Shown: positions 1 through 64,000 of the stretch, in pieces
Position numbering within the stretch: position 1 is the stretch's first letter
How the letters are laid out: the number at the start of each line of letters is the position of its first letter
Made by a program: the position numbers and the translations under genes
Notes under the pieces: model-generated
What the model saw: only the letters and a program-made list of their open reading frames with translations
Databases searched by the model: none
Told to the model about the DNA's origin: nothing
DNA from: Psammoneis japonica
Lineage: Eukaryota
NCBI GenBank assembly: GCA_008632985.1
Contig: QPGO01000160.1
Location: 1 to 64,000, forward strand
Reading direction: 5' to 3'
Length of the DNA: 64,000 nucleotides

Positions 1-77
1 CGTGCTTCATCGAGAATGTGGATTCACATTATTGTGAAATGTGATACAGAAAGCCAAGCTAAACCTAGAGAACCTCT

Positions 78-2549
78 CTAGGTATCGTCCAAAGGCGTAG
101 TTCGGGTTGCGGTAGTTCGATACTCAAGTCCTGCCAACATTCGAGGCCCCCCGGCTTGTGCAGACCACAGATCCATTCTCGCGCCGCTCAAAACCTCGTC
201 ACACAGCGTTAGCACAATTCGAGCGATAAGATTAGCAATTTGAGCGCGCAGCATGCCGGAACCGAGAGCACGTTCATGCCAGCGATCTAAAAACTTGAGA
301 CCCTCACTGACGTCCTCGGCTGTAGCGCTGACTGCGGCCTCAAACTGTTCCGGTCGGGCTCTACGATTCTGATGATTAGAAGAGTATCCAATGTGGTTGA
401 TCATGTCGCTCTCTGTGATTGGCTTGAACGCAAGAGACAGCTGATGACCAAGAATCTGCAGCTGGATACCGTCAGCAAAGTCTGAAACGACAGCTGCGAT
501 CAGCGTGATGAGATTTCCCAACAATCCGCGTTGCCAAGCTAGCGGAAATAATTTGAGAAGCGGTGCAGATATCTGGCAGTGAGAAATGAGCGTTTCGACG
601 ACGGCATCTCGTTGAAGAAAGGCTTCCTCTGACAGCTTTGCCTTGGATTTCCTCTTCTTTTTCTTTGCTTTTTGCATGGCATTCTGGATGGCCGACTGGG
701 CATAATTATCAACGTCGTCGCTTCCCGGGATAAGAGACTTTCCTACGGGAGGCAAATCCGGAGACGTGGATGAATCTTCAAAGAGACGAATGTCGGAATG
801 TGCCATGACATTTATACCATGAAGTGCGGAGATACTTCTTGCCAATACCGCCATTACCGCGCCACAGACAGCCTTGTATCCGGCGGTTTCGATCGCCTCA
901 CCTATCTTTTCTCCAAGGCTACCACCGGTACCTAGAGTTTGTCGCAAAAGCCAACTCCCTCCACCGCCATTTCCGTTCCGGCGTGAACTTTTGCCCCCGC
1001 TTTTGTTGCGGTGCTTTCTGTGGCGACGTCGATGATGGTGGTGGTGGTGCTCTTGATACAATTTGTGTGCATCGCCCGACGGCGTCAGCAAGTCATCACC
1101 AATAGTTTCATCCTCATCGTCCAATTCGGGACCACTTTTCCATAGCAATGTGTGGTTCATACGTACCAACCTTCCACTAGCAAACAACTCATCAATGTAC
1201 TCCTCAACAAGATCGTCACGAGGAAAGTTGAACTGCCTTGCGGTTCGCTCGGTTTCTTCGTCTGTGGTGTAATTGTAGAGCGGATTTGGCCGTTGCTGCA
1301 ATTCATCTTTTTCACATTGTAGTTCAACAATCTCTTGTTGTCCTCGTGTGATGAGTCGATCGATTTCCATGACACGCTCTCTCTTTTTTGCTTCAAGCAA
1401 GTCCCGTTCTCGTTGCTCCGCGGTCAGCCGCTCCTCTTCAATTTTCTTCAACGCCATTTCTCTCGTGAGCGAAGCCTCCTTGTCATCAAGTGCCAAACGC
1501 GCTCGAGCACGCCTTCGACCACGGTTAAGCCTCCTGAAAAACATTTGCACTCTGGTTATATTTCTATTCTGGATCAGTTCCTGCTCCGCTTCTTGTAGCT
1601 TTGCGTTTCGTTCCTCAACGAGCTTTCGTGCCCTATCAATCGCTTCAAGTCGCCGTTGCACCAAAAGGGCATCTTTGTCTCTTGTGCCATCACTTGTCGT
1701 TTCTCCGGATGGTTTCGTCACGTGTGGCTTGCCACTGACGAGGCCGTGCAATCCAGTCATTTTCGCGGTAGCTTTTCGGACAGCACGAAGCCGTCGCGAC
1801 AGTCGCAACGCTTCATGGTTTGAGGACAATCCCAAGGATGCAACCTTATCAATAGTGCCCCACTAGTAACATAGCGCAGAATACCAATAAGCATGAGAAC
1901 ACCAAATGATATGCAATGGCACTGAATCGCACCACATGTAATAATACTTACGTAACCCGACGACACATATGGGCTACTCGTACTACTACTACTACTCGTT
2001 GCTTCCTCCTTGTCCTTGAGAGACTTCAGCTGTATTGCTTCTTCAATATCCAACCATTCATCATCTTCATCATCGTCCTCTTCCAGAATTCGTTGCCTTC
2101 GATCGTTAATCTCTTTTGCTGCGGCCTGAATTCGGCATACTTCATTGATCCACCATAGTGTGGCAGCGTTGTTGGTCATGTTGAGAGTGAGTTTATGCTG
2201 TCCTTCCTCTGTCAATAAAGTCTCTGTACGGTTCGTATCGTTTCAGCTTTCTCGTCTTGTTGTTGATTTGTTTTACTTGTTCTTTCTGTTGTTTTGCATC
2301 GTTCAAATCATTCTCACTGCTCTGTGGCTTTTCCTCTTTGTCCACAGACGGTGATACGAGGTCCCACTTTTTTCTTCGTGTGGCTGTGCCACGAGAGCTC
2401 CGCCTCTGCCATACACGACATTTTCATCATCATCATCTTGTTGTTGTTGAGTCGATGCTTCATACTTGACATTGCTGTTTAATTGAAACAAATCATTCAT
2501 GCTTTCCCAAAATTTCTTTCTCGGACGAGACAGCATGTTATTGTCTGTC

Positions 2550-2580
<31 letters not shown>

Positions 2581-2722
2581 TCTCACTGTACACCCCCCCA
2601 CCCCGAACAACAAGAGTCGTCACTGACCATGGGTACTGTCTCGTCACGCAAACATTGCAAGTTTTTCTTCTAGCTGCCAAGACGCATGTGTCAACGACAA
2701 ACAACCACCACAACCGTGTCAT
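78..2722 (-). CDS. Hypothetical protein with coiled-coil region, possibly secreted or organelle-targeted; 5' structure uncertain
   Basis: 585-aa ORF 78-1835; probable intron ~1863-1951 (GTAAGT...TAG); upstream ORF pieces 1757-2215 and 2303-2857 with hydrophobic N-terminus MTRLWWLFVV and an RGGG motif; joining them needs unresolved splices or frameshifts. Confidence 0.55.
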
Positions 2723-3503
2723 GTTTTGAAAAGTACTGTTCATAGTTGTTTTGGTTGTTCTCTTTGGGAAAATTAGGTTCTTTATCTCTCCACAATAATG
2801 TTTTAGATAAAAGGGCTTTTTGTTTGATGATGCAACTCTGAAAATCAACAACAGCACAATAAGAGAAGCAAAGAAAAGCGGCGTTCCGACGCCATGGTCT
2901 GTTTTTTTATGCGCAGGTTTGGGTTATGACGACAATAACGACGTCAGTCGAGCTCGCGCGCGCTAGTCGCGCACACTTGCCCAAATCATGGGTGTGACAT
3001 TTTGGCGATTCCTACATGACTATATACAATATAAAAATTAATATCGATTTTTTATCTCAAAAAATAGCGGGAAAATGAATCATTGTATTATAAAGTTTAT
3101 ATAAATATAAATTACACAACGGATACTCACTTTCTTTTTTATGTTTATATATACATGATCACTATGTGCCGTACGAACTTAAAAGTGATAGTAAATTATG
3201 AGATAACATAATATATCGCGCTGAATATCTATGATAGTCAGCTCTTCCGCCAATGCAACCATCGCTCACGAAATGAAACATATCCTCACCAATTCGCCAG
3301 ACTTCACACCGACAAGACCTGTTTTTGCATCCAGTATTAGCCCTCTACTCAACCACAACCACCACGTATCGTATCGCACCTCTGTCGCACACGCCACCTT
3401 TGGTATGATACGACTTGAATCGCGCAAAGAAAGAATAAAATAGAAACGATAGAAGCAGCAGCTAGCTTCCATGTTGAAAGTTCAGAATCCCAACAGAATC
3501 ATC

Positions 3504-6478
3504 ATGAGCAATAACAACAAAAGCACACCTCCCGTACCACCGCAACAATCGCGTGGGTCTTGGAAGAGTCGTCGTGCCATCATTCGTGCAAGTCATCGCG
3601 GTGGTTCCAAGTCAAACTCTTCCAATGGATCAATTGCAGGAGGATCATCGATTGGTGGTGGAACTGTGAGTTCCGAGTCAACTCCCGTTACGGATAATGC
3701 GTCGTCCAATAAACGCAGCAAATCGAAAAAGTTTGGGCGATTGCGACACTTGTTACCCACGTCACCCAGTAAATCCAAAATGCCTACTGCATCATCCAAC
3801 TCAGCTTCCACCATGACTGTTGCATCACAAGATGAAGTGGAAGTGATTGAAGAATCCATGGGTGGCGGTACTACGTCGCCGTCGTCGTCCGAAAACAAGC
3901 CCAAGCAGATAACACACGACAAGGACGACATGGAAGTGACAGGCACAGAGCTTACACGACTTCAACCGCCGAAGCGGTGCAACGCAAGCAATTATTAAAG
4001 GAACGAGACGGCTTTTGTCGCCTTGTCGATTCCTACGACGGCCAAGTCATCATGGTGGATCAAAAGCCAACGTATGAATTGGGCAATTACCTCGGTGGCG
4101 GTGTGGCGGGTGTGGTGTACGAAGGACACCGCTTGCGTCCCATGGCGGAATACCCGGTACGGAACGGTTCGTTCGATAAAGGACCATTCAGCAAGACTCC
4201 ACCATCGTCGTCCGCTTTGGATTCACTCAACATTGGTAACGCTCGCAGCATGCAAAAGACAACCAGTATCAGCACCAACACGACAACGGGTGCGTCGGCT
4301 CATGTGGCCATGGAGGTGGCGATTGAAACGAAAAAGTCACACGACGAACTGGTCTACATGATGGATCACGTGGATGCTCCGTCACGATCACGCCATGCGG
4401 CACGGGCCGCGTCCGAACTCGGATTGCTCGATGAAACCGTGGCGATTAAGATTTTAAATCCCGTTGGATTCCGCATGCTGGCACCGGATGCCTGTGCCAA
4501 GGGTGTCGTTGTCAAGGAGGGTCATGCGATACCCCAAAATGTTTGAACGGATCGCATCCCATGACGGATCAACACGTTTGGTGGTTGATCAATCCCAATT
4601 CACGCAATCTACGCACGCTGCAGCGGTTTTCGTCCACAACCAAAATTATAACCTCGGACAATCGGGAAAAGACAGTGGACCGTGGTTCGCCCGAAAAGGG
4701 ATTGCGACTCTCTCTGATTGCCGCGTTTATGGACCCCAAGACCAACGCGTTGCGTGAGTTGCCACTCACAAAGTGTATTGAAATATGGGGACATGTGCCT
4801 TTTTCTGCGAGTGATTCAGGCAAGTTTGCGATTTTGATTTGGAATTATGCGTTTGTGACTGATTGTTTCTAACCGTGGCTTTTTTCTCCCGTTTTTTGCC
4901 TCAGAATTTGAGCAAATGATGGATGCGATTGAACGCGTCAATGCGGGCCATGCTCCTACTAGTGATCCTCCATCATTTCCCACCTTTGACAGTACCTTGA
5001 GCAGTGCACCCTCAAGAACGGCCACGGAGAATTCCTCGGTTTCCCATTTGAGTGCGGATCCAGAACTAATGAAACCAGTGGGACTGACCCCCAAACGCAC
5101 GTGAGTGTTTGGTATTGATTAGAAATGTGTCGCCGCGTCGTGTCTTGCTTGTGTTTTTCTCACTGAAGCGACTTTCTTTCACCTTTTCTCAAACTCTAGT
5201 GGCTTGTACCGAGCGGCTGAAGCGTCTCGCAGCACAATGTATTGTGCCGAATTGAATGCATACATTGCTGTTCCTGCCGTCCCGCCCAAGTACTTGAGGT
5301 GGTTGCGTCAACGCCGGGCTGCCACCAAGGAGATTCGAAACATGATGCTAATTGGTAGGCACAAGAATGTGGTTCACTTGTACGAGGTTTTGGAACTGAT
5401 TCAAGATTCCAAGTCAACCATGTTTTTGATTCTGGAATTGGTTCGTGGCGGAGAACTGTTTGATTTGATCAGTTCCAATTCAAAGCAGATGGTGGAGCCC
5501 TTGGCAAAGAAGAAGCGGATTCCACAAGGGTGGGACGAAACGGAATTCCGCATGAGAAAGTTCTTTTTTGAATTGGCATCCGGAATTTATTACTGTCATG
5601 CCAACGGTATTGCACATAGAGATCTAAAGCCCGAGAATCTCCTTGTGCACAATGGGCCCAACGAAGAATGCACCCTTAAGATTGCAGACTTTGGCCTTTC
5701 GGCTACCTTTGCCTTGGCGCATGGCGGTGGGTCTGACCAAGACACGGACATTGGGGTCATGTCTTTTGTGTCCTCCCCAACCCAATCGCCGATTCGTGCA
5801 AATCCAGCTTTCGAACTGAGCCCGCCCAAGCCACAGTCACCAATTCAAGATGGTTTTAACAACATTTCTTCCTTTGGTGCGTCTGCCTTATCGTTTTTGA
5901 CCTGTGGTGCCGTGACTGACATGTTTAAGAATGAGAAGTTTTGTGGCAACGCTTCGGTTGCGGATGATACACATGACGAAGAACAGCCTCCCTCACCGTT
6001 GCGGAGAATGACGTCTGTGGTGGGATCGCCTCATTATGTGGCACCGGAAATCATATCCCAATCTCTCTCGAAAAGTCAACATGAAAAGGCCAAGAGCTCT
6101 GGTTACGACGGGACAAAGGCAGACGTTTGGAGTGCGGGTGTCATTTTGTACGCAATGTTGTTCCGTTCTCTACCATTCGGCGAAGATTTGTTGCGTTGTC
6201 CAAGATACCAATCGTTTCGTAAGTGGTATCACGATGCTCGTCAATTAGGTGGACGACGATCCAGTGCCTCGGCCGCACTGAATCCCGTAATTACAGAGGA
6301 AGATGTACAGGAAATGCTGGGCCCACATTGGTTCTTTCCTTCCGAAACATCCGTCGAATCAAGGGATTTGATTGTAGCCATGCTTAATCCAGATGCCGAA
6401 GAACGACTTTCCATCTACATGGTGCTGCAACATCCGTGGGTAGTTAAGGATGGTGGGGTGACTAGCGCTACAATATGA
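3504..6478 (+). CDS. Ser/Thr protein kinase, CAMK group (SNF1/CIPK-like), with large N-lobe insertions
   Basis: LGGGVAGVVY, VAIK, HRDLKPEN, DFG, GSPHYVAPE and DVWSAG motifs; introns 4820-4904 (GC-AG) and 5101-5199; apparent frameshifts near 3985 and 4545. Confidence 0.9.
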
Positions 6479-6849
6479 TTTAAATATTTCTAGCCAGTAT
6501 TTTGCTTTTATTGCCGGGAGTCTTGCGTGCAATGATTCCCTGTGCTATTTGCTCGCAAAGTAATAAATTTAGGCTACTGTGGGAAAGTTCAGCAGAAGAT
6601 AACTAACAACGGAAAAAAAGAGACTCTTTCTTTCCTCCCTCCCCTCACTAAAGCAACACAGAAGCGATGAAGCAATTACTCGAATCCGGTCGTTGTAGAG
6701 CCAGAGTTTCCTACTTTTTAAGGGATAGTTTCATGTCAAAGTGGAGCAAAAAATAACCTCCTCACTCTTTGCTGCTTTTATCCTTTTTAGATATTTTCGC
6801 TGAAAAAATTCTCCAGCTAAAGTTGAGATCGCTTCCTTCTTTTTTAGAG

Positions 6850-7085
6850 AGCAGCAACTACTCTAGAGTAGCTCCAGTAGCCTACTCTACGGTAGCTTTA
6901 GCTAGGGCACGAGGCTACTAGCTACTTCTACGGTACGGTACGAGTACTTCTATCTAGCTACTAGAGAGAGAGAGGATATTACGAGAAGAAGTAGGGCTAC
7001 ACCTGTGGCTCTCTGGGTCCACTCTAGTAGTAGCTCTCCTCTCTCTAGAGTAGAGAGAGTAGAGAGAGGCTATCTCCAACTACTT
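6850..7085. repeat. Low-complexity CTAG/CTAC/TAGAG-rich intergenic tract
   Basis: Dense ctact/tagag/ctag words upstream of the mutase gene. Confidence 0.6.
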
Positions 7086-7313
7086 GTGCGTAGATGTCGC
7101 CGCGATGGACGGACAGACTGTCCTCTGCTTTATCGTCCGTCCGTCCGTCCCATCCAGGCAGCGTCCGTACGTACGTACCGTGATCAGTTGTGTGACGTCA
7201 GTTTCCCCGCATTTCCTTTTATTATGTAACATTATTCATATACGTTTATATCATTCGTGCCACCGCCACAATTTTTTGTTTTCTGTCTCGCGAGAAAGAG
7301 GAAAGCATAAACC

Positions 7314-8498
7314 ATGACCATGATGAACGCTTGCGTTAGCACTGTTACCAAGTTCCGACCCGCAGTCGTACGATCTTCCCCTGTGTCTTATTCCACTCGA
7401 TCAGTCAATACTTTAATTTTACTGCGACACGGCCAATCGGTCTGGAACGGACCAAATTCGAAATTCACTGGCTGGGCCGACGTTCCACTTACCGTCCGAG
7501 GTCGTGTTGAAGCAGTAGGGGCTGGGCAACTGTTACGCAGCAAGGGAATCAAGGCGAAAAATATCGATGTGGCCTTTACATCCGAACTGGAACGTGCTCA
7601 TGAAACTTGTGAATTGGTGCTAGCCAGTATGGCTGGACCAGACCAAAATTCTTGGAGTTCAGAACGGATTCGTCGCGACTGGCGGCTCAACGAACGACAT
7701 TACGGTGCAGTACAAGGCATGTGTAAGAATGACCCCCAAATCTTGGCCAAATTCACCCCCAAAGTTGTTCAAGACTGGCGAAGAAGCATGACTGCAAAAC
7801 CACCACCGCTTGATCCCACACACGAGTACTGGCGGCCGCCACCAGCACCGTTGACTGAAAGCTTAGAGGACTGTCAACGACGAGCCATGGACTGCTTTGA
7901 ATCTACAATCGCACCAGCACTCTTTGACGAAGATGGGTTGCCAACACCACCCGATAAACGAATCGTTTTGGTTGTCGCGCACTCCAATACTATTCGATCT
8001 CTCATGGCTGGATTTGATGACGTCCCCGAAAACCTTGTGCCGAAGCTTCATGTTCCCAACTCGGTCCCGATTTTGTATCGCTTCAACAGCGAAACGCGGA
8101 AACCAGTATCTATCAAACTTCAATCTGCAGCAGGTGGTTCTCATGCTCGATGGATGATATCTGCCGAAAACCATCGCGCTGTGCGAGAAGCAATCCAACC
8201 GGGTGGTATGCTGACACGGGCTTTGTTTGACGCCCTTGACAATGACGGGGATCTCAAACTGACATCGGCAGACATGGAAGCAGGGATGCGTGAGCTTCTT
8301 CGACATGAAGAAGATCATCATGAGCATATTGATTGTGTTGTCATGGCATTGGTCAAGAAGATTGCAAAGGAAATGTCACCGGACGAGATTATCTCGTATC
8401 CGGACTTTGAACGGAGAGCTTCCATGGCTTCGGAAGAATTGCAAAACACGTCGAATCTAGAAGAGTACGAACCGTTCAACTCGGAACCCTTTCCTTAG
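7314..8498 (+). CDS. PGAM: 2,3-BPG-dependent phosphoglycerate mutase, possible mitochondrial presequence, C-terminal EF-hand-like extension
   Basis: LLRHGQSVWN, FTGWADVPL, WRLNERHYG and VAHSNTIR motifs; Arg/Ser/Thr-rich N-terminus; DNDGDLKLTSAD loop. Confidence 0.9.
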   Translation: MTMMNACVSTVTKFRPAVVRSSPVSYSTRSVNTLILLRHGQSVWNGPNSKFTGWADVPLTVRGRVEAVGAGQLLRSKGIKAKNIDVAFTSELERAHETCELVLASMAGPDQNSWSSERIRRDWRLNERHYGAVQGMCKNDPQILAKFTPKVVQDWRRSMTAKPPPLDPTHEYWRPPPAPLTESLEDCQRRAMDCFESTIAPALFDEDGLPTPPDKRIVLVVAHSNTIRSLMAGFDDVPENLVPKLHVPNSVPILYRFNSETRKPVSIKLQSAAGGSHARWMISAENHRAVREAIQPGGMLTRALFDALDNDGDLKLTSADMEAGMRELLRHEEDHHEHIDCVVMALVKKIAKEMSPDEIISYPDFERRASMASEELQNTSNLEEYEPFNSEPFP

Positions 8499-9006
8499 TT
8501 TAAGAGCTGATGAAATTGACTCACAGGTGGACTACTGTAATAACGTTCGGAAAGAAAAACGGGTGGACCGGTAGGGATTTTGCATCGACATTCCAATTGC
8601 CACCTCCAATTTTGAATCCGCCTTGATTTGAAGAACGGACAGTAGGTATTTTAAATTAGCGGTAATAAGAATATGTGTTGTTCTTCAACGCACAATACAT
8701 ACAGAGCACGTTTTATGACGGTGTGTTGTGAAAGTATGCAACGACGCTATTTGCGAGACATATCTTACGTAAACAGCAGCGGTTTTGAAAGAAGCAGTAT
8801 CCAGCTGCCTTCCGGACACAACAAAGCACTTTGAAGCCAAACGTGATTACCGTATAACATATAGATCTATTTGACAAACTACATCTGCCAGAATAAACAA
8901 ATGGAACGAAGCACAAAGAAAACTGAGATATGTTCAGTCATCGTGCTGTCCAAGTTTCTTCCCTAACCGGAAACCCGAATTACCAACCGATTCAATCTAG
9001 ATTTCC

Positions 9007-10582
9007 CTACTTGTAATGAGGGCTCTTGGGGCACGTGTTCTTGCGGCACTTGACACCGGCTCCCACGAATTTGCCTCCGCGCGTGTAGCACTTGGACTGT
9101 TTGAACATCATGCACTTGCCATTCTTCCAGCAACAGGCACCGGGCCTGGAGGAGCAGGTATTCTTCTTGCACTTGGTACCGAATCCAACAAACTTTCCGT
9201 GCTTCTTCTTCACACAAATAGTCTTCTTCAACACGGCACAATTTCCATTTGGCAAGCAGCAGGCACCGTACGCGGCAGGGCACGTTTTCTTGTTACACTT
9301 GACACCTTCACCACCGAAATGCCCACCCTTCTTTTTGCACCTCTTCTCAGGGAGAGTCCTGCACTGTCGTTTCTTAACGAAACAACAAGCACCGGGCTTG
9401 CCGCGTGGCCCAACCGGACAGCGATTGTTCTTTGTGCACTTGGTACCTACACCGATGAACTTGCCATACTTCTTTCTGCACACGCCAGGCATGAGGTTGC
9501 GGCAAAGACCACTTTCAAAGCAGCAGGCTCCGATGGGTTTCATGGTAGGAGTAGGGGTCGGGCTTGGAGTCTTGATTGGGCAAACCACATTCTTACAGCG
9601 AGTACCAGGGCCCAAGAAGAAGTTTCCGTTGGTAGCACACGTCCTCTGAGACCAGAAACGGCACTCTCCAGATTTGAGGCAACAAGCTCCAGGAGAAGTC
9701 CTAGTGGGACAAATGCCGGGCTTGCACTTGACACCAAGTCCGAGGAATACGCCGGTGTCGCAGTCTTCTTCGGTGGTTTGCTCACATTTATCATCCTCAA
9801 CATCACAGCAAGCTCCAGTAGGAGGAGGAGTAACAGTAGGTTTTTGCGTAGGCGCTGCGGTGCTAGGAGCCGGAGTTGGCGGTTTGGTCGGGCACAAGCC
9901 GAGTTCACATTGCACTCCAAATCCCTGGAACATGCCGTTTCCGTTGGCACACTCCTTCTTGAAGGTTCTCTTGCATCCATCCTCCAAGCAGCAAGCTCCC
10001 TTGGTAGGGCACTCGGCCGTTGGGTCGTCACACTTGAGGCCTGGTTCCAGAAATGTGCCACCGTCCAGCTTGCACGATTCCTGCGAAAGAAACTTGCATC
10101 CGCGAAACAAGGTGCAGCAAGCGCCAGGGGAGTCTTCAAAGGGCGTTGGTGACTCAGTTGGTGATGTGGTAGGAGCTGGTGTAGTGGGCTCCATGGTAGG
10201 AACCGGGGTAGTGGGAGCTGGGGTGGGTGCAATAGTAGGAGACGGCGTAGGAGGTAAGGTTGGACAGTTCGCGTCCGCGCATAATACTCCTGGGACCCAC
10301 ATTTCTCCGCCGTTATCAAGTTCAAGACATTCTTCTTCAGTTCCCTTGAAGCAAACCCTGTCAGAACCTGGCATTGGGCAACAAGCACCCTTTTCTAGAG
10401 CAGTAAGGTTTTTCGCAGCCATCTTTTGGATAATGAAAAAAAACGAATACGCTGACAGAAGTTAGAACGGCAGCACGAGGCACAACCCAAGCACCCTATA
10501 TGGTTGTTGTCGCACGTACCGCAACATGGCTATGCTGAGCCACAACAGCAAGAAGGAGGTGTCCCACGGTAACTTTCATCAT
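9007..10582 (-). CDS. Secreted Cys-rich protein with nine GACC repeats and Pro/Thr linkers, copy 1
   Basis: Signal-peptide-like exon MMKVTVGHLLLAVVAQHSHVA; phase-0 intron 10423-10519 (GTACGT...CTAAC...AAG); 471-aa main exon. Confidence 0.8.
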
Positions 10583-12139
10583 GGCCACGTATCTGATCGA
10601 AACCTCAACGTCTATCAACTCGATTCTGAATTCGAATTGTGAGAGGTGGAGGCGGATGTTCGAGTTTCGAGTGGCGGGCATGCGGGATTATGATCGTGGC
10701 ACGCGAAGATGTCGTATCTGTCACACTGCATGTCGCGCGTTGTCACTTATGTAAACGCATTACTTGGTTTGGAATATAAGTCTTTCTGTCTTTAAATGGC
10801 TTTTCGATTGCGCCATGAGCCGATGTCTTGCCATATTTTGCATTTAGGAAAGCTAAACGCGCCGTGATTTTGCGGGTGCATCTTTATGTCTCGTTTATGG
10901 AAAAAGACATACCAAAAATGTCGGTGTACTCATCGGGCGGGCGGGATGATGCTGTATCTATCTATCATCAGATGCTGTAATTCGAGTGTAAGCTGGCGGG
11001 AAAACGAGAAATCTGGTAAGCTGTAGAGTAGCGATTGATAATTGATAAAAATCACGTGAGGGTGGGTTGCGTTGTGGTAGGCACATCATGTTTTGTTTCA
11101 TAAGTGATGAATCGCGGACACGTCGTACAAGAATGGTATGATGTTGTGTATGTTGCAGATAGATCGGTCCGTCCGCGCGGTTGGCTGCCGCAACAACGCA
11201 AAACTTGACAACAATGGCAAGGCGACGCTCCTGGGGCTTATCTCGTCACCGCCAAAGTGTCTAATGCTTCGAGTGCTCAAGGGAAGTGAAGAGGAGAGCG
11301 TCTCAACAGAACACGGAGAGTGTGTCGTCAACTTTGTATGCGGAAAGTCCGGAATCCCATTTCCATCGGCGAACTTCGTGGAGTCGTCAAGCTGGTCGTG
11401 GACGATTCAATGCCGCTGAAAAATTGATCTACAAACAGTAATAAGCAGAGATGGACCTGATGCTTCACGAGAAGTTGATTTACAAGAAGTTTAGAGAAGC
11501 GATTCCGAGCAGAAGAAAAATGACCCTTGACCCTTCAAAGGAAAATCTGTTTGTAGTCGACTGGTGGTGAAGCAAACACGAAGCACAAGGGCCCTACCAG
11601 TTTGCGAGACTCAAGGACGTCTGGCAGCGCCATGTTGTATCATTTGAATGACTTCCAGATCCTAAGGTTCTACAGTACGTTCCGATGCTCAAGCAACGAA
11701 GGATGCATGCCGTAGAGAGCACCACCCGTAGAGGAGAGAATGAGTCAGTGGCACAGTGTCTCCGACGAAGTTCCCCTCGGCGTCCTGAAACACCCACGGG
11801 GGTACATCGCATGGTGCATGGGTCAGCTTCGAAAGACTTAGGATTCCGGCACTCTTTCTACTAGGGAACTATCAACTAATCGTTTGTCGATAGGACCGCG
11901 TGCCAAAACTGAGCGGAAGTTAACTAGTCGTCAATCTTGTCTCCGTCGGTATGTGCACTGTTCTGGTACATAGACCCACTTGGTCTAAGCTAACGAGTAA
12001 AAGAGATCGGCTGCAGCTGGACCGACTGAACCTTTTGTAGCTACTCAGTTAGAATGAGCGTTTCTGTAATGTTACGTATCAAATGAAACCCGAGGGACGG
12101 TACTTTAAGGGTTTGCTGTGGTTTAGTGTACTTCTTGCT

Positions 12140-12640
12140 GCATGATCTAGAGGACAATGACTCCCTTTGAATGCACAGCGAAACTTTCATAGCAACTCAA
12201 ATATATCATGGGCTTTTGTAGTGGTATTGTTCATTCAAACCGGATGGACTGGCCTGAAATTGCGCACGAGTTGGAGGACAACGATCCTCTTTTCATCGCA
12301 AGGCGAAATATTCAGAGCTATTGTTTGTCAATTTACACTGGAAGGACTGGGACCGAGATTGCGTGCAATTGTCTACTGCACGGTACGAGCTAGAGGACAA
12401 CGACCTCCCATTCAGCGAAACATTCACAGCTACTGTGAAGAGAATAAAGGCTTTTGTAATGTTCAACACACGGGAAGGGCCGGGACTGCAAATGCGTGCA
12501 GCGATCTACGGTATAGTACGAGCTAGAGAGGACAACGGTCTCGCTTTCATCAAACGGTGAAAGTTTCATACTTCTCGGGTCACTTGCCAATTCACACCGC
12601 AAGGACTGGGAATTTAGCTGCATTCTGAGATCTAATGTAC
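12140..12640. repeat. About four degenerate tandem units of ~120-135 bp
   Basis: Recurrent GAGGACAA(C/T)GA...GAAA.A/TTTCA at ~12150, 12275, 12393 and 12528, alternating with GGACTG words. Confidence 0.6.
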
Positions 12641-12904
12641 GAACCGGGCTCAGTTTCATTGGCGGCGTCGCACGTCTCTCCGCATACTCAGCCCCCAGCA
12701 TCACATATTGAGCACATTTAGCAGCAGAATGTTCCATACTGAAATCACAAGGCAACATTTGTCAAAGAAAGGAGATAAAATGAATTACTCATTACATTAC
12801 AAACAAATAACTAAAAATTACAAGTCTTGGGTAACCTCTTTCCCACAACGACATGTTCTTTGTCGAACAAAGATGTATACATCATCTCAAACTCATACTC
12901 AGAA

Positions 12905-14485
12905 CTACTTGTAATGAGGGCTCTTGGGGCATGTGTTCTTGCGGCACTTGACACCGGCTCCCACGAATTTGCCTCCGCGCGTGTAGCACTTGGACTTTTT
13001 GAACATCATACACTTGCCATTCTTCCAGCAACAGGCACCGGGCCTGGAGGAGCAGGTATTCTTCTTGCACTTGGTACCGAATCCAACAAACTTTCCGTGC
13101 TTCTTCTTCACACAAATAGTCTTCTTCAACACGGCACAATTTCCATTTGGCAAGCAGCAGGCACCGTACGCGGCAGGGCACGTTTTCTTGTTACACTTGA
13201 CACCTTCACCACCGAAATGACCACCCTTCTTTTTGCACCTCTTCTCAGGGAGAGTCCTGCACTGTCGTTTCTTAACGAAACAACAAGCACCGGGCTTGCC
13301 GCGTGGCCCAACCGGACAGCGATTGTTCTTTGTGCACTTGGTACCTACACCGATGAACTTGCCATACTTCTTTCTGCACACGCCAGGCATGAGGTTGCGG
13401 CAAAGACCACTTTCAAAGCAGCAGGCTCCGATGGGTTTCATGGTAGGAGTAGGGGTCGGGCTTGGAGTCTTGATTGGGCAAACCACATTCTTACAGCGAG
13501 TACCAGGGCCCAAGAAGAAGTTTCCGTTGGTAGCACACGTCCTCTGAGACCAGAAACGGCACTCTCCAGATTTGAGGCAACAAGCTCCAGGAGAAGTCCT
13601 AGTGGGACAAATGCCGGGCTTGCACTTGACACCAAGTCCGAGGAATACGCCGGTGTCGCAGTCTTCTTCGGTGGTTTGCTCACATTTATCATCCTCAACA
13701 TCACAGCAAGCTCCAGTAGGAGGAGGAGTAACGGTGGGTTTTTGCGTAGGCGCTGCGGTGCTAGGAGCAGGAGTTGGCGGTTTGGTCGGGCACAAGCCGA
13801 GTTCACATTGCACTCCAAATCCCTGGAACATGCCGTTTCCGTTGGCACACTCCTTCTTGAAGGTTCTCTTGCATCCATCCTCCAAGCAGCAAGCTCCCTT
13901 GGTAGGGCAATCGACCTTTGGGTCGTCACACTTGAGGCCTGGTTCCAAAAATGTGCCACCGTCCAACTTACAAGATTCCTGCGAAAGAAACTTGCATCCG
14001 CGAAACAAGGTGCAGCAAGCGCCAGGGGAGTCTTCAAAGGGCGTTGGTGACGGAGTTGGTGATGTGGTAGGAGCTGGTGTAGTGGGCTCCATGGTAGGAA
14101 CCGGGGTAGTGGGAGCTGGGGTGGGCGCAATAGTAGGAGACGGCGTAGGAGGTAAGGTTGGACAGTTCGCGTCCGCGCATAATACTCCTGGGACCCACAT
14201 TTCTCCGCCGTTATCAAGGTCAAGGCATTCTTCTTCAGTTCCCTTGAAGCACACCCTGTCAGAACCTGGCATTGGGCAACAAGCACCCTTTTCTAGAGCA
14301 GTAAGGTTTTCGCAGCCATCTTTTGGATAATGAAAGAAAACGAATACGCTGACAGAAGTTAGAACGGCAGCACGAGGCACAACCCAAGCACCGTGTGTGG
14401 TTGTTGTCGCACGTACCGCAACATGGCTATGCTGAGCCACAGCAGCAAGAAGGAGGGGTCCTAAGGCAATTTTCATCGTTGCCAA
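12905..14485 (-). CDS. Secreted Cys-rich GACC-repeat protein, copy 2 (recent tandem duplicate)
   Basis: Near-identical to 9007-10582 including the intron; one A fewer in the run after the acceptor (possible assembly indel). Confidence 0.8.
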   Translation of the reverse strand: MATMKIALGPLLLAAVAQHSHVAVRATTTTHGAWVVPRAAVLTSVSVFVFFHYPKDGCENLTALEKGACCPMPGSDRVCFKGTEEECLDLDNGGEMWVPGVLCADANCPTLPPTPSPTIAPTPAPTTPVPTMEPTTPAPTTSPTPSPTPFEDSPGACCTLFRGCKFLSQESCKLDGGTFLEPGLKCDDPKVDCPTKGACCLEDGCKRTFKKECANGNGMFQGFGVQCELGLCPTKPPTPAPSTAAPTQKPTVTPPPTGACCDVEDDKCEQTTEEDCDTGVFLGLGVKCKPGICPTRTSPGACCLKSGECRFWSQRTCATNGNFFLGPGTRCKNVVCPIKTPSPTPTPTMKPIGACCFESGLCRNLMPGVCRKKYGKFIGVGTKCTKNNRCPVGPRGKPGACCFVKKRQCRTLPEKRCKKKGGHFGGEGVKCNKKTCPAAYGACCLPNGNCAVLKKTICVKKKHGKFVGFGTKCKKNTCSSRPGACCWKNGKCMMFKKSKCYTRGGKFVGAGVKCRKNTCPKSPHYK

Positions 14486-14929
14486 GTTTCTGATCGACCG
14501 CTCAACGACTCAAATTGTGAGAGTGAAAGAGGGGTGATCGATTTTGCGCGTTTGGTCGTTGTTTGGGTGTCAGAGCGGTGATGGGTAAAAAAAGACCTTG
14601 TCGTGTCTGTCATACTGCATGTTGCACGTGAATACTTAACGGAAATGAATACTTTGGTCTGGAGCAACAGTTAATTTCGCTTTAAATGTCCCCACGCAAC
14701 GCAAGGGCATAATGAAAGAATTTTTATGTAATAATTATTTTTGCCAATATATAAACACATATCTTTAGTTAAATAAACTTAAGATTTTTGCATCTGTCCT
14801 TTTTTTAAAAAAATGTCAGTATGACATGAAGACATTTTGCTCGAGCCGGCGGGCCGGGCGGGCGGCGGGCCGTTCCATCGTTTGACGTCCGACCTTGGTC
14901 CGCCTGCCTCTGCCTGCAGACACTGATCA

Positions 14930-17150
14930 GCACTGCAGAGGCAGTGCGGGCTTTGGCAGTTGCTCTGCTCTCTAGAGTGGAGTGGAGCTGCTCTCTGCTC
15001 TCTACGGCACTCTCTGCTGCACTAGAGTAGAGGGCATCTGCCGGCAGGTGGAGAAGCCGGAAAGAACAGACCTCTCTTCAGACGACTGTGCGTGTCAACC
15101 GCAAAACGCACAACTGCTTGGGCAGAATTTTAGAAACACACCAGCCACAGTGGCAACACACAAGAAGCAGCCACGCCATCATGAAGACCAGTCACTGCTT
15201 TTTTGCAGAACACATTGTGTGCAATGCAAAAGAATGAGTGTTGTTGATCTCAGCTCTGTTGTGTCCAGTGCGGAACTGGCAAAAAAAAGCTCTTGGCATT
15301 GCCGATGGTGCACTGAGCTTGGGTCACTCACAGCGAGTCTGCACAAGAGGCAACAGCAGCTTTGTTGACCCAGCAGCATGTCAAAACCAGAGACAGTGTG
15401 TCGCCCATGACTGCTCTTGCCATCCTTGTGTGATGGACAGAGGAAAGGAAAGCCCAAAAAAAGGGGTGACACAGCAGCTGTCTTTTTTGACTTCTTGGAG
15501 CTTGGACCAGAGTTCATGCCACAATGCAACCCGCCACCCATGCCCACCACTTGCCACTGCACCCACTCACATCTGTGACAATTGACAATGCCAGCAACAG
15601 GGAAAAGGTCACATGGCACTGGTGCTGACTGTTGATGTGGAAAGAACAGACTCCAGCAATCCACAGATCAAACAACTGATTTCAGACGTCCAAGCTTCCA
15701 AAGCCAGCGTGCTTTCTGCTGAAGCAGCATCGTCAATTGCCAGCTGGCAGCCCAGCTGTTTGAATTGTTGCCTTTGCAACAGAAAATGCTCATCTCTTCT
15801 TAGAGTGGAGACAAGTTTTGGAAAAAAAAGAACAACAAGAGCTTTCCCCCCGGGCCTGGGCTGGAGGACCCACAGTCAGCCTTGCTTGCTTTGCACGGAC
15901 AAACCTTCTTGCTGTGCTGTGCAGTGCTGCAAAATGCTCCGCCTGTGTCTTGGCACAAATGCCAAAAGGACCTTGCTTTGGGAAGAGTCGTGCTGCCTTG
16001 CATCATTGCAACAGCTCCCATCACATTGTCTCCGTCCGTTGATCTTAGCCATTTTTCACTCCATTGCCAGTGGCTGTTGATGCTTGCAAGCCCTGCAAAG
16101 ACTTTCCAGCCTTCATCCTCTGAGTTGGACATTTTTCCACTTGGATCTTGGTGCAGCTTCTGTGTGGGGTGTCATTTTTTGATGACAGACTCTTGTTTCT
16201 TGCCACAACCAGTGCTGCAACATTCTTGATGGTGTTTGATTGCTTCCAAGTCCCTTGTGCTGTGCAGGCCCCCCCCATGTGTTCATTTTTTGGCATGACA
16301 TTAAGAATTTCTAGCTCTCTCTTTTGACTTGCTTTTTTTCATGATCAAATCATGCTTTGATCAGGGAGGGTGTTGGTGTGCCAAGAACAGAGAGGCCCAC
16401 ATCTGACAGACTGATGGGCAAAGTCCAAGCAACTCTCTCCACTCATTTCAGAAAGACGCAGTTGCAACAGCCACAGCTGGCTTCAATGATTTTTTGCCAT
16501 GAGCCAGCACCCTCAATCTCAAATGCCTCATGGTCTGCAAAATGACCGTGTCACAGAGGGATCCCATGAATTTCCAAACCAAACAAGGCTGGCAGGTTTG
16601 TCCCTGTGGTTGGGTGCTTGCATTGCACATTTCATTTTTCCAACCAGGCACAGCTCCATTGCTCAGAGCCGAATCCACCAAGCCAAAGTCATTCCACAAG
16701 CACCACAAATCTCCAGCACACAACAAGCTGCACCATCAATGCAGAGAAGCCAGAGCACAGCACTTGACATGGTCATCCACCAACCCACCAAACAACAGCA
16801 TGCTCAACTCTTTGGCATCAATGGCTTGAACTCTGCCATTGGGCAGTGAAGCACCATGGGCTGCACAATGTCTTTGTCATCATTGCAAAGAGCTGACAAT
16901 TCTGAATCTGACAAAACTTCTGTTTCTTCTGCCCCCAGCATGTCCTTGGATGAGTGCAAGAGAGACAGATCTGTCCAAGAATTGATTTGTGTCAGGAGAC
17001 TTGCTCCAATCCTTAAGAGCTTCCAACTCAGTCTTGTGGTTGATTGGCATGTGATGGGCTTTAATCCCAACTTGAGCATGGACTGTGTCAAGTCTGCAGC
17101 TGCATCATCAGTCATGACCAAATGTCACTCTGGTTGCAGAACATGACTGC
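14930..17150. mobile_element. Highly decayed unclassified repeat relic, TA- and CG-depleted
   Basis: Same compositional signature as the adjacent identifiable transposons; fragmented Cys/His-rich ORFs; no confident family motif. Confidence 0.45.
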
Positions 17151-20100
17151 AACCCAGACTCATCAATTTGTTTGGCTGATCACACAAAATGCTGTTTGAA
17201 AATCACAACAAACTTTTGCCACAATTTCCAGAACAACAACAAGGACAATGTCTGTTCACCTCTTTGCTGCCTGCATTGCTGCCAACCTGCAAGAGCTTTG
17301 CTCTCCCTGTCACACAACAGGACTGTCTCTCAACTGGTCACAGAGACCAATTTGTGCATTGGCGCCAAGCTCCCAGCCAAGTTTGTCATCATGGATGTTT
17401 TCTCTGAAGCAAACCCGGGAAACACAGCTGATTTTGAATCACCCATCTCATCTTCACATCCAAGAGAATGAGAGCCACATCTTCAACAACACCAGCAGCT
17501 CCAATTTCTATGAGTCTGGCTGCAGTGCCAAAGGTCCAGCTCATGAACAACCTCTGAATGATTTTCACCAACATCTCAAACCAGAGTCAACCACCACTGA
17601 CACCACCCATTCATGGAGGAATCCATCAGACTCATGGCACTCACATTGGCAGATCTCAGCAAGATGACAACGGCAACCAGACCAAGACACACACTTGCCA
17701 TTTTGCATCTCAGTGTTGTCACCCCAATGCTCTTGATTTGATCGAGTGCTCTCTCCGAGATCAACAAGCTTCTGCAATGACCTCCAAGTTCAACAGACAA
17801 ATTGAGATTTCAAATGGCCCCATCAACAAACCAGACAAGGATTGTTTTGTCAAGACTGTCCAGGATCCAGTCAAGGCTCATGGACAAGAAACATTCTGCC
17901 ATGTCAAGAAATTGGATGGCACTGCCATGCACATCTTTGATGACCTGCGCAAGTTTTTGGCAGCGGACATCAATGGCAAATGCTCCACTCGCTCCACAGC
18001 CTTGGACAACTCAGCCTGTGATGACATCAAGCTTGACAATTTCGGGCTGTCTCAGCTCCTGGTTCTGTCTAGAATCATGAATGCCTTTTGCAAGAAAATG
18101 GAAACCAAGTTCAACCATTTGAAGGACTGAAAGAACCACCCAGGCTCAGCACTGTTCATGATGGCTCTGGATTCAGCATGGAACATCAGTGCTCTAGCTG
18201 ATGTTGAGAGTGCAAAGAAGGAACTGGAGGACCTCAGTTTGGCCACCTGTCCTGCTGGTGAAGACTGCACACCAACTTTGCTGCCAAAGCTCTCAGCATC
18301 CTCAAGATCATGCAGACAGACTGCATGGCTCCAGTCAATGCTGGGTCCAAGATCTTGCACAAAGCTTCCAACACGTCCTCTGAGCACTTCAGTTGCTCAG
18401 TGCATGACAAGACCAACGAGTTCAAGAAGATGGAACACAAGTGTCCTCAAAGTGACCACCCAATCTTGGATTGGTGGGAATCATCATGTGGATTCAGGAA
18501 GAACACCGCAAGCTCATCAAGGATGGCAAGTGACCAGCTTTGGTCACCAAACTTCCTCCAGGGAATCTCTCCAAGTCTGACAATCCCAACAGTGCCAAGA
18601 AGTGTGTTGTGGGTGCAACCTGGAAGGCTGCATCAGATGCAACTGTCCAAAGTGCAAGGTGAGTCAGCCTCCAAAGGATGCCAATCCAGATCCAAAGCCC
18701 AGTTTCAGTCCCAAGAAGAAGAAGAGGCCAAGTCTTCCAGTGCAGCACTTGAAGTGTGATGGGGACACAATGACTGACAAGAGTGGAAAGGAATGGAAAA
18801 GTGGTGCACCAAGTGTGCAGCAAAGAGAGCTGAAAAGCTTGGACTCTGCCAACATCACTCCACCGTGGAGCACAAGAATGACTTCAAGTGACCTCCCAAG
18901 GAAGCACCAGTGTGCAACCTTTCTCAAGTCTTAGATCTCAACAGCAGTGTGCCCATGGGGCCACCAGCTCAGACTGCCAAGCAGCCTGATGTGGAGGAAT
19001 CTGACCCTGATGAGTTGGTGCACACGGGCATGTGGTGCATGGCTGCAGATGCTGTTGATGGCCCAAGTCTCCTTGCTGCCACTGTTCCCATGATGGCAAC
19101 AGTTGCTCCAGCACCTTTGGTTGAGAGGGAGAGTGACAAGGAAGTTGGTTTCAAAAAAAGTCTTTTCAAATTAAGCTCACAAAACACTTGCCCAGTCACA
19201 GATCCACTTGTGTCTCCAATCATGGTGGTTGAGACCATCACTCCCAAAGATGCCAATGACTTCTGTGAATGCTCTGACGGTTTGTCTGTGTTTGAAAATG
19301 ATCCACCAGCTGTTGAGTTGTTTCCGGCCTTGAAGCCACATTCCACCAATCACCCAGATCAGATCCATGATGCTCCCACCATCCTTCTTGCAGATGTGCT
19401 GTCAGATGCCATCAAGCTGGACCTCATTCTTGAAGATGAGCTGTGCTTTGAAGATGCGCGCAATGACTCACCACCAAGTGTTGCACACTGTGGCTTTGAT
19501 TTTTACAATCCAGAGAACCTTGACATGGATGATTGTCACAAGCATGGCAAAAAAGAGACCTCTTTGCATCAGTCAATTTTGGGACGAGCCAAACTCTTTG
19601 TGTTCTGGTTTGCTGGTGTGTTTTGGGAGATGGCACTGCATCTCTGCTTTGCCCCTGTCTTGTGTGTCCCTCAAGCTCTGCATTGCCAACACAAATGCCC
19701 TGCCTTGCACCAGTTTCTGGCCTCTTGAATGGTCCCATCTGCAGCAGTCATGGCATGGTCTGCAGTTTGTGTTGGTCAACAGCCCAAGCATCCATTCACA
19801 AATGTGCCAAGCTGCCTTTCACAGCTGGCTCTCAAGTCTACAACATTGTGGAGGAGCCAGATGACAAGATTGTGTCAGATGCTGGATCTCTGTTCAAGTG
19901 CAACAAGATCAAGGGCAGGCAGGTGCTCACCAAGTTTGTCACACGCCACCCATTGCATGTGCTGAGCGAGCTTCTGCAAAGCTGCTGAAAGACCTCCCAG
20001 AAGCAGTTGAATGGTCAGATTTGATTGGCAAATCAACCATCTTTGACACCCATGAGGAGTTGGAGCCTCTTGATGAGCAGAAGCACTTCTTCAATGTGCT

Positions 20101-20313
20101 TGAGGACTTCAGCCCTGATTTCTTCCAGTTTGATGAGAGCTCTGCATCCCTCATCACATTGTTGATGCCACTTGTTTTCAAGATCCCATTGCTCCATTGG
20201 AAGAAACATGTGCCAGGCCAGTTGTCTGCAATGCATCCACCATCCAGTGGCTTGCCAGCACATCCCAAGCCAAGCTGCTGGTGTCAGATCGCAGCTGCTC
20301 ATCAGCCCATCAG

Positions 20314-20437
20314 ATGAGACTCTGGCTGTCATCATGGATGCTGGCACCATGTTGGCCATCACCTGTGACAAAGACATGAGACTCTGGCCATCATCATGGG
20401 TGCTGGCACCATGTTGGCCATCACCTGTGATAAAGAC
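20314..20437 (+). repeat. 62-bp tandem duplication in the Copia protease region
   Basis: ATGAGACTCTGGC...CACCTGTGA(C/T)AAAGAC present twice. Confidence 0.9.
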
Positions 20438-23400
20438 AATTTTGCTGGACCTCTCATTGTCCCCAAGAAGCCTCCAAGGTGCTGGCCCAGTTGCCTGGAT
20501 CTTCACAATGCCAAGCGGTGCCACCATCCAGCTGAATGCCATGATGTGCTGCATCCCTGGTGCCTGACAACATCTGTCATTTGCCACAGTGCCTCTTCAA
20601 CAAAGTGAAGGGTGTCTGTGGGAAGCATGAGGATGACCAGCACAGTTTCAGACTGTGTGTTGATGGCACAGGGAAGTTGGAAGCCCCGTGTCATCCACAA
20701 AGCCACTTGCCTGTTGCACCAATGACCAAGGGGGTGTCTGAAGCTCCCCAAATGAAACCTGCTCATTCTCAATGAAAAGAATCAAAATCTGACAGCAGGT
20801 CAGAAGCTTTTGTCAGAGATGCACTCCCGTTTTGGTCATTTGAACTTTGGTTGTGCACAGAGGCCCTTCTCCGCTAAGTTCCTTTCTTGTCAGACTGGTT
20901 CAAGTGAGTGGCAAAGTGTGACCACCCAAGATGACAGTCCCTGAACACAATGGGTCCCTTCAAGCTGACCATTTGCAACCTGTTCAGGCTGTTGGTGTCA
21001 TTGATCATTTTGAGTCACACCTGCTGGGCCAAACCTTTGACTCATCCAGCAAAGCTGTGTCCAAGCAATTCAAGGGAGGGTGCATCTTCGCAGACCATGC
21101 CTCAGGACACCTTCATGTTGAACATCAACTGACTTTCTCCACTGCAGAGACAATTTGGGCAAAGCAAGCATTTGAGAAACATGCTCTTGACCATGGTGCA
21201 AAATCATTCAAGAATTTCTTGCCGACAGCGGTGCACTCAAGGCCAACTCTTTTGTCCAGCATGTGCAGGTGCACAAGTGACATCTTCAATTCTGTGGTGC
21301 TGATGCCCATCACCAAAACAGGGTTGCCAAATGCAGAGTTCATTCTGTCTCCAACATGGCAAGAGTGATGCTCCTTCATGCATCAATTCATTGGAAGGGA
21401 GGGGTCGACATTTCACTGTGGCCCATGGCTGCACCTCATGCCATGCACATCTGCCATGTCACTCCAAATGCTCAAGGGCATTGCCCAGTGGACATTTTCA
21501 CCGGCTCCACAGTGCCTTGACATCAGTTGACAGACAGCATTCACACTTGGGGATGTCCAGTGTGCATCCTTGACCCAGTCCTTGCACTCAGGAAGAAGCT
21601 GCCTCAATGGCAACCATGCACTCACCGTGTGCTTTTCATTCTTGGTTTGAGCATGATCCACTCAAGCGAGGTGCCCCTTGTGCTCAATCTTCAAACTGGA
21701 AGCATTGTTCCTCAGCGTCAGGTGGTTTTGGACAATCTGTTCACTGCTGTGCCATTGATCAAGAGGGAGACAGATCCACCCAACCACTTGGAGCAACTTT
21801 GTCTTGAGCAGTTGATTTGCATCCCTCTGGAGAAAGACCAGGCAGTCCACCTGCACAATGAGAGGCTTGTTCCTCCTGAACACCAATGCAAGGAGCAAAA
21901 ACTGGCCTGAGAGACTCACATTGAGGCACCTTCCAACCAACTCCATTGACGTCTGTGCTGGATCCACCTGTTCCTCCCAACAATGCATTGAATTGAGTCA
22001 TGCGCCCACAACAACTCCAGAGCTGGCTCCAGCTCCACCTCCAGCTCCACCTGCAACTCAAGACACTGTAGACTCTGCAGAGCCTGCACCAATTCAGCCA
22101 CCTCCTCCTCAGGAAAGTGACAAACTTCCACACCATCTGAAGCACCTCCCAAACCAACAGCATCTGCTCCAGTCAAAGCACCTCCCATGGTGAATTCAGA
22201 GGGAGAACCGGGGCTGCAACAGTCTTCCAGGTCAACCAAGGGACAGCTCCATTCTGCCAAGTTCACAGACAAAGTTTTTCTTAGCTCCGCCAAGGAAGAA
22301 GAGGTGCAGACATGACGCCAAGCTCATCCAGCATGTTTGGTGCTGCTCTTGAGACTGATTTGGATGCTGGCACATGCAACATTGGCAATCCCAGGGCTTG
22401 TGCAGCAAGCAAGAAGACCAAGAACCCTGATTTGCCTTCACCACACAATGCTCTGAAGGGTCCGGAAGCAGAAGAGTGGATCAAGGCAATGAAGATTGAA
22501 GTCAATGTGCTCATCCACCGATGAGCCTGGAAAGTGGTTGAATGCATGCCAAAAATGAGTGCATTCCCTGGCACATTGGCTTTCAAACTTAAGAGAGGCC
22601 ACCGGATGGAATGCCATTGAAGTGCAAGGCCTGACACTGCATCCGCGGTGATCTGCAGAAAGAGGGTGTGGATCATTTTGAGACCTGTGTGCCGGCAGTG
22701 CAATGGTCCAGCATGTGACTGATGCTCACTGCTGCATTGAAGGAAGGATGGACTGTGTGTCAAGCAGACTGCACCGCAGCCTTTTGCCAAGTGGATGTTG
22801 CCGAAAAAGTCTGCATGTCACCACCAAAGGGTTTCATGCCAAGGTCAGGACTCAATGTGGTCCTCAAGCTGCTGAGAGGACTGTGCAGCCTCAAGCAGTC
22901 TCCAAAGTGCTGTCATGAGAAATTGTGGGATGGTTCAATCAAAAATGCAGGTGGGCACCTTCAGCCACAGACCCTCATTTACACTTCAAGGAAGGCATGA
23001 TGTGCATCGTGCACATTGTCGACACGGCATTTGCTGTTGCATCAGCAGAAGCTCTGGAAGAGGAGATTCGCAAGCTGGGAGTCTCCAAAAATGAGCATCA
23101 CCATGCATTTGAACTTAGAAACAAAGGAGAAATTGGCAACTTTCTTGGCATCAAGATTGAAAAGCTCTCTGAGGGTCAATTTCTGCTCACTCAACCTGGT
23201 CTCATTGACAAGGTCCTGTGCACTGCCCAAATGCAGGATTGCAGTGGAGCTTCTGCTCCAGAACTGCCTGCGGCTGTTGGTGCCAACACGGATGGCCTGC
23301 CTTTTGATGAACCCTGCAATTGTTGTTCTGTGGTTGGAATGTTGGTGTGCTTGGTTGGCAGTGAACAGCCGGCCAGACATTGCATGTGCAACACATCAAG

Positions 23401-23654
23401 TTGCGCGTTTTTTGTTTTCACCCCGAGTGTCCCATGCTGCTGCAGCAAAGCAGATGCTTGTGTGTGTCAAAGCTGCTGCTGCTGATCAAGCCTGCACAAG
23501 ATCATCCAGTTGACTGTCATGTTGATTCTGACTTTGTGGGCTCATTCAGTGTCGAAGATGGGCAAGACCCAATTTCAGTCAAGTCCAGGACTGGATGTCT
23601 CATTTGGTGTTCCGGCTGTCCACTTGTGTGGGTGTCCAAGCTGCAGACTCTTGC

Positions 23655-24013
23655 ACAGCATTGTCAACTGTGGAAGCATGCATCTGGCAGTCAATGTCTG
23701 CACTGTCCCAGATGATTTTTGCAACTTGCACACCAGCCTGCACTTGTGCCCAGTCAGAATGAAAGAGCCAGCCCCACTCATTCCCACTGATGCAGGTTGT
23801 CATGATGCAGCAGGCCACAGAGCAGGTGGCAAAGTGATGCAACAATCAAGTGTCAGCCATGTGTTGAAAATAAGATGCATCATTGGCCACTGCATTGCAT
23901 GTGCCTTGCAAGCAGCTGTGCAGGCCAAGGCACCGGTGGTGGCATGCTTGGCATTGCAGCAGGCAAGAGGCTGGTTTGATGGTGGTGGCTGCTCCTCATG
24001 TTGCGCTGTCGCA
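23655..24013 (+). mobile_element. Insertion in Copia RNase H containing a Ngaro/DIRS-type RT-RNase H fragment
   Basis: DDFCNL...GCHDAAGHRAGG aligns with DDFRDL...GCHDAAGHGAGG of the Ngaro element at ~58840-58960; Copia frame resumes at AMHDLIPI. Confidence 0.65.
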
Positions 24014-24339
24014 GGCCATGCATGATCTCATCCCCATTTGTTAATTTCTGAAGGAGCTCAACTGCAGCGCATTCTGAAAGTGGCCACAACTCACTCCAAG
24101 GCTTTTGAGCTTGCCAACCAAGGCACCAATGACTCACCTGTCAAGCAGAATGTCCTGCATGCGTCTGTTGTGTGCAAAGACAACACCACACTGTGTGCCT
24201 CAAGTTTGCACATGTGCCCAAGTTGTCTTCACAAACCAGCACATTGGCATCCCTCATCACTGGTTTAGGACCAAAGTTGAACAATTGGAGATCGATGTCC
24301 AACCTGTCAGCACTCCAGAGCAACTGGCCAATCAGCTCA

Positions 24340-25560
24340 TGTGTGTTGACATTGTTGCGCTTCTTGCACACAAAACCTGTGTTGATCTGCTGATGTTGTG
24401 CATGTGAACTCAACAAGACACAGGGCAGCACCAATCTGAAAAAAATGTGCTTCACTGTGTTAAAAAAAACCATGACAATCCTCCACAATGACTGAAAATC
24501 TAAGAAGATCAAGCTTCTTGTCAAAAACTCTAGTTGAATGCTCAATCAGTGCTTTGTCAATGTGATCGAACAAGAAAATGCCATGACAGCTGCTGCCATG
24601 AATGGACCCGTTCATGCACAAACAACTGTCATGTCTGCAAAGGCAAGAATGTGGAGACAGGTCAATGCGACTGCGCTTGATGCAATCAAGTTGTCAGGTT
24701 TTGATTTTTTGTTGTCACTGTGGCTTGTGATGACCATGTTGACTGATGGCATTTTTGACATCTTCATTTCACTTGCTCAGATTTTGCATTGGGGTTCACT
24801 TGCTCAGATTTTGCATTGGGGTTCTTCACAAACCATGCATCTGCAGACTTGAGGCCAAATCTTTCACAGCAACACATGATCTGATGTCACACTGAGGTGG
24901 TTCTTTGGTGTGTGCTCAAGGTTGTTGCTTGGTTGACAGTCAAGAGCCAAGAATGCAAGATTTTTGGTCACGTCAACAATGACAGCAAGGCTTGCCCTCC
25001 ATTGTGATGGAGTGTGCTGACTGCAAAGAAGGCTGTGTGTGCAAATGTCCCGCTGATCTTGTCGCAAGCTGAGACAATGACGACGCTGGTGGGGGTCAAT
25101 GTTTTGCACAACATTGTTGGTGCTGCATCTCACAGTGCCTCACCCCATTGTCTGCAGCCCTTCTCCGCAACTTGCTCTGTGTTTCTTTGCTCTTTGAAAT
25201 GGATTTGGGCCATTGTGGCAAACCACAAGAGTTGAGAACAATGCCTTTTGGTGCCTCATGTTCTGCAGAATTTTCATTTGCCAGTTTTACATGCTGCAGT
25301 CTTGCTGCATGTTTCATCGTGCGTCTTTCTGCTCTCTCCGCAACTCTTGCCAGTGGGTTGAACGTTGGGTGCATTTCTTCTGACCTTCGCTGGCGTTGTC
25401 ATGAGTCTTGGGTTGCCGCGAGCAATCGCAAAATGGACAACGACGATTGTTGCTGACAATGTTGTGGTGTCTCTCTGGCCAGCAGCTCTGGCTAGAGCAG
25501 CAGTGTAAACAGTGCTGCAGCATGTGGCATCCTCACCGACCTCGACATGAGATTTTGACA
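24340..25560. mobile_element. Decayed unclassified repeat relic; contains a 27-bp tandem duplication at 24768-24821
   Basis: TA-depleted up to a sharp boundary near 25560; TTCACTTGCTCAGATTTTGCATTGGGG x2. Confidence 0.45.
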
Positions 25561-26178
25561 TTTTTACGGATTGAATTTGTTCCCAGCCTGACGCCCGAAA
25601 ATGCGAAAATTAGGCCAAATTATATTTGTTCTACGGCCGAAATTATCAGGGTGGGAACGTGCCTGAGAGTCATTCTTCTGAAGTTGCTGACAGAGAGGAA
25701 CGTCAACATTTCGTCTTAAAATAAAATACATCAGGTTTATACGAGGAAATGTGTGATTCAATAGAAGAATAATAATGAAAGAAATAAAATTACCTTTTAG
25801 TTTAATAGAGAAAATACCGGGACAAAACATTTTGTCCCGCGGGTAAAAAAATGTTATCATAGCTGAATATATTAATACTCACCTTCTTTCAGTATTCTGA
25901 AGTGTCTTCGGTTCTTTTACCTAAGTATCTAGCTTTTATATTTTCAGTTATTGTAAATTTCGTATGTAAATAGTTTTTCATCATTATATTTAAAACAAAA
26001 ATGTCATATGGCTTTACGTCACGCATACCACCGCGTACATACAGTACTGTGGTATGGTACATGGTACCATTGGTATTCGATGAACACAGGTGCTCGCGGC
26101 TTCACCTCACAAACTTCACAAGATGGATACTTGTACCTCTAGCTCTTCTCTCATCCCTCATAAAAACTAAGAAAAATC

Positions 26179-29009
26179 ATGACTCTGCGACGACGGAACA
26201 CCAGCACTACGAATCGAAAGGATACGAACTTAATAGTCTTGATAATCTGCATTCCCTTGTTGTTGTGTTGGATCGCTGTTACTCTTTTATGCTTGTTTCG
26301 TGCGCCATCCATCGCTGACAGCAGGGAGACTTTTGTTGGTTTTATTCGCCGCCCACCAAGTAGCTTGGTCGAACGGGAAGATGCCTCTAACCTTCAACAA
26401 AAAAAGGATGCGCATGACAAGCAGCTCGGTACTCAACAAAAAAAGGATGCGCATGACAAGCAGCTCGGTACCTTGGTAGGACGAGAAGAGACCTCTGTCT
26501 TTCAACAAGTCGAAGATGCCGATGACAACAATCGCGGATCTGATACGCTGTCAGAAGACGCCGTTGTTCTGATTGTCCCATTTATAGAAGAGAAGGAAGC
26601 CCAGATACTGATGGATCATTTAACGAAACTCCCAACAGATGAAAAGAAAAACCTTCATGTCATGTTTGTTCGTGAGGCGAATTCCACAAATCCATACCTA
26701 CGAGTTGCCAGGCTCATGAACGTTGGACTCTCCCACGCCTCAAACGTGTACAGCCACAATAACTCGACGTGCTTTGTGACCCATGACGTGAATCTGCTAC
26801 CAAATGTGACTACGATTCGATACGGCGACAGTTGTGAGGTGCCTACGCAACTGTGCTACGAGCAGTCATGCTATGCGGACGGTCTTCCATATCCAGAATA
26901 CGCAGGGGGAGTCGTAAGCGCCTCAAGGAAGGACTGGCTACAAATAAACGGATACACTGGCTCTACCTACGACTGGGGAGGCGAGGGAGATGACCTCTAT
27001 TGGCGCTTCCGACAAAACGGTCTTCTGGACCTCACACACATTGGGGCCTCCAGTGAATGGATGCTGAGGCAGCACGACGTGGGAAAGGGAAAGTGTGAGT
27101 GCTCTGCGACCAGCCGCAGACCCTTTGGATCGTACTTGGATAAGCACAAGGTCGGGGATAGGATCAGGCGAATGTCTGTCAAGAAATCGACAGAATGGAA
27201 AACTAGCGGACTCAACAGTCTCGCTTACGAGGTTCAAGGAATTGTTTCGCAACGTCAGAATGGCATTCTTACCACCGTTATGGATGTTGTCGAACCAACA
27301 CCTGTCGTCGACGACGGGTTACAAGATCACAGAAACGATTCTAAGGAGAATCGCCAGTCTGTAGTTCTTCTTTTTGCCTACCGTGACAGGAAGGCACACT
27401 ATGAACGGATGATGGAGCACATTCATCAATTGAGACGGAAAGCCGCTGGGCAATGGGACTTGCATGTTTACGTGGTGGAACAGATGAACAACGATCTATT
27501 TCGAAAGGGCTGGTAAGTTCATGTACTTTTGTGAATGATTCCAAATTCTGGCCATGCACACGATGAAACTGACATTGTCGTGCACAATGTTCTCGCGTCT
27601 CTTCAACTAGGCTGCTAAATATCGGATTTCATGAGATTGCCAAACGCTTTGATCCGAATACTACCTGCGTCGTGCAGCACGATATCGATCTTCTCCCCAA
27701 TCTCGACACGGTCGACTACGGCCGGTGTGAGATTCCGACGCAGATATGCACCGAAATTCCTTGTCTTGGACGCACCTTTCCCTACCAGGGTTCTTGCGCT
27801 GGTGGTGTCGTCGCGGCTCGACTGACTGATTGGCAACGCATCAATGGATACACTATTCAGGCGTATGGCTGGGGCGCCGAGGACGATGACATTTACTTCC
27901 GCTTCCGCGCCAACTCTTTGTTTCCCGAGCCTAAGAAACCGAGCAAGTTCCCTCCCATGAAGAGACCCGAGGAAGATTTTGGGTACTGCGATTGCGTTCT
28001 TGACGATGTGGATCACACACCGAGGCAGAAGCACCCGAATATCTACAATGCAATGATGCTGAAACTGAAACGCATGAGAAGAAACTCCACTGAATGGAAG
28101 CTTGATGGCTACGAAAACACAAAGTATTCAGTAGTCAATTCTTTCCAGGATTCCTATGGGAGCTCGTGGATCCAAGCAAACTACTCGAGCGCATCCGAGT
28201 GGACTCCTCCCGTTTCAAAACTCGATCCGAACGGCCCCAAGCCCGTCATTCTCATGTCTATTGGACGCTCGGGATCCACCGGCATCTTTCACGCTCTCGG
28301 AAATCTCACGGGAGAGACAATTTTTGGCGAGGAGTACGTCGGCAGGAGTCCAAAGGAGACGTCTAGTTTCTTTGAAAAGTATCAATTCGATGATGGACAA
28401 TGGTTGGTGGATCACTTGGCGGATCTTCAGAAGAAACACCCAAACGCTGGCATTGTGGGTTTCAAGTGGAAACCGTACATCAATTCACTCTACTTGCCCG
28501 GAGCTGTCCAGGCTCTGCAACGCGCCTCAAAGACGGATCCACCCATAAAATTCATTCACTCGTTTCGAAATCCTCTGGATGTTATTATCTCCGAGGCCAA
28601 GCATGATGCGAGTAATCACTCTCTTGGCTGGTATTGTGCAGCTGGAGATGAAGAATGCGTCAAGAAACACAAGAGTCAGCATTTCAAGCTGGTAACCAAT
28701 TTGTTGGTTAAGAAAATCAAGAGTGACACAAAGAGGCGAAAAGACCTTGAGGATTTGCTCCAAGAGAACGGAGTTCCGCACTTGACCACCACCTATGAAG
28801 ATTTGTACTACGGAGACGATGCATCCGGATGGATGGATTTGTTTAATTTCATTGGTGTTGGGCCCAAAGAAGGTTTAACCATGGAAAAGGTACAGTCCGT
28901 GTTTGAGTTTGCAAAGACAAGCTCCATGCATCATAAAGACGTGCTCGAAAACTACGATGAAGTCAAGCAACTCTTGACTGGAACGGAGTTTGAAAGTCTC
29001 CTGCACTGA
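26179..29009 (+). CDS. Type II membrane protein: two GT7 (beta-1,4-galactosyltransferase-like) domains plus a C-terminal sulfotransferase domain
   Basis: N-terminal TM; HDVNLLP/WGGEGDD and HDIDLLP/WGAEDDD; GRSGST and RNPLDVIIS; frame-preserving intron 27513-27610. Confidence 0.85.
26394..26471 (+). repeat. 39-bp in-frame tandem duplication (QQKKDAHDKQLGT x2)
   Basis: Direct repeat in the stem region of the GT7 protein. Confidence 0.9.
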
Positions 29010-29400
29010 CGAGTGAGCATATTATGTGAAAGTTCTTTTTGCAAAAACGGCTACAGTCTACTTTAGATGATCTATGTGTGTTACTTCTTTTTCTTTGTTT
29101 CCTCTTGCATGGTTCTCCTCGCCGTATTTCGTGTGATAGGGCCTGCCTCCTATCACTCTCGCTGTGCGTTATTTCCGTTCGTGAAATCATACGTATGTAG
29201 TCTAGCAACACTTAGTTTTCGTTTCTCTCATTGTACAGCAGCACTCGACAAAAGAAGTACGTACAGTCGTAATTGTCAGGACTCTAGATAGAACAATTAT
29301 TGGGTACAAGCTCGTTAGAGTAAAACACAAAAGCTTGAACCAGCATCGTTTCAAAACTATACTAAAACTACACTACTAACCAAAATCACCACACTACTCT

Positions 29401-30237
29401 CTAACTAGACGCTTGCGCTTCCACAAGACGCTTTTCCACTACATCCCAATTGATGACATCCCAATGGCATTGACATAATTGGGCCGAATATTGCGGTAAT
29501 CCACATAGTACGCATGTTCCCACACGTCAATACCCAAGAGGGGCACAAGTCCCGTCGTGGCTTGGAGTGGATCTTGATTGGGACACGTTTTGCATTCAAT
29601 GCCACCCGATTTGGGTTGTATCCCAACCATCCCCAACCACTGCCCTGCACAGCAATCGTCATTCCACTCAAATCACTCTTGAGCGTATCCAAGTCACCGT
29701 CATAACAAATGTTAATCATGTCTTGGAGCGGACCACCGTCCTTGGGAACAGAAGAAGAGGGACCGAGATTTTCCCAAAAGAGCGAGTGATTCACGTGTCC
29801 GCCGCCATTGAATTTTAACGCACCTTGCAAGGCAATAATGCCCGACACGTCTCCGGCTCCCACGGCAGCGTCGAGCTTTTCCAAGGCGACATTTAAATTC
29901 GTCACATACGTATTGTGGTGTTTGGAGTGATGGAGTTCCATGGTTTCTGCGGAAATGACGGCTGAGAAGTAGAGAGAAAGAGACGTAATTAACGTTTGTT
30001 AGAATAAAATAGATAACAAAAAATACATCAACACCAGCAACACTCCTTTTCTAAATACTCACGTTCCAAGGCTGCATAATCATACGGCAAATCGGGAAGC
30101 GTATGTTTTCCACCCGATGGAGCTGCCGATAAAAAGGCGGCACTGGATTTGAGTAAATCCTTGGGCAACGTACTGGAACGCACATGTGCTGCGGCACGAA
30201 GCGCCGAAGAAAGAACAACCTTGCTGCCGGTCGTCAT
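29401..30237 (-). CDS. SOD2: Mn superoxide dismutase, probably mitochondrial
   Basis: [45 protein letters not shown]; intron 29962-30062; apparent frameshifts near 29612 and 29460. Confidence 0.93.
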
Positions 30238-30965
30238 GGTGTTTTATTTTTGCAGCAGAAAAGATGCGTCAGGAACGAAAAGATCTCTTTTACCGGCGGT
30301 ACAAAAAGTACGTGAAACTCACGTGTCGTACATTTTTTACAGGCGTTTTTCGTAGAATTATGCCAATATATCTTGCTGATGTCATAGTTTCGGTGAATTT
30401 GGGGGGAATGTCATTTCCACATGAGATGTACTGGATGTTCTCTGTAAATTTATGGTATGTTCTCTACGTGGATCTTGCGCAAAGCTTTCCAATCTCCTCT
30501 TGGCCATTTTGCTCGCGCAAGGTGTGTGTGTCGCTGTCGCGTTGTTGTTGTTGCTGCTCTTGGCTTGGGTTGTTGCTGTTTTCGTCCCATCATCTTGTGT
30601 TACTGAAGTGGTATGATTGTCATGTTGCCGTATGTGTGGTGTTGTGTTGTGCTGAGTATTCAAAACGACAGAGAGCCGCCATGGCGCACAGTCGCGGCAC
30701 AAAACAGTCATGCCAGCCACGGTTCGGTTCCTACGAGGCTTTTCTACGTAAATCTTGAGTACTGCGGGCATTGGTTCGAGGCTGTTTCGGAGATTCCAAT
30801 TTTTAGTGGATTTGTACCAGAGTATGCACATGGATAGGAATTTTGATTTGAAGAATGTTTTTACTCAGCTCGTGCTTGTTTTGTTTCTCTCCCCACAATG
30901 ACAAACAGAACGGCTGTTGAATTGCTTTAGAGTGGAAACACATCAATTCAAAACAAAATCACACA

Positions 30966-31515
<550 letters not shown>

Positions 31516-32385
31516 AAAAGGAGATTGTTGTGGTGTATGAGGTGTGTGTGTTTTTCTATTATTTTTGCATTCTTTTTGAAATGTTAGAGAGAAGAAACAC
31601 ACACGCACGGACAGCAGGTAGATTGGTAGCTCAATACAGTAACTCGGCTTTTTTCAGAAGGATGTTTTGTCATGCTACTGTTACAGTAATACTGTTAGTT
31701 TGCATCGCTCGCCATGTAGGATGATTGTTGTAGTCATTTATGCATGTGTGGTAGTGTATATAGTCATGGATGCCTACTAGCGCTTTGCACTAGCGAATGC
31801 TTTTTTGCTTGACTGCATCGCGTCGGGCATTAGGGCCTACCATACTCTTGTACAGGCATGACAACCAACGAATGAAGCAATTATGCTATTAGTTACGTTC
31901 ACCGTAGGCTAGGCCAAGATAGCTCGTGCGTTTTCTAGCGCTGTTTGCTACAGGGCGCGAGAGAGAAAGGAAAAAGTAAATTTCGCGGTACTAAATAGGT
32001 CTGACATTGCTTTCCTTTCGAGTGTATTATTACAAGGGAATCTTTGAAATCAAGAGACGCACTCGCTCAGTAGTGCAATGGGTTATAATGACATCAAGCT
32101 TTGCATAATGATCCGGAAGCGGAGAGAGGAACACCGAGAGCATCAGTTCAGGATGAAAATATATTGAACCGCCAATAATGCACCGGTATAATACAGCAGC
32201 AGCAACAACAGCAGCTATTCTTTAACATTATGGTAGTCAACGTTGAAACTAACGTAATTTACGTGTTGCAATCCAAGTTGCGTTTCACTAGATATATGGT
32301 AAAACAACTCCCATTCGAGTCGCTCGCCATGTTTCTTCACAACCAACTACCAATACCATTTTCTCTCTTGCCATACATATATACT

Positions 32386-33016
32386 CTAAATTCCCAGACT
32401 CCCATATCCCGGAATGCGTTCAATCTTGGCAAAGTCCCATTCCTTGTTGCAAAGCGGACATACGGATCGGGTCTTGAGCCAACGCTGAATGCAATCGAGA
32501 TGAAACACGTGTCCGCAATTGCCAAAGGCAATCGACAAGCCATTGTCATTGGTAGAAGAAGGATTGGCTTGATACTCAATCGAGGGTTCATTCAAAGAGT
32601 TGCGGCAAATTGCGCACTATGATGGAGTGAGAAGTGTGTGAGAAAAGCATTTCTTACAAAAAAAAGTGCCATTCACTTAGAGTCAATTCTCTTCTCAACA
32701 CTTACCGTATCGGCGCAAATATCCCACGACCACATGGCTACCGCATTCCATTTTTTGATTTCAAATCGAGGCGGAGCGGGGCCCGCCTTGGCAGGTACCG
32801 GCTATAAATCATATAGAAACAGCGCGATTGTAATGATGAGCAATGTTGTCTGCACGAATCATCAGCACGAGGTAGTTTGGTGTTGTTCTACGTTTCACAT
32901 GAATTCACTGAATCATTCCAACACCACCATTATTACTATACACAATAACTCACCTCTGCGGCGACAGCAGCAGGAGCATCCGCCATGTCAACGTCTTTGG
33001 ATTCTTCAGCGCTCAT
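32386..33016 (-). CDS. RBX1: RING-box protein 1 (cullin-RING ligase subunit), three exons
   Basis: [46 protein letters not shown]. Confidence 0.93.
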
Positions 33017-34350
33017 GGTCGGTCGTTGTTGGCGCCGCGGGCAGCGGGCAAGTCTGCAACGAAAATCGAAAAATCAAAATAAGTCTCGGGTGAGCAGGCG
33101 GACAGACGGAGAGGACAAGCTACGTACTCGTACGTAGAGTTTTACGTGCTACGCAGATTCCACGTTGTGTTCTCGTATAAAAAGGATAAATGCCTGAAAA
33201 CGATAGAGCGATTTCTGACTCGGCGATTTCGGATGACGGCTGGACGACAGGAAGAAATAATGGGATGCATGTGGTGGGCGCGACTAAGAAGCAGCAAAAC
33301 AGCAGTCACTTGTTTTGGAAGTCACAACATGTCAACACAACATTGATGGGGTGGAGAATGAGCACATGGCTTTTCATTTTGCAGTGTGCCTCCTTGACCT
33401 TTTAATCATTGCAGAAATCAGCAACAAAAGGGCGGGGCCAAAAGCTCACAAACCAGGTGTTTTTTGCACACAAAAATCTGCAAAAGCACAATTGACAGAT
33501 TGCCATTTTTGGAGCCTGCATCATGATGGCACATGTGGAATGACACAGTGCTGACCCTGCAGCAATGCTGGCTGCTCAACACACATTGAAAAACAGAGCT
33601 CCAGCTGTGTGCCTCTCCAACCTCCTGTCGCACAATGTGCCGCATCGTCGCCAAACAAACACAGCACTTCTCTTGCAACCAGGCTCAAGCTGAGATGAAG
33701 GTTTTTCTGCAGCAAAGGAGAAAAGAAAAAGTTGACAGAGCATGGGAAGAAATTGAGTGGGTTTTGATTGCAAAAACTCTGCCACCTGCTGCGCGAACAA
33801 TCATCGTGGCCAGTGCGTGTGAGCCCCCCTAGAGCCGTCATTTCTGGCCCCAGTTTGTTGGAAGGAGCCTTCATTTTGAGAAAGGAGCACCCTCTTAATT
33901 CCTGCAGAAGAAAGTGGCAAGAGCATCAAAAAAATGTTGCAAACACATTGCCCAGCCAGCTTGCTTGTGACATGCTTGTTGCAGCTGCAAACCACCGCCA
34001 GACAGTTTTGCACACAAAAGTTGAAACTCTGCTCTCAGCCCCAAGGGCAAAGTTTGGTTTTTGTTGCTGCTTCAGCCCAGAAGAGACATTCTTGTGAACA
34101 TCACAGTGTTGCTGAGAAATTGTTGCAGAAAACTGCCTCTCTTTTTGAAGCTGTTGGCAGGAGAGGGGGGGGAAGCGACCACTTTGCTGCACAGCACAGG
34201 TTTGGGAGTTGTCACTTTGGAGGCACATCTTGCTGTTTTGAGTCAGAGACAGCTTGGGGGGAGGGACAAAAAGCTGTTCAAAATGACAGTGCTGAAAAGG
34301 CTTTGTGGCTCTTGTGCACACCCATGTCAAAGCAAGTGTTTCAAACTCAT

Positions 34351-34627
34351 TGACAGGATTTGAACAGGATTTAGGTGCGCGCGAAGCATCGCGCGCTGTT
34401 TAGTTTACCGCGCACAGTTTTGTGTGCTTTAGTTCCACGCGTTCACGCGCGATGTAGTTTGCTTTCGAGCCACAAGGCTCACAAGAACAATGACAGTAGC
34501 CCGATCACACCGACTTGCACGTCCTTCGGCTCCTGCAACGGTCTCTGAGCGGAGACTCATCTGCTATTTAGACAGCAGCAAGGAGTCATTGTTTTGAATT
34601 CTTGCCATTTGCCTTCAATTTCTGTCA
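34351..34627 (+). repeat. 5' LTR
   Basis: Direct repeat of 41018-41294, TG...CA ends. Confidence 0.95.
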
Positions 34628-35368
34628 GACAGATGCGCGGGTGGAGGCAAGCGCGCACTCAGACAAGGCGCGGCAGACGGTCTGTGCATCAGAAGACCCC
34701 ACATTTTCGCGAATGAGAGCCTTGCCCTTGTCGGTGAGAAGGATGCGTTCGAAGACGGCGAACATGTGCTTTTGCTGTTCAGCAAAGAGCAGTTTGTCTT
34801 CGGGGCTGGTCGGTTTGTACGACGAGTCTAGAATGCACTCGACGTCTTGGGCACGGGCTTGTGCCACAAGTGAGGTGTGCCAAGTGTGCCACTGCTTGTC
34901 AGATTTGAGAGCCGTGAAAGCGGTGGGATCACGCTTGATGCCTCGCTTGAAGTCTCGCACCAGGTCGCGTGCCTTGGTCGGGTTGGTGACATGTGGAGGT
35001 GCAAGGGGTGAGCTGCCGATGGACACAGAAGACATGCAGTCGGGGCTGAGGCGGCAGGCAAGGAACTCGTCATGCGTGAACAAAGAGGAGTCGTTGGCAA
35101 CGTCAAGACCTTTGTGTGCTTTGACAATGTACAGACTAACTGGTGCTGCTAACATGTTCTTATGACCACGGGGCAAAGGGATTACATTGGTGCCGTTGTC
35201 GTGCTCAAGCGAGTCGATTTGGGACGGCATGAACGTGAACAGTTCCTGACACGAGTCCGTGCCGTCTTGGGCCAAAGCCAAACGAAGAGGACTCCCAGCA
35301 CCTTGGGCAAGCACGGTTCCAACAACATGCTCGAAACCATCGGTTTGTTGCTGACGAGTGAGAACCAT
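34628..35368 (-). pseudogene. gag: Inverted gag N-terminal part of the Copia element
   Basis: MVLTR...RDFKRGIKRDPTAF...AQARAQDV; truncated at the LTR end. Confidence 0.8.
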
Positions 35369-36260
35369 GGCAGACAAAAGTGGTGTCAGGACAATCAATT
35401 CTGGTTGGGAAGCGAAGGTGGACTCGAAACTTGGGTGAGAATGGACTTGACTTGAAATGGACTTGACTTGAAATCTTGAACTGTCTTAAAATCAGAAGTC
35501 GCCGGGCTTTGTCATCCCGTTCGTTGTTGAGTGCTAAACTTCCCATCCGGTCCGTAGAGTTGTGCCGGCACGTCCGAACCCGCAGCCAGCGGCGCTTTGG
35601 GTTGCTTACGAGCGGAGTAGCGGGTTGTAAACCCCTGCAGGTAAGCTGACTAGAGGTGGACAAGACCCCCGAACCGTTCTTATTTTTACATCGGTTGGAT
35701 TTCCCGATCAGGCTGGCCAGTTGACGCAGGCGTCAGGCGCTGTGGACGAACGAACAAACGTGGGAAAGCACCCTCGCCCCAACGTGGGCTGCAATCACGG
35801 CTGCTTGCTCTCACAGTCGTCCTCGTGGACCTAGTAGAACTGTAGAGCACCAGCAGTCCGGGGTAGATCAGGTGCAATGGACTCGGTGTGCTTGTAGAGT
35901 GGCAGCAAAACCGCAGTCCGAAGAGTGGATAAAGGTTCTTGGCCGTGAAGACATGCACACATATACATGTGCATGTCTTCAGCGACTAAGATCCTTGAAT
36001 GTGTAGGGTTCTTGACCGTTAACCGAGGAACAGGTACATCAAGGGATGTTGATCAAGGATAGACTTGGACATGACCGTTGAATATAAGTCTTCAGCGACC
36101 AAAGGTGGCATAATCAATCCAGATATCCAGCGGTAAGGAGACTTGACGGTGACGTTAACTTCCTGCCGATGCCCTGGCATTGAATGCGCGTAGACTTGCC
36201 GATGTGTGTAGAACATATACGGAGGTCCACGTAGAATTGAAATAGCGTCGTTGGTCCAGT

Positions 36261-39200
36261 GACCACTTCTCTGAAGGACAGAAGCGCGTCATGCTCGAGA
36301 ATGCCGTGCACCCTGTCGAGGAACTCCGTGCTGTCAAGAACCAAGCTGATCAGCATCGTACGCAGAGTGGCAAGAGCCTCACATGCGATCAATGCTGTGG
36401 CTTGCTCCTCTCCGCGGCAGCTCAGTGCGACAGCACGTTTCAACCCAAGACGACACCTCGAGCTCCCCGACGTGCCACACACGCACACGACGTCCACTCC
36501 GAGGAACCGTCCGACGATGTGTTCTACGACATTGACAGCGACATTGACGTCCTTCAGGCCAATGCTGCCCACACCCGCGGTCCCAGCCTTGCCGGTGACC
36601 AATGGAGACGTCTCCCTCCCGACCAACAACGGCTCTGGGATTCGTTGCCCGATTCCTCCAAGGCGATCATCCTTGAGCATTCTCGTCCGCCTCCCCGCAA
36701 CCCGCGAGCCAGCAACTGCCATGAGTCTGTTACGGCCAACCTTCATGACCAGCGCCTTGGGAGTGACGGTGATGTCAACTTGTCCAACACGTCTCCTGCT
36801 GACTCTGGTGACTCCGCTCCACATGTGGACGCCACTTCGGACAATCCCATCCTGGTGCACCTCACCAAGCGCAAGCCACTGCCACCCGGTGATCTGCAAC
36901 GTCTGTTGTCTCCTAACCAAGCCCCCAATGCCAGTCGACCGGGGCCATCCGCCGCTTCCTCCGCTGCTTCCTCTACACCGCCAGCTTCTGCAGATGACAC
37001 AGAACTTGACGGCCGCACTTGCCGCCGCGTCAACAACCACAATGTCATTTGCTCTGCCTCTGCTCATCGCTCCACACGCACTGGCGCTCTAGTCGATCGT
37101 GGGGCCAACGGCGGCATTGCTGGTGACGACGTTCGCGTCATTGCACACACCTCTCGCCAAGTCGACGTCCAGGGCATTGACGATCATCAATTGGTGGACA
37201 TCCCCATTGTCACCGCTGGTGCCGTCATTGAGACCCAGCGTGGTCCCGTCATCGCCATCCTCCATCAGCACGCATGCACGGGCAAGGGCAAGACCATCCA
37301 TTCCTGCGGCCAGCTCGAATGGTGCAAACAGGATGTCAACGATCGCTCTGTCAAGGTGCCCAACGGCTTGCAACGTGTTGCCACTCCTGATGGCTATGTC
37401 ATCCCCATTGACATCAAGGCTGGCCTGCCTTGTGTTGCCATGCGACCTTACACTGACGCCGAATGGGACACCCTGCCCCATGTCATCCTCACCGGTGATG
37501 ACACATGGGACCCTTCCGTCCTCGATCACTCTGTCACTGACGACGACCAGTGGTGCGACGCGATCTCTGACCTGCAGGACGATCCCACTGCCAACCTATT
37601 TGACGAATGCGGCAACTACCGTCATCGTGTCGTTGTCAACGAGACCATCATGTCCGCTTCCTTGTCTGCCGATCACGCGTCCGCCCTCGATGATCACCTC
37701 ATTCCGAACGACGACGTGTTCTACGAGTGTCATCTGCATGCGATTGGCCCCCAGGGCGATGACGTTCCACCTCCGGAGCGCACTGTACAGCCCAAGGACC
37801 CCCCCTTCGAGTCTCTTCGGCCTTGCTTTGGCTTCCCACCTGCCGATGCGGTCCGTCGTACTTTTGACTGCACCACGCAGCACGCCCGCATGCCCGCCGG
37901 TACACACCTTCGCAAGGCCCACAAATCACCCAACCCCGCCCTTAACGTGCACCGCCGCAACGAGCCCATCGCCACTGACACCGTTTGTGCCGACACCCCG
38001 GCCGTCGACTCTGGTTGCACCAGCGCCCAACTGTTTGTTGGCACCGAGTCTACCGTCACTGACGTCTGCGGCACTGGGACGGACAAAGAGTTTGTCAACA
38101 CACTCGAGGATCAGATCCGTGAACGTGGTGCCCCATCCAAACTCATTAGCGACCGTGCTCAAGTTGAGATCAGCAACAAAGTGCTCGGGATCCTCCGCGC
38201 CCACTTCATCTCCAGCTGGCAAAGTGAGCCTCACCAGCAACACCAAAACTTTGCCGAGCGTCAACACCAGACCGTGAAGCGCATGGCGAACACTGTCATG
38301 GATCGTTTTGGTTCGCCCGCCCACACATGGCTGCTGGCGCTCATGTACGTGTGCTTCGTGCTCAACCATGCAGCGTCCCCACGTCTCCACTGGCGCACGC
38401 CCCTCGAGACTCTCACTGGCTCCACCCCGGACATCAGCCCGTTGCTTCGCTTTCACTGGTGGGAACCCGTGCACTTCCACCTCGATGACTCCGATTGGCC
38501 ATCCGAATCCCGTGAGTTGCGTGGACGCTTCGTTGGCATTGCTGAGCACGTCGGCCACCAGATGACCTTCAGGATTCTATCTGACGAGACTCAGAAGATC
38601 CTCCACCGGTCTAACGTCAGCTCCGCTGCCCCCGATCCTGCCGTTCGAAACCTGCGTCTTGATCCTCCTGATGGGGAGCCACCTGAACCCATCATCAAAT
38701 CTCGCCATGACGACAACCCCGTCGATTCTCCTGATGGGGAGATCAGGACACCCAAGATGCCAGTTTTCGATCCGCAAGACATCATTGGACGCACCTTCCT
38801 CATGCAGCCACAAGAGGACGGACAACGCCACAGAGCTCGCATCGTCAAGGCCGTCGAAGACCACGAATGGAAAGTGAACGGCAATCCCAAGCTCACTAAG
38901 TTCGTCTGCTCTGTCAACAATGACGAATGCGAGGAAGTCCTTGCCTACAATGACATCATGAATCACATTGAGCAAGAAGACGAAGACACCACCATTTGGA
39001 AATTTCGACGCATCGTGTCACACGAAGGACCTCTGAAGCCTCACGACCCAACCTGGAAAGGCTCCAGCTACAACATCATGCTTGAATGGGAAAGTGGGGA
39101 GATCACGTCCGAGCCTCTTGCCATCATCGCCAAGGACGACCCCGTCACCTGTGCCATCTATGCACGAGAGAACGGACTCCTCGACACTGATGGCTGGAAG

Positions 39201-41000
39201 CGGTTCCGCACCATCGCGAGGCGCCAAAAGAAGCTATTTCGCATGGCCAACCAAGCCAAGCTTCGCTCCTTCCGCACTGCACCTCGCCACAAGTGTGGAC
39301 ACAAAGTTCCCCAAGAACTACAAACACGCCATGTCACTAGACGAATGCAACGGCAACCGCAAGTGGGGAGACGCAACTAATCTCGAGATGGACCAACTCG
39401 ACGAATACGAAGTCTTCCATGACTGCGGGCCCTTCAAGTCTTCCACTCCTCCTGCGGGACACAAGAAGATCCGAGTGCACCTGGTGTGCGACGTGAAACA
39501 CGACGGTCGCCACAAGGCACGACTCGTAGCCGACGGGCACCTCACGGACGTACCTGTCGACAGTGTCTACTCCGGAGTAGTCTCCCTCCGTGGCCTTCGG
39601 CTGATGATTTTCCTGGCCGAACTCAACGAGTTGGAGACATGGGCCACCGACATTGGCAATGCCTACCTTGAAGCCACCACCAAGGAGAAGCTTTACATTG
39701 TAGCTGGACCCGAATTCGGCAAACTCGAAGGACACATCCTTGTCATCCACAAGGCACTGTATGGACTGCGCAGCTCCGGTCTCCGCTGGCACGAGCGCTT
39801 CGCCGACTGCCTGCGAGCTGAAGGCTTCTTCCCCTGCCGCGCCGAACCCGACATTTGGATGCGCAGGAACGGCGACCACTGTGAACACATTGCCGTTTAT
39901 GTGGATGACCTCGCCATTGCCATGAAGGACCCTCAATCTTTCGTCGACACTCTCACGGAAAAGCACAAGTTCAAGCTCAAGGGTGCGGGACCCATTGAGT
40001 TCCATCTGGGTTGCGACTTTTCCCGGGAACCCGACGGAACCTTGTGCCTGTCTCCGCGCAAGTACATCGAGCGCATGGTCGACAGCTGCGCCCGACTGTT
40101 TGGGGAGAAACCCACCACCAACGCCCTGTCACCTCTAGAGAAGGGTGACCACCCCGAACTGGACACTTCCGAACTGCTGGGACCCGATGGCATTCACAAG
40201 TTCCAGTCTCTTGTTGGTTCACTCCAATGGGCAGTGTCCCTTGGTCGAATTGACATTGCCACGGCCGTCATGTCACTCTCTAGCTTCCGAGCTGCGCCCC
40301 GTCAAGGCCACTTGGATCGTGCCAAACGCGTCTGTGGGTGCCTCTCCAAGATGCGACACGGTGCTCTCCGCGTTCGCACGGAAGAGCCCGACTATTCGGA
40401 TCTCCCTGCTCCGGCCTATGAATGGATGCATTCCGTGCATGGTGAAGCAGAAGAGATGATCCCAAAGGACGCTCCACCGCCCCTTGGCAAGTTTGTCACT
40501 GCCACCCACTACGTCGATGCAAACTTGTACCATTGCATGCTCACCGGACGCTCTGTCATGGGAATGCTCCACTTCCTCAACAAATTCCCGGCTGATTGGT
40601 TCTCTAAGAAACAAGCCACCGTGGAGACTGCGACCTGCGGGTCTGAATTTGTTGCCGCAAGGACTTGTGTTGAGCAGATTGTCGACCTGCGCATCACCCT
40701 GCGCTGCCTTGGCGTCCCGATCCGTAATGTTAGTTACATGTTCGGTGACAACAAGTCAGTTGTAGACAGTGCCACCATCCCGCACTCCAAGTTACACAAG
40801 CGACACACCGCACTGTCGTTCCACCGTGTGCGTGAGGCAATTGCCTCTGGTTACCTTGAGTTCCACTTCATCGAAGGCTCCCGCAACCCTGCTGACATTC
40901 TCAGCAAGCATTGGGGTCACTCCCAAATCTGGGACCTTCTCCGCCCCCTCATGTTCTGGAACTTCATTCCATCCGAAGTCGAATCTGTTTCTGTGGCTCC
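36261..41000 (+). pseudogene. pol: Copia gag C-terminus plus pol (protease, integrase, RT, RNase H); frameshift near 39310
   Basis: LVDRGANGG; SDRAQ, SEPHQQHQNFAER; DVKHDGRHKARLVA, DIGNAYL, ALYGLRSSG, YVDD; YVDAN, GSEF, FGDN, NPADILSK. Confidence 0.93.
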
Positions 41001-41017
41001 TCAAGCAAACTGGGGAG

Positions 41018-41294
41018 TGACAGGATTTGAACAGGATTTGGGTGCGCGCGAAGCATCGCGCGCTGTTTAGTTTGCCGCGCACAGTTTTGTGTGCTTTGGT
41101 TCCGCGCGTTCACGCGCGATGTAGTTTGCTTTCGAGCCACAAGGCTCACAAGAATGATGACAGCAGCCCGATCATGCCGACTTGCACGTCCCTCGGCTCC
41201 TGCAACGGTCTCTGAGCGGAGACTCATCTGCCATTTAGACAGCAGCAAGGAGTCATTGTTTTGAATTCTTGCCATTTGCCTTCAATTTCTGTCA
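41018..41294 (+). repeat. 3' LTR
   Basis: Direct repeat of 34351-34627, preceded by PPT and followed by TSD. Confidence 0.95.
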
Positions 41295-41799
41295 CTCATG
41301 ATGGAAGTCATTGCACCAGATGTGGCGCGGCACATTGTGCTCTGCTCTCTCCAGCAGGGGCACAGCCAAACAGGAGTTGTCCCCTTTTGTGCTGTCACAG
41401 ACTTTGGCTTTCACACACCAACATTGACCAAGGGCTCAATTTCATCTGCACGGGTTGCTGAATGTTGCACTCATCTTGTGTCATGAGATCTGGCAGATGG
41501 CCGCATGCCAACAGGAGGACAGGGCCCTGCAAAGCTGATGGTCATGTTTGCACATTTGTGGCACTTGTGTTTTTGGCATCTGAGGAGCTCTTCTTGTTGC
41601 AATGGAAAGTCTTTGGAAAAAATTCAGTCAGCTTGGCCTTGTCTCAAACCAAAAACAGTCTGAACAGGGCAAAGAAATGAGCACCTCATCACACAAAAGT
41701 TGCAGAACAACAATTGTGACTGTCTCCAAGCATTGGCTTTTCTTGTGTGGCCATGAGATGGGTTTTCAATCCTGGTTTTGTGACTCTTTGGCATGCCTG

Positions 41800-42990
41800 C
41801 ACCACCGCAACTGAGACTGTGGATGATGACACCTGAGCTTCTGTCATCCCATCGTGGCTTGTGCTTGACTCAATCATTTCTGCCCTTGACTGTTGCACCA
41901 TTGTTTGCAACAAATGCCTCTCACACAAGGAGATGCTGACAGACACCAACAACAACCTTTGGATGAAGCTCCATGCAATCACATCAACAAGGAAAAGAGC
42001 AATGCCCACCACCCCTGCCTTGTGGAGAGACAAAGCTCTCTCTGGCTGTGCATTTCAAAAACAACCAACATGGATTTGTTTTGTCATTTGTCAGTGGACA
42101 GGCCTCCCTGGCAAGAGACAAACCCTCCAACCACCAAGACAAAGCCATTCATGATCATGCCTTGGAGGTGATTTGTTTGTGCAGTGAACTCTCTCCAAGA
42201 CCAACACTGCTGTGTGTTTGGGCTGCATTCTGTGTTCATGGCTGCCTGGGTGTCAACTCCTAGAGTGAGCATTGGTCAGGTGGACATGTTCCCACCCCAG
42301 GTGATGCACAAGTGACAATCCATTTTGAACACAAATTGTGTGTTTCTTGTGCATGAGCATTTTCACATTAAAACACACTTGCACAGGTGAAAAGTGAAAA
42401 AAGGTTTTTACGGTGGCACTCAAGTCCTCATCATGGGATGCACATGATGTGTTGCAAATTCCTGAGCAGACTCAGCACTGATTGTGCAACAGCAGATTTG
42501 GTGCAATGATGAGAAGCTTTCACAGGTGTGGCAGAATGCCAATTTTACTTCATCACAAGTGACCAATTTGTGTTGACATGGTGAAAATCACCCATTGTGT
42601 TGAGACTTGTTTGTTGCAATAAAAACATTGATGGCACAAAAACAATCATGTTGCAACACTGGCACGAGTCTTGTCAGTGTGTTGCAAACTCTGACACTCA
42701 GGTGAATCTGGGCTTTTGGTGGCAAAAGCTTTGGTTGCAAGTCAGAGGCCACGTGAAATTGTGCAAATGTCATTTTTGTGCATGACTTGGTTTGCACGCG
42801 GCTGGAGCACATCATTGGCAACCAAACAAAGCTGGCAGATGACATGTCTTGGCAATCTGACCCTCACCTCCCTCATTTGGCTTGCACCACTCAGCCAGCA
42901 TCATGTCTGAGGTTTCCTTTTCTGAGGACTTGGACCTTTTTCCTCCTGATTCAAGAGTTTCCACAACTGCTCTCCACTCTCAACTGTTCT
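41800..42990 (+). mobile_element. Decayed DIRS/Ngaro-like RT-RNase H fragment
   Basis: VDDD at ~41820; HIIGNQTKLADDMS...FPFLRTWTFF resembles the RNase H end of YR retroelements. Confidence 0.4.
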
Positions 42991-45970
42991 CTGAGGAGTT
43001 GCTGCCGGTCCCTGTGCAGACCCCAGGGCACACAAAGGACAGCTTCAACACACTGGAGGCCTGTGTTGCATTCTTCCATGAACCTGAAATTGTTGTCGAT
43101 GATGATGGTAGAGCTGCAGCTGTTGTCAAGGATGATGCCCATGATGACTTTGGCTTTGTTCTTCCAGTTGTCCTTCAAGTCATGTGCCATCATGACACAT
43201 GTGGTGGGCCTGTTTGCAACTCCAAAGGGCATGACAATGCACCAACACTTCCTGCCCTGTGGGGCTGTGAGTGCAATTTTGGCAGCTGACAGTGCCCCCA
43301 TCTTATTTTGATGGTGTTGCTGCATGTGTTGAACAGGAAAAAGCTTGAAGCAGAGCTGATGGATGCAGTGTGAGACTGCTTTGGTCATCTGATCAAGATT
43401 GATGCTACCAATGCAGAGTCACCACCCAGATGAGCTCATTGACATCTGTGATGTCTTCTTGACAAGGCTTGGTGGCCACTCACTTGATGTGTTGGGACAA
43501 CATGTCCATTCTCCAGCAGTGTGTCAATTGCATCATTCATGATGGAGGTTTCATGTGGGCTGCATCTGATGTTCTTTGCCATGGTTGGCTTGACAGCATG
43601 CTGGCATTGATGACACATTTGCAGTCTTGGATGGGAGTTTTGACATTTTCTTTGCAGAAACAACACTGTGCTGCAGTTGAGCTTGATGATGTGAGACTTG
43701 ACGTTGTTGTCTGGCAGATTGTCATCAAGCCGCGAACTCTTTTGAAGCTCATTTGTGTCTCAGGCTTGGCCAAAGATGCAAGAAATGAAGTTGGGATCAA
43801 CATCAAGGTCTGTGCACTCTAGACAAGCATTCTTCTCAATGACTTTGCCAACGTGGGCCTTGTGAAGAAGTTGAAAGTCATCTTGGATGTCTGGTGAATT
43901 CTCTGTCTTTCAAAAAGGTTGGGCTTCTTGGCACAACACTGTGGTTTTAGAGTCATGATTTGGCAGCAATTCTGTGATTGCCCAGCAGTTGACCCTGTGA
44001 TGGAGGCATGTTTGGGACATTGACAGTGAGCCAAGTGATGGCAAGGCATGTGGCATGATGTGATGTTGGTTGTTCACAAATGACTTTGACATCATGCATG
44101 ATGCTGCAGTGTGTGACACAACATGGTGGTGCCAACCAGAAGTGGTGGTTGTGGATGGACCAAAATTGAAGTGAACTTTTGGGGAGATTTGAGAGGTCAA
44201 AGTGCCAATTTTGGGTTCTGTGTTGAAGGAGCAGTTCTCAATGAACTTGTTGATCTGGCCTGAATGCTGTTTGGCCACAATGAGATTCAAGCTGGATGCC
44301 AACATGTCACAAGAAATGAGCATTGGAGTGAGGAGCTTTGGAGTCAAGCAAGCCTTGGTGCAGAGCTCCACAGGAAATGGGTTGCAGTCAAGCAGCTCAG
44401 ATTCCTCTGCATTGTCTTTGAAGTCCATGGCCAAGTTGGCTGTGGAGATGAAGCTCATCCCCACAATGCAGCTCTTCACAAAGATGCTCTTTCTAACAGC
44501 AATTTTCAGGAATGTTCTTGGATGCCAATTCTTGGTGTTGTGGGGCAGATGGAACTCCAACACTGCAGGGAGACATTCACAGACATTTTTGTCTGGGTTT
44601 TGTCATCTTTCTGGACCACATTCAAAAGTGCAATGGGTGAGTGGTGATCTGTGGCATGACAGGTGCTCTTGACCAGCTTGGGGTGTGCACCTTTGCAACA
44701 GGCATCCAACAGTGTCAGAGCTGTCAATGATGGCATGGACACCCAGACTGAATGTGCTGTCAGGCAAGCCAAGCTGAAGCATGACATCATGAGGCAAGGT
44801 GTTGTTCACTGGGATGGGAAGTTGAGGAAAGTTGCTTTGTGCAAATTGAAGGACATGCGTGTGGAGAGCAACAACCATCTTGGAGTTGCTGTCACATTTG
44901 TCATTGGAGCTGCCAAGGAACTGCTTGATGGAGTTGATGATTGGGCTGGCAAGCTGATTGTTTCCCCCTGATTTGGACCAAGGAGACAGGAGAGCAGAGG
45001 GGAGCAGGTCACCAGTGTTGACATGGTTTTGATTGCAGCAACAACTGCATGTCCTCTCAGCGTGCTTCTTCACATGCTTGTTGTGAAGTCCTTGTTGCAT
45101 GCTGACTCAGTGTTCTCACAGTGCCCCAGCTCATTGACACAAGGACTGGCAATTGTTTTCATTTTTGAGTCACAGCACAGATGGTCCACAGCTCCACACC
45201 CCCAGCAACCCGACTTGCCTGCAGATTTGCACAGATTCAAAAGCCAAGGCAGTCTTGGTGGCATTGTGAGTGATGATGGGGTTCTTGCTTGTCTTGGTGG
45301 GTTGATGTTTTGGTCATGGTGGCTGCTTTTCAGATGGAGCAGAAGGGTGCTGGGCAGATGGCTGTTGGACAATGGTTGCAAAGCCACATGTCTTGTGGAG
45401 TTTGCCTTGGATGAACAGACAATTGGCAGCAAGATTTGACTTGGTGGTCTTGCCTGCTGCACGCTGTGAAAGCTGCCTGAGTGAGCCTGGTCTGTTCAGA
45501 GCATTGGAGAGAAGCATTTTCCATGTGGCTGCAGAATCCATTGACCTCCATCTTCAGATGGATTTGGGGGTCAAGATTGCTGATGAAAGTGTGCGAAATG
45601 GGTTTGTGATTGTTGCAACATGTTTCTGGCAGGTTTGGAAGAGGAGTCACCAAGATGGTGGTCTGCCGCCACTGGGCCATCCTGAGTGGGTTTGACAACA
45701 CCTGTGCTGTCAAGGCAACACTTGGGGATGATGTTGCCTGTGGCACCATGGCAGGACAACACACCTCAGAAAATTCACTGGCTGCTTGGAAGACTTTTTG
45801 CTGACATGTGGCGAGGTTGTCCATGATGCTGAGATGATTGGCAAGGGCTGGTGGGTGTGCACTGGCCACCACCACCCTCTTGTTGTTGACACATCAAACA
45901 AGAGGCAGCATCCAGCATTGCCTGTGTTGGCAGTGATGCCTGCATGGGATGCGACCATGGGTCTGTGATG
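42990..45970 (-). mobile_element. Decayed Ty3/Gypsy retrotransposon (gag to RT)
   Basis: CWGCGAVDH knuckle; IMNDAIDTLLENGH; HHQNKM...KIALTAPQGRKCWCIVMPFGVAN...IIIDN. Confidence 0.7.
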
Positions 45971-46490
45971 CTCGCGAGGTGAAAGCAACTGTCTCCGGGT
46001 GAACGGAAAAGAGGAAAACCGTTAGAGATTGGCGATTCATGTACCAACGGTTAACGGTTTTCTGGAGCAAGCGTCGATGACGTTACCCTATGATACATAA
46101 GGTACAGTTACGCTTGGTTACAGTAGTGCTAACTGTACTTTAGAATCAGAATAATACCGGTATGTACAGTATGTACCCTTAGGTTGATTATATATTATAT
46201 CACGAGGTTGGAAGGTGGCCGGCGCGACAAGCCTACCGGTATGTACATAACATTTAATATTCATATGTTACTGTACTATAACAGGGACAGTATGGAGTTA
46301 AGGGGGGTCATCCCCGCGTTTATCCTAAAATTACCGTTGCATTTGAATAAGGTTTTTTATAGTGTTTATTTTTGAATACAAGAATTATTCATAGTCACAC
46401 CCGATCGCGCACGAAAACGAGAACCATCAGCACCGCGATCGAAGCACGACGATGATGACAATCATCGATATTTCTCAAAAACGTAGTTTG

Positions 46491-46565
46491 CCGTCTACCA
46501 ACTTTTCATGTATGTACAATCTTTGATACATAACAAGCATAAAATAAATGAGAGTTGGTAGACGG
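46491..46565. repeat. Inverted repeat with AT-rich spacer
   Basis: CCGTCTACCAACTTTTCAT ... ATGAGAGTTGGTAGACGG. Confidence 0.8.
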
Positions 46566-46958
46566 ACCACCTCCGTCACAGACTTATGGCTTGTTGTTTT
46601 CACCACGGTGAAGCACGGTGAAATTCAGGAAAAATCATGCAAAACACGAGCTGTTCGGCCGAATTCGAGCTAAAAAAAGTAGCAACCGACCACCCTTAAA
46701 AGAACAGATCCCCTCACTATTCTTGGTGAGAACAGAAGAGTGCAACGATGGACAGCTTGCCGAGTTTCGTTTTTGGTGTGAAGTGTGTTTTTGTGTGGGA
46801 TGCACACACGAGCTGTTTAGTGTCATCCTGCGCAGTGAGGTGAATTCAAAAAACCTCCGATTTGCACTCGCACTCTCACATGCCAATGAACGAAACGTGC
46901 CGATGGCCGATGCTGCTACGGTACGTTCGTCCTAGCACCCAACACTCTCGCTTCACCC

Positions 46959-48271
46959 ATGGGCATGTCAGGTCTTGACAAAGTTTGTGGCAGACAGAAG
47001 AGCTGCCATGTGATGTGGTGATGTTTCTCATGGAGCAGAAGGCTGCTGGCACACGTCAGAATGTGGACGCGCCTAGCAACACTGGTGAAGCAATTGCGGT
47101 GCAACAACCCATGCGTCATTTGAAGTGTGCGATTGATGCAAATCTCGTGGGATGCAAGTGTGCACACGACCGATCATCATGCACGCCAGACGGGGCTGTC
47201 GAACGAATCGCTCGAGCTTTGTCTGATTCGAGAATTGATGCACACATTGTTTGTGACAACGCCACGGCAAGGCACCCATCCAAGTGAGCCTCGTGCTCTC
47301 GTCGAGCAGAGAGTGCTGAGAAAGCAATGCGTCTCATTGTGAGGAGAGCTGAGCTTCAATCTCTGCCAAATGAGAATGACAACACAGCTGAACACGCTGC
47401 AACAGTTGATGATTTCCAGAAGAAGATGCGAAGCCCAGAAAATGCCATAAAGCGGCTCCAGCTGCCGGAAGACTTTGCAACAAAATTGCAAGAATTTGTT
47501 GATTCGTGTGACTGTAGAGACAAAGGAGTTGTTGCTTTTGAAGTCTCACCAATGCAAGCGGATCCTTGTGTTGCAAAGTTGGCCACTGATGGTGAAGTTG
47601 ACTTTTTGATGTCCGGAGATTCGGACTTTCCCATGTGCATTGGACCAAACGGCAAAAGCGACATGGGTGACATTGTCATGAAAGATGTAAAGTTGGGAAC
47701 CAAAAAGGAGCCAATCCGCAGCTGCAAAGTTTACACTGGTCAGAAGGCCGTCGCCGACCTCATCAGCAAAATTCTCACACCCAAGCTAGGACGTTGTCCT
47801 TTTGATTCGGAGGATGGGCGCATCCCAGACTGTCCATTGTTTGACAGGGTACAAGATCCAATGGAACGTGCATTGTTGGGACCAATGACAGGTTGTGATG
47901 TTTGCCCAGGAGGGATGTCTGGAGTGGGTCCAAAGGCTGCCTCCGTCGTGTTCCAGAAACATTGTGCCAGTGGTTTGTCGGGTTCGGCGCTCCACGATGC
48001 ATTGGCAAATGACATGTCCTCCTTAGCTGGAGCAACATTGAAAAACAAAAATGCCGTGTTGTGCATGGCGGCTGCTCTCATGTTTGAGAAAACCAATGAT
48101 GGATGCGTGTTTCAAGCGCCAAAGGAGTTAGATCGATTCAATCAAGATTTCGCTGATTCTGAAACTATGATCATTGATGGGCCGGCTGTTTCTACATGCA
48201 AAGGTTGCTCGGCAGAGTCATCTCACCCATTTTTAGCAAGAAGCCAAAAGCAACACTTTGTTGTTGCGTGA
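46959..48271 (+). pseudogene. XPG/FEN1/Exo1-family nuclease (N and I regions), transposon-associated
   Basis: MGMSGL, AIDAN, IVCDN...PSK, SPMQAD, SGDSDF, GCDVCPGGMSGVGPKAA; frameshift near 46984 and in-frame TGA at 47285. Confidence 0.75.
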
Positions 48272-49704
48272 AAGAGTGCAGCAATGACAACACGAACTCA
48301 AAGTTAAGTCGTGCACCAAATTTACCCCCGAAATTAAAAGAAACCGCAACGCCTGCAAAGTGGATGACTTGCCAGCAAAAAGTCTTCCGACGACGAGAGT
48401 GGATGGACCGACTCGGCTACGGTCGGTTTTGCACAAGTTCCGACCTCAGGACATGCGACAAACATCCAATGGAAATGGTGACAGGTAAAAGAACCAAAAG
48501 CTCAAATAAGGTGATGTCCATTCCTCCATTCCAAGCTCCAGTGCAAGTTGGGGAGAGGAGTCATGACACGCCGGCAAAAACAATGTCGAACGGAAATGGT
48601 GCGGAACGAGAGATCTTGCGTCACGCAAAGAGAATGAGCATGGAAGAATCAAAGCTGTCCTTGCCGACTCGTTTAGCCATGGCAAGAGAAGGCACCAACC
48701 ACAGTGATCTAAAACAATCAGTGCCGGACCCACAGAAAATGGACCCGAGAAGCCTTGCCAATGAAACGCCGAACTCTCCGAAAACATCACTGCGAGCCCT
48801 TGCACCAAAAGAAGCAAAGCGACGCACCGGATTCAGAGATTTAAAACATTTGCTTCGGCACACCAATGTCATTTATGCTGGAGACTTTGACAAGATGGCG
48901 AAGACTGTGACGAAAATGACTTGGCTGGAAGAGCTGTCACTGTGCTTCGAGTTCACGTACGGCCGAAGCAAGAGCCGATCGCAAGACTTTGAATCTGAGC
49001 ATGACGTTGGGCACAGGGTTCTCATGAAAGCCCTTGAGTTCAGGCTTAAAGTTGAGCTTGATTGTCGTGCTCGATGGCCCATGTATGCCTCCCATGCAGA
49101 GGATGCAAAGTTCAGAGACGAAGCATGGAACAGACACTTCGACCAAACGACTGGACCTCGGGTGGTCATGCACGACGCGTCAAACGCACCTTTGCCCACC
49201 CCATCTTCAGGTGACATGAACCGTGCCCTGTGTAATTCCTACTACAACATGTGCTGTGGAAAAGCTGGCATTGCCGCCCAACTCTGTTGTTGGACATTCG
49301 GATTGCCTCTTGTCGCGGGTCACAGTGACGACGACAGACTCATCAAGGATGCGAGGATGCTGGAACTGCAAAAAGTCTTCTCCGAAACAGACCCTTCTTC
49401 AGACATGCCATTTTTGAACATTTTTGATAAAGGACATCACCTAACTTTGGAAGCTCAGACGTGTGGTCAATTGTGCCTGCGTCCTGATGATGCGGATGAG
49501 ACGTTCGGTGGCGACAAGGTTCTCAGAACGGGGTGCATCGCAGTGACTAGATCAGGGAATGAACGAGCTGTGAATCGTTGCAAAATGTCTTGGTTCATCA
49601 AGAGAGGGTGCGTTGATCAGAAGCGTGGGAACATCGGTTTTCTGTGTGATGCATGGGAAAGTTTCACGTTTAGAGTCAACTTCATGTGCAACAAGTTCCA
49701 ATGA
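48240..49704 (+). mobile_element. THAP-like domain plus PIF/Harbinger-ISL2EU-type DDE transposase
   Basis: CCVKECSN...P...W...CDKH; VMHDASN, NSYY, GHSDD, IFDKGH, IAVTRSGNERAVNRCK; TIRs not found. Confidence 0.75.
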
Positions 49705-49991
49705 GGATTGAGCGGGCAACAATTTGGCTGCAAATTGCAGCCGACAATCACGAAACAAATCTTACCTCTACAAATGTGACGATGTAGGTGTATACATGTG
49801 GCATTGTTATACGAGGAAATAATGCTGTAGTGAACATAATGTTGGAAACAGCATCAAATTGTAGCCTGCTGTTTAGCATCGTTGTTTCTCGTTGTGGTTG
49901 AGATGTGTCTTGGATCTTCGCCATCTCCGTATGGTGCTACACAGAATTACGTACGTAGAATGGTACATGCGTTTGTACCGGCATACCAAAA

Positions 49992-52900
49992 ATGAACTCG
50001 ACAAGCTCTGCTGCTGAATCAAGCCCCATCATCAACCATGGCAAGAGTCATAATCGATTTGTGTCATCGACAGCAACAGGCAATGAAGTGCTCCGTAGCA
50101 AGTGCAACGATGCCTTTCGACTACTCTCCAAGTATCTGCTGCTTGGCTGTAATGTAGGTGCCTGGTGCTACACGAATGGTATGAATGGCATCGCTACGCA
50201 GTCCTTTGCGGCTAAAATGGGAGACCGTCATTCCATGGCCCTAGAGAACTATGTGGCAGTGACATCCATTGTGACTGCCGCACAATTGGGACTGGGTGCG
50301 ATTCTTGGATTGGTAATCATTTGGCTTATGCAACGACTGCAATGTTGGGAGAGGCCAATAAAATCGTATCAAACCACTGATCAGGAATCTGCACTGTCCT
50401 TGCTATCTTTACTGCACAGTTGCGGTTCTCTTTTTACCAATTTGGGCTTCATGTTTGGTTCGGCGTCACTTGTGCAAATTTTGAAGCTTCTGGAGCCTTT
50501 TGAAACGCTCGTTTTTAGTCGAACGTTGCTACCGCAAGAGACATCAATCTCTTTTGGACTTATTGGCAGCATGGCATTGATTGTTGGTGGAGCCGTCTCG
50601 CTAATCACTGCAAGACCGAGTTCTCCACAAACTCTTTCAATGTTGTTTGCCATACTTTCCGGTTTGAGTCTCTCCCTACGAAACGTGCTACAAAGAAAAA
50701 AGCATGTATCTGAAGCAAAGACCACGGGTTCTTCAAACACCAGCAAAGTGCAGCGGGCAGTGTATCAGTTTCATCGAATCTCATTGGAATCGTTTGTCGT
50801 CATGGCGGTCTTTGCTTTCGTGTGGAATGGATTCTTGGCCTTTGCGTCAAAGCGATTCCGAACAATCCTTTATGGCTTTTCGAAAAGCGATTGGGGTTTT
50901 CTGATGTGGCATCCCTCTTACAATGCCTTTTCTATGATTGTCTTGGGATGCTGTTCGGCTCTCACACATTCCTTACTGAATGTTGGGAAGCGCGTCTCGG
51001 CTGCAGTTATGGCCATTGTTTGGTTCCACGAAAATGTTGGACTTTCCATGGCGTATGGATTTGCTGCTGTTGCCGTCGGTGGCTGCTGGTATGCCATGGA
51101 GTCTAAGAAGCCCAAACAGAGTTGCAACGTCACAATGCACCATCACAATTGGTATAGGATTTTGATTCTATTCACAATTCAAGTTTTGGTCTTGACATTG
51201 GTCTTGACACGCGTGTTCCTTCCAACCGAGGAAAACATGGGAGCAGCTGAGAACCCCTTTCACTTGTTAAGAACAAACGCAAAGACCAGTTGGACGAGAA
51301 ACAACGTGTCCATATTTCTCGAGAATGACGTGTCTTACAATTGTACTGTGAGATTCAAAGACCCTGAAATGTCCCTCTGCTACTTTGTTCCGTACGACAT
51401 GAACTTTGGTGACGCGTTGGGACCGGCGGTCATCCAGAAACTGCTGGAAAACCACTTCGGATGTTCCGCTCAGAATGTTTCCCTTCTCGACTTGGCCCTT
51501 GGGGGTCAAAAACAGCGAAAACATCGCACGTGCCTCTTTGGATTGGGATCTATCTTTCACTACATTAAAACAGGAGACCACATTTGGGGTACCGGCATAA
51601 ATCCAAGGTGGCAAAAGCGATATCCAAAATCTGCGACTCCTTACTCGGTTCGTGGTCCAAAAACAGAGGTACTGGCTCTCAAGCATTTGAATGTTCCCGA
51701 GAGCACTAGTATTGGCAATGGTGATCCTGGTAAGAAGTAATGGAATTCAAAGTAATGAAACGTTTGTTTCTGTGGCATTATTTTCTTATAAGCGTACTTT
51801 GCTTTCCCCCGATTAACAGGATTTCTAATTCCATTCTTGTACAAAGAATATAAACGAAAGAATGCGACAAAGTCTTCGGCGCATCGCATGTGCTTCGTTC
51901 CTCATTATCACGACCGAAAAGAAAAGGCGGTTTTGTCTCCTGGAAACGTTCAAATTATTTCGGTCCAACAAGACTGGCGTTCTGTTTTGTCGCTCATGGG
52001 AGAGTGTGATTTTGTGGCGTCATCGTCTCTTCATGGGATAATTATTGCCGACGCTTTAGGAATCCCCACGATGTGGTTCCAATTCTCACGGTCAAAAACC
52101 GCCACCACAGCAGGCGATTTCAAGTATCTCGACTACTTCGAGAGTATCAACAGATCCGTGGCAAAACCTGAGAGCGATTTTTCGAACATTTTTAATGTCG
52201 ATCTCTATCAACCTTTTATTCCACTTTCGGAACGAAAGTTGATTGCCCAGCGGACTGCAGAGTCCTTTCCAATGCATTTGTTTGAATCGATTCCTTGGCA
52301 TTCTTTTGATTCTGTTTCAACGCACTTGCCTGTGTCGTTATCAGCGGATTCTACTCCATCAAACATCAATGCCAATCGGACGCTGGTTGTGATTCTGGGT
52401 AATTTACGAGGCGGCGAATCGGCATGGCAAACCTTGTACAAGCACGTACTGGACAAAAACAATGCCGATTTGGCGCTGTCGATCGGTGAAGTGCCACCCG
52501 AGCAACGAAATTCTTCATTGTACGCAAGAGCCAAGTATCTCTGGGAATTTCGGGAATATGATGATTGGGCTGACCTGAGCAAACTGGATCCCTCCTTGAT
52601 GTGGGTCCCGAAGTTCAGTGATTTTGGAGGAGTGACTGACCGACATGTGGTCTGCAACAATCGTCAGATTCTTAGGGCTTTGGACATTCTTCCACACATG
52701 ATAGAGCATCCAGAGCTTTATATTGCAAACATGAAAACTACAAAGGATAATCCCGAAAAGTTACTTTTGAAACGTTGGGAGATGGAGAATCTTGTGCCCG
52801 AGTTGAAAAGGTTTGATCGCACGTTTTTTACGTGCGCAAGTGAAGGTGATAAGACACGGTGGCAAACCCCCACAGATTACACCGTAGAGGAAGGTGTTCA

Positions 52901-53000
52901 TCTCAAGTATGGGATTGAATATAAAGCAGCAAAGTGCACCTGCAAAGGGGGTGTCGCGAAAAAACTTTTTGCACTTGAAATCGTGTCATGCAAAAAATGA
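49992..53000 (+). CDS. Fusion: TPT/nucleotide-sugar-family transporter, polysaccharide pyruvyltransferase and an unassigned C-terminal domain
   Basis: Multi-TM N-half with KLLEP and THSLLNVGKRV; NFGD, GLGSI, IWGTG, SVRGP, GDPG, PHY, SSSLHGIIIADALGIP; frame-preserving intron 51730-51819. Confidence 0.85.
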
Positions 53001-53249
53001 CGCCATGGTCGCACCTTCAAAACCAAAGCCGTGAGCACCACTGTACAGAGGGCCATTGCAGGTGACGCGCTTGAGTCTACGTCATATTCGATGCAGACTG
53101 CAGCAATCTTTTTGAGCTAGAGGCTCTCTAGTCTAGAGAGGTAGTTTACGGTGCTCTATGATGTAATTCTCTGACTGTAGAGGTGCTTCTTGCTCTCGTT
53201 CATACCCACACACAGCGTCATTCAGAGCGCGCGCATCTATCACTCGTCT

Positions 53250-54887
53250 GTCTAAAATGTCTGGCTGTCATCCGCACACAGTCTTACCATGTGAGTTGTT
53301 TTTGTTGTCACAAGGTGGAGGAAATTTGATGCCACCATGCTGGGCAGTTATTTTCACTTTCCATGCTGTTTGTCATGTTGGGCGGTTGCTTCTCCAACAA
53401 CTGATTGAGCAAATGATTCCCATGGAGTCTGCGCAACAATGCTCGTTTTTTTGTTTTTTTGCTGATGCCTCGGCGGGGGCAAATGTGCGCTAGAACATGT
53501 TTTTTGGCAACGTGCAAATTGACAAAATTTTCCATTTTTTGTGCATCACCGGGCCCTGGAACACATCAACAGCATCCACTCTAACATTGGCACTTGTGAT
53601 GGCGTCGCGGCTGGTGGTGCCATGCTCAACTGCCAAGCGCTGCTTTGCACACAAAAAATCTGTGTGGGCATCGTCAACAACTTGTTGGAATTCTTGGAGC
53701 CCCTTCCATGGTGCAAAGTGGCAACATTTTGCAGCTGCAATGACAAAACAACATGGGAACCACCTCACATCTCAATTTGGTGCTCAACAAGCAGTGCTTG
53801 CAAGCAGGTGCTCAAGTTGGGGTGTGGAGACTTTCATGTGGCAAAATTGGCCAAAGAAAAGAGTTGGCAGAACATGGGTCATCTCAGTTGTTGTTGGTGG
53901 GGTTTGATTGTGAAAACTCTGCACCACCTGCTGAACAGATTCTGCTGCACAAATGTTGTGGTTGACACTTGACCTTCAATCAAGAGCTGCCCAAGAGCCA
54001 TCATTTGTTTTGCCCCAATTTGTTGGCAGGGATGGCAGGGCTTCATTTTGAGAGAGGAGGAGCCATCTTCTCACAATTTTTGCAGCAATTGGTGGCAAGG
54101 ATGCAACAAAAAGTCCCAAATGTGTTGCTCAGAGTCAGTTTGTGATGCAAACCTGTGGTTCACAGTGTGCTTGCGCAGCTGCAAACCAGACATTTTTGCA
54201 CACAAAAATGAAAGAAAAACTCAGTGTTTTGCATCTCCATTCAGCCCCAGAGGTGAAGAGCACATTTGTTGCAGGACATCATGTTGTTGAGAATTTTCTG
54301 GTTGAGGCTGTTGGGAGGACAGGAAGCTGCCGCTTTTCCACACAGCTCAGCAACACACAGCTTGAGTTGTCACTTTGGAAGCGCAGATCTTTCTGTGACA
54401 GCACCTGTTTTTGGTTTGGCAACTTCAGGTGAGTGACAAAAAAGCACTCAAAATGACAGTGTTGAAAATGCTTTGGCTCTTGTGTGCAGGTTGAAGTGTC
54501 TCACCTCACTTTGGAAATTGTTGGAGCTGTGTGCCACAAAGTTTCAATTTTTTTTGTGTCTGCCACCGCAAATTCACATGGCAGCAAGACAAGTTGTGCT
54601 CTCTCCAGGCAGTCAAACAGGAATCACCCCCTTTTTGTGCCATCACCTTGGCCTTCACCAATGTAATTGACTGGGGCATCATTTCCGTCTGTGCTGGTTG
54701 CTGCTGAACGGTGAATTTGTGCAGTGCCATGAGATCTGGTGGATGATGGTGCATGCCAACAGGAGGACCGGGCGCCTTCCTGAGCCACCGGTCATGCTCA
54801 CAATTGCATGTGTTTGGCATCTGAGCTCTTTTTTGAAAACCTCATTGTTGCAATGGAAATCTGATGGAACAAAATCATCCGGTCTCA
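53250..54887. mobile_element. Old unclassified repeat relic, homologous to 33240-34350 and 41295-41660
   Basis: Collinear shared sequence blocks; TA/CG-depleted. Confidence 0.65.
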
Positions 54888-55099
54888 CTGGCCTCGAAAA
54901 GTTGGTCATCGGTGCCCCACAGAAAAACCGTTGAAAATGACCCTCTGACCTCGGGACAATTTGTTTCCCTGTTGCACCTCTCATTCTTCCGAAGAGCAAA
55001 GCAACAACCAGATAGTTTTAATCGCTGTCTTGAGGCTGAGGATGCCTTCAGCCGCATTGTTTGTTGTGTTCGCTCACAGGGATGCCACATTTCATTGTG

Positions 55100-57308
55100 G
55101 CAAATGTGCCACCACCACCAGGAGCAGGACAAGGACCGCCACCTGCGGTGAATCCGAATGCAGGAGGTCAACCGGCACAAGCCGCAGCACCTCACGCAAA
55201 CGTTGCACCACAACTGGGGGCAGCCCAACCAGTGCCACCAGTTCATCCGGTGCAAGGAGGAGCTGGAGCACTGCCCCCACCGGTGCAGCCAGTTGCTGCG
55301 CCGCCCCAGCAGCCACCGACAGTGCCCTTGCCAATGCCGGTCATCGACACATGCCAGGCATGCCACTCCACGATCAACGATGACCCGCATGGCGGTGAAT
55401 GTGCCAACCCGATGTTGGATTTTGCGGCTGTTGTAAATGGCAATGCAAGGCACGGGGCGAACGTGCTTGTGGAACGAGTCGCATCTGCCTCGACGCACAA
55501 CATGCCCATGGCTGTGGTTCTCCACTGCTGCGACCCCAACGCAGACGCGGCGGATCCGGGCCGCATTCAAGTCTGCCATCGCATTGCTCTGCATCCAACC
55601 ACGGTCGCAGGGCCACCCCAGCCATGGGATTGTGACCTTCCCGGATGCGCATTTTGCGTTGGCCGCACCAGGGACTTGGGTTCCTGCTGATGCGGCTCTA
55701 GCAGCTCATGTCACCGCTGTGCCCGATGGGTTGCACCCGGCTGCAGCAGCGCACGATGCAGACTCAGAGGAGGCACGGACGAGAGGAACCATGTTCGTGC
55801 CCTTCAATTTGGTCAAGCTGCTGCCACCAGAGCCGTTGACCCCCAAGGAGGTGTGCACTCACGCACATGGAGTGCTTGACGCAGCCAACAAAGTGGCCAA
55901 TTGCCGGGCACTTCTGGATTTTCTTCGCATCGCATGTGTCGCGACACAAGCCAGTGGCGAGGAGTCGGCGGTTTGCATGGAGTGGCCTGCTCTCCCGCAA
56001 CCGCCTGACGAGCATCTGATTCGTTTCTTTGATCAACGCGTGCAGCATGACCTTCCTGGATTCAAGGCACCGGCTGCACCGGGACCGCAGTTCCAGCCGG
56101 TCATTCGTGCTGTCGACGACCTCACCGCGGAACAACGGCAACAGCGTTTGGATGCCCAAGCCCACCAACAGGCTGCCGATCGCGGAAAGATGCCGGTGCA
56201 GTTCTGCGGAGAACACAGCATCATAAAACTTGTGAGATTGTGCCAGGTGCATCAAGAGAATCAGCTTCCGCCCTTTTGGCAACGTTTGGCCACTGCACCC
56301 AAGACTGGGCAGATCGCCACAGTGCAGAATGCTGTGGACGAGCAACGCCAGGCACAGAACGTGCACTTTGAGGTCCCAATTTCAGTCAGCATGGTCACCA
56401 AGCTCATTCAACTCTCATTGGCCGGACATGACAAAGACAATCTCACCCAAGGTGTCAATCCTTTCATTTTCGGACTTGCCACTCCTCAACAGGTGGAACA
56501 GATTGCGCGCCGTGCGGCCATGTGCCACCAGATTCACGGTGGAATGGGCATGCCCTCCCTGTCCGACACTGTGGTTCTTGAAGCACCGGACGACGCGAAG
56601 GTCACCACCACTGTGCAGGCGGTCCAGCATTCGCTTGATGGACTTTGGGTGGTCCTGTCTGCGGCCTCAGGTGCCACCCACCCGGTCGTCCGTTACCTCA
56701 TGGACCTTCACCGCTCTTTGGACGTTTACGTCAATGATCTTGCACTGCAGATGATGCACTGCCCTGCGCTGCCTGCAGATTTCCAGCGCTGTGTCCAGAT
56801 CGAAATCCATCATTGGTTTGAGGATCAAGAATCCATGCATAATCCCGCTCCATTCACGCCCAAGAATGTCATCTACGAGGTGGCCAAGGGTGCCATGAAT
56901 TGGCAGCATCCACTGCCAATCGCCGTCCGACCCCAAGCCCCACCAACATGCGGCCCGACGGGACCGCTTCAGCACTCTGGATCGCCCCAAGCACCTGCAC
57001 CCACATCCGCTGGGCAAGCTCAGACCCCGGGCGACAACTCTGTTGTTCGCAATGAGAACTGCGATGACCGTTTTTCTGCCGTTCGTGACTGCCCGAACGT
57101 GCGCTCATGTGATGTCAAGCAGCGCTGCGCTCGCAACAACATTGCCTTGCCCGTTGACTCGAATGGCACTGCCTGTTGCCTCCCCTGCCACATCAAGGGC
57201 CAGTGCAACACCAACCGTGGTTCCCGCAATGACCATCACGGACGCCACACCGATGCAGAGCAGGCTGCACTCTTAGAGTGGGCCACGGAGCATTGGAAGA
57301 CCGAATGA
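55100..57308 (+). pseudogene. Ngaro gag-like ORF1 with C-terminal Cys/His finger
   Basis: Pro/Gln/Ala-rich start, frameshift near 55630, CLPCHIKGQC...NDH. Confidence 0.7.
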
Positions 57309-59520
57309 GAATTCGGCAGCGGTGTCGGTTCGGGGACCGACTGTCTTTTCATCTGGAACTGGTGATGGCTCCAGACCCGCCACCCCCGCAGGCAGAGAAC
57401 CCATGCGCTCAGCAGAGCCATGGTCGTCCCACCCTTTGTGGGCAAACCATTGCTGGCTCTGAGCTGGACAAATTGGGTGAGCAAATTCTTGAGGACACTT
57501 CTGCACTTCGTCAAAAAGGTCTCAGTTACCTCCTTTGCCATCGTGGGAAGAGAGGAGACTGGGGTCAGCTCTGCAAGGCCGCAGGGCATCCAGCCCACAG
57601 GCTCTTGCGCCACTGCCGAACACGGGGAGCGCCCATCACGGTCGCCGATTCCCCGTGGACGGCCGAAGAGCTAGAAGCAAGCATCGCCAGGGGGCCACAC
57701 AAGTCCGCTTACGAGCACATCGATTTTTTGCAGGAAGACATGCACGACTGCGTTGAGAAAGGTTTTTGGGTTGTGCTGCCGTACGATGAGGTGAAGAGCA
57801 TTCCTGGTCCACGCATTGGCCCGATGGGAGTTGCACCACAACATGCCAGACGGCCCCGTCCCATTGTTGATTGCTCCCACTTTGGGGTCAATCAAGCCAC
57901 GCAGCCCAACGCCCCCATGGGGGCAATGCAATTCGGCTGGACTTTGGACTGCCCACTTTGGCGTGTCCTCCTCGCCAACCCGAAAAAGGGTCGAGTCTAT
58001 CTGATGAAGATTGACCTTTTGGATGGCTTCTACAGAGTCTTCTTGTCTGAAGATCGTGCACCTTTGTTGGGCGTTTCTTTCCCACACTCACCAGGCGAGC
58101 CACGCCTCGTGGCCATTCCGACATGTCTGCCCATGGGATGGACTGATTCGCCACCGATCTTCAGTGCAGGTACAGAGACTGTGGCTGACTTGTCAAATCA
58201 GGCCTTGCTCCATAATGTCACAGCACCGCCACACCGATTGGAGAAATTCGCCGAGAGCCGTCCACCGACACATCAACCGACGCCGCCATCGGACCCTGCG
58301 CTCTCTGTTCCCGTTCCACCCAAATCCGACCCACATCTAAACCACTCTAAACGTCGGCGTTTAGCGTGCATCGACGTTTATGTTGACGACTTTATCGGTG
58401 CAGCACAGGGCGACAAGACCGCCCGCCGCAACGTGCACTGAGTTGTCATGCATGCCATCGACGACATCTTTCGCCCCACCGATTCCCATGACTCGCCCAC
58501 TCGCAAGGAGCCCATGTCCGTCAAAAAGCTCTGCAAGGGCAATGCAACGTGGACCACACAGAAGGAGGTCCTCGGTTGGTTGATCGACACTCAGTCGATG
58601 ACCTTGCGGCTAACACCACGCCGCCGAGAGCGCCTTCGCCAAACACTGCACCAGGACTTTCCCCGGAGCCGCCGCCGCACCACTGTCCTTGATTGCCAGA
58701 AGCTCTTGGGCGAATTGCGTTCGCTCGCTGTTGCCTTGCCCGGAGCCCGAGGACTTTTCTCCGTTCTGCAGGAGAATCTCCGCCACGCTGCACCCGACAC
58801 ATGCCTCCGGCTTGCGGAGAACGTGCGCACCATTCTTGATGATTTTCGAGACCTCTGCACAATGCTGGATGCACGCCCCACCCGCATTCAAGAGCTGGTC
58901 CCATTGGAACCTGCTGTTGGTGGTTGTCACGACGCAGCCGGCCATGGTGCTGGTGGCGTCCTCCTGCCAACTCCCACAGCCACGCCACGGGCCACTCAAC
59001 TCCACACTGGCACCGGACGTGTCCGCCCTCACACATGCCTGGGCCCCATTGCATGGCGCATGCCCTTTCCCAGGGACACAACTGCCAGACTTGCCACCTG
59101 CGAGAATCCCAAGGGTCCCATCACCAACACCAACCTTGAGCTCGCAGGCAGCTTCATTCAGTCCTGCGCCATCGCGGATTGCTGCGACATCAGGGAACGA
59201 ACCTTCCTTTCCCGCACCGACAACCTCGGCACCATGTTTCAGCAACGCAAAGGAGCCAGCACGACCATCAAACCAGCCTCCCATCTCCTCCGGGGCCAAG
59301 CATGCCACCAACACTGTCGCCGTTATGTTGGCCTCCACGACTGTCTCCCCGGCTGCCTCAACGGCGCAGCAGACGATGCTTCTCGCATGCAACGCCTCTC
59401 TGACACTGATTTCTTGCACCATTTTGACTCTGCTTGTCCACAGATCTCCTCCTGGCGAATGTGGACCCCACCACCCGCGCTGCGTTCATTCGTGATCTCA
59501 GCGCTGCGCAGCATGCCGTT
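57278..59520 (+). pseudogene. Ngaro reverse transcriptase and RNase H
   Basis: KIDLLDGFY, LPMGWTDSP, YVDDF, HDAAG, LELAG, TDN, NGAADDASR; in-frame TGA at 58439. Confidence 0.9.
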
Positions 59521-60605
59521 GCCCATGGCGTCACTGCTTCAAGATCCTCCGCCGCCGACACCCACTGGAGTCTCTGGTCCAACTTCTGCACCCAACTGGC
59601 CCTCGATCCACTCCTCGAAGACGTTTCCGACCCCGTCATCTACCTTCAAGTCTTCCCACATCGGTTCCGAACTGGCGCCATCGCCCCCCGCGGAAATCCC
59701 ATCCGCGCACGCACCGCTGAGGATGCCGCATGTTCGGTTGGACAAACGTTTGTGGCAATGGGGACCAAAGACCCCCGACTCACATCCCAAGGCCAATTGG
59801 ACTTCCGCCTTAGCCAACAAATTCGCTGTTGTAAGAAAGAGGATCCTCCACCCGACCGGGTCAAACCAGTCCCCGTTGCAGTTCTCTTTTGGGTGCTCCA
59901 TGCCGCCGCAATCACACCCCATGTTGGAACAAAAGCCATTGCCAGCATGATTGCGCTGGCTCACTTTTTTCTCCTTGGCCTGGTGAATGCACCGCCACCC
60001 CATCTGACACCACCCCCTTCCGCCTCGCTGATGCACGGCTCTCCTCGGGCAGTGTTTACCTTGACATTTGGACAGCCACCGACGCCCAACTCAATGCCGC
60101 CACATTCGCAACGCTTGCATTCACCGATCAAAAGAACGGCGTCCGCGGTGAAGTCATCAGTTTAGGCTGCTCTGACCACCCCCAATTTTGCCCTGTCCTC
60201 GCGCTCATTGAGCGCGTCAAGCACCTTCGTGCTCATGGAGCGCTCCCAGACTCCCTGCTGGGAGTTTGTTTTGCCAATCATCGATGGCATCGTGTTTCAC
60301 TGGTGGACATCTCCTCCATGCTGCGCACCGCCATCGTTGCCATTGGCCCCGCCAACCTGGGTTTCAACCCCACCGACATCTCGGCCCGTTGTCTCTGCGC
60401 CGCCGGTGCCATGACTTTGCTTTGCGCCCTCGTTGACACCGACGTCATCCGGCTCTTGGGCCGGTGGCAATCGGACGAGATGCTTCATTGCCTTCATCTC
60501 CAGGCTGAACCCATCATGTGCAACTTCGCCAGATGCATGTTGGCAGGTGGAGATTTCGTCCTCCACCCAAATGCGGAGGTTCCCGTTCACCCGGAACCTC
60601 CGTGA
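59434..60605 (+). pseudogene. Ngaro tyrosine recombinase, frameshifted
   Basis: HFFLL/PGEC, DQKNG, CPVLAL, SARCLCAAGA, GRWQSDEMLHCLH. Confidence 0.85.
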
Positions 60606-61524
60606 TTCACCACCAGCCCGCTGGCCGGGCCCACCCACCCACCCAAGACTCGTGGCCCGTTCCGACTCCACATCTTCATTGGGAGGCGCTGGCGGCCCTG
60701 CCATCCAGCTTGGGATTTGGAGAGGCGTCATGTGCACTGGTGAAGCACTCTCCACTCCCAACCGCCTGTCCCACTCACCACCTAGCCTCCCAATCCGGGT
60801 CGACCGAAGGACGAACGAGAAAAGCGGCGGCAGCCGCTGGCCTCGAAAAGTCCAACGGACGAGAGGGGCCTGTGACCGTTGGTCATCGGTGCCCCACAGA
60901 AAAACCGTTGAAAATGACCCTCTGACCTCGGGACGATTTGTTTCCCTGTTGCACCTCTCATTCTTCCGAAGAGCAAAGCAACAACTAGACAGTTTTAATC
61001 GCTCCCACCTCTCCCGCCCTCTGGCCCTGCCGTCCAGCTTGGGATTTGGAGAGGCGTCATGTGCACTAGTAAAGCACTCTCCACTCCTAACCACCTGTCC
61101 CACTCACTACCTAGCCTCCCAATCCGGGTCGACCGAAGGACGAACGAGAAAAGCGGCGGTAGCCGCCCAGAAACGTCTACAACAGGCTAAAGAGCAATCA
61201 ACCTTGTCTTATGAAAGTTACAGAACAAAAATCATGAGAACCCTCCAACCATTGAGACAAAGCCATTCATAGTTATGCATGGAAGGTGATGCGTCCTGTG
61301 GAAGAAGAGAAGAATGGAATAACAACCACACGAAAAAGGACCAGCTTTTGCGCAAAGTTGCAATTCAGAGAACGAGTTCTCAACGCACGGGACGAGCTGT
61401 TGCTTTCAAGTCCAGGGACTAGGCTACAAGTGGAATCTAACCGCAAGGGTTGTTTTCAGATTGTGCTTCGCCTCAATCCATTATTGACATTTCTACACCG
61501 CCCAAATCACCATGATGATTATTT

Positions 61525-62280
61525 TCAGCTGCATACATCGTGTTCTTGTTGAGCGTCTTGCTGCTTTACAATGGCTTGATGGACAATGGATTCAGTGACA
61601 TGGATCGATCGGCGTTTCCAATACAAAAGAGTCGGTGGCACAATGTAGAGCAAATGCCACAACACCATGTTGTAGGGAAAGCCACCCAGGTCGGTAAAGC
61701 CTACAAGAATCCACACGTAATAGACCAAAAAGGGCATTCCAAGAACTAGCATCAAAAGGTTGATGCAATATACGCGCCCAAGCCTCTTTTTCCATTCCTC
61801 GGGGTACATTCCAGATCGTGGATGCCACCGTAGCACTCTCAATTCGACGGAACTCCCAACATCAATTTCCTCTTGCGTGTGAACTATGATTTCGAGCACT
61901 TGTACCAACACGGTATAATCAATAGTAATACGAAACGAGTTGCGCTGTGGAACCAAATCAACCACTACTCCATACAAGGACTCTGCCATGGAATCATCAA
62001 GATAGGCCTTGTTGAATTTATGAGTGGTCCAGAGTGTTGCAACCGGACGCACGCCGAGAAACAACACGTTCAACATCAACACGATTCCCACAGCGGTGAT
62101 GAAATTGAAAATTGCTACGTCAATATCACCCGTGCCCCCTTTTAAGCACTTCACACCAATCCAAATGTATACAATGGTCCACAAGAAGAGAATTACGAGA
62201 AATTGGCACCTTGTAGTACTCCTGTAGCAGAATAACAGGCTGCTGCACCATGATGATTCGAAGTTGTCAAGTCCCGGCAT
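61525..62280 (-). CDS. Hypothetical membrane protein (about four TM segments)
   Basis: 251-aa ORF with hydrophobic segments and normal Tyr content. Confidence 0.6.
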   Translation of the reverse strand: MPGLDNFESSWCSSLLFCYRSTTRCQFLVILFLWTIVYIWIGVKCLKGGTGDIDVAIFNFITAVGIVLMLNVLFLGVRPVATLWTTHKFNKAYLDDSMAESLYGVVVDLVPQRNSFRITIDYTVLVQVLEIIVHTQEEIDVGSSVELRVLRWHPRSGMYPEEWKKRLGRVYCINLLMLVLGMPFLVYYVWILVGFTDLGGFPYNMVLWHLLYIVPPTLLYWKRRSIHVTESIVHQAIVKQQDAQQEHDVCS

Positions 62281-62589
62281 GCTTTTACCCGTGTTTGTTT
62301 CGAAATATCACAGTGTATATTCGATTATCTGATACAGAAAGGGGTACAAGACTGAGTAAGTAATAACAAATAAGCTTGTTACTCTTGCTATAAAGAAAAG
62401 TAGCAACAACAACGACAACAACACACACTCTCTAACTGCAGGAGTTCTCAGATTTTTGCGTTGGAGGGAAGTCTGATGGCTTTAGTACGGAGAGCTACGT
62501 AGTTTCTACGTGACCGCTCTGTCACTCACCATATTATTCAACGCAACACTTGCTATTGTGCCTGCAACAACAACGATCAGCAACATATT

Positions 62590-64000
62590 ATGTTGTCAGA
62601 CGAACCCCTTGAGGAAAAATGGCTCAAGCATGACGCCTCTCGACAAACTACTACAGGAGATGCTGGAGTTACATTTGCAAGGAGCGACACGTCGAGTAAA
62701 AACAATTTAACGCAACAACAGTCTTTAGCAGAAACCCATCAGAGAAAAGAAAAAGCGGAAGACGACACAGAAGAGTCGTCCTCGGGTGATGATGATCTCA
62801 ACAACATGGATGTTCCTCTCTTCAAGTATGCTCGTCTCGTCGGCAGTCTTCCTCGTCGTAGCGCTCAAGACAGTACCGTGAGCGGTTCCAACAATTACTT
62901 TAGCGACCCCTGCACGTGCAGTGCCATGGCGTGTGTCGTGTTGCCTCCTCCATTCGATAATTATGGAGGTTTGTCATCTTCAAAATCGGATGGAATGGAT
63001 TTGAATAGTAACAGTATGGATTCTGCAGCAGCTGCAGCAGAAAACACGGCTGCTCTGGTTCAGCCACCCTTTTACAATATAATCGCCATGGGATTCGAGA
63101 CGGGTAAAGTGTATGTTACGGATGCGACAACGGGAATATCGGTAGTCACGGAGCAACTAATTGTGCACAATATCGTTTCTAAAGAAGCACCGATTGTGGA
63201 CTTGTCCTTTGATGCGAGTGGAACGCACTTGGCAGCCGTGAATCAAATGGGACTTGTGGCAATCTGGGACTTTAAATTTCAAACGGTTGCACCCAATCCA
63301 CTCCAGAGAGATCGCGGCGGCTCGCTATTATCCACGGCGGTTGCGGCTCTCTCGACTTGTTCTATTCAAGCATCGCGAATGCCCTATCCCGCCTCGTTTG
63401 GTCCACCCACATGTCTCAAGCTGGATCCCGCGTACAAGAAACGCCGTGAAAAGGCCGTCTTGGTTGGGTTTGCCGATGGCCGTCTCGTGTTGACCAAGCG
63501 TAGTTTCATCATGTTTGGACGACGCACCGACTCGGTCATTTATCAATCTCCTACAACGAAAAGTGGTGTCGGAGGCATTGAGGCCTTGGCATGGCGTGGT
63601 TCTCTCATTTCGTGGGCCGATTTCAGTGGAATCAAACTGTTTGATGTCGAGTCCATGGCACGGATCGCTCATGTGGACCGTCCAAGTGGTGCACGGCTTT
63701 CTCTGTATCCGACACTTTCGTCCTTGAGTCCGAGTCTTTTGTTTGAAACGTCGGAATCCTTTTTGATTGGGTGGGGCGATTGTGTTATGGCCATGACCAT
63801 CAAGGGAACCAATAATGGCGGAGGAGCCGTAGTGGAGGATACCGCAGCCGTAATGAGTGGTGGCGATGCGCTGCAGCTGCAGCAGCAACCAAGTCACTGA
63901 GAAAGGTAGAGTGTACCATGGCGTGGGAACTGGACTGTGTCGCGTGTGGCGTAGTGCCGCTCGACAAGGATCACTTGATTGTGTTGGGTTTGTGTGTACC
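62590..64000 (+). CDS. VPS41: Vps41-like HOPS subunit, N-terminal WD40 region; runs off the window
   Basis: PLFKYARL, LDPAY, AWRGSLISWAD..GIKLFD, LIGWGD; continues as VECTMAWELDC after an apparent frameshift near 63895. Confidence 0.75.

What the first reader, a model, noticed from the sequence alone, without database searches (positions are those of the whole stretch)
14930..61166. Transposon-restricted TpA->TpG/CpA hypermutation: a candidate RIP-like genome defence acting on A:T pairs
Seen: all four transposon islands (14.9-25.6, 33.2-46.0, 46.6-49.8, 53.3-61.1 kb) almost lack TA, while host genes and spacers keep it, and the borders are abrupt. Unrelated classes (Copia, Gypsy, Ngaro, DDE transposon) show Cys (TGY) or His (CAY) where the family motif normally has Tyr: GHKKIRVHLVCDVK, GLCSLKQ, DKGH, EMLHCLH. 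The 623-aa Ngaro ORF has only 3 Tyr. Known: fungal RIP and 5mC deamination give C->T, and RIP creates TpA; this is the opposite direction. Inference: a host process drives A->G at TpA on both strands in silenced repeats, e.g. adenine deamination or error-prone Pol eta-type (WA->WG) gap filling. I know of no description of this but cannot search the literature.
Basis: partly seen in the sequence, partly recalled or inferred. Interest (0 to 1): 0.95.

Follow-up and report, generated by a model that had tools for sequence, protein, structure and literature searches.

The report
Transposon-restricted TpA-to-TpG/CpA hypermutation
Every transposon in this stretch of a protist-like genome has had its TA dinucleotides turned into TG or CA after it inserted, the reverse of fungal RIP and so far reported in only one 2026 preprint on another alga.

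Summary
TA observed/expected is 0.04 in 17.9 kb of old transposon debris and 0.20 in 14.2 kb of younger elements, against 0.62 in host DNA. TA-free gaps reach 1,529 bp and the borders are tens of bases wide.

The direction is TA to TG/CA:
- At 27 columns where relatives conserve Tyr, three unrelated elements (Copia, Ngaro-like, DDE_Tnp_4) keep 12. Seven are Cys and five His. Other conserved residues are kept at 557 of 626.
- 78 of 80 metagenomic Copia relatives have normal TA content.

The change is post-insertional and at DNA level. LTR and terminal-repeat pairs differ at 21 positions, none a transversion, and 16 are TA-type. A DNA transposon is hit too, and both strands are hit equally.

Older islands have also lost CpG (0.17), at a rate several-fold slower.

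The same signature was shown by mutation accumulation in Bigelowiella natans (bioRxiv 10.64898/2026.01.13.699255). This window probably comes from a different organism, so it is a new member of a very recently described kind.

The enzyme is unknown. An adenine deaminase with a T-A-Y preference is my leading guess. Pol-eta-type repair, RNA editing, inherited composition and artefact are disfavoured.

The parts
14930..25400 (.). Class A island 1: old, ORF-less mosaic of degenerate retroelements; TA and CG both almost erased
   Evidence: TA frequency 0.0031, CG 0.0103, CA+TG 0.228. RVT_2 fragments at 22719-22997 and 22919-23482. Ngaro-like RT fragments at 23642-23995 on both strands.
33200..34350 (.). 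Class A island 2, left part; interrupted by the Copia insertion
   Evidence: TA frequency 0.0052. Resembles 53853-54484 at 67-79% identity.
34351..41294 (+). Copia-type LTR retrotransposon, young, nested in class A. LTRs 34351-34627 and 41018-41294, TG..CA ends, 5-bp target duplication CTCAT at 34346-34350 and 41295-41299
   Evidence: LTR pair 96% identical. TSD and ends. RVT_2 E 9e-29 in ORF 39037-41067. Full-length relatives align to 36258-40956. TA o/e 0.31, CG 0.92. Very high summed word depth in run X1.
41295..46022 (.). Class A island 2, right part; holds the longest TA-free gap (44494-46023)
   Evidence: TA frequency 0.0023, CG 0.0061. Reproduced by X1 contigs at single-copy depth, with 0 and 1 other letters over 1.5 and 3.4 kb. 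Abrupt right border.
46950..49800 (+). Internally deleted DDE_Tnp_4 (PIF/Harbinger-like) DNA-transposon remnant; TA-depleted, CG near normal
   Evidence: ORF 48178-49701 has 660 relatives. 5 of 9 scanned relatives carry DDE_Tnp_4. Relative P0261 aligns by residues 10-396 and 938-1445 only. TA frequency 0.013. X1 word depth 85-99 against 53-73 in the adjacent unique bins.
53350..54889 (.). Class A island 3, left flank of the Ngaro-like insertion
   Evidence: TA frequency 0.0019, CG 0.0149. Paralogous to the flanks of the Copia.
54890..61166 (+). Ngaro/DIRS-like retroelement with split direct repeats: 54901-55026 = 60878-61003 and 60694-60837 = 61023-61166. The pol ORF 57233-59947 is broken by one in-frame TGA at 58439-58441
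   Evidence: Repeats. 120 listed relatives at 40-62% identity, many with RVT_1. TA frequency 0.0062, GC 0.585. In-frame stop. A tyrosine recombinase was not verified.
9007..14510 (-). Internal control: tandem duplication of a Cys-rich host gene (9007-10613 and 12905-14510, 97.6% identical) that is NOT hypermutated
   Evidence: 38 mismatches: 20 transversions, 7 TA-type, 7 other transitions, 4 CG-type.

Best explanation
SHOWN: after integration, transposons of unrelated classes in this genome undergo DNA-level transition hypermutation at TpA, giving TpG or CpA. The affected classes are Copia, a Ngaro-like element, a DDE_Tnp_4 DNA transposon and older unclassifiable debris.
- Either strand is hit with about equal probability.
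- There are no long strand-coordinated tracts.
- The affected tract ends within tens to a few hundred bases of the element border.
- The process never creates a stop codon, so dead elements keep long open frames while Tyr becomes Cys or His.
- The rate is about 300 times the background rate of other sites and about 7 times the CpG->TpG/CpA decay in the same elements. Young insertions are therefore TA-poor but CG-normal, and old ones have lost both.
- Surviving TAs show a flank gradient: RTAY is most depleted, YTAR least. This fits an additive per-strand preference for T-A-Y over T-A-R of roughly 2.6 to 1.

INFERRED: the agent is a host enzyme recruited by the silencing state of foreign or mobile DNA, not by sequence duplication as such. 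It is most likely a DNA adenine deaminase (A to inosine, read as G) of the tRNA-A34 deaminase (TadA/ADAT2) type. The natural substrate of that type is an A preceded by the invariant U33 (recalled knowledge). CpG loss is a separate, ordinary 5mC-deamination process in the same chromatin.

My odds: the phenomenon as described 0.93; adenine deamination as its chemistry 0.45.
For: Depletion: TA o/e 0.04 and 0.20 in the islands against 0.62 in host DNA.

Direction:
- At columns with at least 80% Tyr in relatives, the elements keep 12 of 27. That is Copia 8 of 18, Ngaro-like 2 of 5 and DDE 2 of 4, with 7 Cys, 5 His and 3 other. Other conserved residues are kept at 557 of 626. Fisher p = 6.5e-8.
- 80 metagenomic relatives of the Copia RT have a median TA o/e of 0.67 (range 0.31-1.02). 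The closest, L001 (75% identity), has 0.84.

Post-insertion timing:
- The three TE repeat pairs differ at 21 positions, none a transversion. Twelve are single TA<->TG/CA changes, 4 positions form two CA-versus-TG doublets, 4 are CG-type and 1 is another transition.
- The Copia LTR had at least 8-10 TA at insertion against 16.2 expected at o/e 1. That is host-like content.
- Events per site-copy are TA 12 of 34, CG 4 of 76 and other sites about 1 of 870. I derived these.

DNA level and both strands:
- A DNA transposon is affected.
- Cys 7 against His 5, and TG about equal to CA.

Flank gradient: the TA share of YR steps is
- host 0.218 / 0.178 / 0.126 for RTAY / mixed / YTAR;
- class B 0.022 / 0.040 / 0.052;
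- class A 0 / 0.009 / 0.030.
Chi-square p = 1e-18 for class A and 2e-7 for class B.

Not an assembly quirk:
- X1 k-mer contigs at about 65x reproduce 41268-46325 with at most 1 difference.
- Two unrelated environmental contigs, L039 and L066, show the same low TA (0.31, 0.33) and Tyr->Cys/His at different columns. Across the 80 relatives, Cys occurs at those columns only in these two, and the other 78 keep at least 15 of 18 Tyr.

Precedent: mutation-accumulation lines of B. natans show 230 of 231 de novo mutations in two integrated viral regions as A->G or T->C. All of those GC-biased changes lie at TpA, at about 6e-7 per site per generation. The authors propose an ADAT2-like deaminase (preprint Results and Discussion).
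Against: - No enzyme, modified base or chromatin mark can be examined. No genome is held for this window.
- The product rule predicted by a T-A-Y preference (YTAY->TGY, RTAR->RCA) is met at only 7 of 11 informative sites from the repeat pairs and X1 variants. This is my count, and it is not significant. At conserved Tyr codons, which are all TAY, Cys does not exceed His clearly: 7 against 5 here, and 5 against 8 in L039 plus L066.
- In the Copia RT frame the surviving TAs favour Tyr codons, 15, 8 and 7 by codon phase. Part of the depletion may therefore have been inherited from a lineage that kept transposing under this pressure, and not all of it arose in this copy.
- Among X1 copies one product dominates at each site (66-74%). 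That also suggests shared descent or a strong site bias.
- X1 may be the sample the window was assembled from, so it is not fully independent.
- YTAR survivors could partly be new TAs made by C->T at CAG/CTG.
Confidence: 0.6

Rival explanations
1. The same targeted TpA hypermutation, but the chemistry is on the T. A TET/JBP-type dioxygenase oxidises thymine at TpA (and 5mC at CpG) in silenced DNA. 5-Formyluracil or 5hmU then mispairs with G and gives T->C, read as A->G on the other strand.
For: - TpA is its own complement, so T->C and A->G cannot be told apart from sequence.
- The two dinucleotides lost in the oldest islands, TpA and (methylated) CpG, are both 5-methylpyrimidine-purine steps. 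One enzyme could in principle touch both.
- Recalled, not from any call: base J and 5hmU sit at TpA in kinetoplastid telomeres and in dinoflagellates.
Against: - CpG and TpA decay are separable. Young elements lose TA with CG near normal.
- Many metagenomic relatives have CG o/e 0.1-0.5 with normal TA.
- The B. natans lines showed TpA changes only, and the preprint's main text holds no occurrence of 'CpG'.
- No enzyme could be looked for here.
Confidence: 0.2
2. Error-prone or biased repair and not a dedicated editor: Pol-eta-type WA->WG synthesis, biased mismatch correction, or GC-biased gene conversion acting in heterochromatin.
For: - The changes are AT->GC transitions confined to a chromatin domain.
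Against: - AA and TT are not depleted in the islands (o/e 1.11-1.19), and AT is 0.86-1.00. The motif is therefore TA, not WA.
- Gene conversion bias would act in every context and raise GC broadly, yet class A has GC 0.49 against host 0.47.
- None of the 21 differences between TE repeat pairs is a transversion.
Confidence: 0.08
3. RNA-level A-to-I editing (ADAR-like, 5' U preference) of retroelement transcripts, fixed by reverse transcription.
For: - ADAR-type enzymes prefer U before the edited A (as the preprint's Discussion notes).
- Two of the affected elements replicate through RNA.
Against: - A DDE_Tnp_4 DNA transposon is equally affected.
- The two LTRs of one insertion, identical at integration, now differ almost only at TA.
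- Both strands are hit equally (Cys 7 against His 5; TG about equal to CA).
- The tracts include old non-coding debris.
Confidence: 0.03
4. No host mutator: these families are intrinsically TA-poor (inherited composition or selection), or the pattern is a sequencing or assembly artefact at modified bases.
For: - Surviving TAs in the Copia RT favour Tyr codons. This shows some selection in the transposing lineage.
- Only one study's runs hold this DNA.
Against: - 78 of 80 relatives are TA-normal.
- Conserved Tyr are replaced by Cys/His at 12 of 27 columns.
- LTR pairs diverged at TA after insertion.
- Four unrelated element types share the signature.
- K-mer contigs at about 65x depth give the same letters. 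Two independent metagenome assemblies show the signature, and Illumina-based mutation accumulation shows it de novo in another species.
Confidence: 0.04

Closest known systems
TpA hypermutation of integrated viral DNA in Bigelowiella natans (Mettrop et al., bioRxiv 10.64898/2026.01.13.699255, version dated 2026-04-14). I read the abstract, all of Results and Discussion, and ran term searches; supplements were not seen.
   Same: - Exclusively TpA->TpG/CpA transitions on both strands.
- Confined to foreign or mobile DNA with local borders.
- About 1000-fold above background.
- The long-term footprint is TpA depletion with CpA+TpG excess. Its TpA-depleted CDS subgroup has a mean TpA frequency of 0.0018 and is enriched for DDE and RT domains. 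Class A here has 0.0019-0.0052.
   Different: - Probably another organism. Host ORFs here are long and intron-poor, and the host GT7 protein has no near-identical entry in a 5.8-billion protein collection (best 49%). B. natans' high intron density and public proteome are recalled, not from a call.
- Here the targets are transposons of every class, with near-complete TA erasure over 10-kb tracts, nested insertions that give a time order, and co-occurring CpG loss. The preprint's main text holds no occurrence of 'CpG'.
- A flank gradient (RTAY > mixed > YTAR) appears here. The preprint's main text holds no 'flanking', 'trinucleotide' or 'context'. Its supplementary mutation table, which I could not see, may bear on this.
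Repeat-induced point mutation (RIP) of ascomycete fungi
   Same: Works like it in outcome. It is a DNA-level, dinucleotide-specific transition hypermutation that permanently disables integrated mobile DNA and leaves a dinucleotide footprint.
   Different: - Opposite direction. RIP is C->T, mainly at CpA, and creates TpA and AT-rich DNA. Here TpA is destroyed and GC rises.
- RIP makes stop codons; this process cannot.
- RIP is triggered by duplication. Here a 1.6-kb, 97.6% identical tandem host duplication is untouched.
- No strand-coordinated runs are seen.
5-methylcytosine deamination at CpG in methylated transposons
   Same: It is present here as a second process. CG o/e is 0.17 in old islands. 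Arg->Cys/His occurs at 4 of 30 conserved Arg in the Ngaro-like pol. CG-type changes make up 4 of 21 repeat-pair differences.
   Different: - It does not explain TA loss.
- Per site it is about 7-fold slower here.
- It is separable from TA loss in relatives.
AID/APOBEC and ADAR editing defences of animals
   Same: Enzymatic base deamination used against viruses and retroelements. ADAR shares the 5' U/T preference.
   Different: - APOBEC is C->U on single strands and gives strand-coordinated clusters.
- ADAR acts on dsRNA.
- Here the substrate is integrated chromosomal DNA including a DNA transposon, with no strand coordination.

Membership tests
TpA->TpG/CpA hypermutation of foreign DNA (B. natans type) | Changes are A->G / T->C transitions confined to TpA | tested here: met
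   16 of 21 mismatched positions between TE repeat pairs are TA-type and none is a transversion. Only TA, plus CG in old islands, is depleted among the 16 dinucleotides. Tyr->Cys/His at conserved columns.
TpA->TpG/CpA hypermutation of foreign DNA (B. natans type) | Both strands are affected (TpG and CpA products) | tested here: met
   TG o/e 1.83 and CA 1.84 in class A. Cys 7 against His 5 at conserved Tyr. LTR differences of both kinds.
TpA->TpG/CpA hypermutation of foreign DNA (B. natans type) | Restricted to integrated foreign or mobile sequence, with neighbouring host DNA spared | tested here: met
   Islands coincide with a Copia, a Ngaro-like element, a DDE_Tnp_4 remnant and TE debris. 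Host genes between them have TA o/e 0.4-0.9. Sharp borders.
TpA->TpG/CpA hypermutation of foreign DNA (B. natans type) | De novo rate about 1e-7 to 1e-6 per site per generation, seen in only some lines | not testable with these tools
   This needs mutation-accumulation or pedigree sequencing. The only indirect figure is TA events about 300-fold above other sites in repeat pairs (derived).
Fungal RIP | C->T (G->A) transitions, mainly at CpA, creating TpA and AT-rich DNA | tested here: not met
   TpA is destroyed, not created. GC of affected elements is 0.49-0.585, not lowered. The direction is polarised by relatives.
Fungal RIP | Triggered by sequence duplication | tested here: inconclusive
   The tandem host duplication (1.6 kb, 97.6%) has an ordinary spectrum, and the DDE island is near single-copy by word depth. 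Copy number at the time of mutation is unknown.
ADAR-type RNA editing fixed by retrotransposition | Sense-strand-only A->G in elements that pass through RNA | tested here: not met
   The DNA transposon is affected, both strands are hit, and the divergence of LTRs arose after integration.
Pol-eta-type WA->WG mutagenesis | A mutated after either T or A (WA motif) | tested here: not met
   AA o/e is 1.17 in class A and 1.11 in class B, against 1.14 in host DNA.
Ngaro/DIRS-like retroelement (label of the 54.9-61.2 kb element) | Split direct repeats (A ... B A B), an RT, and a tyrosine recombinase in place of an integrase | tested here: inconclusive
   Repeat layout met. RT met through relatives carrying RVT_1. 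No recombinase domain was detected in any ORF. The definition itself is recalled.

The most novel reading that the evidence does not exclude
TpA editing of silenced mobile and viral DNA is a widespread genome-defence system of marine protists, not a peculiarity of one chlorarachniophyte. It would be carried out by one heterochromatin-recruited enzyme with a T-A-Y (RTAY) preference. It acts fast enough to erase essentially every TA from an element, while never creating stop codons.

In its boldest form the same machinery handles both 5-methylpyrimidine-purine steps (TpA and 5mCpG). This would explain why both vanish into TG/CA in the oldest islands.

The window's organism, B. natans and the two environmental contigs L039 and L066 would be four independent sightings.
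Probability: 0.15. Interest if true: 0.9.

Novelty: new member of a known kind. Interest (0 to 1): 0.7.

Why it matters
Targeted A:T->G:C hypermutation of chromosomal DNA is a defence principle known from a single 2026 preprint, and no enzyme has been identified for it.

This window adds several things:
- It shows the process in what is probably a second organism.
- It shows the process acting on all transposon classes and not only integrated viruses, and going to near completion.
- It supplies natural time points: a young Copia with a target duplication and 96% identical LTRs sits inside old debris. These order TA loss before CpG loss and give relative rates.
- A flank preference (RTAY most depleted, YTAR least) narrows the search for the enzyme.

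There are practical consequences too:
- Such elements keep long open frames but carry Cys/His for Tyr, so gene callers and domain models mis-annotate them. Pfam missed most domains here.
- A TA-loss plus Tyr->Cys/His screen can find the process in metagenomes. It flagged 2 of 80 relatives here.
- A natural DNA adenine editor with a defined motif would also interest base-editing work.

Tried and rejected
- Whole-genome analysis: no genome is held for this window.
- Earlier notes of this scan: nothing found by place or by words.
- Organism identity: the two atlas look-ups gave only weak leads (scores 0.84 and 0.76). The host GT7 ORF has a single relative at 49%. I therefore infer only 'probably not B. 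natans'.
- Reading the ORF-less class A islands through their stops with Pfam was not accepted (76 stops). What they contain was instead outlined with tblastn of fetched relatives. Most of class A stays unclassified.
- Pfam on 165 stop-to-stop ORFs of at least 90 aa in the islands found only RVT_2 and a weak RVT_1, plus two sub-threshold matches I take as chance (GH97_N, SVIP). No integrase, protease or recombinase was found.
- Strand-coordinated clustering: the runs test on the TG/CA series gave z between -2.0 and +1.2 in the islands, so there is no kataegis-like tract.
- Product rule for T-A-Y: 7 of 11 informative sites fit, which is not significant.
- Class A paralogue comparison: 59 TG/TG, 55 CA/CA and 14 CA/TG steps. 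Most states are shared by descent, so it adds little.
- Sequencing runs: no RNA holder is listed. Run X2 behaves like RNA (one 89-nt GT..AG joint on the minus strand, cover on host genes only) and X3 is tiny. The lack of X2 cover over the islands is not evidence of silence. The very high summed word depth over the Copia (60,000-127,000 against about 65) is not a copy number, as the tool warns.
- Literature: five searches combining TpA/TpG/CpA, hypermutation, depletion, transposable elements, retrotransposons, diatom, adenine deamination, A-to-G, genome defense and Bigelowiella. Apart from the one preprint they returned only RIP and RNA-editing papers.

Full report
OBSERVATION

A 1-kb profile of the window and a 200-bp count show four tracts in which TA almost disappears. 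They fall into two kinds.

- Class A covers 14930-25400, 33200-34350, 41295-46022 and 53350-54889, in all 17,888 bp. TA o/e is 0.04 (52 TAs in all), CG o/e is 0.17, and TG and CA are 1.83 and 1.84. GC is like the host's (0.49) and there are no long ORFs.
- Class B covers 36200-41294 of a Copia, 46950-49800, and 54890-61166, in all 14,223 bp. TA o/e is 0.20 and CG is nearly normal (0.85). GC is 0.49-0.585, and long ORFs run in several frames.
- Host DNA (29,104 bp) has TA 0.62 and CG 0.98.

TA-free gaps of 1529, 1194, 1082 and 1025 bp have probabilities of 1e-29 to 5e-20 at the host TA frequency. The borders are abrupt. No TA lies between 44494 and 46023, and 39 lie in the next 280 bp.

No other dinucleotide is depleted. 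AA and TT stay at 1.11-1.19.

WHAT THE TRACTS ARE

34351-41294 is a Copia element:
- It has 277-bp LTRs that are 96% identical, TG..CA ends and a 5-bp target duplication, CTCAT.
- ORF 39037-41067 matches RVT_2 at E 9e-29.
- Full-length relatives align over 36258-40956.

54890-61166 has the split direct repeats of Ngaro/DIRS-type elements. Its 905-codon pol frame is broken by one TGA, and relatives of it carry RVT_1. A recombinase was not detected.

46950-49800 is a remnant of a PIF/Harbinger-like DNA transposon:
- Its 508-aa ORF has 660 relatives.
- 5 of the 9 relatives I scanned carry DDE_Tnp_4.
- A 1446-aa relative aligns only by residues 10-396 and 938-1445, so the copy is internally deleted.

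Class A holds RVT_2 and Ngaro-like RT scraps at 22.7-24.0 kb and is otherwise unrecognisable.

The Copia and the Ngaro-like element each sit inside class A sequence, and their flanks are paralogous to one another. Class A is therefore older and class B younger.

DIRECTION OF CHANGE

I aligned each element's protein with its relatives and asked what the window has at columns where at least 80% of relatives agree.

| Element | Relatives aligned | Conserved Tyr kept | Replacements |
|---|---|---|---|
| Copia RT | 120 | 8 of 18 | 5 Cys, 3 His, 1 Glu, 1 Phe |
| Ngaro-like pol | 120 | 2 of 5 | 2 Cys, 1 His |
| DDE element | 77 of 150 retained | 2 of 4 | 1 His, 1 Leu |

All other conserved residues together are kept at 557 of 626, against 12 of 27 for Tyr. 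Fisher p = 6.5e-8.

In the Ngaro-like pol 4 of 30 conserved Arg are Cys or His, which is the CpG signature.

At DNA level, 80 metagenomic loci that encode relatives of the Copia RT have a median TA o/e of 0.67 (range 0.31-1.02). The closest, at 75% identity, has 0.84. The window's copy has 0.31. TA-poverty is therefore derived, and the change is TAY->TGY/CAY, that is TA->TG/CA.

TIMING AND LEVEL

The two LTRs of one insertion are identical at integration. The Copia LTRs now differ at 11 positions:
- five single TA-versus-TG/CA changes;
- two CA-versus-TG doublets (four positions);
- one CA-versus-CG change;
- one other transition.

The two Ngaro repeat pairs differ at 10 positions, seven TA-type and three CG-type. 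In all, 21 positions differ and none is a transversion.

The Copia LTR pair has 3 shared TAs plus 5 (or 7, counting the doublets) that have been lost in one LTR (for the doublets, apparently in both). The LTR therefore carried 8-10 TAs at insertion, against 16.2 expected at o/e 1. That is the host's level.

Counting events per site-copy in the three pairs gives these rates, derived:
- TA: 12 of 34;
- CG: 4 of 76;
- all other sites: about 1 of 870.

TA thus mutates about 300 times faster than background and about 7 times faster than CpG. This explains why young elements are TA-poor with CG intact and old ones have lost both.

As an internal control, a tandem duplication of a host gene (9007-10613 and 12905-14510, 97.6% identical) differs at 38 positions. 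Twenty are transversions and only 7 are TA-type.

Three points place the process on integrated DNA and not on RNA intermediates:
- A DNA transposon is affected.
- Both products are equally common (Cys 7 against His 5; TG about equal to CA).
- LTRs diverge after integration.

A runs test on the TG/CA series finds no strand-coordinated tracts (z -2.0 to +1.2).

FLANKING CONTEXT

Surviving TAs are not a random sample. As a share of all pyrimidine-purine steps, TA is as follows:

| Region | RTAY | RTAR/YTAY | YTAR |
|---|---|---|---|
| Host | 0.218 | 0.178 | 0.126 |
| Class B | 0.022 | 0.040 | 0.052 |
| Class A | 0 | 0.009 | 0.030 |

As raw counts, class A has 0 RTAY, 19 mixed and 33 YTAR survivors, against 389, 675 and 200 in host DNA (p = 1e-18). 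The window's Copia also differs from its 78 TA-normal relatives in this respect (p = 7e-4).

The log survivals are additive. An independent per-strand preference for T-A-Y over T-A-R of about 2.6 to 1 would give that pattern.

The product bias this predicts is met at 7 of 11 informative sites (my count). That is compatible with the preference but not significant. Some YTAR survivors may also be new TAs.

IS IT REAL DNA?

Only one study's runs hold this sequence. Contigs of run X1, at a word depth of about 65, reproduce 41268-42792 and 42917-46325 with 0 and 1 other letters. Such k-mer contigs argue against a noisy-read base-calling artefact at modified bases. X1 may be the assembly's own sample.

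X1 differs from the window at 10 listed single-copy sites. All are transitions: 4 TA-type, 4 CG-type and 2 other. Three of the TA-type differences lie in the host spacer at 31158, 31612 and 32376, where the window has CA and X1 has TA. This hints at ongoing activity, but its direction cannot be polarised.

Across the many X1 contigs of the Copia family, sites where the window keeps TA carry CA or TG in 17-74% of the depth (66-74% at four of the five such sites). Several sites are split between CA and TG.

Independent support comes from the 80 metagenomic relatives. Exactly the two with TA o/e below 0.4 also carry Cys/His at the 18 conserved Tyr columns, and at different columns from the window:
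- L039: TA o/e 0.31; 9 Tyr, 4 Cys, 3 His.
- L066: TA o/e 0.33; 10 Tyr, 1 Cys, 5 His.

The other 78 keep at least 15 Tyr, and Cys occurs at these columns only in L039 and L066.

WHAT IS KNOWN

Five full-text searches found one description: Mettrop et al., bioRxiv 10.64898/2026.01.13.699255. I read the abstract, Results and Discussion and ran term searches. Its supplements were not available to me.

In 15 mutation-accumulation lines of Bigelowiella natans, 231 of 302 nuclear point mutations fell in an integrated giant-virus region and a virophage region. Of those, 230 were A->G or T->C, and all of these lay at TpA. The rate was about 6e-7 per site per generation, and only some lines were affected.

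The preprint also reports 324 TpA-depleted CDS (mean TpA frequency 0.0018) enriched for DDE and RT domains. It proposes an ADAT2-like adenine deaminase.

The window is probably not B. natans. Its host ORFs are long and nearly intron-free. The host GT7 ORF also finds no near-identical protein in a 5.8-billion collection (best 49%). B. natans' intron density and public proteome are recalled, not from a call.

New relative to the preprint's main text:
- action on all transposon classes, to near completion;
- the time order from nested insertions and LTR pairs;
- the coupled but slower CpG loss;
- the flank gradient;
- the absence of effect on a duplicated host gene;
- two environmental sightings.

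MECHANISM

Shown: a targeted, post-integration, DNA-level, strand-symmetric TpA transition process with sharp domain borders.

Inferred: the process is recruited through the silencing state of mobile DNA, and its chemistry is deamination of adenine to inosine. The 5'-T requirement and the T-A-Y preference recall tRNA A34 deaminases, which see U33-A34 (recalled knowledge). Thymine oxidation (5hmU/5fU pairing with G) explains the same letters and cannot be excluded.

Disfavoured:
- Pol-eta WA->WG synthesis, because AA is not depleted;
- gene-conversion bias, because the effect is context-specific and GC barely changes;
- RNA editing;
- inherited composition;
- artefact.

One consequence follows from the genetic code. 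TA->TG/CA cannot create a stop in any frame and removes TAA/TAG. This explains the many long overlapping ORFs in dead elements and the poor Pfam recognition.

VERDICT

It is a new member, probably in a second lineage, of a kind described only in a 2026 preprint. The enzyme is unknown.

Noticed in passing
window 9007-10613 and 12905-14510 (minus strand): Tandem duplication (spacing 3898 bp, 97.6% identical) of a gene for a repetitive Cys-rich protein. It has about 11 units built around GACC...C...C...G.KC...CP, joined by Pro/Thr-rich linkers, and has no Pfam match. I used it as the unmutated control.
   Followed up: partly
window 34628-35404: The N-terminal (gag-side) 255 residues of full-length Copia relatives align to the MINUS strand here, while the rest of the polyprotein is on the plus strand. 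The 5' part of this copy seems inverted or rearranged. The same 5' region (34.4-36.2 kb) keeps more TA than the rest of the element.
   Followed up: no
window 31158, 31612, 32376: Three fixed differences between the window (CA) and run X1 (TA) within 1.2 kb of host spacer or gene, about 1 kb from a TE island. All are in an A-(C/T)-A context and give the same strand product. This could be spill-over of the TpA process into neighbouring host DNA, but the direction is unknown.
   Followed up: partly
window 46084-46300: A TA-rich stretch with a TA every 4-6 bp starts within 60 bp of the end of a 1.5-kb TA-free tract. It is fully intact, which shows how sharp the domain border is. TRF did not call it as a tandem array at score 60.
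   Followed up: partly
window 25318-25493 and 14842-14973: Border zones of 100-200 bp where CpG density is already normal, or even high, but TA is still absent. The TA-affected domain seems to reach slightly further than the CpG-affected one.
   Followed up: no
window 26164-29009 and 49959-53000: Host gene neighbourhood suggesting glycan synthesis. Two tandem GT7 (beta-1,4-galactosyltransferase-like) ORFs lie together. A TPT-family transporter ORF is directly followed by a polysaccharide pyruvyl-transferase ORF, and an atlas cluster with both domains fused exists.
   Followed up: no
L039 and L066 (metagenome loci): Two environmental contigs carry Copia relatives with the same TA loss (o/e 0.31, 0.33) and Tyr->Cys/His at conserved columns. 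The process therefore operates in organisms sampled in nature. Their hosts are unknown.
   Followed up: partly
L047, L027, L005, L021, L008, L049, L046 (metagenome loci): Several Copia relatives have strong CpG depletion (o/e 0.10-0.26) with TA o/e 0.41-0.66. CpG decay without comparable TA loss is common in this family elsewhere.
   Followed up: no

Follow-up and report, generated by a model that had tools for sequence, protein, structure and literature searches.

The two long terminal repeats (LTRs) of a copia retrotransposon in the diatom Psammoneis japonica differ by transitions only, most of them between TA and TG or CA, and a process directed at TpA has very probably altered the element after its LTRs were synthesized, so that the repeats record this process and not a neutral age. 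The element lies in a window of 64,000 nucleotides (the whole stretch analyzed, positions 1 to 64,000 of contig QPGO01000160.1). After both LTRs had been made, TpA would have been converted to TpG or CpA by A:T to G:C transitions on either strand of the palindrome; this would have taken roughly 45% of the TpA in the copia element and left CpG and other sites almost untouched. The target would be transposable-element (TE) DNA and not duplicated DNA as such, and the action would come in kilobase-scale patches and reach saturation. The old TE blocks of the window would have lost nearly all their TpA and then, more slowly, nearly all their CpG, the latter presumably through the ordinary decay of methylated CpG.

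Positions 34351-41294 are occupied by a Ty1/copia retrotransposon, a defective copy in the nuclear genome of the diatom. A repeat search returns exactly two 277-nt LTR copies at 96% identity, with the termini TGACAGG...TCTGTCA. As in Ty1/copia elements, a 5-bp target-site duplication, CTCAT, flanks them on both sides, with the left copy at 34346-34350 on the plus strand, where the flank reads ...AAACTCAT and runs directly into TGACAGG, and an identical right copy at 41295-41299, also on the plus strand. The identity of the two CTCAT copies points to a single insertion rather than to recombination between elements. The 5' LTR (34351-34627, plus strand, TG...CA) has eight TpA and is the less mutated copy, with two inferred hits, whereas the 3' LTR (41018-41294, plus strand) has three TpA and seven inferred hits. 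A purine run, GGGGAG, stands before the 3' LTR, and the region 3' of the 5' LTR, where a primer-binding site would be expected, is rearranged in this copy. Contigs of the read sets X2-X4 join positions 34628 and 36256 on opposite strands, which reveals an inversion: the 5' UTR and gag-like segment (34628-36255) is oriented on the minus strand, opposite to that in other family copies. It contains a minus-strand frame of 286 aa (34625-35485), for which a search of a protein atlas gave no named family.

Further along the plus strand, an open frame of 1044 aa (36246-39380) represents the protease/integrase part of the polyprotein and aligns with the N-terminal halves of homologues; a Pfam search of this frame gave no match. 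It is followed by an open frame of 677 aa (39037-41070) with the reverse transcriptase (RT) and the C-terminal part, which matches the Pfam family RVT_2 at E 9.3e-29. Long homologues align through their N-terminal halves with 37482-39356, which lies upstream of this RVT_2-type RT, in the order usual for Ty1/copia. In read-derived contigs, the base at 39313 (plus strand) proves to be extra with respect to some other copies: it is absent in X2 and X4 (one covering contig each) and in two X1 contigs (depth 103/333), and homologues change frame at about 39304-39356, and the extra base puts the integrase and RT parts out of frame with each other. The family, which we take to resemble the diatom CoDi-type Ty1/copia elements, is very abundant, with a summed depth of about 5e4-1.5e5 against about 64-69 for single-copy sequence.

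Recent change in this element can be read from the LTR pair. The initial annotation had counted nine differing sites between the 277-bp LTRs, and an ungapped alignment finds 11 differing bases at these nine sites, all of them transitions (transversions, 0/11). The alignment also recovers the five sites that had been described as TA in the 5' LTR against TG or CA in the 3' LTR: 34373 (ttAgg in the 5' LTR, ttGgg in the 3' LTR), 34407 (ttAcc/ttGcc), 34431 (ttAgt/ttGgt), 34497 (agTag/agCag) and 34565 (gcTat/gcCat). The remaining four sites likewise agree with the earlier description, as two are CA against TG doubles (34488-9, aaCAat/aaTGat; 34508-9, caCAcc/caTGcc), one is CA/CG (34437, ccAcg/ccGcg) and one is another T/C difference (34525, ccTtc/ccCtc). 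YpR steps account for eight of the nine sites, and the few hit and unhit TAs give no sign of a motif larger than the dinucleotide. We infer the ancestral state at the nine sites from the rest of the element; the two CA/TG sites may descend either from TA or from CG, and polishing errors may have affected some of the LTR bases in the assembly, the family being so abundant. When 11 random transitions are dropped on either LTR (200,000 trials), at least five TA-type differences arise with P = 0.056, which is borderline alone because CA and TG are abundant. At least two CA/TG doubles arise by chance with P = 0.0015, and the two outcomes arise jointly with P = 5e-6. The case for a non-random pattern therefore stands on the CA/TG doubles, on the lack of transversions and on replication elsewhere in the window.

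Both LTRs of one retroelement insertion are copied from one template, so their differences arose later, which bears out the earlier argument against RNA editing before reverse transcription. The warning that LTR dating would overestimate the age of the insertion also holds, since raw divergence is 11/277 (4.0%) and falls to 1/277 (0.36%) without the YpR-type sites.

Is TpA the substrate of these changes or their product? The polarity was determined over 317 RT columns conserved in 120 homologues. Conserved Tyr is changed at 9 of 17 positions (five to Cys as TGY, three to His as CAY and one to Phe), against 12 of 300 for the other conserved residues (Fisher 7e-8), and this loss supports the claim that most change is at TpA. 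Conserved His or Cys in the RT part has turned into Tyr at none of 19 positions, and conserved Arg is kept at all 23, at 22 of them as CGN. The integrase part has six conserved Tyr, three of which are kept while one each is now Cys, His and Phe; none of its four conserved His/Cys has become Tyr. For RT and integrase together, Tyr positions are now Cys or His at 10/23 and still Tyr at 11/23, and the reverse change is found at 0/23. Tyr is lost to Cys and His and neither turns into Tyr, so the direction of change inside the element is from TA to CA/TG. TG and CA products are both present, confirming that both strands are affected.

The extent of TA loss is similar in the LTRs, with nine hits on 20 inferred TA copies, and in internal Tyr codons (10/23). 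Damage is patchy along the element: 15 of 21 sites are hit in 39880-41294 and none of seven in 38946-39763 (P = 0.0014). Comparison with other family copies covered 40 of 340 variable places, none of them a variable LTR site; among these 40, at least seven are mostly TA in the other copies and CA/TG here, at least three show the opposite direction, at least five are of CG type and at least seven are CA/TG doubles. In a homologue from another source (P0221), conserved Tyr is now Cys or His at 7 of 18 positions.

The same spectrum recurs in a second retroelement (54901-61166, plus strand), which has an RVT_1-type RT and split direct repeats and which may belong with the Ngaro/PAT-like elements of the DIRS order. 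Its layout is A1 (54901-55026), coding region, B1 (60694-60837), A2 (60878-61003) and B2 (61023-61166). The RT gives a weak RVT_1 match (E 0.00098) along with RT-type look-alikes, and a Pfam scan of the mutated frames found no domain of the tyrosine recombinase that replaces a DDE integrase in such elements. TA observed/expected (o/e) is 0.04-0.33 in this element and CG 0.7-1.05. A1 and A2 differ at three sites (two TA/CA, one CA/CG) and B1 and B2 at seven (five TA against CA/TG, two CG/CA), in both cases by transitions only. Tyr makes up 0.77% of its residues compared with 2.04% in homologues, and Cys plus His 7.7% compared with 4.7%; conserved Tyr is changed in two of four columns (P = 0.07, on four columns only). 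Taken together, the three TE repeat pairs have 19 events, namely 12 TA against CA/TG, two CA/TG doubles, four of CG type and one other. A tandem duplication of non-TE sequence (9007-10613 and 12905-14510, within 9007-14510; 1.6 kb, 97.6% identical) serves as a control and has an ordinary spectrum, with 38 differences that include 20 transversions, seven TA-type and four CG-type changes. YpR-type events make up 18/19 in the pooled TE repeats and 11/38 in the duplication (Fisher 2e-6), and transitions 21/21 and 18/38 (P = 2e-5), respectively.

Older sequence in the window, probably of TE origin, shows the same loss carried to saturation. The window as a whole has a TA o/e of 0.38; values for TE bins lie, with few exceptions, at 0.00-0.4, and those for the 500-bp bins of three blocks, A, B and C, almost always at 0.00-0.10. 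Genic regions look ordinary, and host genes in the window have about 0.3-0.6, so that part of the TA poverty in coding TE sequence may be ordinary. The blocks have edges that are sharp to within ~100 bp, with TA o/e of about 0.03, CG of about 0.1 and CA/TG of about 1.5-2.3. Block A (15000-25500) comprises ~10.5 kb almost without TpA and CpG and holds a weak RVT_2 remnant at 22919-23482 (E 0.0011, under the curated cut-off). Block B is the sequence into which the copia element inserted. Its left part (33450-34350) is old and hypermutated, with two TA (33830 and 33896) and few CG, and its right part (41300-46000) has TA o/e of 0.00-0.10, CG of 0.00-0.21 and CA/TG of about 1.7-2.3 up to a sharp edge at ~46000-46023. 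Block C (53450-54890), also almost without TpA and CpG, shares homology with the part of block B that surrounds the copia insertion: 33821-34019, 34250-34316 and 41343-41626 match 53984-54207, 54420-54484 and 54597-54877. The alignment of the two is poor (59% identity), and the adjacent double mismatch that occurs most often in it is CA/TG (21, next 6), an excess that carries little weight, CA and TG being also the commonest dinucleotides there. A tblastn search of blocks A-C with the element proteins and six homologues gave no match at E <1e-3. A Pfam search of 60 frames of at least 109 aa (from blocks A-C, 47-49.6 kb and the second element) gave, in the blocks, one sub-threshold RVT_2 remnant only. 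In the blocks, a runs test gave no sign of strand-coherent tracts of CA as against TG (z from -2.0 to +0.8), and genic controls are more clustered than the blocks.

Block B, the one block compared with read-derived contigs of a public run, is upheld by them. X1 contigs at the single-copy depth of about 64-69 reproduce 41268-46325 with one differing letter and one single-base gap; over the right part of block B they cover 41268-42792 with no difference and 42917-46325 with one. Another X1 contig spans 33000-34374 with one differing letter and links the 5' junction and site 34373, the only variable LTR site that short contigs tie in this way, to unique flank. These matches argue that neither the depleted block B nor the 5' junction is an assembly artefact, with the read sets being those of one sample in one study and possibly the source of the assembly itself.

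Could the LTRs have been unlike already at integration? A reverse-transcription product edited beforehand by an adenine-directed counterpart of APOBEC would give this result, and the chromosome would then never have been the target. Block edges at element ends fit the editing of whole elements as well as they fit chromatin targeting, and the fractions of TA lost from the LTRs (9/20) and the interior (10/23) are alike. However, the saturated old blocks, with TA o/e of 0.00-0.10 in almost every bin, would need many rounds of such editing or continued action in place. Both strands are hit in the blocks without strand-coherent runs (z -2.0 to +0.8), and the patchiness within the copia element (15/21 against 0/7, P = 0.0014) also speaks against editing before integration. 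According to a 2026 preprint, the chlorarachniophyte Bigelowiella natans shows the same signature de novo in integrated chromosomal DNA (bioRxiv 10.64898/2026.01.13.699255). We consider editing before integration unlikely, and infer that the process acts on integrated chromosomal DNA. Nor does an artefact or a non-mutational mosaic offer a ready way out, whether by mis-polishing or collapse in a high-copy family or by recombination or gene conversion between its members. The great abundance of the family and the rearranged 5' internal segment lend it something, as does the fact that short contigs anchor no variable LTR site apart from 34373 to unique flank. It is nonetheless very unlikely, as the identical CTCAT on both sides favours one insertion, site 34373 is tied to unique flank in the X1 contig, and the spectrum returns in an unrelated element and as Tyr to Cys/His changes. 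A mosaic would in any case still have to draw on TA against CA/TG variation among copies, and the source of that variation would be the same process.

The polarity might also be read the other way round, with a RIP-like deamination of cytosine turning CpA/TpG into TpA in the 5' LTR, and 9 of the 11 differing bases are indeed G/C in the 3' LTR and A/T in the 5' LTR, the direction of RIP. This reading is highly improbable given that every TE of the window is poor in TpA instead of rich in it and that, at conserved positions, His/Cys to Tyr is found at 0/23 against 10/23 for Tyr to Cys/His. The two CA/TG sites would require both directions at once, and the 1.6-kb duplication, at 97.6% identity, is without such a signature. 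Selection in place of mutation, by avoidance of UpA in RNA or by codon usage and with coincidental LTR differences, could appeal to the TA o/e of about 0.3-0.6 in host genes of the window, but it is scarcely credible: the changes destroy conserved Tyr residues, they are also found outside coding sequence, in the LTRs and in dead blocks that have no frames, and a TA o/e near 0.03 is far under the genic level.

A TpA-directed process has a precedent outside diatoms. Literature searches, with subscription journals outside their coverage, found no diatom report of a TpA signature and only the B. natans preprint. Mutation-accumulation lines of B. natans yielded 231 mutations in two integrated regions of viral origin, of which 230 are A to G or T to C, each of these on a TpA, and low-TpA coding sequences are enriched in RT and DDE domains (bioRxiv 10.64898/2026.01.13.699255). 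Both cases show almost exclusively A to G and T to C changes, which lie on TpA and give TpG and CpA; both are limited to integrated foreign or mobile DNA, with uneven, episodic action, and both carry a long-term trace in clustered windows and RT/DDE-bearing sequences, where TpA is depleted and CpA+TpG enriched. They differ in the host, a rhizarian chlorarachniophyte there and a diatom, hence a stramenopile, here, and in the targets, which are giant-virus and virophage inserts there and retrotransposons here. Depletion reaches an o/e of about 0.03 here against 0.45 in the NCLDV region of B. natans, and the oldest diatom blocks have lost CpG as well. TpA accounts for 12 of 19 events plus the two doubles here, and so not for all of them, compared with 230/231 in B. 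natans; the evidence here is comparative, whereas that from B. natans is a mutation-accumulation experiment.

RIP in ascomycetes replaces C with T, chiefly within CpA, and enriches the DNA in TpA and in A+T. The diatom process resembles it as a defence-like transition hypermutation of mobile DNA with a dinucleotide context and sharp borders, which inactivates coding capacity and inflates divergence-based ages. Its chemistry and direction are opposite: TpA is destroyed and GC rises, in place of the C to T change at CpA/CpG that marks RIP. It makes no new stop codons, so frames stay open, unlike in RIP. Duplication, the trigger of RIP, seems alone to be no trigger here, as the 1.6-kb duplicate is untouched. 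With the decay of methylated CpG, the process shares the loss of a palindromic YpR dinucleotide to TpG/CpA on both strands. Such decay is the probable cause of the loss of CpG from blocks A-C and of the four CG-type differences in the repeat pairs. It cannot yield TA against CA/TG differences, and the CpG of the young copia element is intact (22 of 23 conserved Arg still CGN) while about 45% of its TpA is gone.

ADARs prefer a 5' U/T neighbour for the edited A, and APOBECs deaminate C. The Discussion of the B. natans preprint also cites the ADAR neighbour preference (bioRxiv 10.64898/2026.01.13.699255). The idea of deaminase-based restriction is shared with ADAR/ADAT editing and APOBEC restriction, but RNA editing by ADAR/ADAT would leave its marks on a single strand and cannot account for differences between the LTRs of one insertion. 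As for the chemistry, our best guess, somewhat less likely than not, is that an enzyme deaminates the adenine of TpA to inosine, which is read as G; a polynucleotide deaminase would be recruited to silenced TEs, as proposed for B. natans. A wider and more speculative possibility is that genome defence in diatoms, and perhaps across the SAR supergroup, uses TpA alongside CpG as a second palindromic target. Mobile DNA that has been silenced might then carry a strand-symmetric mark or enzyme at TpA, a chemical mirror image of RIP and 5mC decay that would be common to rhizarians and stramenopiles and hence ancient. Candidates would be a heterochromatin-recruited adenine deaminase or a modified base (N6-methyladenine or 5-hydroxymethyluracil), and the resulting TA to TG/CA mutations would wipe out transposons yet introduce no stop codons.

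In practice, the dating of diatom retrotransposons by LTR divergence would be inflated about ten-fold here (4.0% against 0.36%), saturated copies escape homology searches, as blocks A-C gave almost no protein matches, and gene finders will meet long spurious open frames in TA-free DNA. If the pattern is confirmed genome-wide, TpA-directed hypermutation of mobile DNA would be known from two lineages and, with this diatom, for the first time from a stramenopile, which would suggest that SAR algae have an old and widespread defence and that Bigelowiella is no special case. Transformation and genome editing are available for model diatoms, and if these share the signature, the enzyme or DNA mark would become directly testable.

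The Ty1/copia retrotransposon at 34351-41294 is bounded by two 277-nt LTRs (5', 34351-34627; 3', 41018-41294), a sequence of which a repeat search of the window found exactly two copies. Both start with TG and end with CA, and the five bases CTCAT recur on either side of the element. Between them lies an RVT_2 reverse transcriptase (RT) frame (E 9.3e-29), and upstream of it a frame of 1044 aa, which long homologues match with their N-terminal halves; this integrase-before-RT order is the arrangement of Ty1/copia elements. It is an ordinary, defective copia copy, with one extra base at 39313 relative to other copies that leaves the polyprotein frame split or shifted, and a 5' UTR/gag segment (34628-36255) that is inverted with respect to contigs of other family copies, sequence being missing at both breakpoints. 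The family is highly abundant, its summed depth across the element reaching ~5e4-1.5e5. The host is a diatom: a neighbouring sugar-phosphate transporter gene has its best named relatives in Mayamaea, Fistulifera, Nitzschia and Cyclotella (~33-45% identity), and relatives of a second retroelement in the window include Cyclostephanos.

A gapless alignment of the copia LTRs shows 9 variable sites, exactly those listed in the initial annotation; together they comprise 11 differing bases, every one a transition. Five sites read TA in the 5' LTR and TG or CA in the 3' LTR, two are CA (5') versus TG (3') doubles, and the remaining two are one CA/CG and one T/C. When 11 random transitions are placed on either LTR, at least five TA-type differences arise with P = 0.056; since CA and TG are common, this count taken alone is no more than suggestive. 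For two or more CA/TG doubles P is 0.0015, and for both outcomes together 5e-6. The doubles and the absence of transversions thus make the pattern non-random. The initial annotation's warning that LTR dating would give too old an age is borne out as well: raw divergence is 4.0% and only 0.36% outside YpR sites, so that age would be overstated roughly ten-fold.

The direction of change was determined inside the element, from conserved residues. In the RT (317 in-frame columns at least 80% conserved across 120 homologues), 8 of 17 conserved Tyr are kept, while 5 have become Cys (TGY), 3 His (CAY) and 1 Phe, against 12 changes among 300 other conserved residues (Fisher 7e-8); none of 19 conserved His or Cys has become Tyr. 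The integrase, compared with the 37 of 120 homologues of at least 900 aa, keeps 3 of 6 conserved Tyr, the others being 1 Cys, 1 His and 1 Phe. Within the element, TA to TG/CA is thus the derived direction. CpG is still intact: the RT's conserved Arg are retained in 23 of 23 cases and encoded by CGN in 22. Conversion of Tyr codons to Cys or His (10/23) is similar to the loss in the LTRs (9 hits among 20 TA copies, assuming that TA stood at all five TA-type sites and at both doubles when the element inserted), as expected if all damage followed LTR synthesis.

The second retroelement (54901-61166), which has an RVT_1-type RT, carries split direct repeats in the order A1-B1-A2-B2. A1 and A2 differ at 3 sites (2 TA/CA, 1 CA/CG) and B1 and B2 at 7 (5 TA versus CA/TG, 2 CG/CA), by transitions only. 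The five TA lost in B1, which lies in a TA-poor zone, are still present in its twin B2 at the element's extreme end. Only 4 conserved Tyr columns are available, with 2 kept, 1 Cys and 1 His (P = 0.07); Tyr makes up 0.77% of residues versus 2.04% in homologues, and Cys plus His 7.7% versus 4.7%. Cys or His has replaced 3 of 28 conserved Arg, a sign that CpG decay is beginning. The control was a tandem duplication (9007-10613 and 12905-14510; 97.6% identical, period ~3.9 kb) that lies in no recognisable TE; its 38 differences include 20 transversions, along with 7 changes of TA type and 4 of CG type. Pooled YpR-step events are 18/19 in TE repeats versus 11/38 in the control (Fisher 2e-6), and transitions 21/21 versus 18/38 (P = 2e-5). 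The ordinary spectrum of the control indicates that duplication as such does not trigger the TpA process. The duplication has long frames on both strands, with CA far exceeding TG on the + strand; these frames had no Pfam match.

Observed/expected (o/e) ratios across the whole window are 0.38 for TA, 1.41 for CA and 1.43 for TG. Mapping in 500-bp bins reveals three stretches with nearly no TpA and little CpG: block A (~15000-25500), block B (33450-34350 plus ~41295-46000), which surrounds the copia element, and block C (53450-54890), homologous to sequence around the copia insertion site. Here TA o/e is 0.00-0.10 in almost every bin (0-4 TpA each), CG o/e is mostly below 0.25, reaching ~0.5 in edge bins, and CA/TG o/e is ~1.5-2.3. 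Block edges are sharp to ~100 bp and the sequence is complex and non-repetitive; tblastn gave no match in the blocks, and their sole Pfam signal is a sub-threshold RVT_2 remnant (22919-23482). Presumably they are old, saturated mobile DNA. Both young retroelements have little TA (o/e 0.04-0.4 in most bins) but normal CpG (0.7-1.2), whereas the old blocks are poor in both: TpA is lost early and quickly, CpG afterwards. Host genes in the window have a TA o/e of ~0.3-0.6, so the TA poverty of coding TE sequence is perhaps partly not hypermutation.

The second retroelement sits in block C, ~300 bp from the point matching the copia insertion (33821-34316 and 41343-42172 are homologous to 53984-54877 and 61239-61290), so that each young retroelement occupies its own copy of a single old hypermutated family. 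Such elements may prefer old hypermutated DNA for insertion. At the right edge of block B, 46023-46400 is very TA-rich (52 TA in 500 bp), with TA every 4-6 bases, and resembles a short-period repeat. Beyond it, 47000-49600 has a TA o/e of 0.07-0.28 and near-normal CpG; its two long + strand frames (47288-48271 and 48178-49704) had no Pfam family, and the stretch may represent a further young gene, mobile or foreign, exposed to the TpA process.

Reads came from four public runs of one sample and one study, possibly the assembly's own source. Contigs of one run, at single-copy depth (~64-69), cover 33000-34374 with 1 differing letter, LTR site 34373 included, 41268-42792 with none and one single-base gap, and 42917-46325 with 1. 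As these contigs reproduce block B, the TA- and CG-free sequence is genuinely in the reads and not made by the assembler. Among the 40 of 340 differences from other family copies that were listed, one of them flanking, 7 single sites are TA in most copies and CA/TG here, 3 run in the reverse sense (TA here), 5 are CG-type, 7 CA/TG doubles, 4 other transitions and 6 transversions. The doubles fit TA and CG as short-lived intermediates between CA and TG.

What kind of process would leave this trace? It probably targets palindromic TpA on either strand, each site independently; a runs test in the blocks (z between -2.0 and +0.8) found no strand-coherent tracts. Damage is clustered on the kb scale: of the scorable TA, 15 of 21 are hit in 39880-41294 (RT 3' part and 3' LTR) versus 0 of 7 in 38946-39763 (P = 0.0014), and this patchiness accounts for the heavier inferred damage in the 3' LTR (7 hits) than in the 5' LTR (2). 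Frames stay open because the process makes no stop codons. RIP-like polarity is contradicted, since TA is depleted and the Tyr/His/Cys counts point the other way. Selection against UpA cannot explain a process that destroys conserved residues and also affects dead, non-coding blocks. Recombination between two family members could have brought unlike LTRs together, but is unlikely given identical target duplications on both sides.

Editing of the cDNA before integration would also make the LTRs differ, but fits poorly with the saturation of the old blocks, with the patchy damage and with an experiment in the rhizarian alga Bigelowiella natans. There, according to a 2026 preprint (10.64898/2026.01.13.699255), two integrated viral regions in mutation-accumulation lines mutated at ~1000x background in only a subset of lines; all but one of the 231 mutations were changes of A to G or T to C, those 230 all on TpA, and RT and DDE domains were enriched in low-TpA coding sequences. 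Its authors suggest that an ADAT2/3-like DNA adenine deaminase is responsible. For TpA mutation in P. japonica, adenine deamination is likewise the leading, if tentative, candidate chemistry; an identical sequence trace would follow from a mutagenic modification of thymine or adenine at TpA. From sequence, A to G on one strand cannot be told from T to C on the other.

The full-text literature searched, outside subscription journals, held no report of the TpA signature in a diatom, and the B. natans preprint was the only published parallel found there. The P. japonica signature is of the same, newly described kind. In a homologue of the copia RT from another public source (P0221, 67% identical), Cys or His stands at 7 of 18 conserved Tyr positions, which hints that the TpA process may extend beyond the P. 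japonica genome.

Follow-up and report, generated by a model that had tools for sequence, protein, structure and literature searches.

The window analysed here, a stretch of 64,000 nucleotides, contains motifs of an XPG/Exo1-type nuclease and of a THAP-DDE transposase in overlapping frames of the same strand, and the question raised is whether the two belong to one mobile element and, if so, what a DNA transposon would do with a 5' nuclease. An earlier note, made from the sequence alone, had proposed such a transposon at 46959..49704. The motifs it named (the XPG N- and I-region acidic motifs, GCD...GVGPK, and those of the THAP and DDE parts) are all found where it placed them, and its interval corresponds to the coding part, but the ends of the element, at 46750 and 50007, had been missed. 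We are highly confident that window positions 46750-50007 hold a cut-and-paste DNA transposon of ISL2EU type, here as a dead copy with an internal deletion; its autonomous form is ~4.9-5.1 kb and encodes one polyprotein. The features, with strand in parentheses, are as follows.

46298..46699 (no strand assigned): high-copy MITE of ~400 bp with a TTAA duplication and GGG termini; a neighbour, outside the element
46748..46749 (+): 5' copy of the AT target-site duplication, abutting the TIR
46750..46777 (+): 5' TIR, first bases GGACAGCTTGCCGAGTT; similarity to the C345 copy begins here and the flanks diverge
46959..48236 (+): FEN1/EXO1/XPG-fold 5' nuclease domain and the first CxxC..H of a Cys8 finger
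47132, 47249, 47273 (+): nuclease motifs IDANL, VCDNA, and HPSK
47555, 47615 (+): I-region motifs QADP and GDSDF
47891 (+): H2TH motif, GCDVC followed by GVGPK
48235..48236 (+): deletion junction, 1615 bp lost, 2-bp AG microhomology, from the C345 alignment
48262..48468 (+): THAP-like C2CH finger, assigned by motif (CCVKEC at 48262, RTCDKHP at 48448)
48781..49704 (+): helical region and PHIS-type DDE core, stop codon at 49702-49704
49174, 49426, 49561 (+): DDE triad D, D, and E, in motifs MHDASN (49168), FDKG (49423), and NERAV (49558)
49981..50007 (+): 3' TIR, truncated by 4 bases at its end, with the 3' AT also gone
49992..51740 (+): host gene with a triose-phosphate-transporter-family domain (Pfam TPT, E 1.9e-19)

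Ends, copies, and target site

A DNA search of the genome yielded one further copy of the coding part, on contig C345 (G000:C345), which is 96-97% identical and interrupted by an extra segment. Similarity between the two copies sets in at window 46747-46750 and ends at 50007, and because their flanks are unrelated they represent two separate insertions; C345 is thus ruled out as an allele of the window copy. The C345 copy is 4878 bp long, opens with GGACAGCTTGCCGAGTT, has GGACAGC termini with AT at both sides, and ends in the reverse complement of its 5' end with one mismatch in 17 bases. Allowing one mismatch, the genome contains 45 matches to this 17-base end, compared with none for the reversed control. 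AT precedes 33 of the 35 distinct TIR ends examined and flanks both sides in 13 of 14 paired ends; eight of the pairs with AT at both sides are non-autonomous and 1505-1513 bp long. Immediately outside the AT, 18 of 33 ends have an A, versus 25% expected (P 3e-4). In a scan of 20 loci, all five family loci with ends matching 15-16 of 16 bases had AT at both sides and spanned 4878-5118 bp. That scan required GG, but a separate end comparison free of the requirement also gave TIRs beginning with GG. The boundaries, the target duplication, and the mobility of the element are thereby demonstrated, and the further copies, TIRs, and duplications for which the earlier note had proposed a search do exist.

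The element inserted at the start of the TPT-family host gene. A paralogue of this gene on contig C46 (491 identities in 597 columns) aligns across the window element and represents a paralogous empty site from which the element is absent. The last four TIR bases were apparently lost, together with the 3' AT and the ATG of the host gene, in a short deletion at an AGCT microhomology. Inside the 3' TIR, an ATG at 49992 is in frame with the downstream host gene and leaves a 582-amino acid ORF open (592 amino acids in the paralogue); judged by sequence, it is a possible transposon-supplied start codon for the host gene. Directly behind this ORF, at 51792-53000, a second one matches the polysaccharide pyruvyl transferase domain (E 5e-8) and may be the following exon of the TPT-family gene.

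Other repeats surround the insertion. The MITE at 46298-46699 sits 50 bp before the element, in what was formerly the upstream region of the host gene; it has 39 further matches among those listed, with TTAA at both ends in 15 of the 16 copies shown, and is Kolobok- or piggyBac-like as judged by its duplication. It was considered as an end of the element and rejected, as it has its own termini 50 bp away. Two diverged copies of another repeat (families D2, D6, D10, and D14) lie 13.25 kb apart at 41363-41626 and 54610-54877.

The polyprotein and its decay

In C345, the nuclease and the DDE core both lie inside a single open frame of 1476 codons (1453 amino acids from Met; P0001), in the order FEN1/EXO1-fold nuclease, Cys8 finger, SWIM, THAP-like finger, and DDE_Tnp_4 core. 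A second family, on contig C28, likewise has one frame, of 1566 codons and 25% identity, and nuclease and then DDE matches follow in the same order at 16 of 20 loci, although these loci were picked from two hit lists in a way that favoured such an order. The window copy is read in pieces: the nuclease starts at 46959 and continues in frames 46979-47287, which ends in TGA, and 47288-48271 (+), the latter overlapping the THAP-DDE frame at 48178-49704 (+). The earlier note had seen the overlap correctly, but it is an artefact of a frameshifting deletion of 1615 bp at 48235/48236. Its suggestion of one polyprotein broken near 48240 was therefore close to the mark. The deletion size is the difference between 4878 bp in C345 and 3257 bp in the window (to 50006), less one indel and five terminal bases. 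Approximately residues 427-964 of the intact protein are missing as a result: the SWIM domain, a short helical domain, and what follows the first CxxC..H of the Cys8 finger. No public contig among those listed bridges the junction.

Two smaller lesions precede the deletion. The TGA at 47285-47287 reads CGA in C345. The other lesion, a 1-bp indel at 46984, could stem from misassembly, because a public contig, otherwise identical, carries an extra G there; the sequencing run behind that contig may itself be the source of the assembly. Overall, the damage is such that the window copy cannot encode the nuclease-transposase function. All copies examined in this genome are mutated; that on C345 keeps its frame and catalytic residues, yet is heavily Tyr-depleted and is probably dead too.

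Much of this decay is of one kind. The TA depletion reported in the earlier note is borne out by an observed/expected ratio of 0.18 in the coding part versus 0.46 in the adjacent host gene. Of 123 substitutions between the window and C345, 121 are transitions, including 34 TG/CA doublets, and where relatives outside this genome conserve Tyr, C345 has Cys or His in 15 of 19 columns and the window copy in 8 of 13. Ratios near 0-0.2, with an excess of TG/CA and in some cases CG depletion, are also seen in window blocks 15000-25500, 41000-46000, and 53300-61000. The TA-poor blocks reflect a repeat-directed mutation process in which TA becomes TG/CA, so that Tyr codons come to read Cys/His and TAA and TAG stops disappear. 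Five frames from a TA-poor block upstream gave no Pfam match.

Domains, relatives, and joint inheritance

The HMM searches that had been suggested gave a mixed answer. Pfam applied to the window frames returned only XPG_I, below cut-off (E 0.01), and nothing for the DDE frame; in the tables shown, single proteins never reached the XPG_I cut-off, and none matched XPG_N. A profile of 78 family members, however, matches Rad2, EXO1 (E 2-4e-7), FEN1, and GEN1 (E 3e-5 to 2e-4). The predicted model of a relative, P0168 (pLDDT 94.7), gave Foldseek E values of 5e-9 for FEN1, in the top row, and 9e-9 for EXO1, and its TM-scores are higher for EXO1 (0.42-0.47) than for FEN1 (0.28-0.36). The domain is accordingly predicted to have a PIN-like fold with H2TH, as modelled on relatives, not on the broken window copy.

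Nucleases of the FEN1/EXO1/XPG type have a seven-acid active site. Six of the seven acidic residues are kept here, and the first I-region Glu, a metal-site position in FEN1/EXO1, is Gln in 77 of 79 aligned relatives. The six other acids and the K/R gateway residues are retained in 56-78 of the 57-79 rows covering each site, despite domain identities of only 17-53%; we take the fold and the conservation of its key sites as shown. The proposed phylogeny against host genes was also informative: in a tree of 23 rows (midpoint-rooted, with element rows chosen by similarity and host labels assigned from motifs), 14 element nucleases form one side of a 100/100 branch, and five host genes plus four other XPG-like loci form the other. 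Against host genes, the family profile scores 69 bits with one EXO1-like protein, 27 with a second, and 22 with FEN1.

There are 25 XPG_I matches in the genome. Besides five host-like genes, they include many loci with EAEAQ/EAD motifs, several of them TA-depleted. These loci (L137-L149, on G000 contigs C3, C15, C29, C31, C80, C87, C105, and C165) fall outside this family; no match to the family DDE profile lies near them, and they are possibly another nuclease-bearing mobile element.

The middle of the intact protein consists of the Cys8 finger, a short helical domain, and a CxC..CxH region. Foldseek found no match for the middle region, but a model of the CxC..CxH region had one match above Z 5, to ZSWIM8 (Z 6.8, rmsd 3.3 over 112 residues, below the safe level of the tool), in agreement with the motif and a weak profile match (E 0.2). 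Pfam THAP matches in relatives are weak and below cut-off (E 0.006-0.5), and HTH_Tnp_4 was not matched in Pfam; Atlas neighbours at 0.94 are animal THAP+HTH_Tnp_4+DDE_Tnp_4 clusters. DDE_Tnp_4 exceeds the Pfam cut-off in four of five new full-length relatives, and the DDE triad is present in all 12 aligned proteins. In the PHIS signature, given as D..K..D..D..P..R(3)E in PMC4122938, residues D, D, P, R, and E are invariant in the same 12; the usual YK lysine position is Tyr, and a lysine lies ~21, not 29, residues before the middle D. Searches of PDB sequences gave only zinc-finger noise with full-length profiles and no solved relative with a DDE-only profile.

Nuclease and DDE parts also co-occur elsewhere, in nine full-length outside proteins of 1446-1964 amino acids, which demonstrates the fusion. 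P0003, P0004, and P0008 are single chains of 1446-1490 amino acids, on contigs of 4.9-5.0 kb and with 2.2-2.6% Tyr; P0184, P0188, P0195, P0234, and P0240 are single chains of 1517-1747; and P0320, at 1964, has an added Ulp1 protease domain. Tyr content is normal in the five outside fusion proteins checked. Seven representatives among the best 150 matches reach at least 1300 amino acids, of which six extend to the DDE core and the seventh ends in an Ulp1 domain. The nuclease-side profile had 138 matches at E below 1e-30 among 50%-identity representatives, and the DDE profile had 118, in a search from the DDE side that covered proteins of up to 541 amino acids; none was found at 2609-5000. Among the relatives, eukaryotic names occur only for proteins of two diatoms, Fragilaria crotonensis and Odontella aurita, and the host here is presumably a diatom as well; another relative, on a 2-kb contig, bears the label of a bacterial MAG. 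Searches of viral contigs, of phages, and, by a weak pattern-based approach, of metagenome contigs confirmed no relative. In one branch of the family (P0320, P0238, P0243, and P0287), an Ulp1 (C48) protease domain sits between SWIM and THAP; a genome search with an Ulp1-bearing relative found only known family loci and separate Ulp1-like matches.

Across 11 full-length proteins, identity is 17-53% in the nuclease and 28-63% in the DDE core, and the two sets of distances correlate (rho 0.45, p 0.0008), a value that leans on one close clade of four. The correlation fits a long joint inheritance of nuclease and DDE.

Role of the nuclease and comparison with known systems

Nuclease activity, its substrate, and its purpose are what we infer, and doubt about the activity arises mainly because of the fixed Gln. 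Our proposal, on which we are evenly divided, is that the tethered nuclease resects 5' ends at transposition breaks, most simply the donor break, and so steers repair to an element-bearing template. The THAP/helical part would bind the TIRs, and the DDE core would excise the element and insert it at AT, with the two strands joined 2 bp apart; these steps draw on family and DDE chemistry, whereas the duplication itself is observed. The nuclease would then degrade the ends produced by transposition, most simply those of the broken donor site, in the 5'-to-3' direction, leaving 3' single-stranded tails that would direct repair to the sister or homologue; repair from that template would restore the donor copy and raise the copy number. 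It would thus fill the slot of YqaJ, the unrelated lambda-type exonuclease of animal ISL2EU. Resection is favoured because 5'-to-3' resection, not flap cutting, is the activity common to EXO1 and the YqaJ/lambda exonucleases, and because the ends and duplication are like those of ISL2EU.

A different role would be in the cutting chemistry itself, the DDE core nicking only the transferred strand and the FEN1-like domain cutting the other strand or trimming 5' flaps; the TnsA-like division of labour in Tn7 is a model for such two-nuclease cutting. We judge this rather unlikely. Fusion would keep the nuclease within the transpososome, and FEN1 was the top Foldseek row, but YqaJ-bearing ISL2EU share the AT duplication and the termini, and lambda-type exonucleases are not known to be flap endonucleases. 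The duplication lengths of AcademX and AcademH, linked to their nuclease or helicase in PMC10045372, also speak for cutting. On the other hand, Spy, the sister group, has mostly one transposase ORF (PMC4122938) and is reported to be active (PMC11304231), so the catalytic core does not require the nuclease, a point that weighs against our own proposal too. A role as a structure-specific DNA binder, with catalysis weakened or lost and ends held or shielded, is improbable: the near-invariant Glu-to-Gln change is what such a binder might exhibit, but a dead enzyme would be expected to lose its sites piecemeal rather than fix one substitution and keep the six other acids and the K/R gateway.

That the coupling is a local accident, through capture of a host EXO1/FEN1 fragment or fusion of two ORFs by an eroded stop, is very improbable and largely refuted. 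The TA-to-TG/CA process acting here does erase TAA and TAG stops, but fusion by stop erosion was rejected because outside relatives with normal Tyr content are also single ORFs; furthermore, the 100/100 branch splits the 14 element nucleases from the five host genes, and both parts lie within one TIR pair in divergent families.

The resection proposal can be widened, tentatively and with considerable doubt, to the idea that ISL2EU-type transposition needs a dedicated 5'-to-3' resection step, provided by two unrelated folds: YqaJ in animals and, throughout a clade associated with diatoms, an EXO1-like nuclease with QAD; here, a single chain would cut, paste, and direct homologous repair of its donor site. 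That one type of transposase has exchanged a 5' exonuclease for an unrelated one points to the activity that matters. Because there is a natural member that has one ORF, apparently no introns, and short, defined ends, the role of accessory nucleases in ISL2EU, Kolobok, and Academ could be tested using a single construct and two groups of point mutations. The family also adds a deep FEN1/EXO1-fold branch with a fixed Glu-to-Gln change, missed by single-sequence Pfam scans, and its ends and domains can be used in annotating such repeats in diatom-like genomes.

The domain shares with cellular EXO1, FEN1, XPG, and GEN1 the fold, six of seven acidic sites, the K/R gateway, and the H2TH motif; it differs in having only 14-18% identity in structural alignments, QAD instead of EAD/EAE, and a clade of its own. 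A precedent for such a nuclease is AcademX, where an XPG domain accompanied by a Cys8 finger forms part of a single long protein, the nuclease lying behind the transposase. AcademX is likewise a nuclease-bearing DNA transposon, but its DDE transposase belongs to another superfamily (Academ) and its duplication is 3-4 bp (PMC10045372), whereas a DDE_Tnp_4 core and a 2-bp AT are found here.

The known ISL2EU elements, as described in PMC4482050 (Han et al. 2015), have an AT duplication within A|AT|T, GG termini, a length of ~4840 bp, and two ORFs, THAP-HTH-DDE and YqaJ; ISL2EU-2_Pxyl starts AT|GGACAAC, similar to the GGACAGC of this element. Likeness thus extends to the duplication, the termini, a length near 4.8 kb, THAP with DDE_Tnp_4, and an accessory exonuclease; the A|AT|T preference is present here, but weaker than the conserved A in that account. 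The differences are that one ORF of 1446-1964 amino acids fills the element instead of two, the FEN1/EXO1-fold nuclease replaces the unrelated YqaJ, and Cys8, SWIM, and sometimes Ulp1 are found in the same chain. A separate YqaJ partner was rejected, as YqaJ has no match in the genome (an incomplete assembly). The named relatives here are diatoms, whereas the 25 families of PMC4482050 are all animal; plants are also mentioned as hosts in PMC4122938 (Han et al. 2014), and one ISL2EU-labelled stretch is given for an oomycete in PMC8204020. PIF/Harbinger proper has the DDE_Tnp_4 core in common, but its 3-bp TWA duplication and Myb/SANT partner (PMC4482050) are not seen here. The element is grouped with ISL2EU and not Harbinger proper because of its AT duplication and GG termini. 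The variant lineage with a 5' nuclease proposed in the earlier note is supported, and we would keep its nuclease activity conditional. Filed by its ends, target, and transposase features, the element works like ISL2EU and is probably a relative, though not a canonical member of the group.

In the literature searched, with Repbase, the AcademH description, and most subscription literature outside its scope, we found no description of an XPG-fused ISL2EU. PMC9587614 lists lambda exonuclease, DEDDh, and His-Me accessory nucleases in KolobokE, KolobokD, and KolobokP, some in the downstream part of the transposase chain, and does not mention XPG. Kolobok differs in its transposase and TTAA duplication but is a precedent for swapping accessory nucleases within one transposase superfamily. 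Accessory nucleases in DNA transposons therefore already have precedents, and, as far as checked, the XPG-fused ISL2EU architecture appears to be new.

Follow-up and report, generated by a model that had tools for sequence, protein, structure and literature searches.

The window analysed here, a 64,000-nucleotide stretch of Psammoneis japonica DNA (contig QPGO01000160.1, positions 1 to 64,000 of the forward strand), carries at 54876..61166 on the plus strand a degenerate Ngaro-like (tyrosine-recombinase) retrotransposon, recognised by its repeat layout, its open reading frames, its reverse-transcriptase (RT) and recombinase homologues, and its composition. The element is 6.3 kb long with a GC content of 0.585, and its observed/expected (o/e) ratios are 0.12 for TA and 0.80 for CG. 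Split direct repeats are present in Ngaro order: A1, body, B1, 29-40 nt, A2, 19 nt, B2. Pairwise alignment places the 5' terminal repeat A1 at 54900..55026, the internal B1 at 60694..60837, A2 (internal, near the 3' end) at 60877..61003 and the 3' terminal B2 at 61023..61166, all on the plus strand. The A repeats (126-127 nt) are 97.6% identical and the B repeats (144 nt) 95.1%, and the 13-14 bases preceding A1 are a copy of the spacer following B1. A repeat search had initially scored the A repeat at 137 nt; its first 11 or so columns, the source of four transversions and one other transition within 54890-55026, are non-homologous and were left out. A1 adjoins the remnant of an old transposon, here called X, and B2 adjoins DNA of normal TA content. 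Past B2 lies a gene with a 251-aa membrane-like open reading frame (61525..62280, minus strand), whose tail points toward the element. The frames of host genes near the element are intact.

Between the repeats, the frames follow the order known from Ngaro and other DIRS-order retrotransposons: a long 5' frame (55437..57308, plus strand), gag-like by position only and with no family match in a Pfam search; an RT frame with a YVDD motif (57233..58441, plus strand); and, 3' of RT, a tyrosine-recombinase frame (59835..60605, plus strand) identified through its homologues. The RT frame matches Pfam RVT_1 with an E-value of 0.00098 at 19.3 bits, below the cut-off of 29.6, and has 141 homologues at E<=1e-5, several of which carry PF00078. 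An RNase H after RT, together with the lack of a methyltransferase domain, sets Ngaro apart from DIRS1/PAT; at that position here, the frame 58442-59950 gave no Pfam match; for the recombinase, Pfam and PDB sequence searches gave no name, and Foldseek returned no match at E<=0.001. Like Ngaro elements, then, this one combines that frame order with A1...B1-A2-B2 repeats, but unlike them the copy has frameshifts, stops and a Cys for the catalytic Tyr, and its nearest recorded relatives are at most 57% (RT) and 53% (recombinase) identical. The named relatives of the element's proteins and of one transporter gene in the window are all from diatoms (40-57% identity), among them Cyclostephanos, Fragilaria, Cylindrotheca, Nitzschia, Mayamaea and Fistulifera; searches for exact matches to two host proteins returned none. 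In RT, the altered residues are the conserved Y214 (to C, codon TGC), L193 (to P, CCA), V201 (to A, GCA), R240 (to C) and R402 (to H); in the recombinase, the motif MLRYLH reads MLHCLH, by R218H (CGT to CAT) and, at the catalytic position, Y219C (TAC to TGC), and Y52 is also replaced by C. To judge from the frame changes, the stops and the replaced catalytic Tyr, the copy is dead. No second copy of the family was found within the window; a tblastn search with 270 Ngaro proteins revealed elsewhere in it only a weak remnant at 23678-23995, inside a large TA-poor island.

That island is one of three in the window (15250-25250, 41000-46000 and 53300-54889) that we call old. Their TA o/e is 0.04 and their CG o/e 0.15-0.27, with CA and TG each at 1.7-2.0 and other dinucleotides normal (TC, at 0.85-1.05, is undepleted), as against 0.60-0.66 for TA and about 1.0 for CG in the gene-bearing DNA of the window. 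Island borders are sharp: up to 46022, for example, there is no TA over 1529 bp, and beyond that there is one every few bases. Other transposons are depleted to varying degrees. A Ty1/copia element at 34351-41294 (RVT_2, E 9e-29) has a TA o/e of 0.34 and holds a 750-bp TA-normal stretch (35501-36250); its 5' long terminal repeat (LTR), at 34351..34627 (plus strand), served as a comparator and contains eight TA, and the 3' LTR (41018..41294, plus strand) contains three. A PIF/Harbinger-like DNA transposon at 46750-49750, with homologues that carry PF13359, has a TA o/e of 0.19; terminal inverted repeats were sought there and none was convincing. The remnant next to A1 is copy 2 of X (53286..54875, plus strand; TA o/e 0.04, CG 0.27), homologous to 33672-34320 and 41339-41634. 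It is truncated by the left end of the Ngaro element and does not resume past B2, while copy 1 continues for about 4.4 kb. Homology between X copies past the TA-defined left border, which would amount to a protected edge, was not found outside 33452/53632.

As a baseline for Ngaro composition we used 79 related loci from metagenomes, most of them collapsed consensus contigs with end overlaps. Their median TA o/e is 0.65 (range 0.37-0.85) and their CG o/e 0.80, so they are not hypermutated, and TA depletion is therefore no trait of the Ngaro family. The repeat pairs of these loci show mixed spectra, with one locus (L013) having CpG-type differences only.

The repeats of the element record what has happened to it. 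A preliminary description of this DNA, made from the sequence alone, had drawn attention to the B repeats, and alignment bears out its reading of them: there are seven mismatches over 144 nt, all of them transitions. TA in B2 stands opposite TG or CA in B1 at five sites (B1/B2 positions 60739/61068 and 60742/61071, G/A; 60759/61088, 60779/61108 and 60831/61160, C/T), and there is no site with TA in B1 and TG or CA in B2, again as had been claimed. The remaining two are likewise of the CG/CA type reported, one each way, with B1 having CA and B2 CG at 60703/61032 (A/G) and the reverse at 60764/61093 (G/A). B1 is thus short of five TA and one CG relative to B2 and holds a single TA, and B2, short of one CG (61093), holds six (TA o/e 1.05). 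The A repeats differ at three positions: CA/CG at 54958/60935, CA/TA at 55009/60986 and TA/CA at 55013/60990. A1 is therefore short of one TA (55009) and one CG (54958), A2 of one TA (60990), and each retains two TA; these are the reciprocal TA/CA changes that had been described. Taken by itself, the 5:0 split between the B repeats is weak evidence of direction (binomial test, two-sided p 0.0625).

The mismatch spectrum is nonetheless highly unusual. The three pairs of transposon repeats together have 21 mismatches, of which 20 are YpR transitions, that is, transitions between TA or CG and CA or TG (B 7/7, A 3/3, copia LTRs 10/11). The comparison is with a tandem gene duplicate of 1.6 kb outside the islands (9007-10613 and 12905-14510, 97.6% identical), in which this class makes up 11 of 38 mismatches and the others, 20 transversions and seven other transitions, form an ordinary spectrum; the difference between transposon pairs and gene duplicate is strongly supported (Fisher p 4.8e-7). 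The changes are restricted to transposon DNA. Duplication by itself may be no trigger, to go by this single unaffected 1.6-kb tandem duplicate.

In several respects this resembles repeat-induced point mutation (RIP) in Neurospora and other fungi: dense transitions confined to repeats and transposons, arising in place and on both strands, with a dinucleotide preference, loss of coding capacity and compositional islands. RIP, however, is C:G to T:A change mainly at CpA, which makes TpA, whereas the change described here is T:A to C:G at TpA, which erases it. By themselves the five B differences fit both directions, and CpA to TpA is the classic RIP signature: B1 might be ancestral and B2 might have gained five TA by C to T change at CpA/TpG. 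This idea is disfavoured and hardly credible. The element and all the islands are depleted in TA, not enriched. In place of the TpA excess by which fungal RIP is recognised, the indices in the element are inverted, with TpA/ApT at 0.14 and (CpA+TpG)/(ApC+GpT) at 1.54, and the TA o/e of the old islands is the 0.04 given above.

Protein alignments speak to the same question. In alignments of RT, the recombinase and the Harbinger-like transposase (34-40 homologues each) there are 13 conserved Tyr columns, of which five are kept, four have become His and four Cys. The opposite replacement, of conserved His or Cys by Tyr, is seen in none of 21 columns, as against the 8 of 13 for Tyr to His or Cys (p 7e-5). 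Further replacements are of the same kind: Val to Ala (GCA), Leu to Pro (CCA), Ile to Thr or Met (ACA or ATG), and Arg to Cys, His, Trp or Gln. A second line of evidence comes from double mismatches. The copia LTRs differ at two dinucleotides that are TG in the 3' LTR and CA in the 5' LTR, and the pair of X copies has 24 CA-versus-TG double mismatches, compared with 2-9 for each other double-transition class. As CA and TG are not interconvertible in one step, and each is one step from TA or CG, such pairs imply a TA or CG ancestor; they are impossible from the RIP direction.

A third line is the context of the TA that remain. Of the 44 surviving in the old islands, 29 are YTAR (CTAG, TTAA, TTAG, CTAA), a class whose share of TA is 16% in gene DNA (p 2e-13), and none is RTAY, whose share there is 30% (p 1.5e-7). 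Within the Ngaro element, survival relative to the metagenome baseline follows the same order, being lowest for RTAY (3%), intermediate for the mixed classes (14-15%) and highest for YTAR (28%). TA loss is thus dependent on its flanks; CG survival is without flank effect, at 14-20% in all four flank classes.

Contigs of the family from run X1, 494 of which fall on a 6.7-kb stretch around the element, offer a view of family states. They differ from the window at 1349 places, 313 of them (about a quarter) by transversions. Among the best 40 of the 1349, that is, places where nearly all contigs differ from the window, 15 are CG in the contigs and TG or CA in the window, three are TA against CA or TG (57682, 60623 and 60779) and four are adjacent pairs with CA against TG; 3 + 1 run the opposite way and ten are of other kinds. 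Of the five B sites only 60779 is among these places: its family state is T, the state found in B2, with two contigs, which may be B2's own contig matched twice. For the five B sites there is accordingly almost no direct evidence from an outgroup, and the direction is carried by the other lines. Taken together, composition, Tyr loss, double mismatches, TA context and the majority states of the family contigs support the change from TA to TG or CA that the preliminary description had proposed, and we hold this direction with high confidence.

The same contigs bear on whether the mutated state exists in the DNA at all. Long-read base-calling or polishing errors at modified bases could in principle produce an apparent TA and CG loss, including the state of B1. 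At 17 of the best 40 places the base in the window occurs in no X1 contig, most of these being CG in the contigs and TG or CA in the window, and X1 holds 0.58 of the sampled words of 60500-61400. Logan contigs lose rare variants, however, so that the figure of 17 in 40 neither supports nor refutes the window sequence, and for 138 X1 contigs the match to the stretch is >=99%. A single TA occurs in about 170 nt of contig sequence from the family, and the host-gene frames nearby are intact. Miscalls specific to one strand would moreover be expected to give conflicting strands at a palindromic TA rather than clean TG or CA with TA and CG near zero over 10 kb. We regard such an artefact as very unlikely, and even a real one would imply that TpA is modified in transposons only.

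Taking the loss as genuine, its distribution says something of how it arises. The repeats of an element are identical at its making and now differ, which places the action on DNA in place. Both strands are affected: CA and TG are raised about equally, and the polarised events comprise six TG and nine CA. Editing at an RNA stage or a reverse-transcription stage is ruled out, as both strands and a DNA transposon are affected and repeats within one element differ. In the A and B repeats about 7 of 18 TA copies have been mutated, compared with 3 of about 32 CG copies, and the faster loss of TA fits the two kinds of island, those with TA lost and CG kept and those with both lost. We propose that in this diatom genome transposon DNA, and not the neighbouring genes, would undergo double-strand-symmetric transition hypermutation, in place, at the two self-complementary pyrimidine-purine steps, with a fast, flank-dependent step from TpA to TpG or CpA (RTAY fastest, YTAR slowest) and a slower, flank-independent step from CpG to TpG or CpA. 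In favour of enzyme-like recognition, symmetric across the duplex, is the palindromic four-base context. The chemistry of the process may be adenine deamination at T-A or the miscoding of a modified thymine, and a link to chromatin appears probable.

Known processes match parts of this pattern. The decay of methylated CpG through deamination of 5-methylcytosine is like it in the change of CG to TG or CA in the same islands, independent of flanks and slower than TA loss, and the CG o/e of 0.15-0.27 in the old islands against about 1.0 outside, together with the three CG/CA differences in the A and B repeats, would be the sequence side of methylation-driven decay. Such decay offers no route from TA to TG or CA, however, and TA loss is both faster and dependent on a four-base context. 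Fungal RIP is triggered by sequence duplication and depends on a RID/DNMT4-type enzyme and on a sexual stage. Diatom DNMT4 is related to fungal RID (PMC9998398). In dinoflagellates, 5-hydroxymethyluracil (5hmU) is a modified thymine found preferentially at TpA (and TpC); it is enriched on repeats and has a role in transposon silencing (PMC11572971). Dinoflagellates are another SAR lineage, and a miscoding modified T at TpA would give T to C change; on the other hand, the passages of PMC11572971 on 5hmU report no mutational decay of TpA, and TpC is undepleted here. A base of this type is not known from diatoms.

Adenine deaminases of the TadA/ADAT/ADAR type prefer a 5' U or T before the target A. 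Adenine deamination amounts to A to G change. In the old islands YTGY gains outnumber YCAY gains by roughly 2:1, as RCAR gains do those of RTGR, which fits T-A-Y as an A to G target, though CG loss confounds the ratio. These enzymes, however, act on RNA, whereas here both DNA strands are changed in place and a DNA transposon is affected. Finally, very-short-patch repair in Escherichia coli converts T:G mispairs to C:G and over evolutionary time removes a TA-containing word, as seen in the scarcity of CTAG; but this is a bacterial process that acts across the whole genome and is linked to a single methylase site, and in the window CTAG is one of the contexts that resist loss best. In the literature searched we found no account of a transposon-limited loss of TA to TG or CA, the closest precedent being dinoflagellate 5hmU. 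Point hypermutation directed at transposons is itself already known; the kind described here is opposite to RIP in chemistry.

If B1 and B2 were the same at the element's making, six of the seven differences since then would have arisen in B1 (five TA, one CG) and one in B2 (CG). B2 falls clearly short of mutations: all six of its TA are kept, whereas the rates of the interior, corrected for context, predict the survival of 1.27 (P 6.6e-5), and B1 keeps one of six. As the two repeats share one sequence, the escape of B2 is owed to position and not to sequence, with history as the alternative cause. The last TA loss detectable toward the 3' end is at 60990, and the first TA retained in B2 is at 61067. 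The mutated domain would thus end between these points, about 100-180 bp inside the 3' end of the element.

The preliminary description had gone further, proposing that the intensity of mutation falls at island borders. Part of this stands. B2 is under-mutated and does adjoin TA-normal DNA, and CpG loss is weaker near the borders of the old islands: in the first 375 bp inside five of them CG o/e is 0.32 (36 observed, 112 expected) as against 0.17 (29 of 172 expected; p 0.006). A1 adjoins a TA-free island and so has no border with unique DNA, and the TA losses of A1 and A2 stand at 1:1, with no asymmetry. TA loss in the old islands reaches as far as the borders, with an o/e of 0.05 over the outermost 125 bp, a figure that is partly circular since the borders are TA-defined. 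Edge protection is thus partly supported, by a single TA border, and the copia 5:0, an internal TA cluster and discordant flanks, discussed below, count against it.

The copia LTRs show a 5:0 asymmetry of their own, five sites having kept TA in the 5' LTR and lost it in the 3' one, despite the old X DNA that flanks the two; unequal mutation therefore happens in the absence of a unique-DNA border. The distance to an island border is 1.1 kb for the 5' LTR and 4.7 kb for the 3' LTR. Within the Ngaro element only two zones have >=5 TA per 144 bp: the 3' end, and a cluster of five retained TA at 58338..58393 on the plus strand (CTAA, CTAA, TTAG, TTAT and TTAT; three YTAR and two YTAY). Selection as the force holding this cluster is ruled out, as four of its five TA could change silently. 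Such observations would also be expected if the process were patchy, acting in tracts or on a nucleosome scale and unsaturated, so that B2 would be an unmutated patch that is terminal by chance, without any border effect. Both the internal cluster and the copia element, with its TA-normal stretch and LTR asymmetry inside an island, fit this, and given two patches among the 43 or so 144-bp windows, the chance that one falls at the sole unique-DNA border is roughly 0.05. Yet the internal cluster consists of slower classes only, while B2 keeps two RTAR as well; the gradient of CpG loss seen at five other borders suggests that borders do have an effect; and the ends of the B2 patch match the end of the element and that of a contig from run X2, described below. 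We consider chance patchiness improbable.

A stronger competitor to position-dependent sparing concerns history. B2, and perhaps A2, could come from another, younger or less mutated copy of the family, joined to this one by ectopic recombination or gene conversion, in which case the contrast with B1 would be one of age or origin and the direction of change would stand. The flanks are discordant, in that X is aligned up to the left end of the element and nothing X-like lies past B2, which implies that the locus has been rearranged and that B2 may belong to an insertion other than that of B1. The change in TA loss near 60990-61067 is also a step, without a long gradient; family contigs join positions in the B region (60468 to 61022, 60642 to 61056), so repeats do recombine within the Ngaro family; and A2 too is lightly mutated (one of three TA). 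Against this, all ten differences in the A and B repeats are YpR transitions, with no transversion or indel, whereas about a quarter of family-contig differences are transversions (313 of 1349). Site-specific exchange at the terminus would swap the flanks and leave B2 unchanged, and there is no second copy to show a donor. A recombinant origin of B2 is possible, in our judgement, but rather unlikely.

Where the neighbouring gene's transcript ends may explain the position of the limit. On the same 6.7-kb stretch, run X2 has one minus-strand contig, 1486 nt long and identical to the window, extending from about 62460 to 60975, with the other 6.2 kb empty; no contig of run X3 was matched to this stretch. 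An ATTAAA (60999-60994, minus strand, in A2) lies 19 nt upstream of the contig's end. The X2 contig looks like an mRNA from the 251-aa gene, and as a lead it suggests a probable 3' untranslated region at 60975..61524 (minus strand) that runs through B2 into the end of A2; the run type is marked 'DNA?', and contigs cannot prove an RNA end. If X2 does represent RNA, the mutated domain seems to stop at the end of the host transcript, a lead of the same order. The domain limit would then probably be the point where silent chromatin meets the transcription unit of a neighbouring expressed gene, with the neighbour's transcript presumably setting that limit. A TA-erasing process combined with position-dependent sparing of B2 is the best explanation of the data as a whole, without being secure; we are evenly balanced as to whether it is correct.

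Transposon-targeted hypermutation is known as RIP (C to T) in fungi, and CpG decay occurs wherever transposons are methylated. What we tentatively suggest for this diatom, as a plausible reading in which we place somewhat less than even confidence, is a transposon-directed DNA-editing defence of new chemistry: T:A to C:G change at TpA, with RTAY preferred and YTAR resisted, on both strands of silenced DNA, through adenine deamination or a miscoding thymine modification. It would operate beside CpG decay and be bounded by the limits of chromatin and transcription units, sparing the last, nucleosome-sized piece of the element, which lies in a host 3' untranslated region.

Erasing TpA would then represent, in algae of major ecological importance, a second chemistry by which genomes are defended or by which mutagenesis linked to heterochromatin proceeds. 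Its effects on a transposon would be to raise GC, to turn Tyr codons into His and Cys codons, and to destroy TATA and AATAAA-type signals. The strong four-base context provides a handle for finding the enzyme or modification responsible, and the split repeats of Ngaro elements, together with LTR pairs, provide both a clock internal to the element and a test of polarity, which do not depend on a family consensus and can be used on every copy in the genome. If the domain limit truly follows host transcription units, the boundary of TA loss would in addition be a sequence-readable record of past chromatin borders.

Four TA-poor islands, delimited by dinucleotide composition, lie in the window at 15250-25250, 33286-34350, 41000-46000 and 53300-54889. 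In these islands the observed/expected ratio (o/e) is 0.04 for TA and 0.15-0.27 for CG, CA and TG are each raised to 1.7-2.0, and the longest TA-free run reaches 1529 bp; island edges are sharp, being resolved to within tens of bases. The large island also holds a 62-nt unit present twice in tandem (20314-20437), its copies 94% identical and their mismatches once more TG/CA-type transitions. A weak Ngaro-like RT/RNase H remnant (23678-23995; tblastn E 1e-9) within the same TA-free island is 78% complementary to 59251-59310.

TA loss extends to a PIF/Harbinger-like DNA transposon at 46750-49750, whose homologs carry PF13359 and where TA o/e is 0.19 and CG o/e 0.81, and conserved tyrosines are replaced by histidine at four sites and by cysteine at one. 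Terminal inverted repeats were sought for this element, and none were found. The Ty1/copia element (RVT_2; 34351-41294), inserted in the old hypermutated transposon X, retains in its 5' LTR five TA dinucleotides lost from its 3' LTR, and two further dinucleotides are CA in one LTR and TG in the other. Between LTR and long frame, 750 bp of this element (35501-36250) have normal TA, and a 66-nt palindrome lies within that stretch (35932-35996).

As a control for the spectra of transposon repeats we used a tandem duplicate of gene DNA of about 1.6 kb (9007-10613 and 12905-14510; spacing 3898, 97.6% identical), and its mutation spectrum is ordinary. Among related Ngaro loci from other assemblies, L003 (3927 nt) has TA o/e 0.37, CG 0.49 and CA/TG 1.62, which may represent a milder form of the same TA/CG decay. 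The end repeats of L013 (1-329 and 6078-6406) differ at 24 positions, 17 of them pyrimidine-purine (YpR) transitions, none of which involves TA.

Contigs of the Ngaro family contain joins 60468->61022 and 60642->61056; some family copies therefore have a single B repeat and lack the B1-A2 unit. A single contig from sequencing run X1 links 54773 to 61239, with 6465 bases absent between and a shorter side of only 29 letters, and could reflect either an element-free haplotype or a repeat artefact.

On the minus strand, 60975-61524 is probably the 3' UTR of the adjoining gene, passing through Ngaro repeat B2, and an ATTAAA motif inside repeat A2 lies 19 nt before the end of this putative 3' UTR. 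If this reading is true, transposon sequence serves a host gene as terminator.
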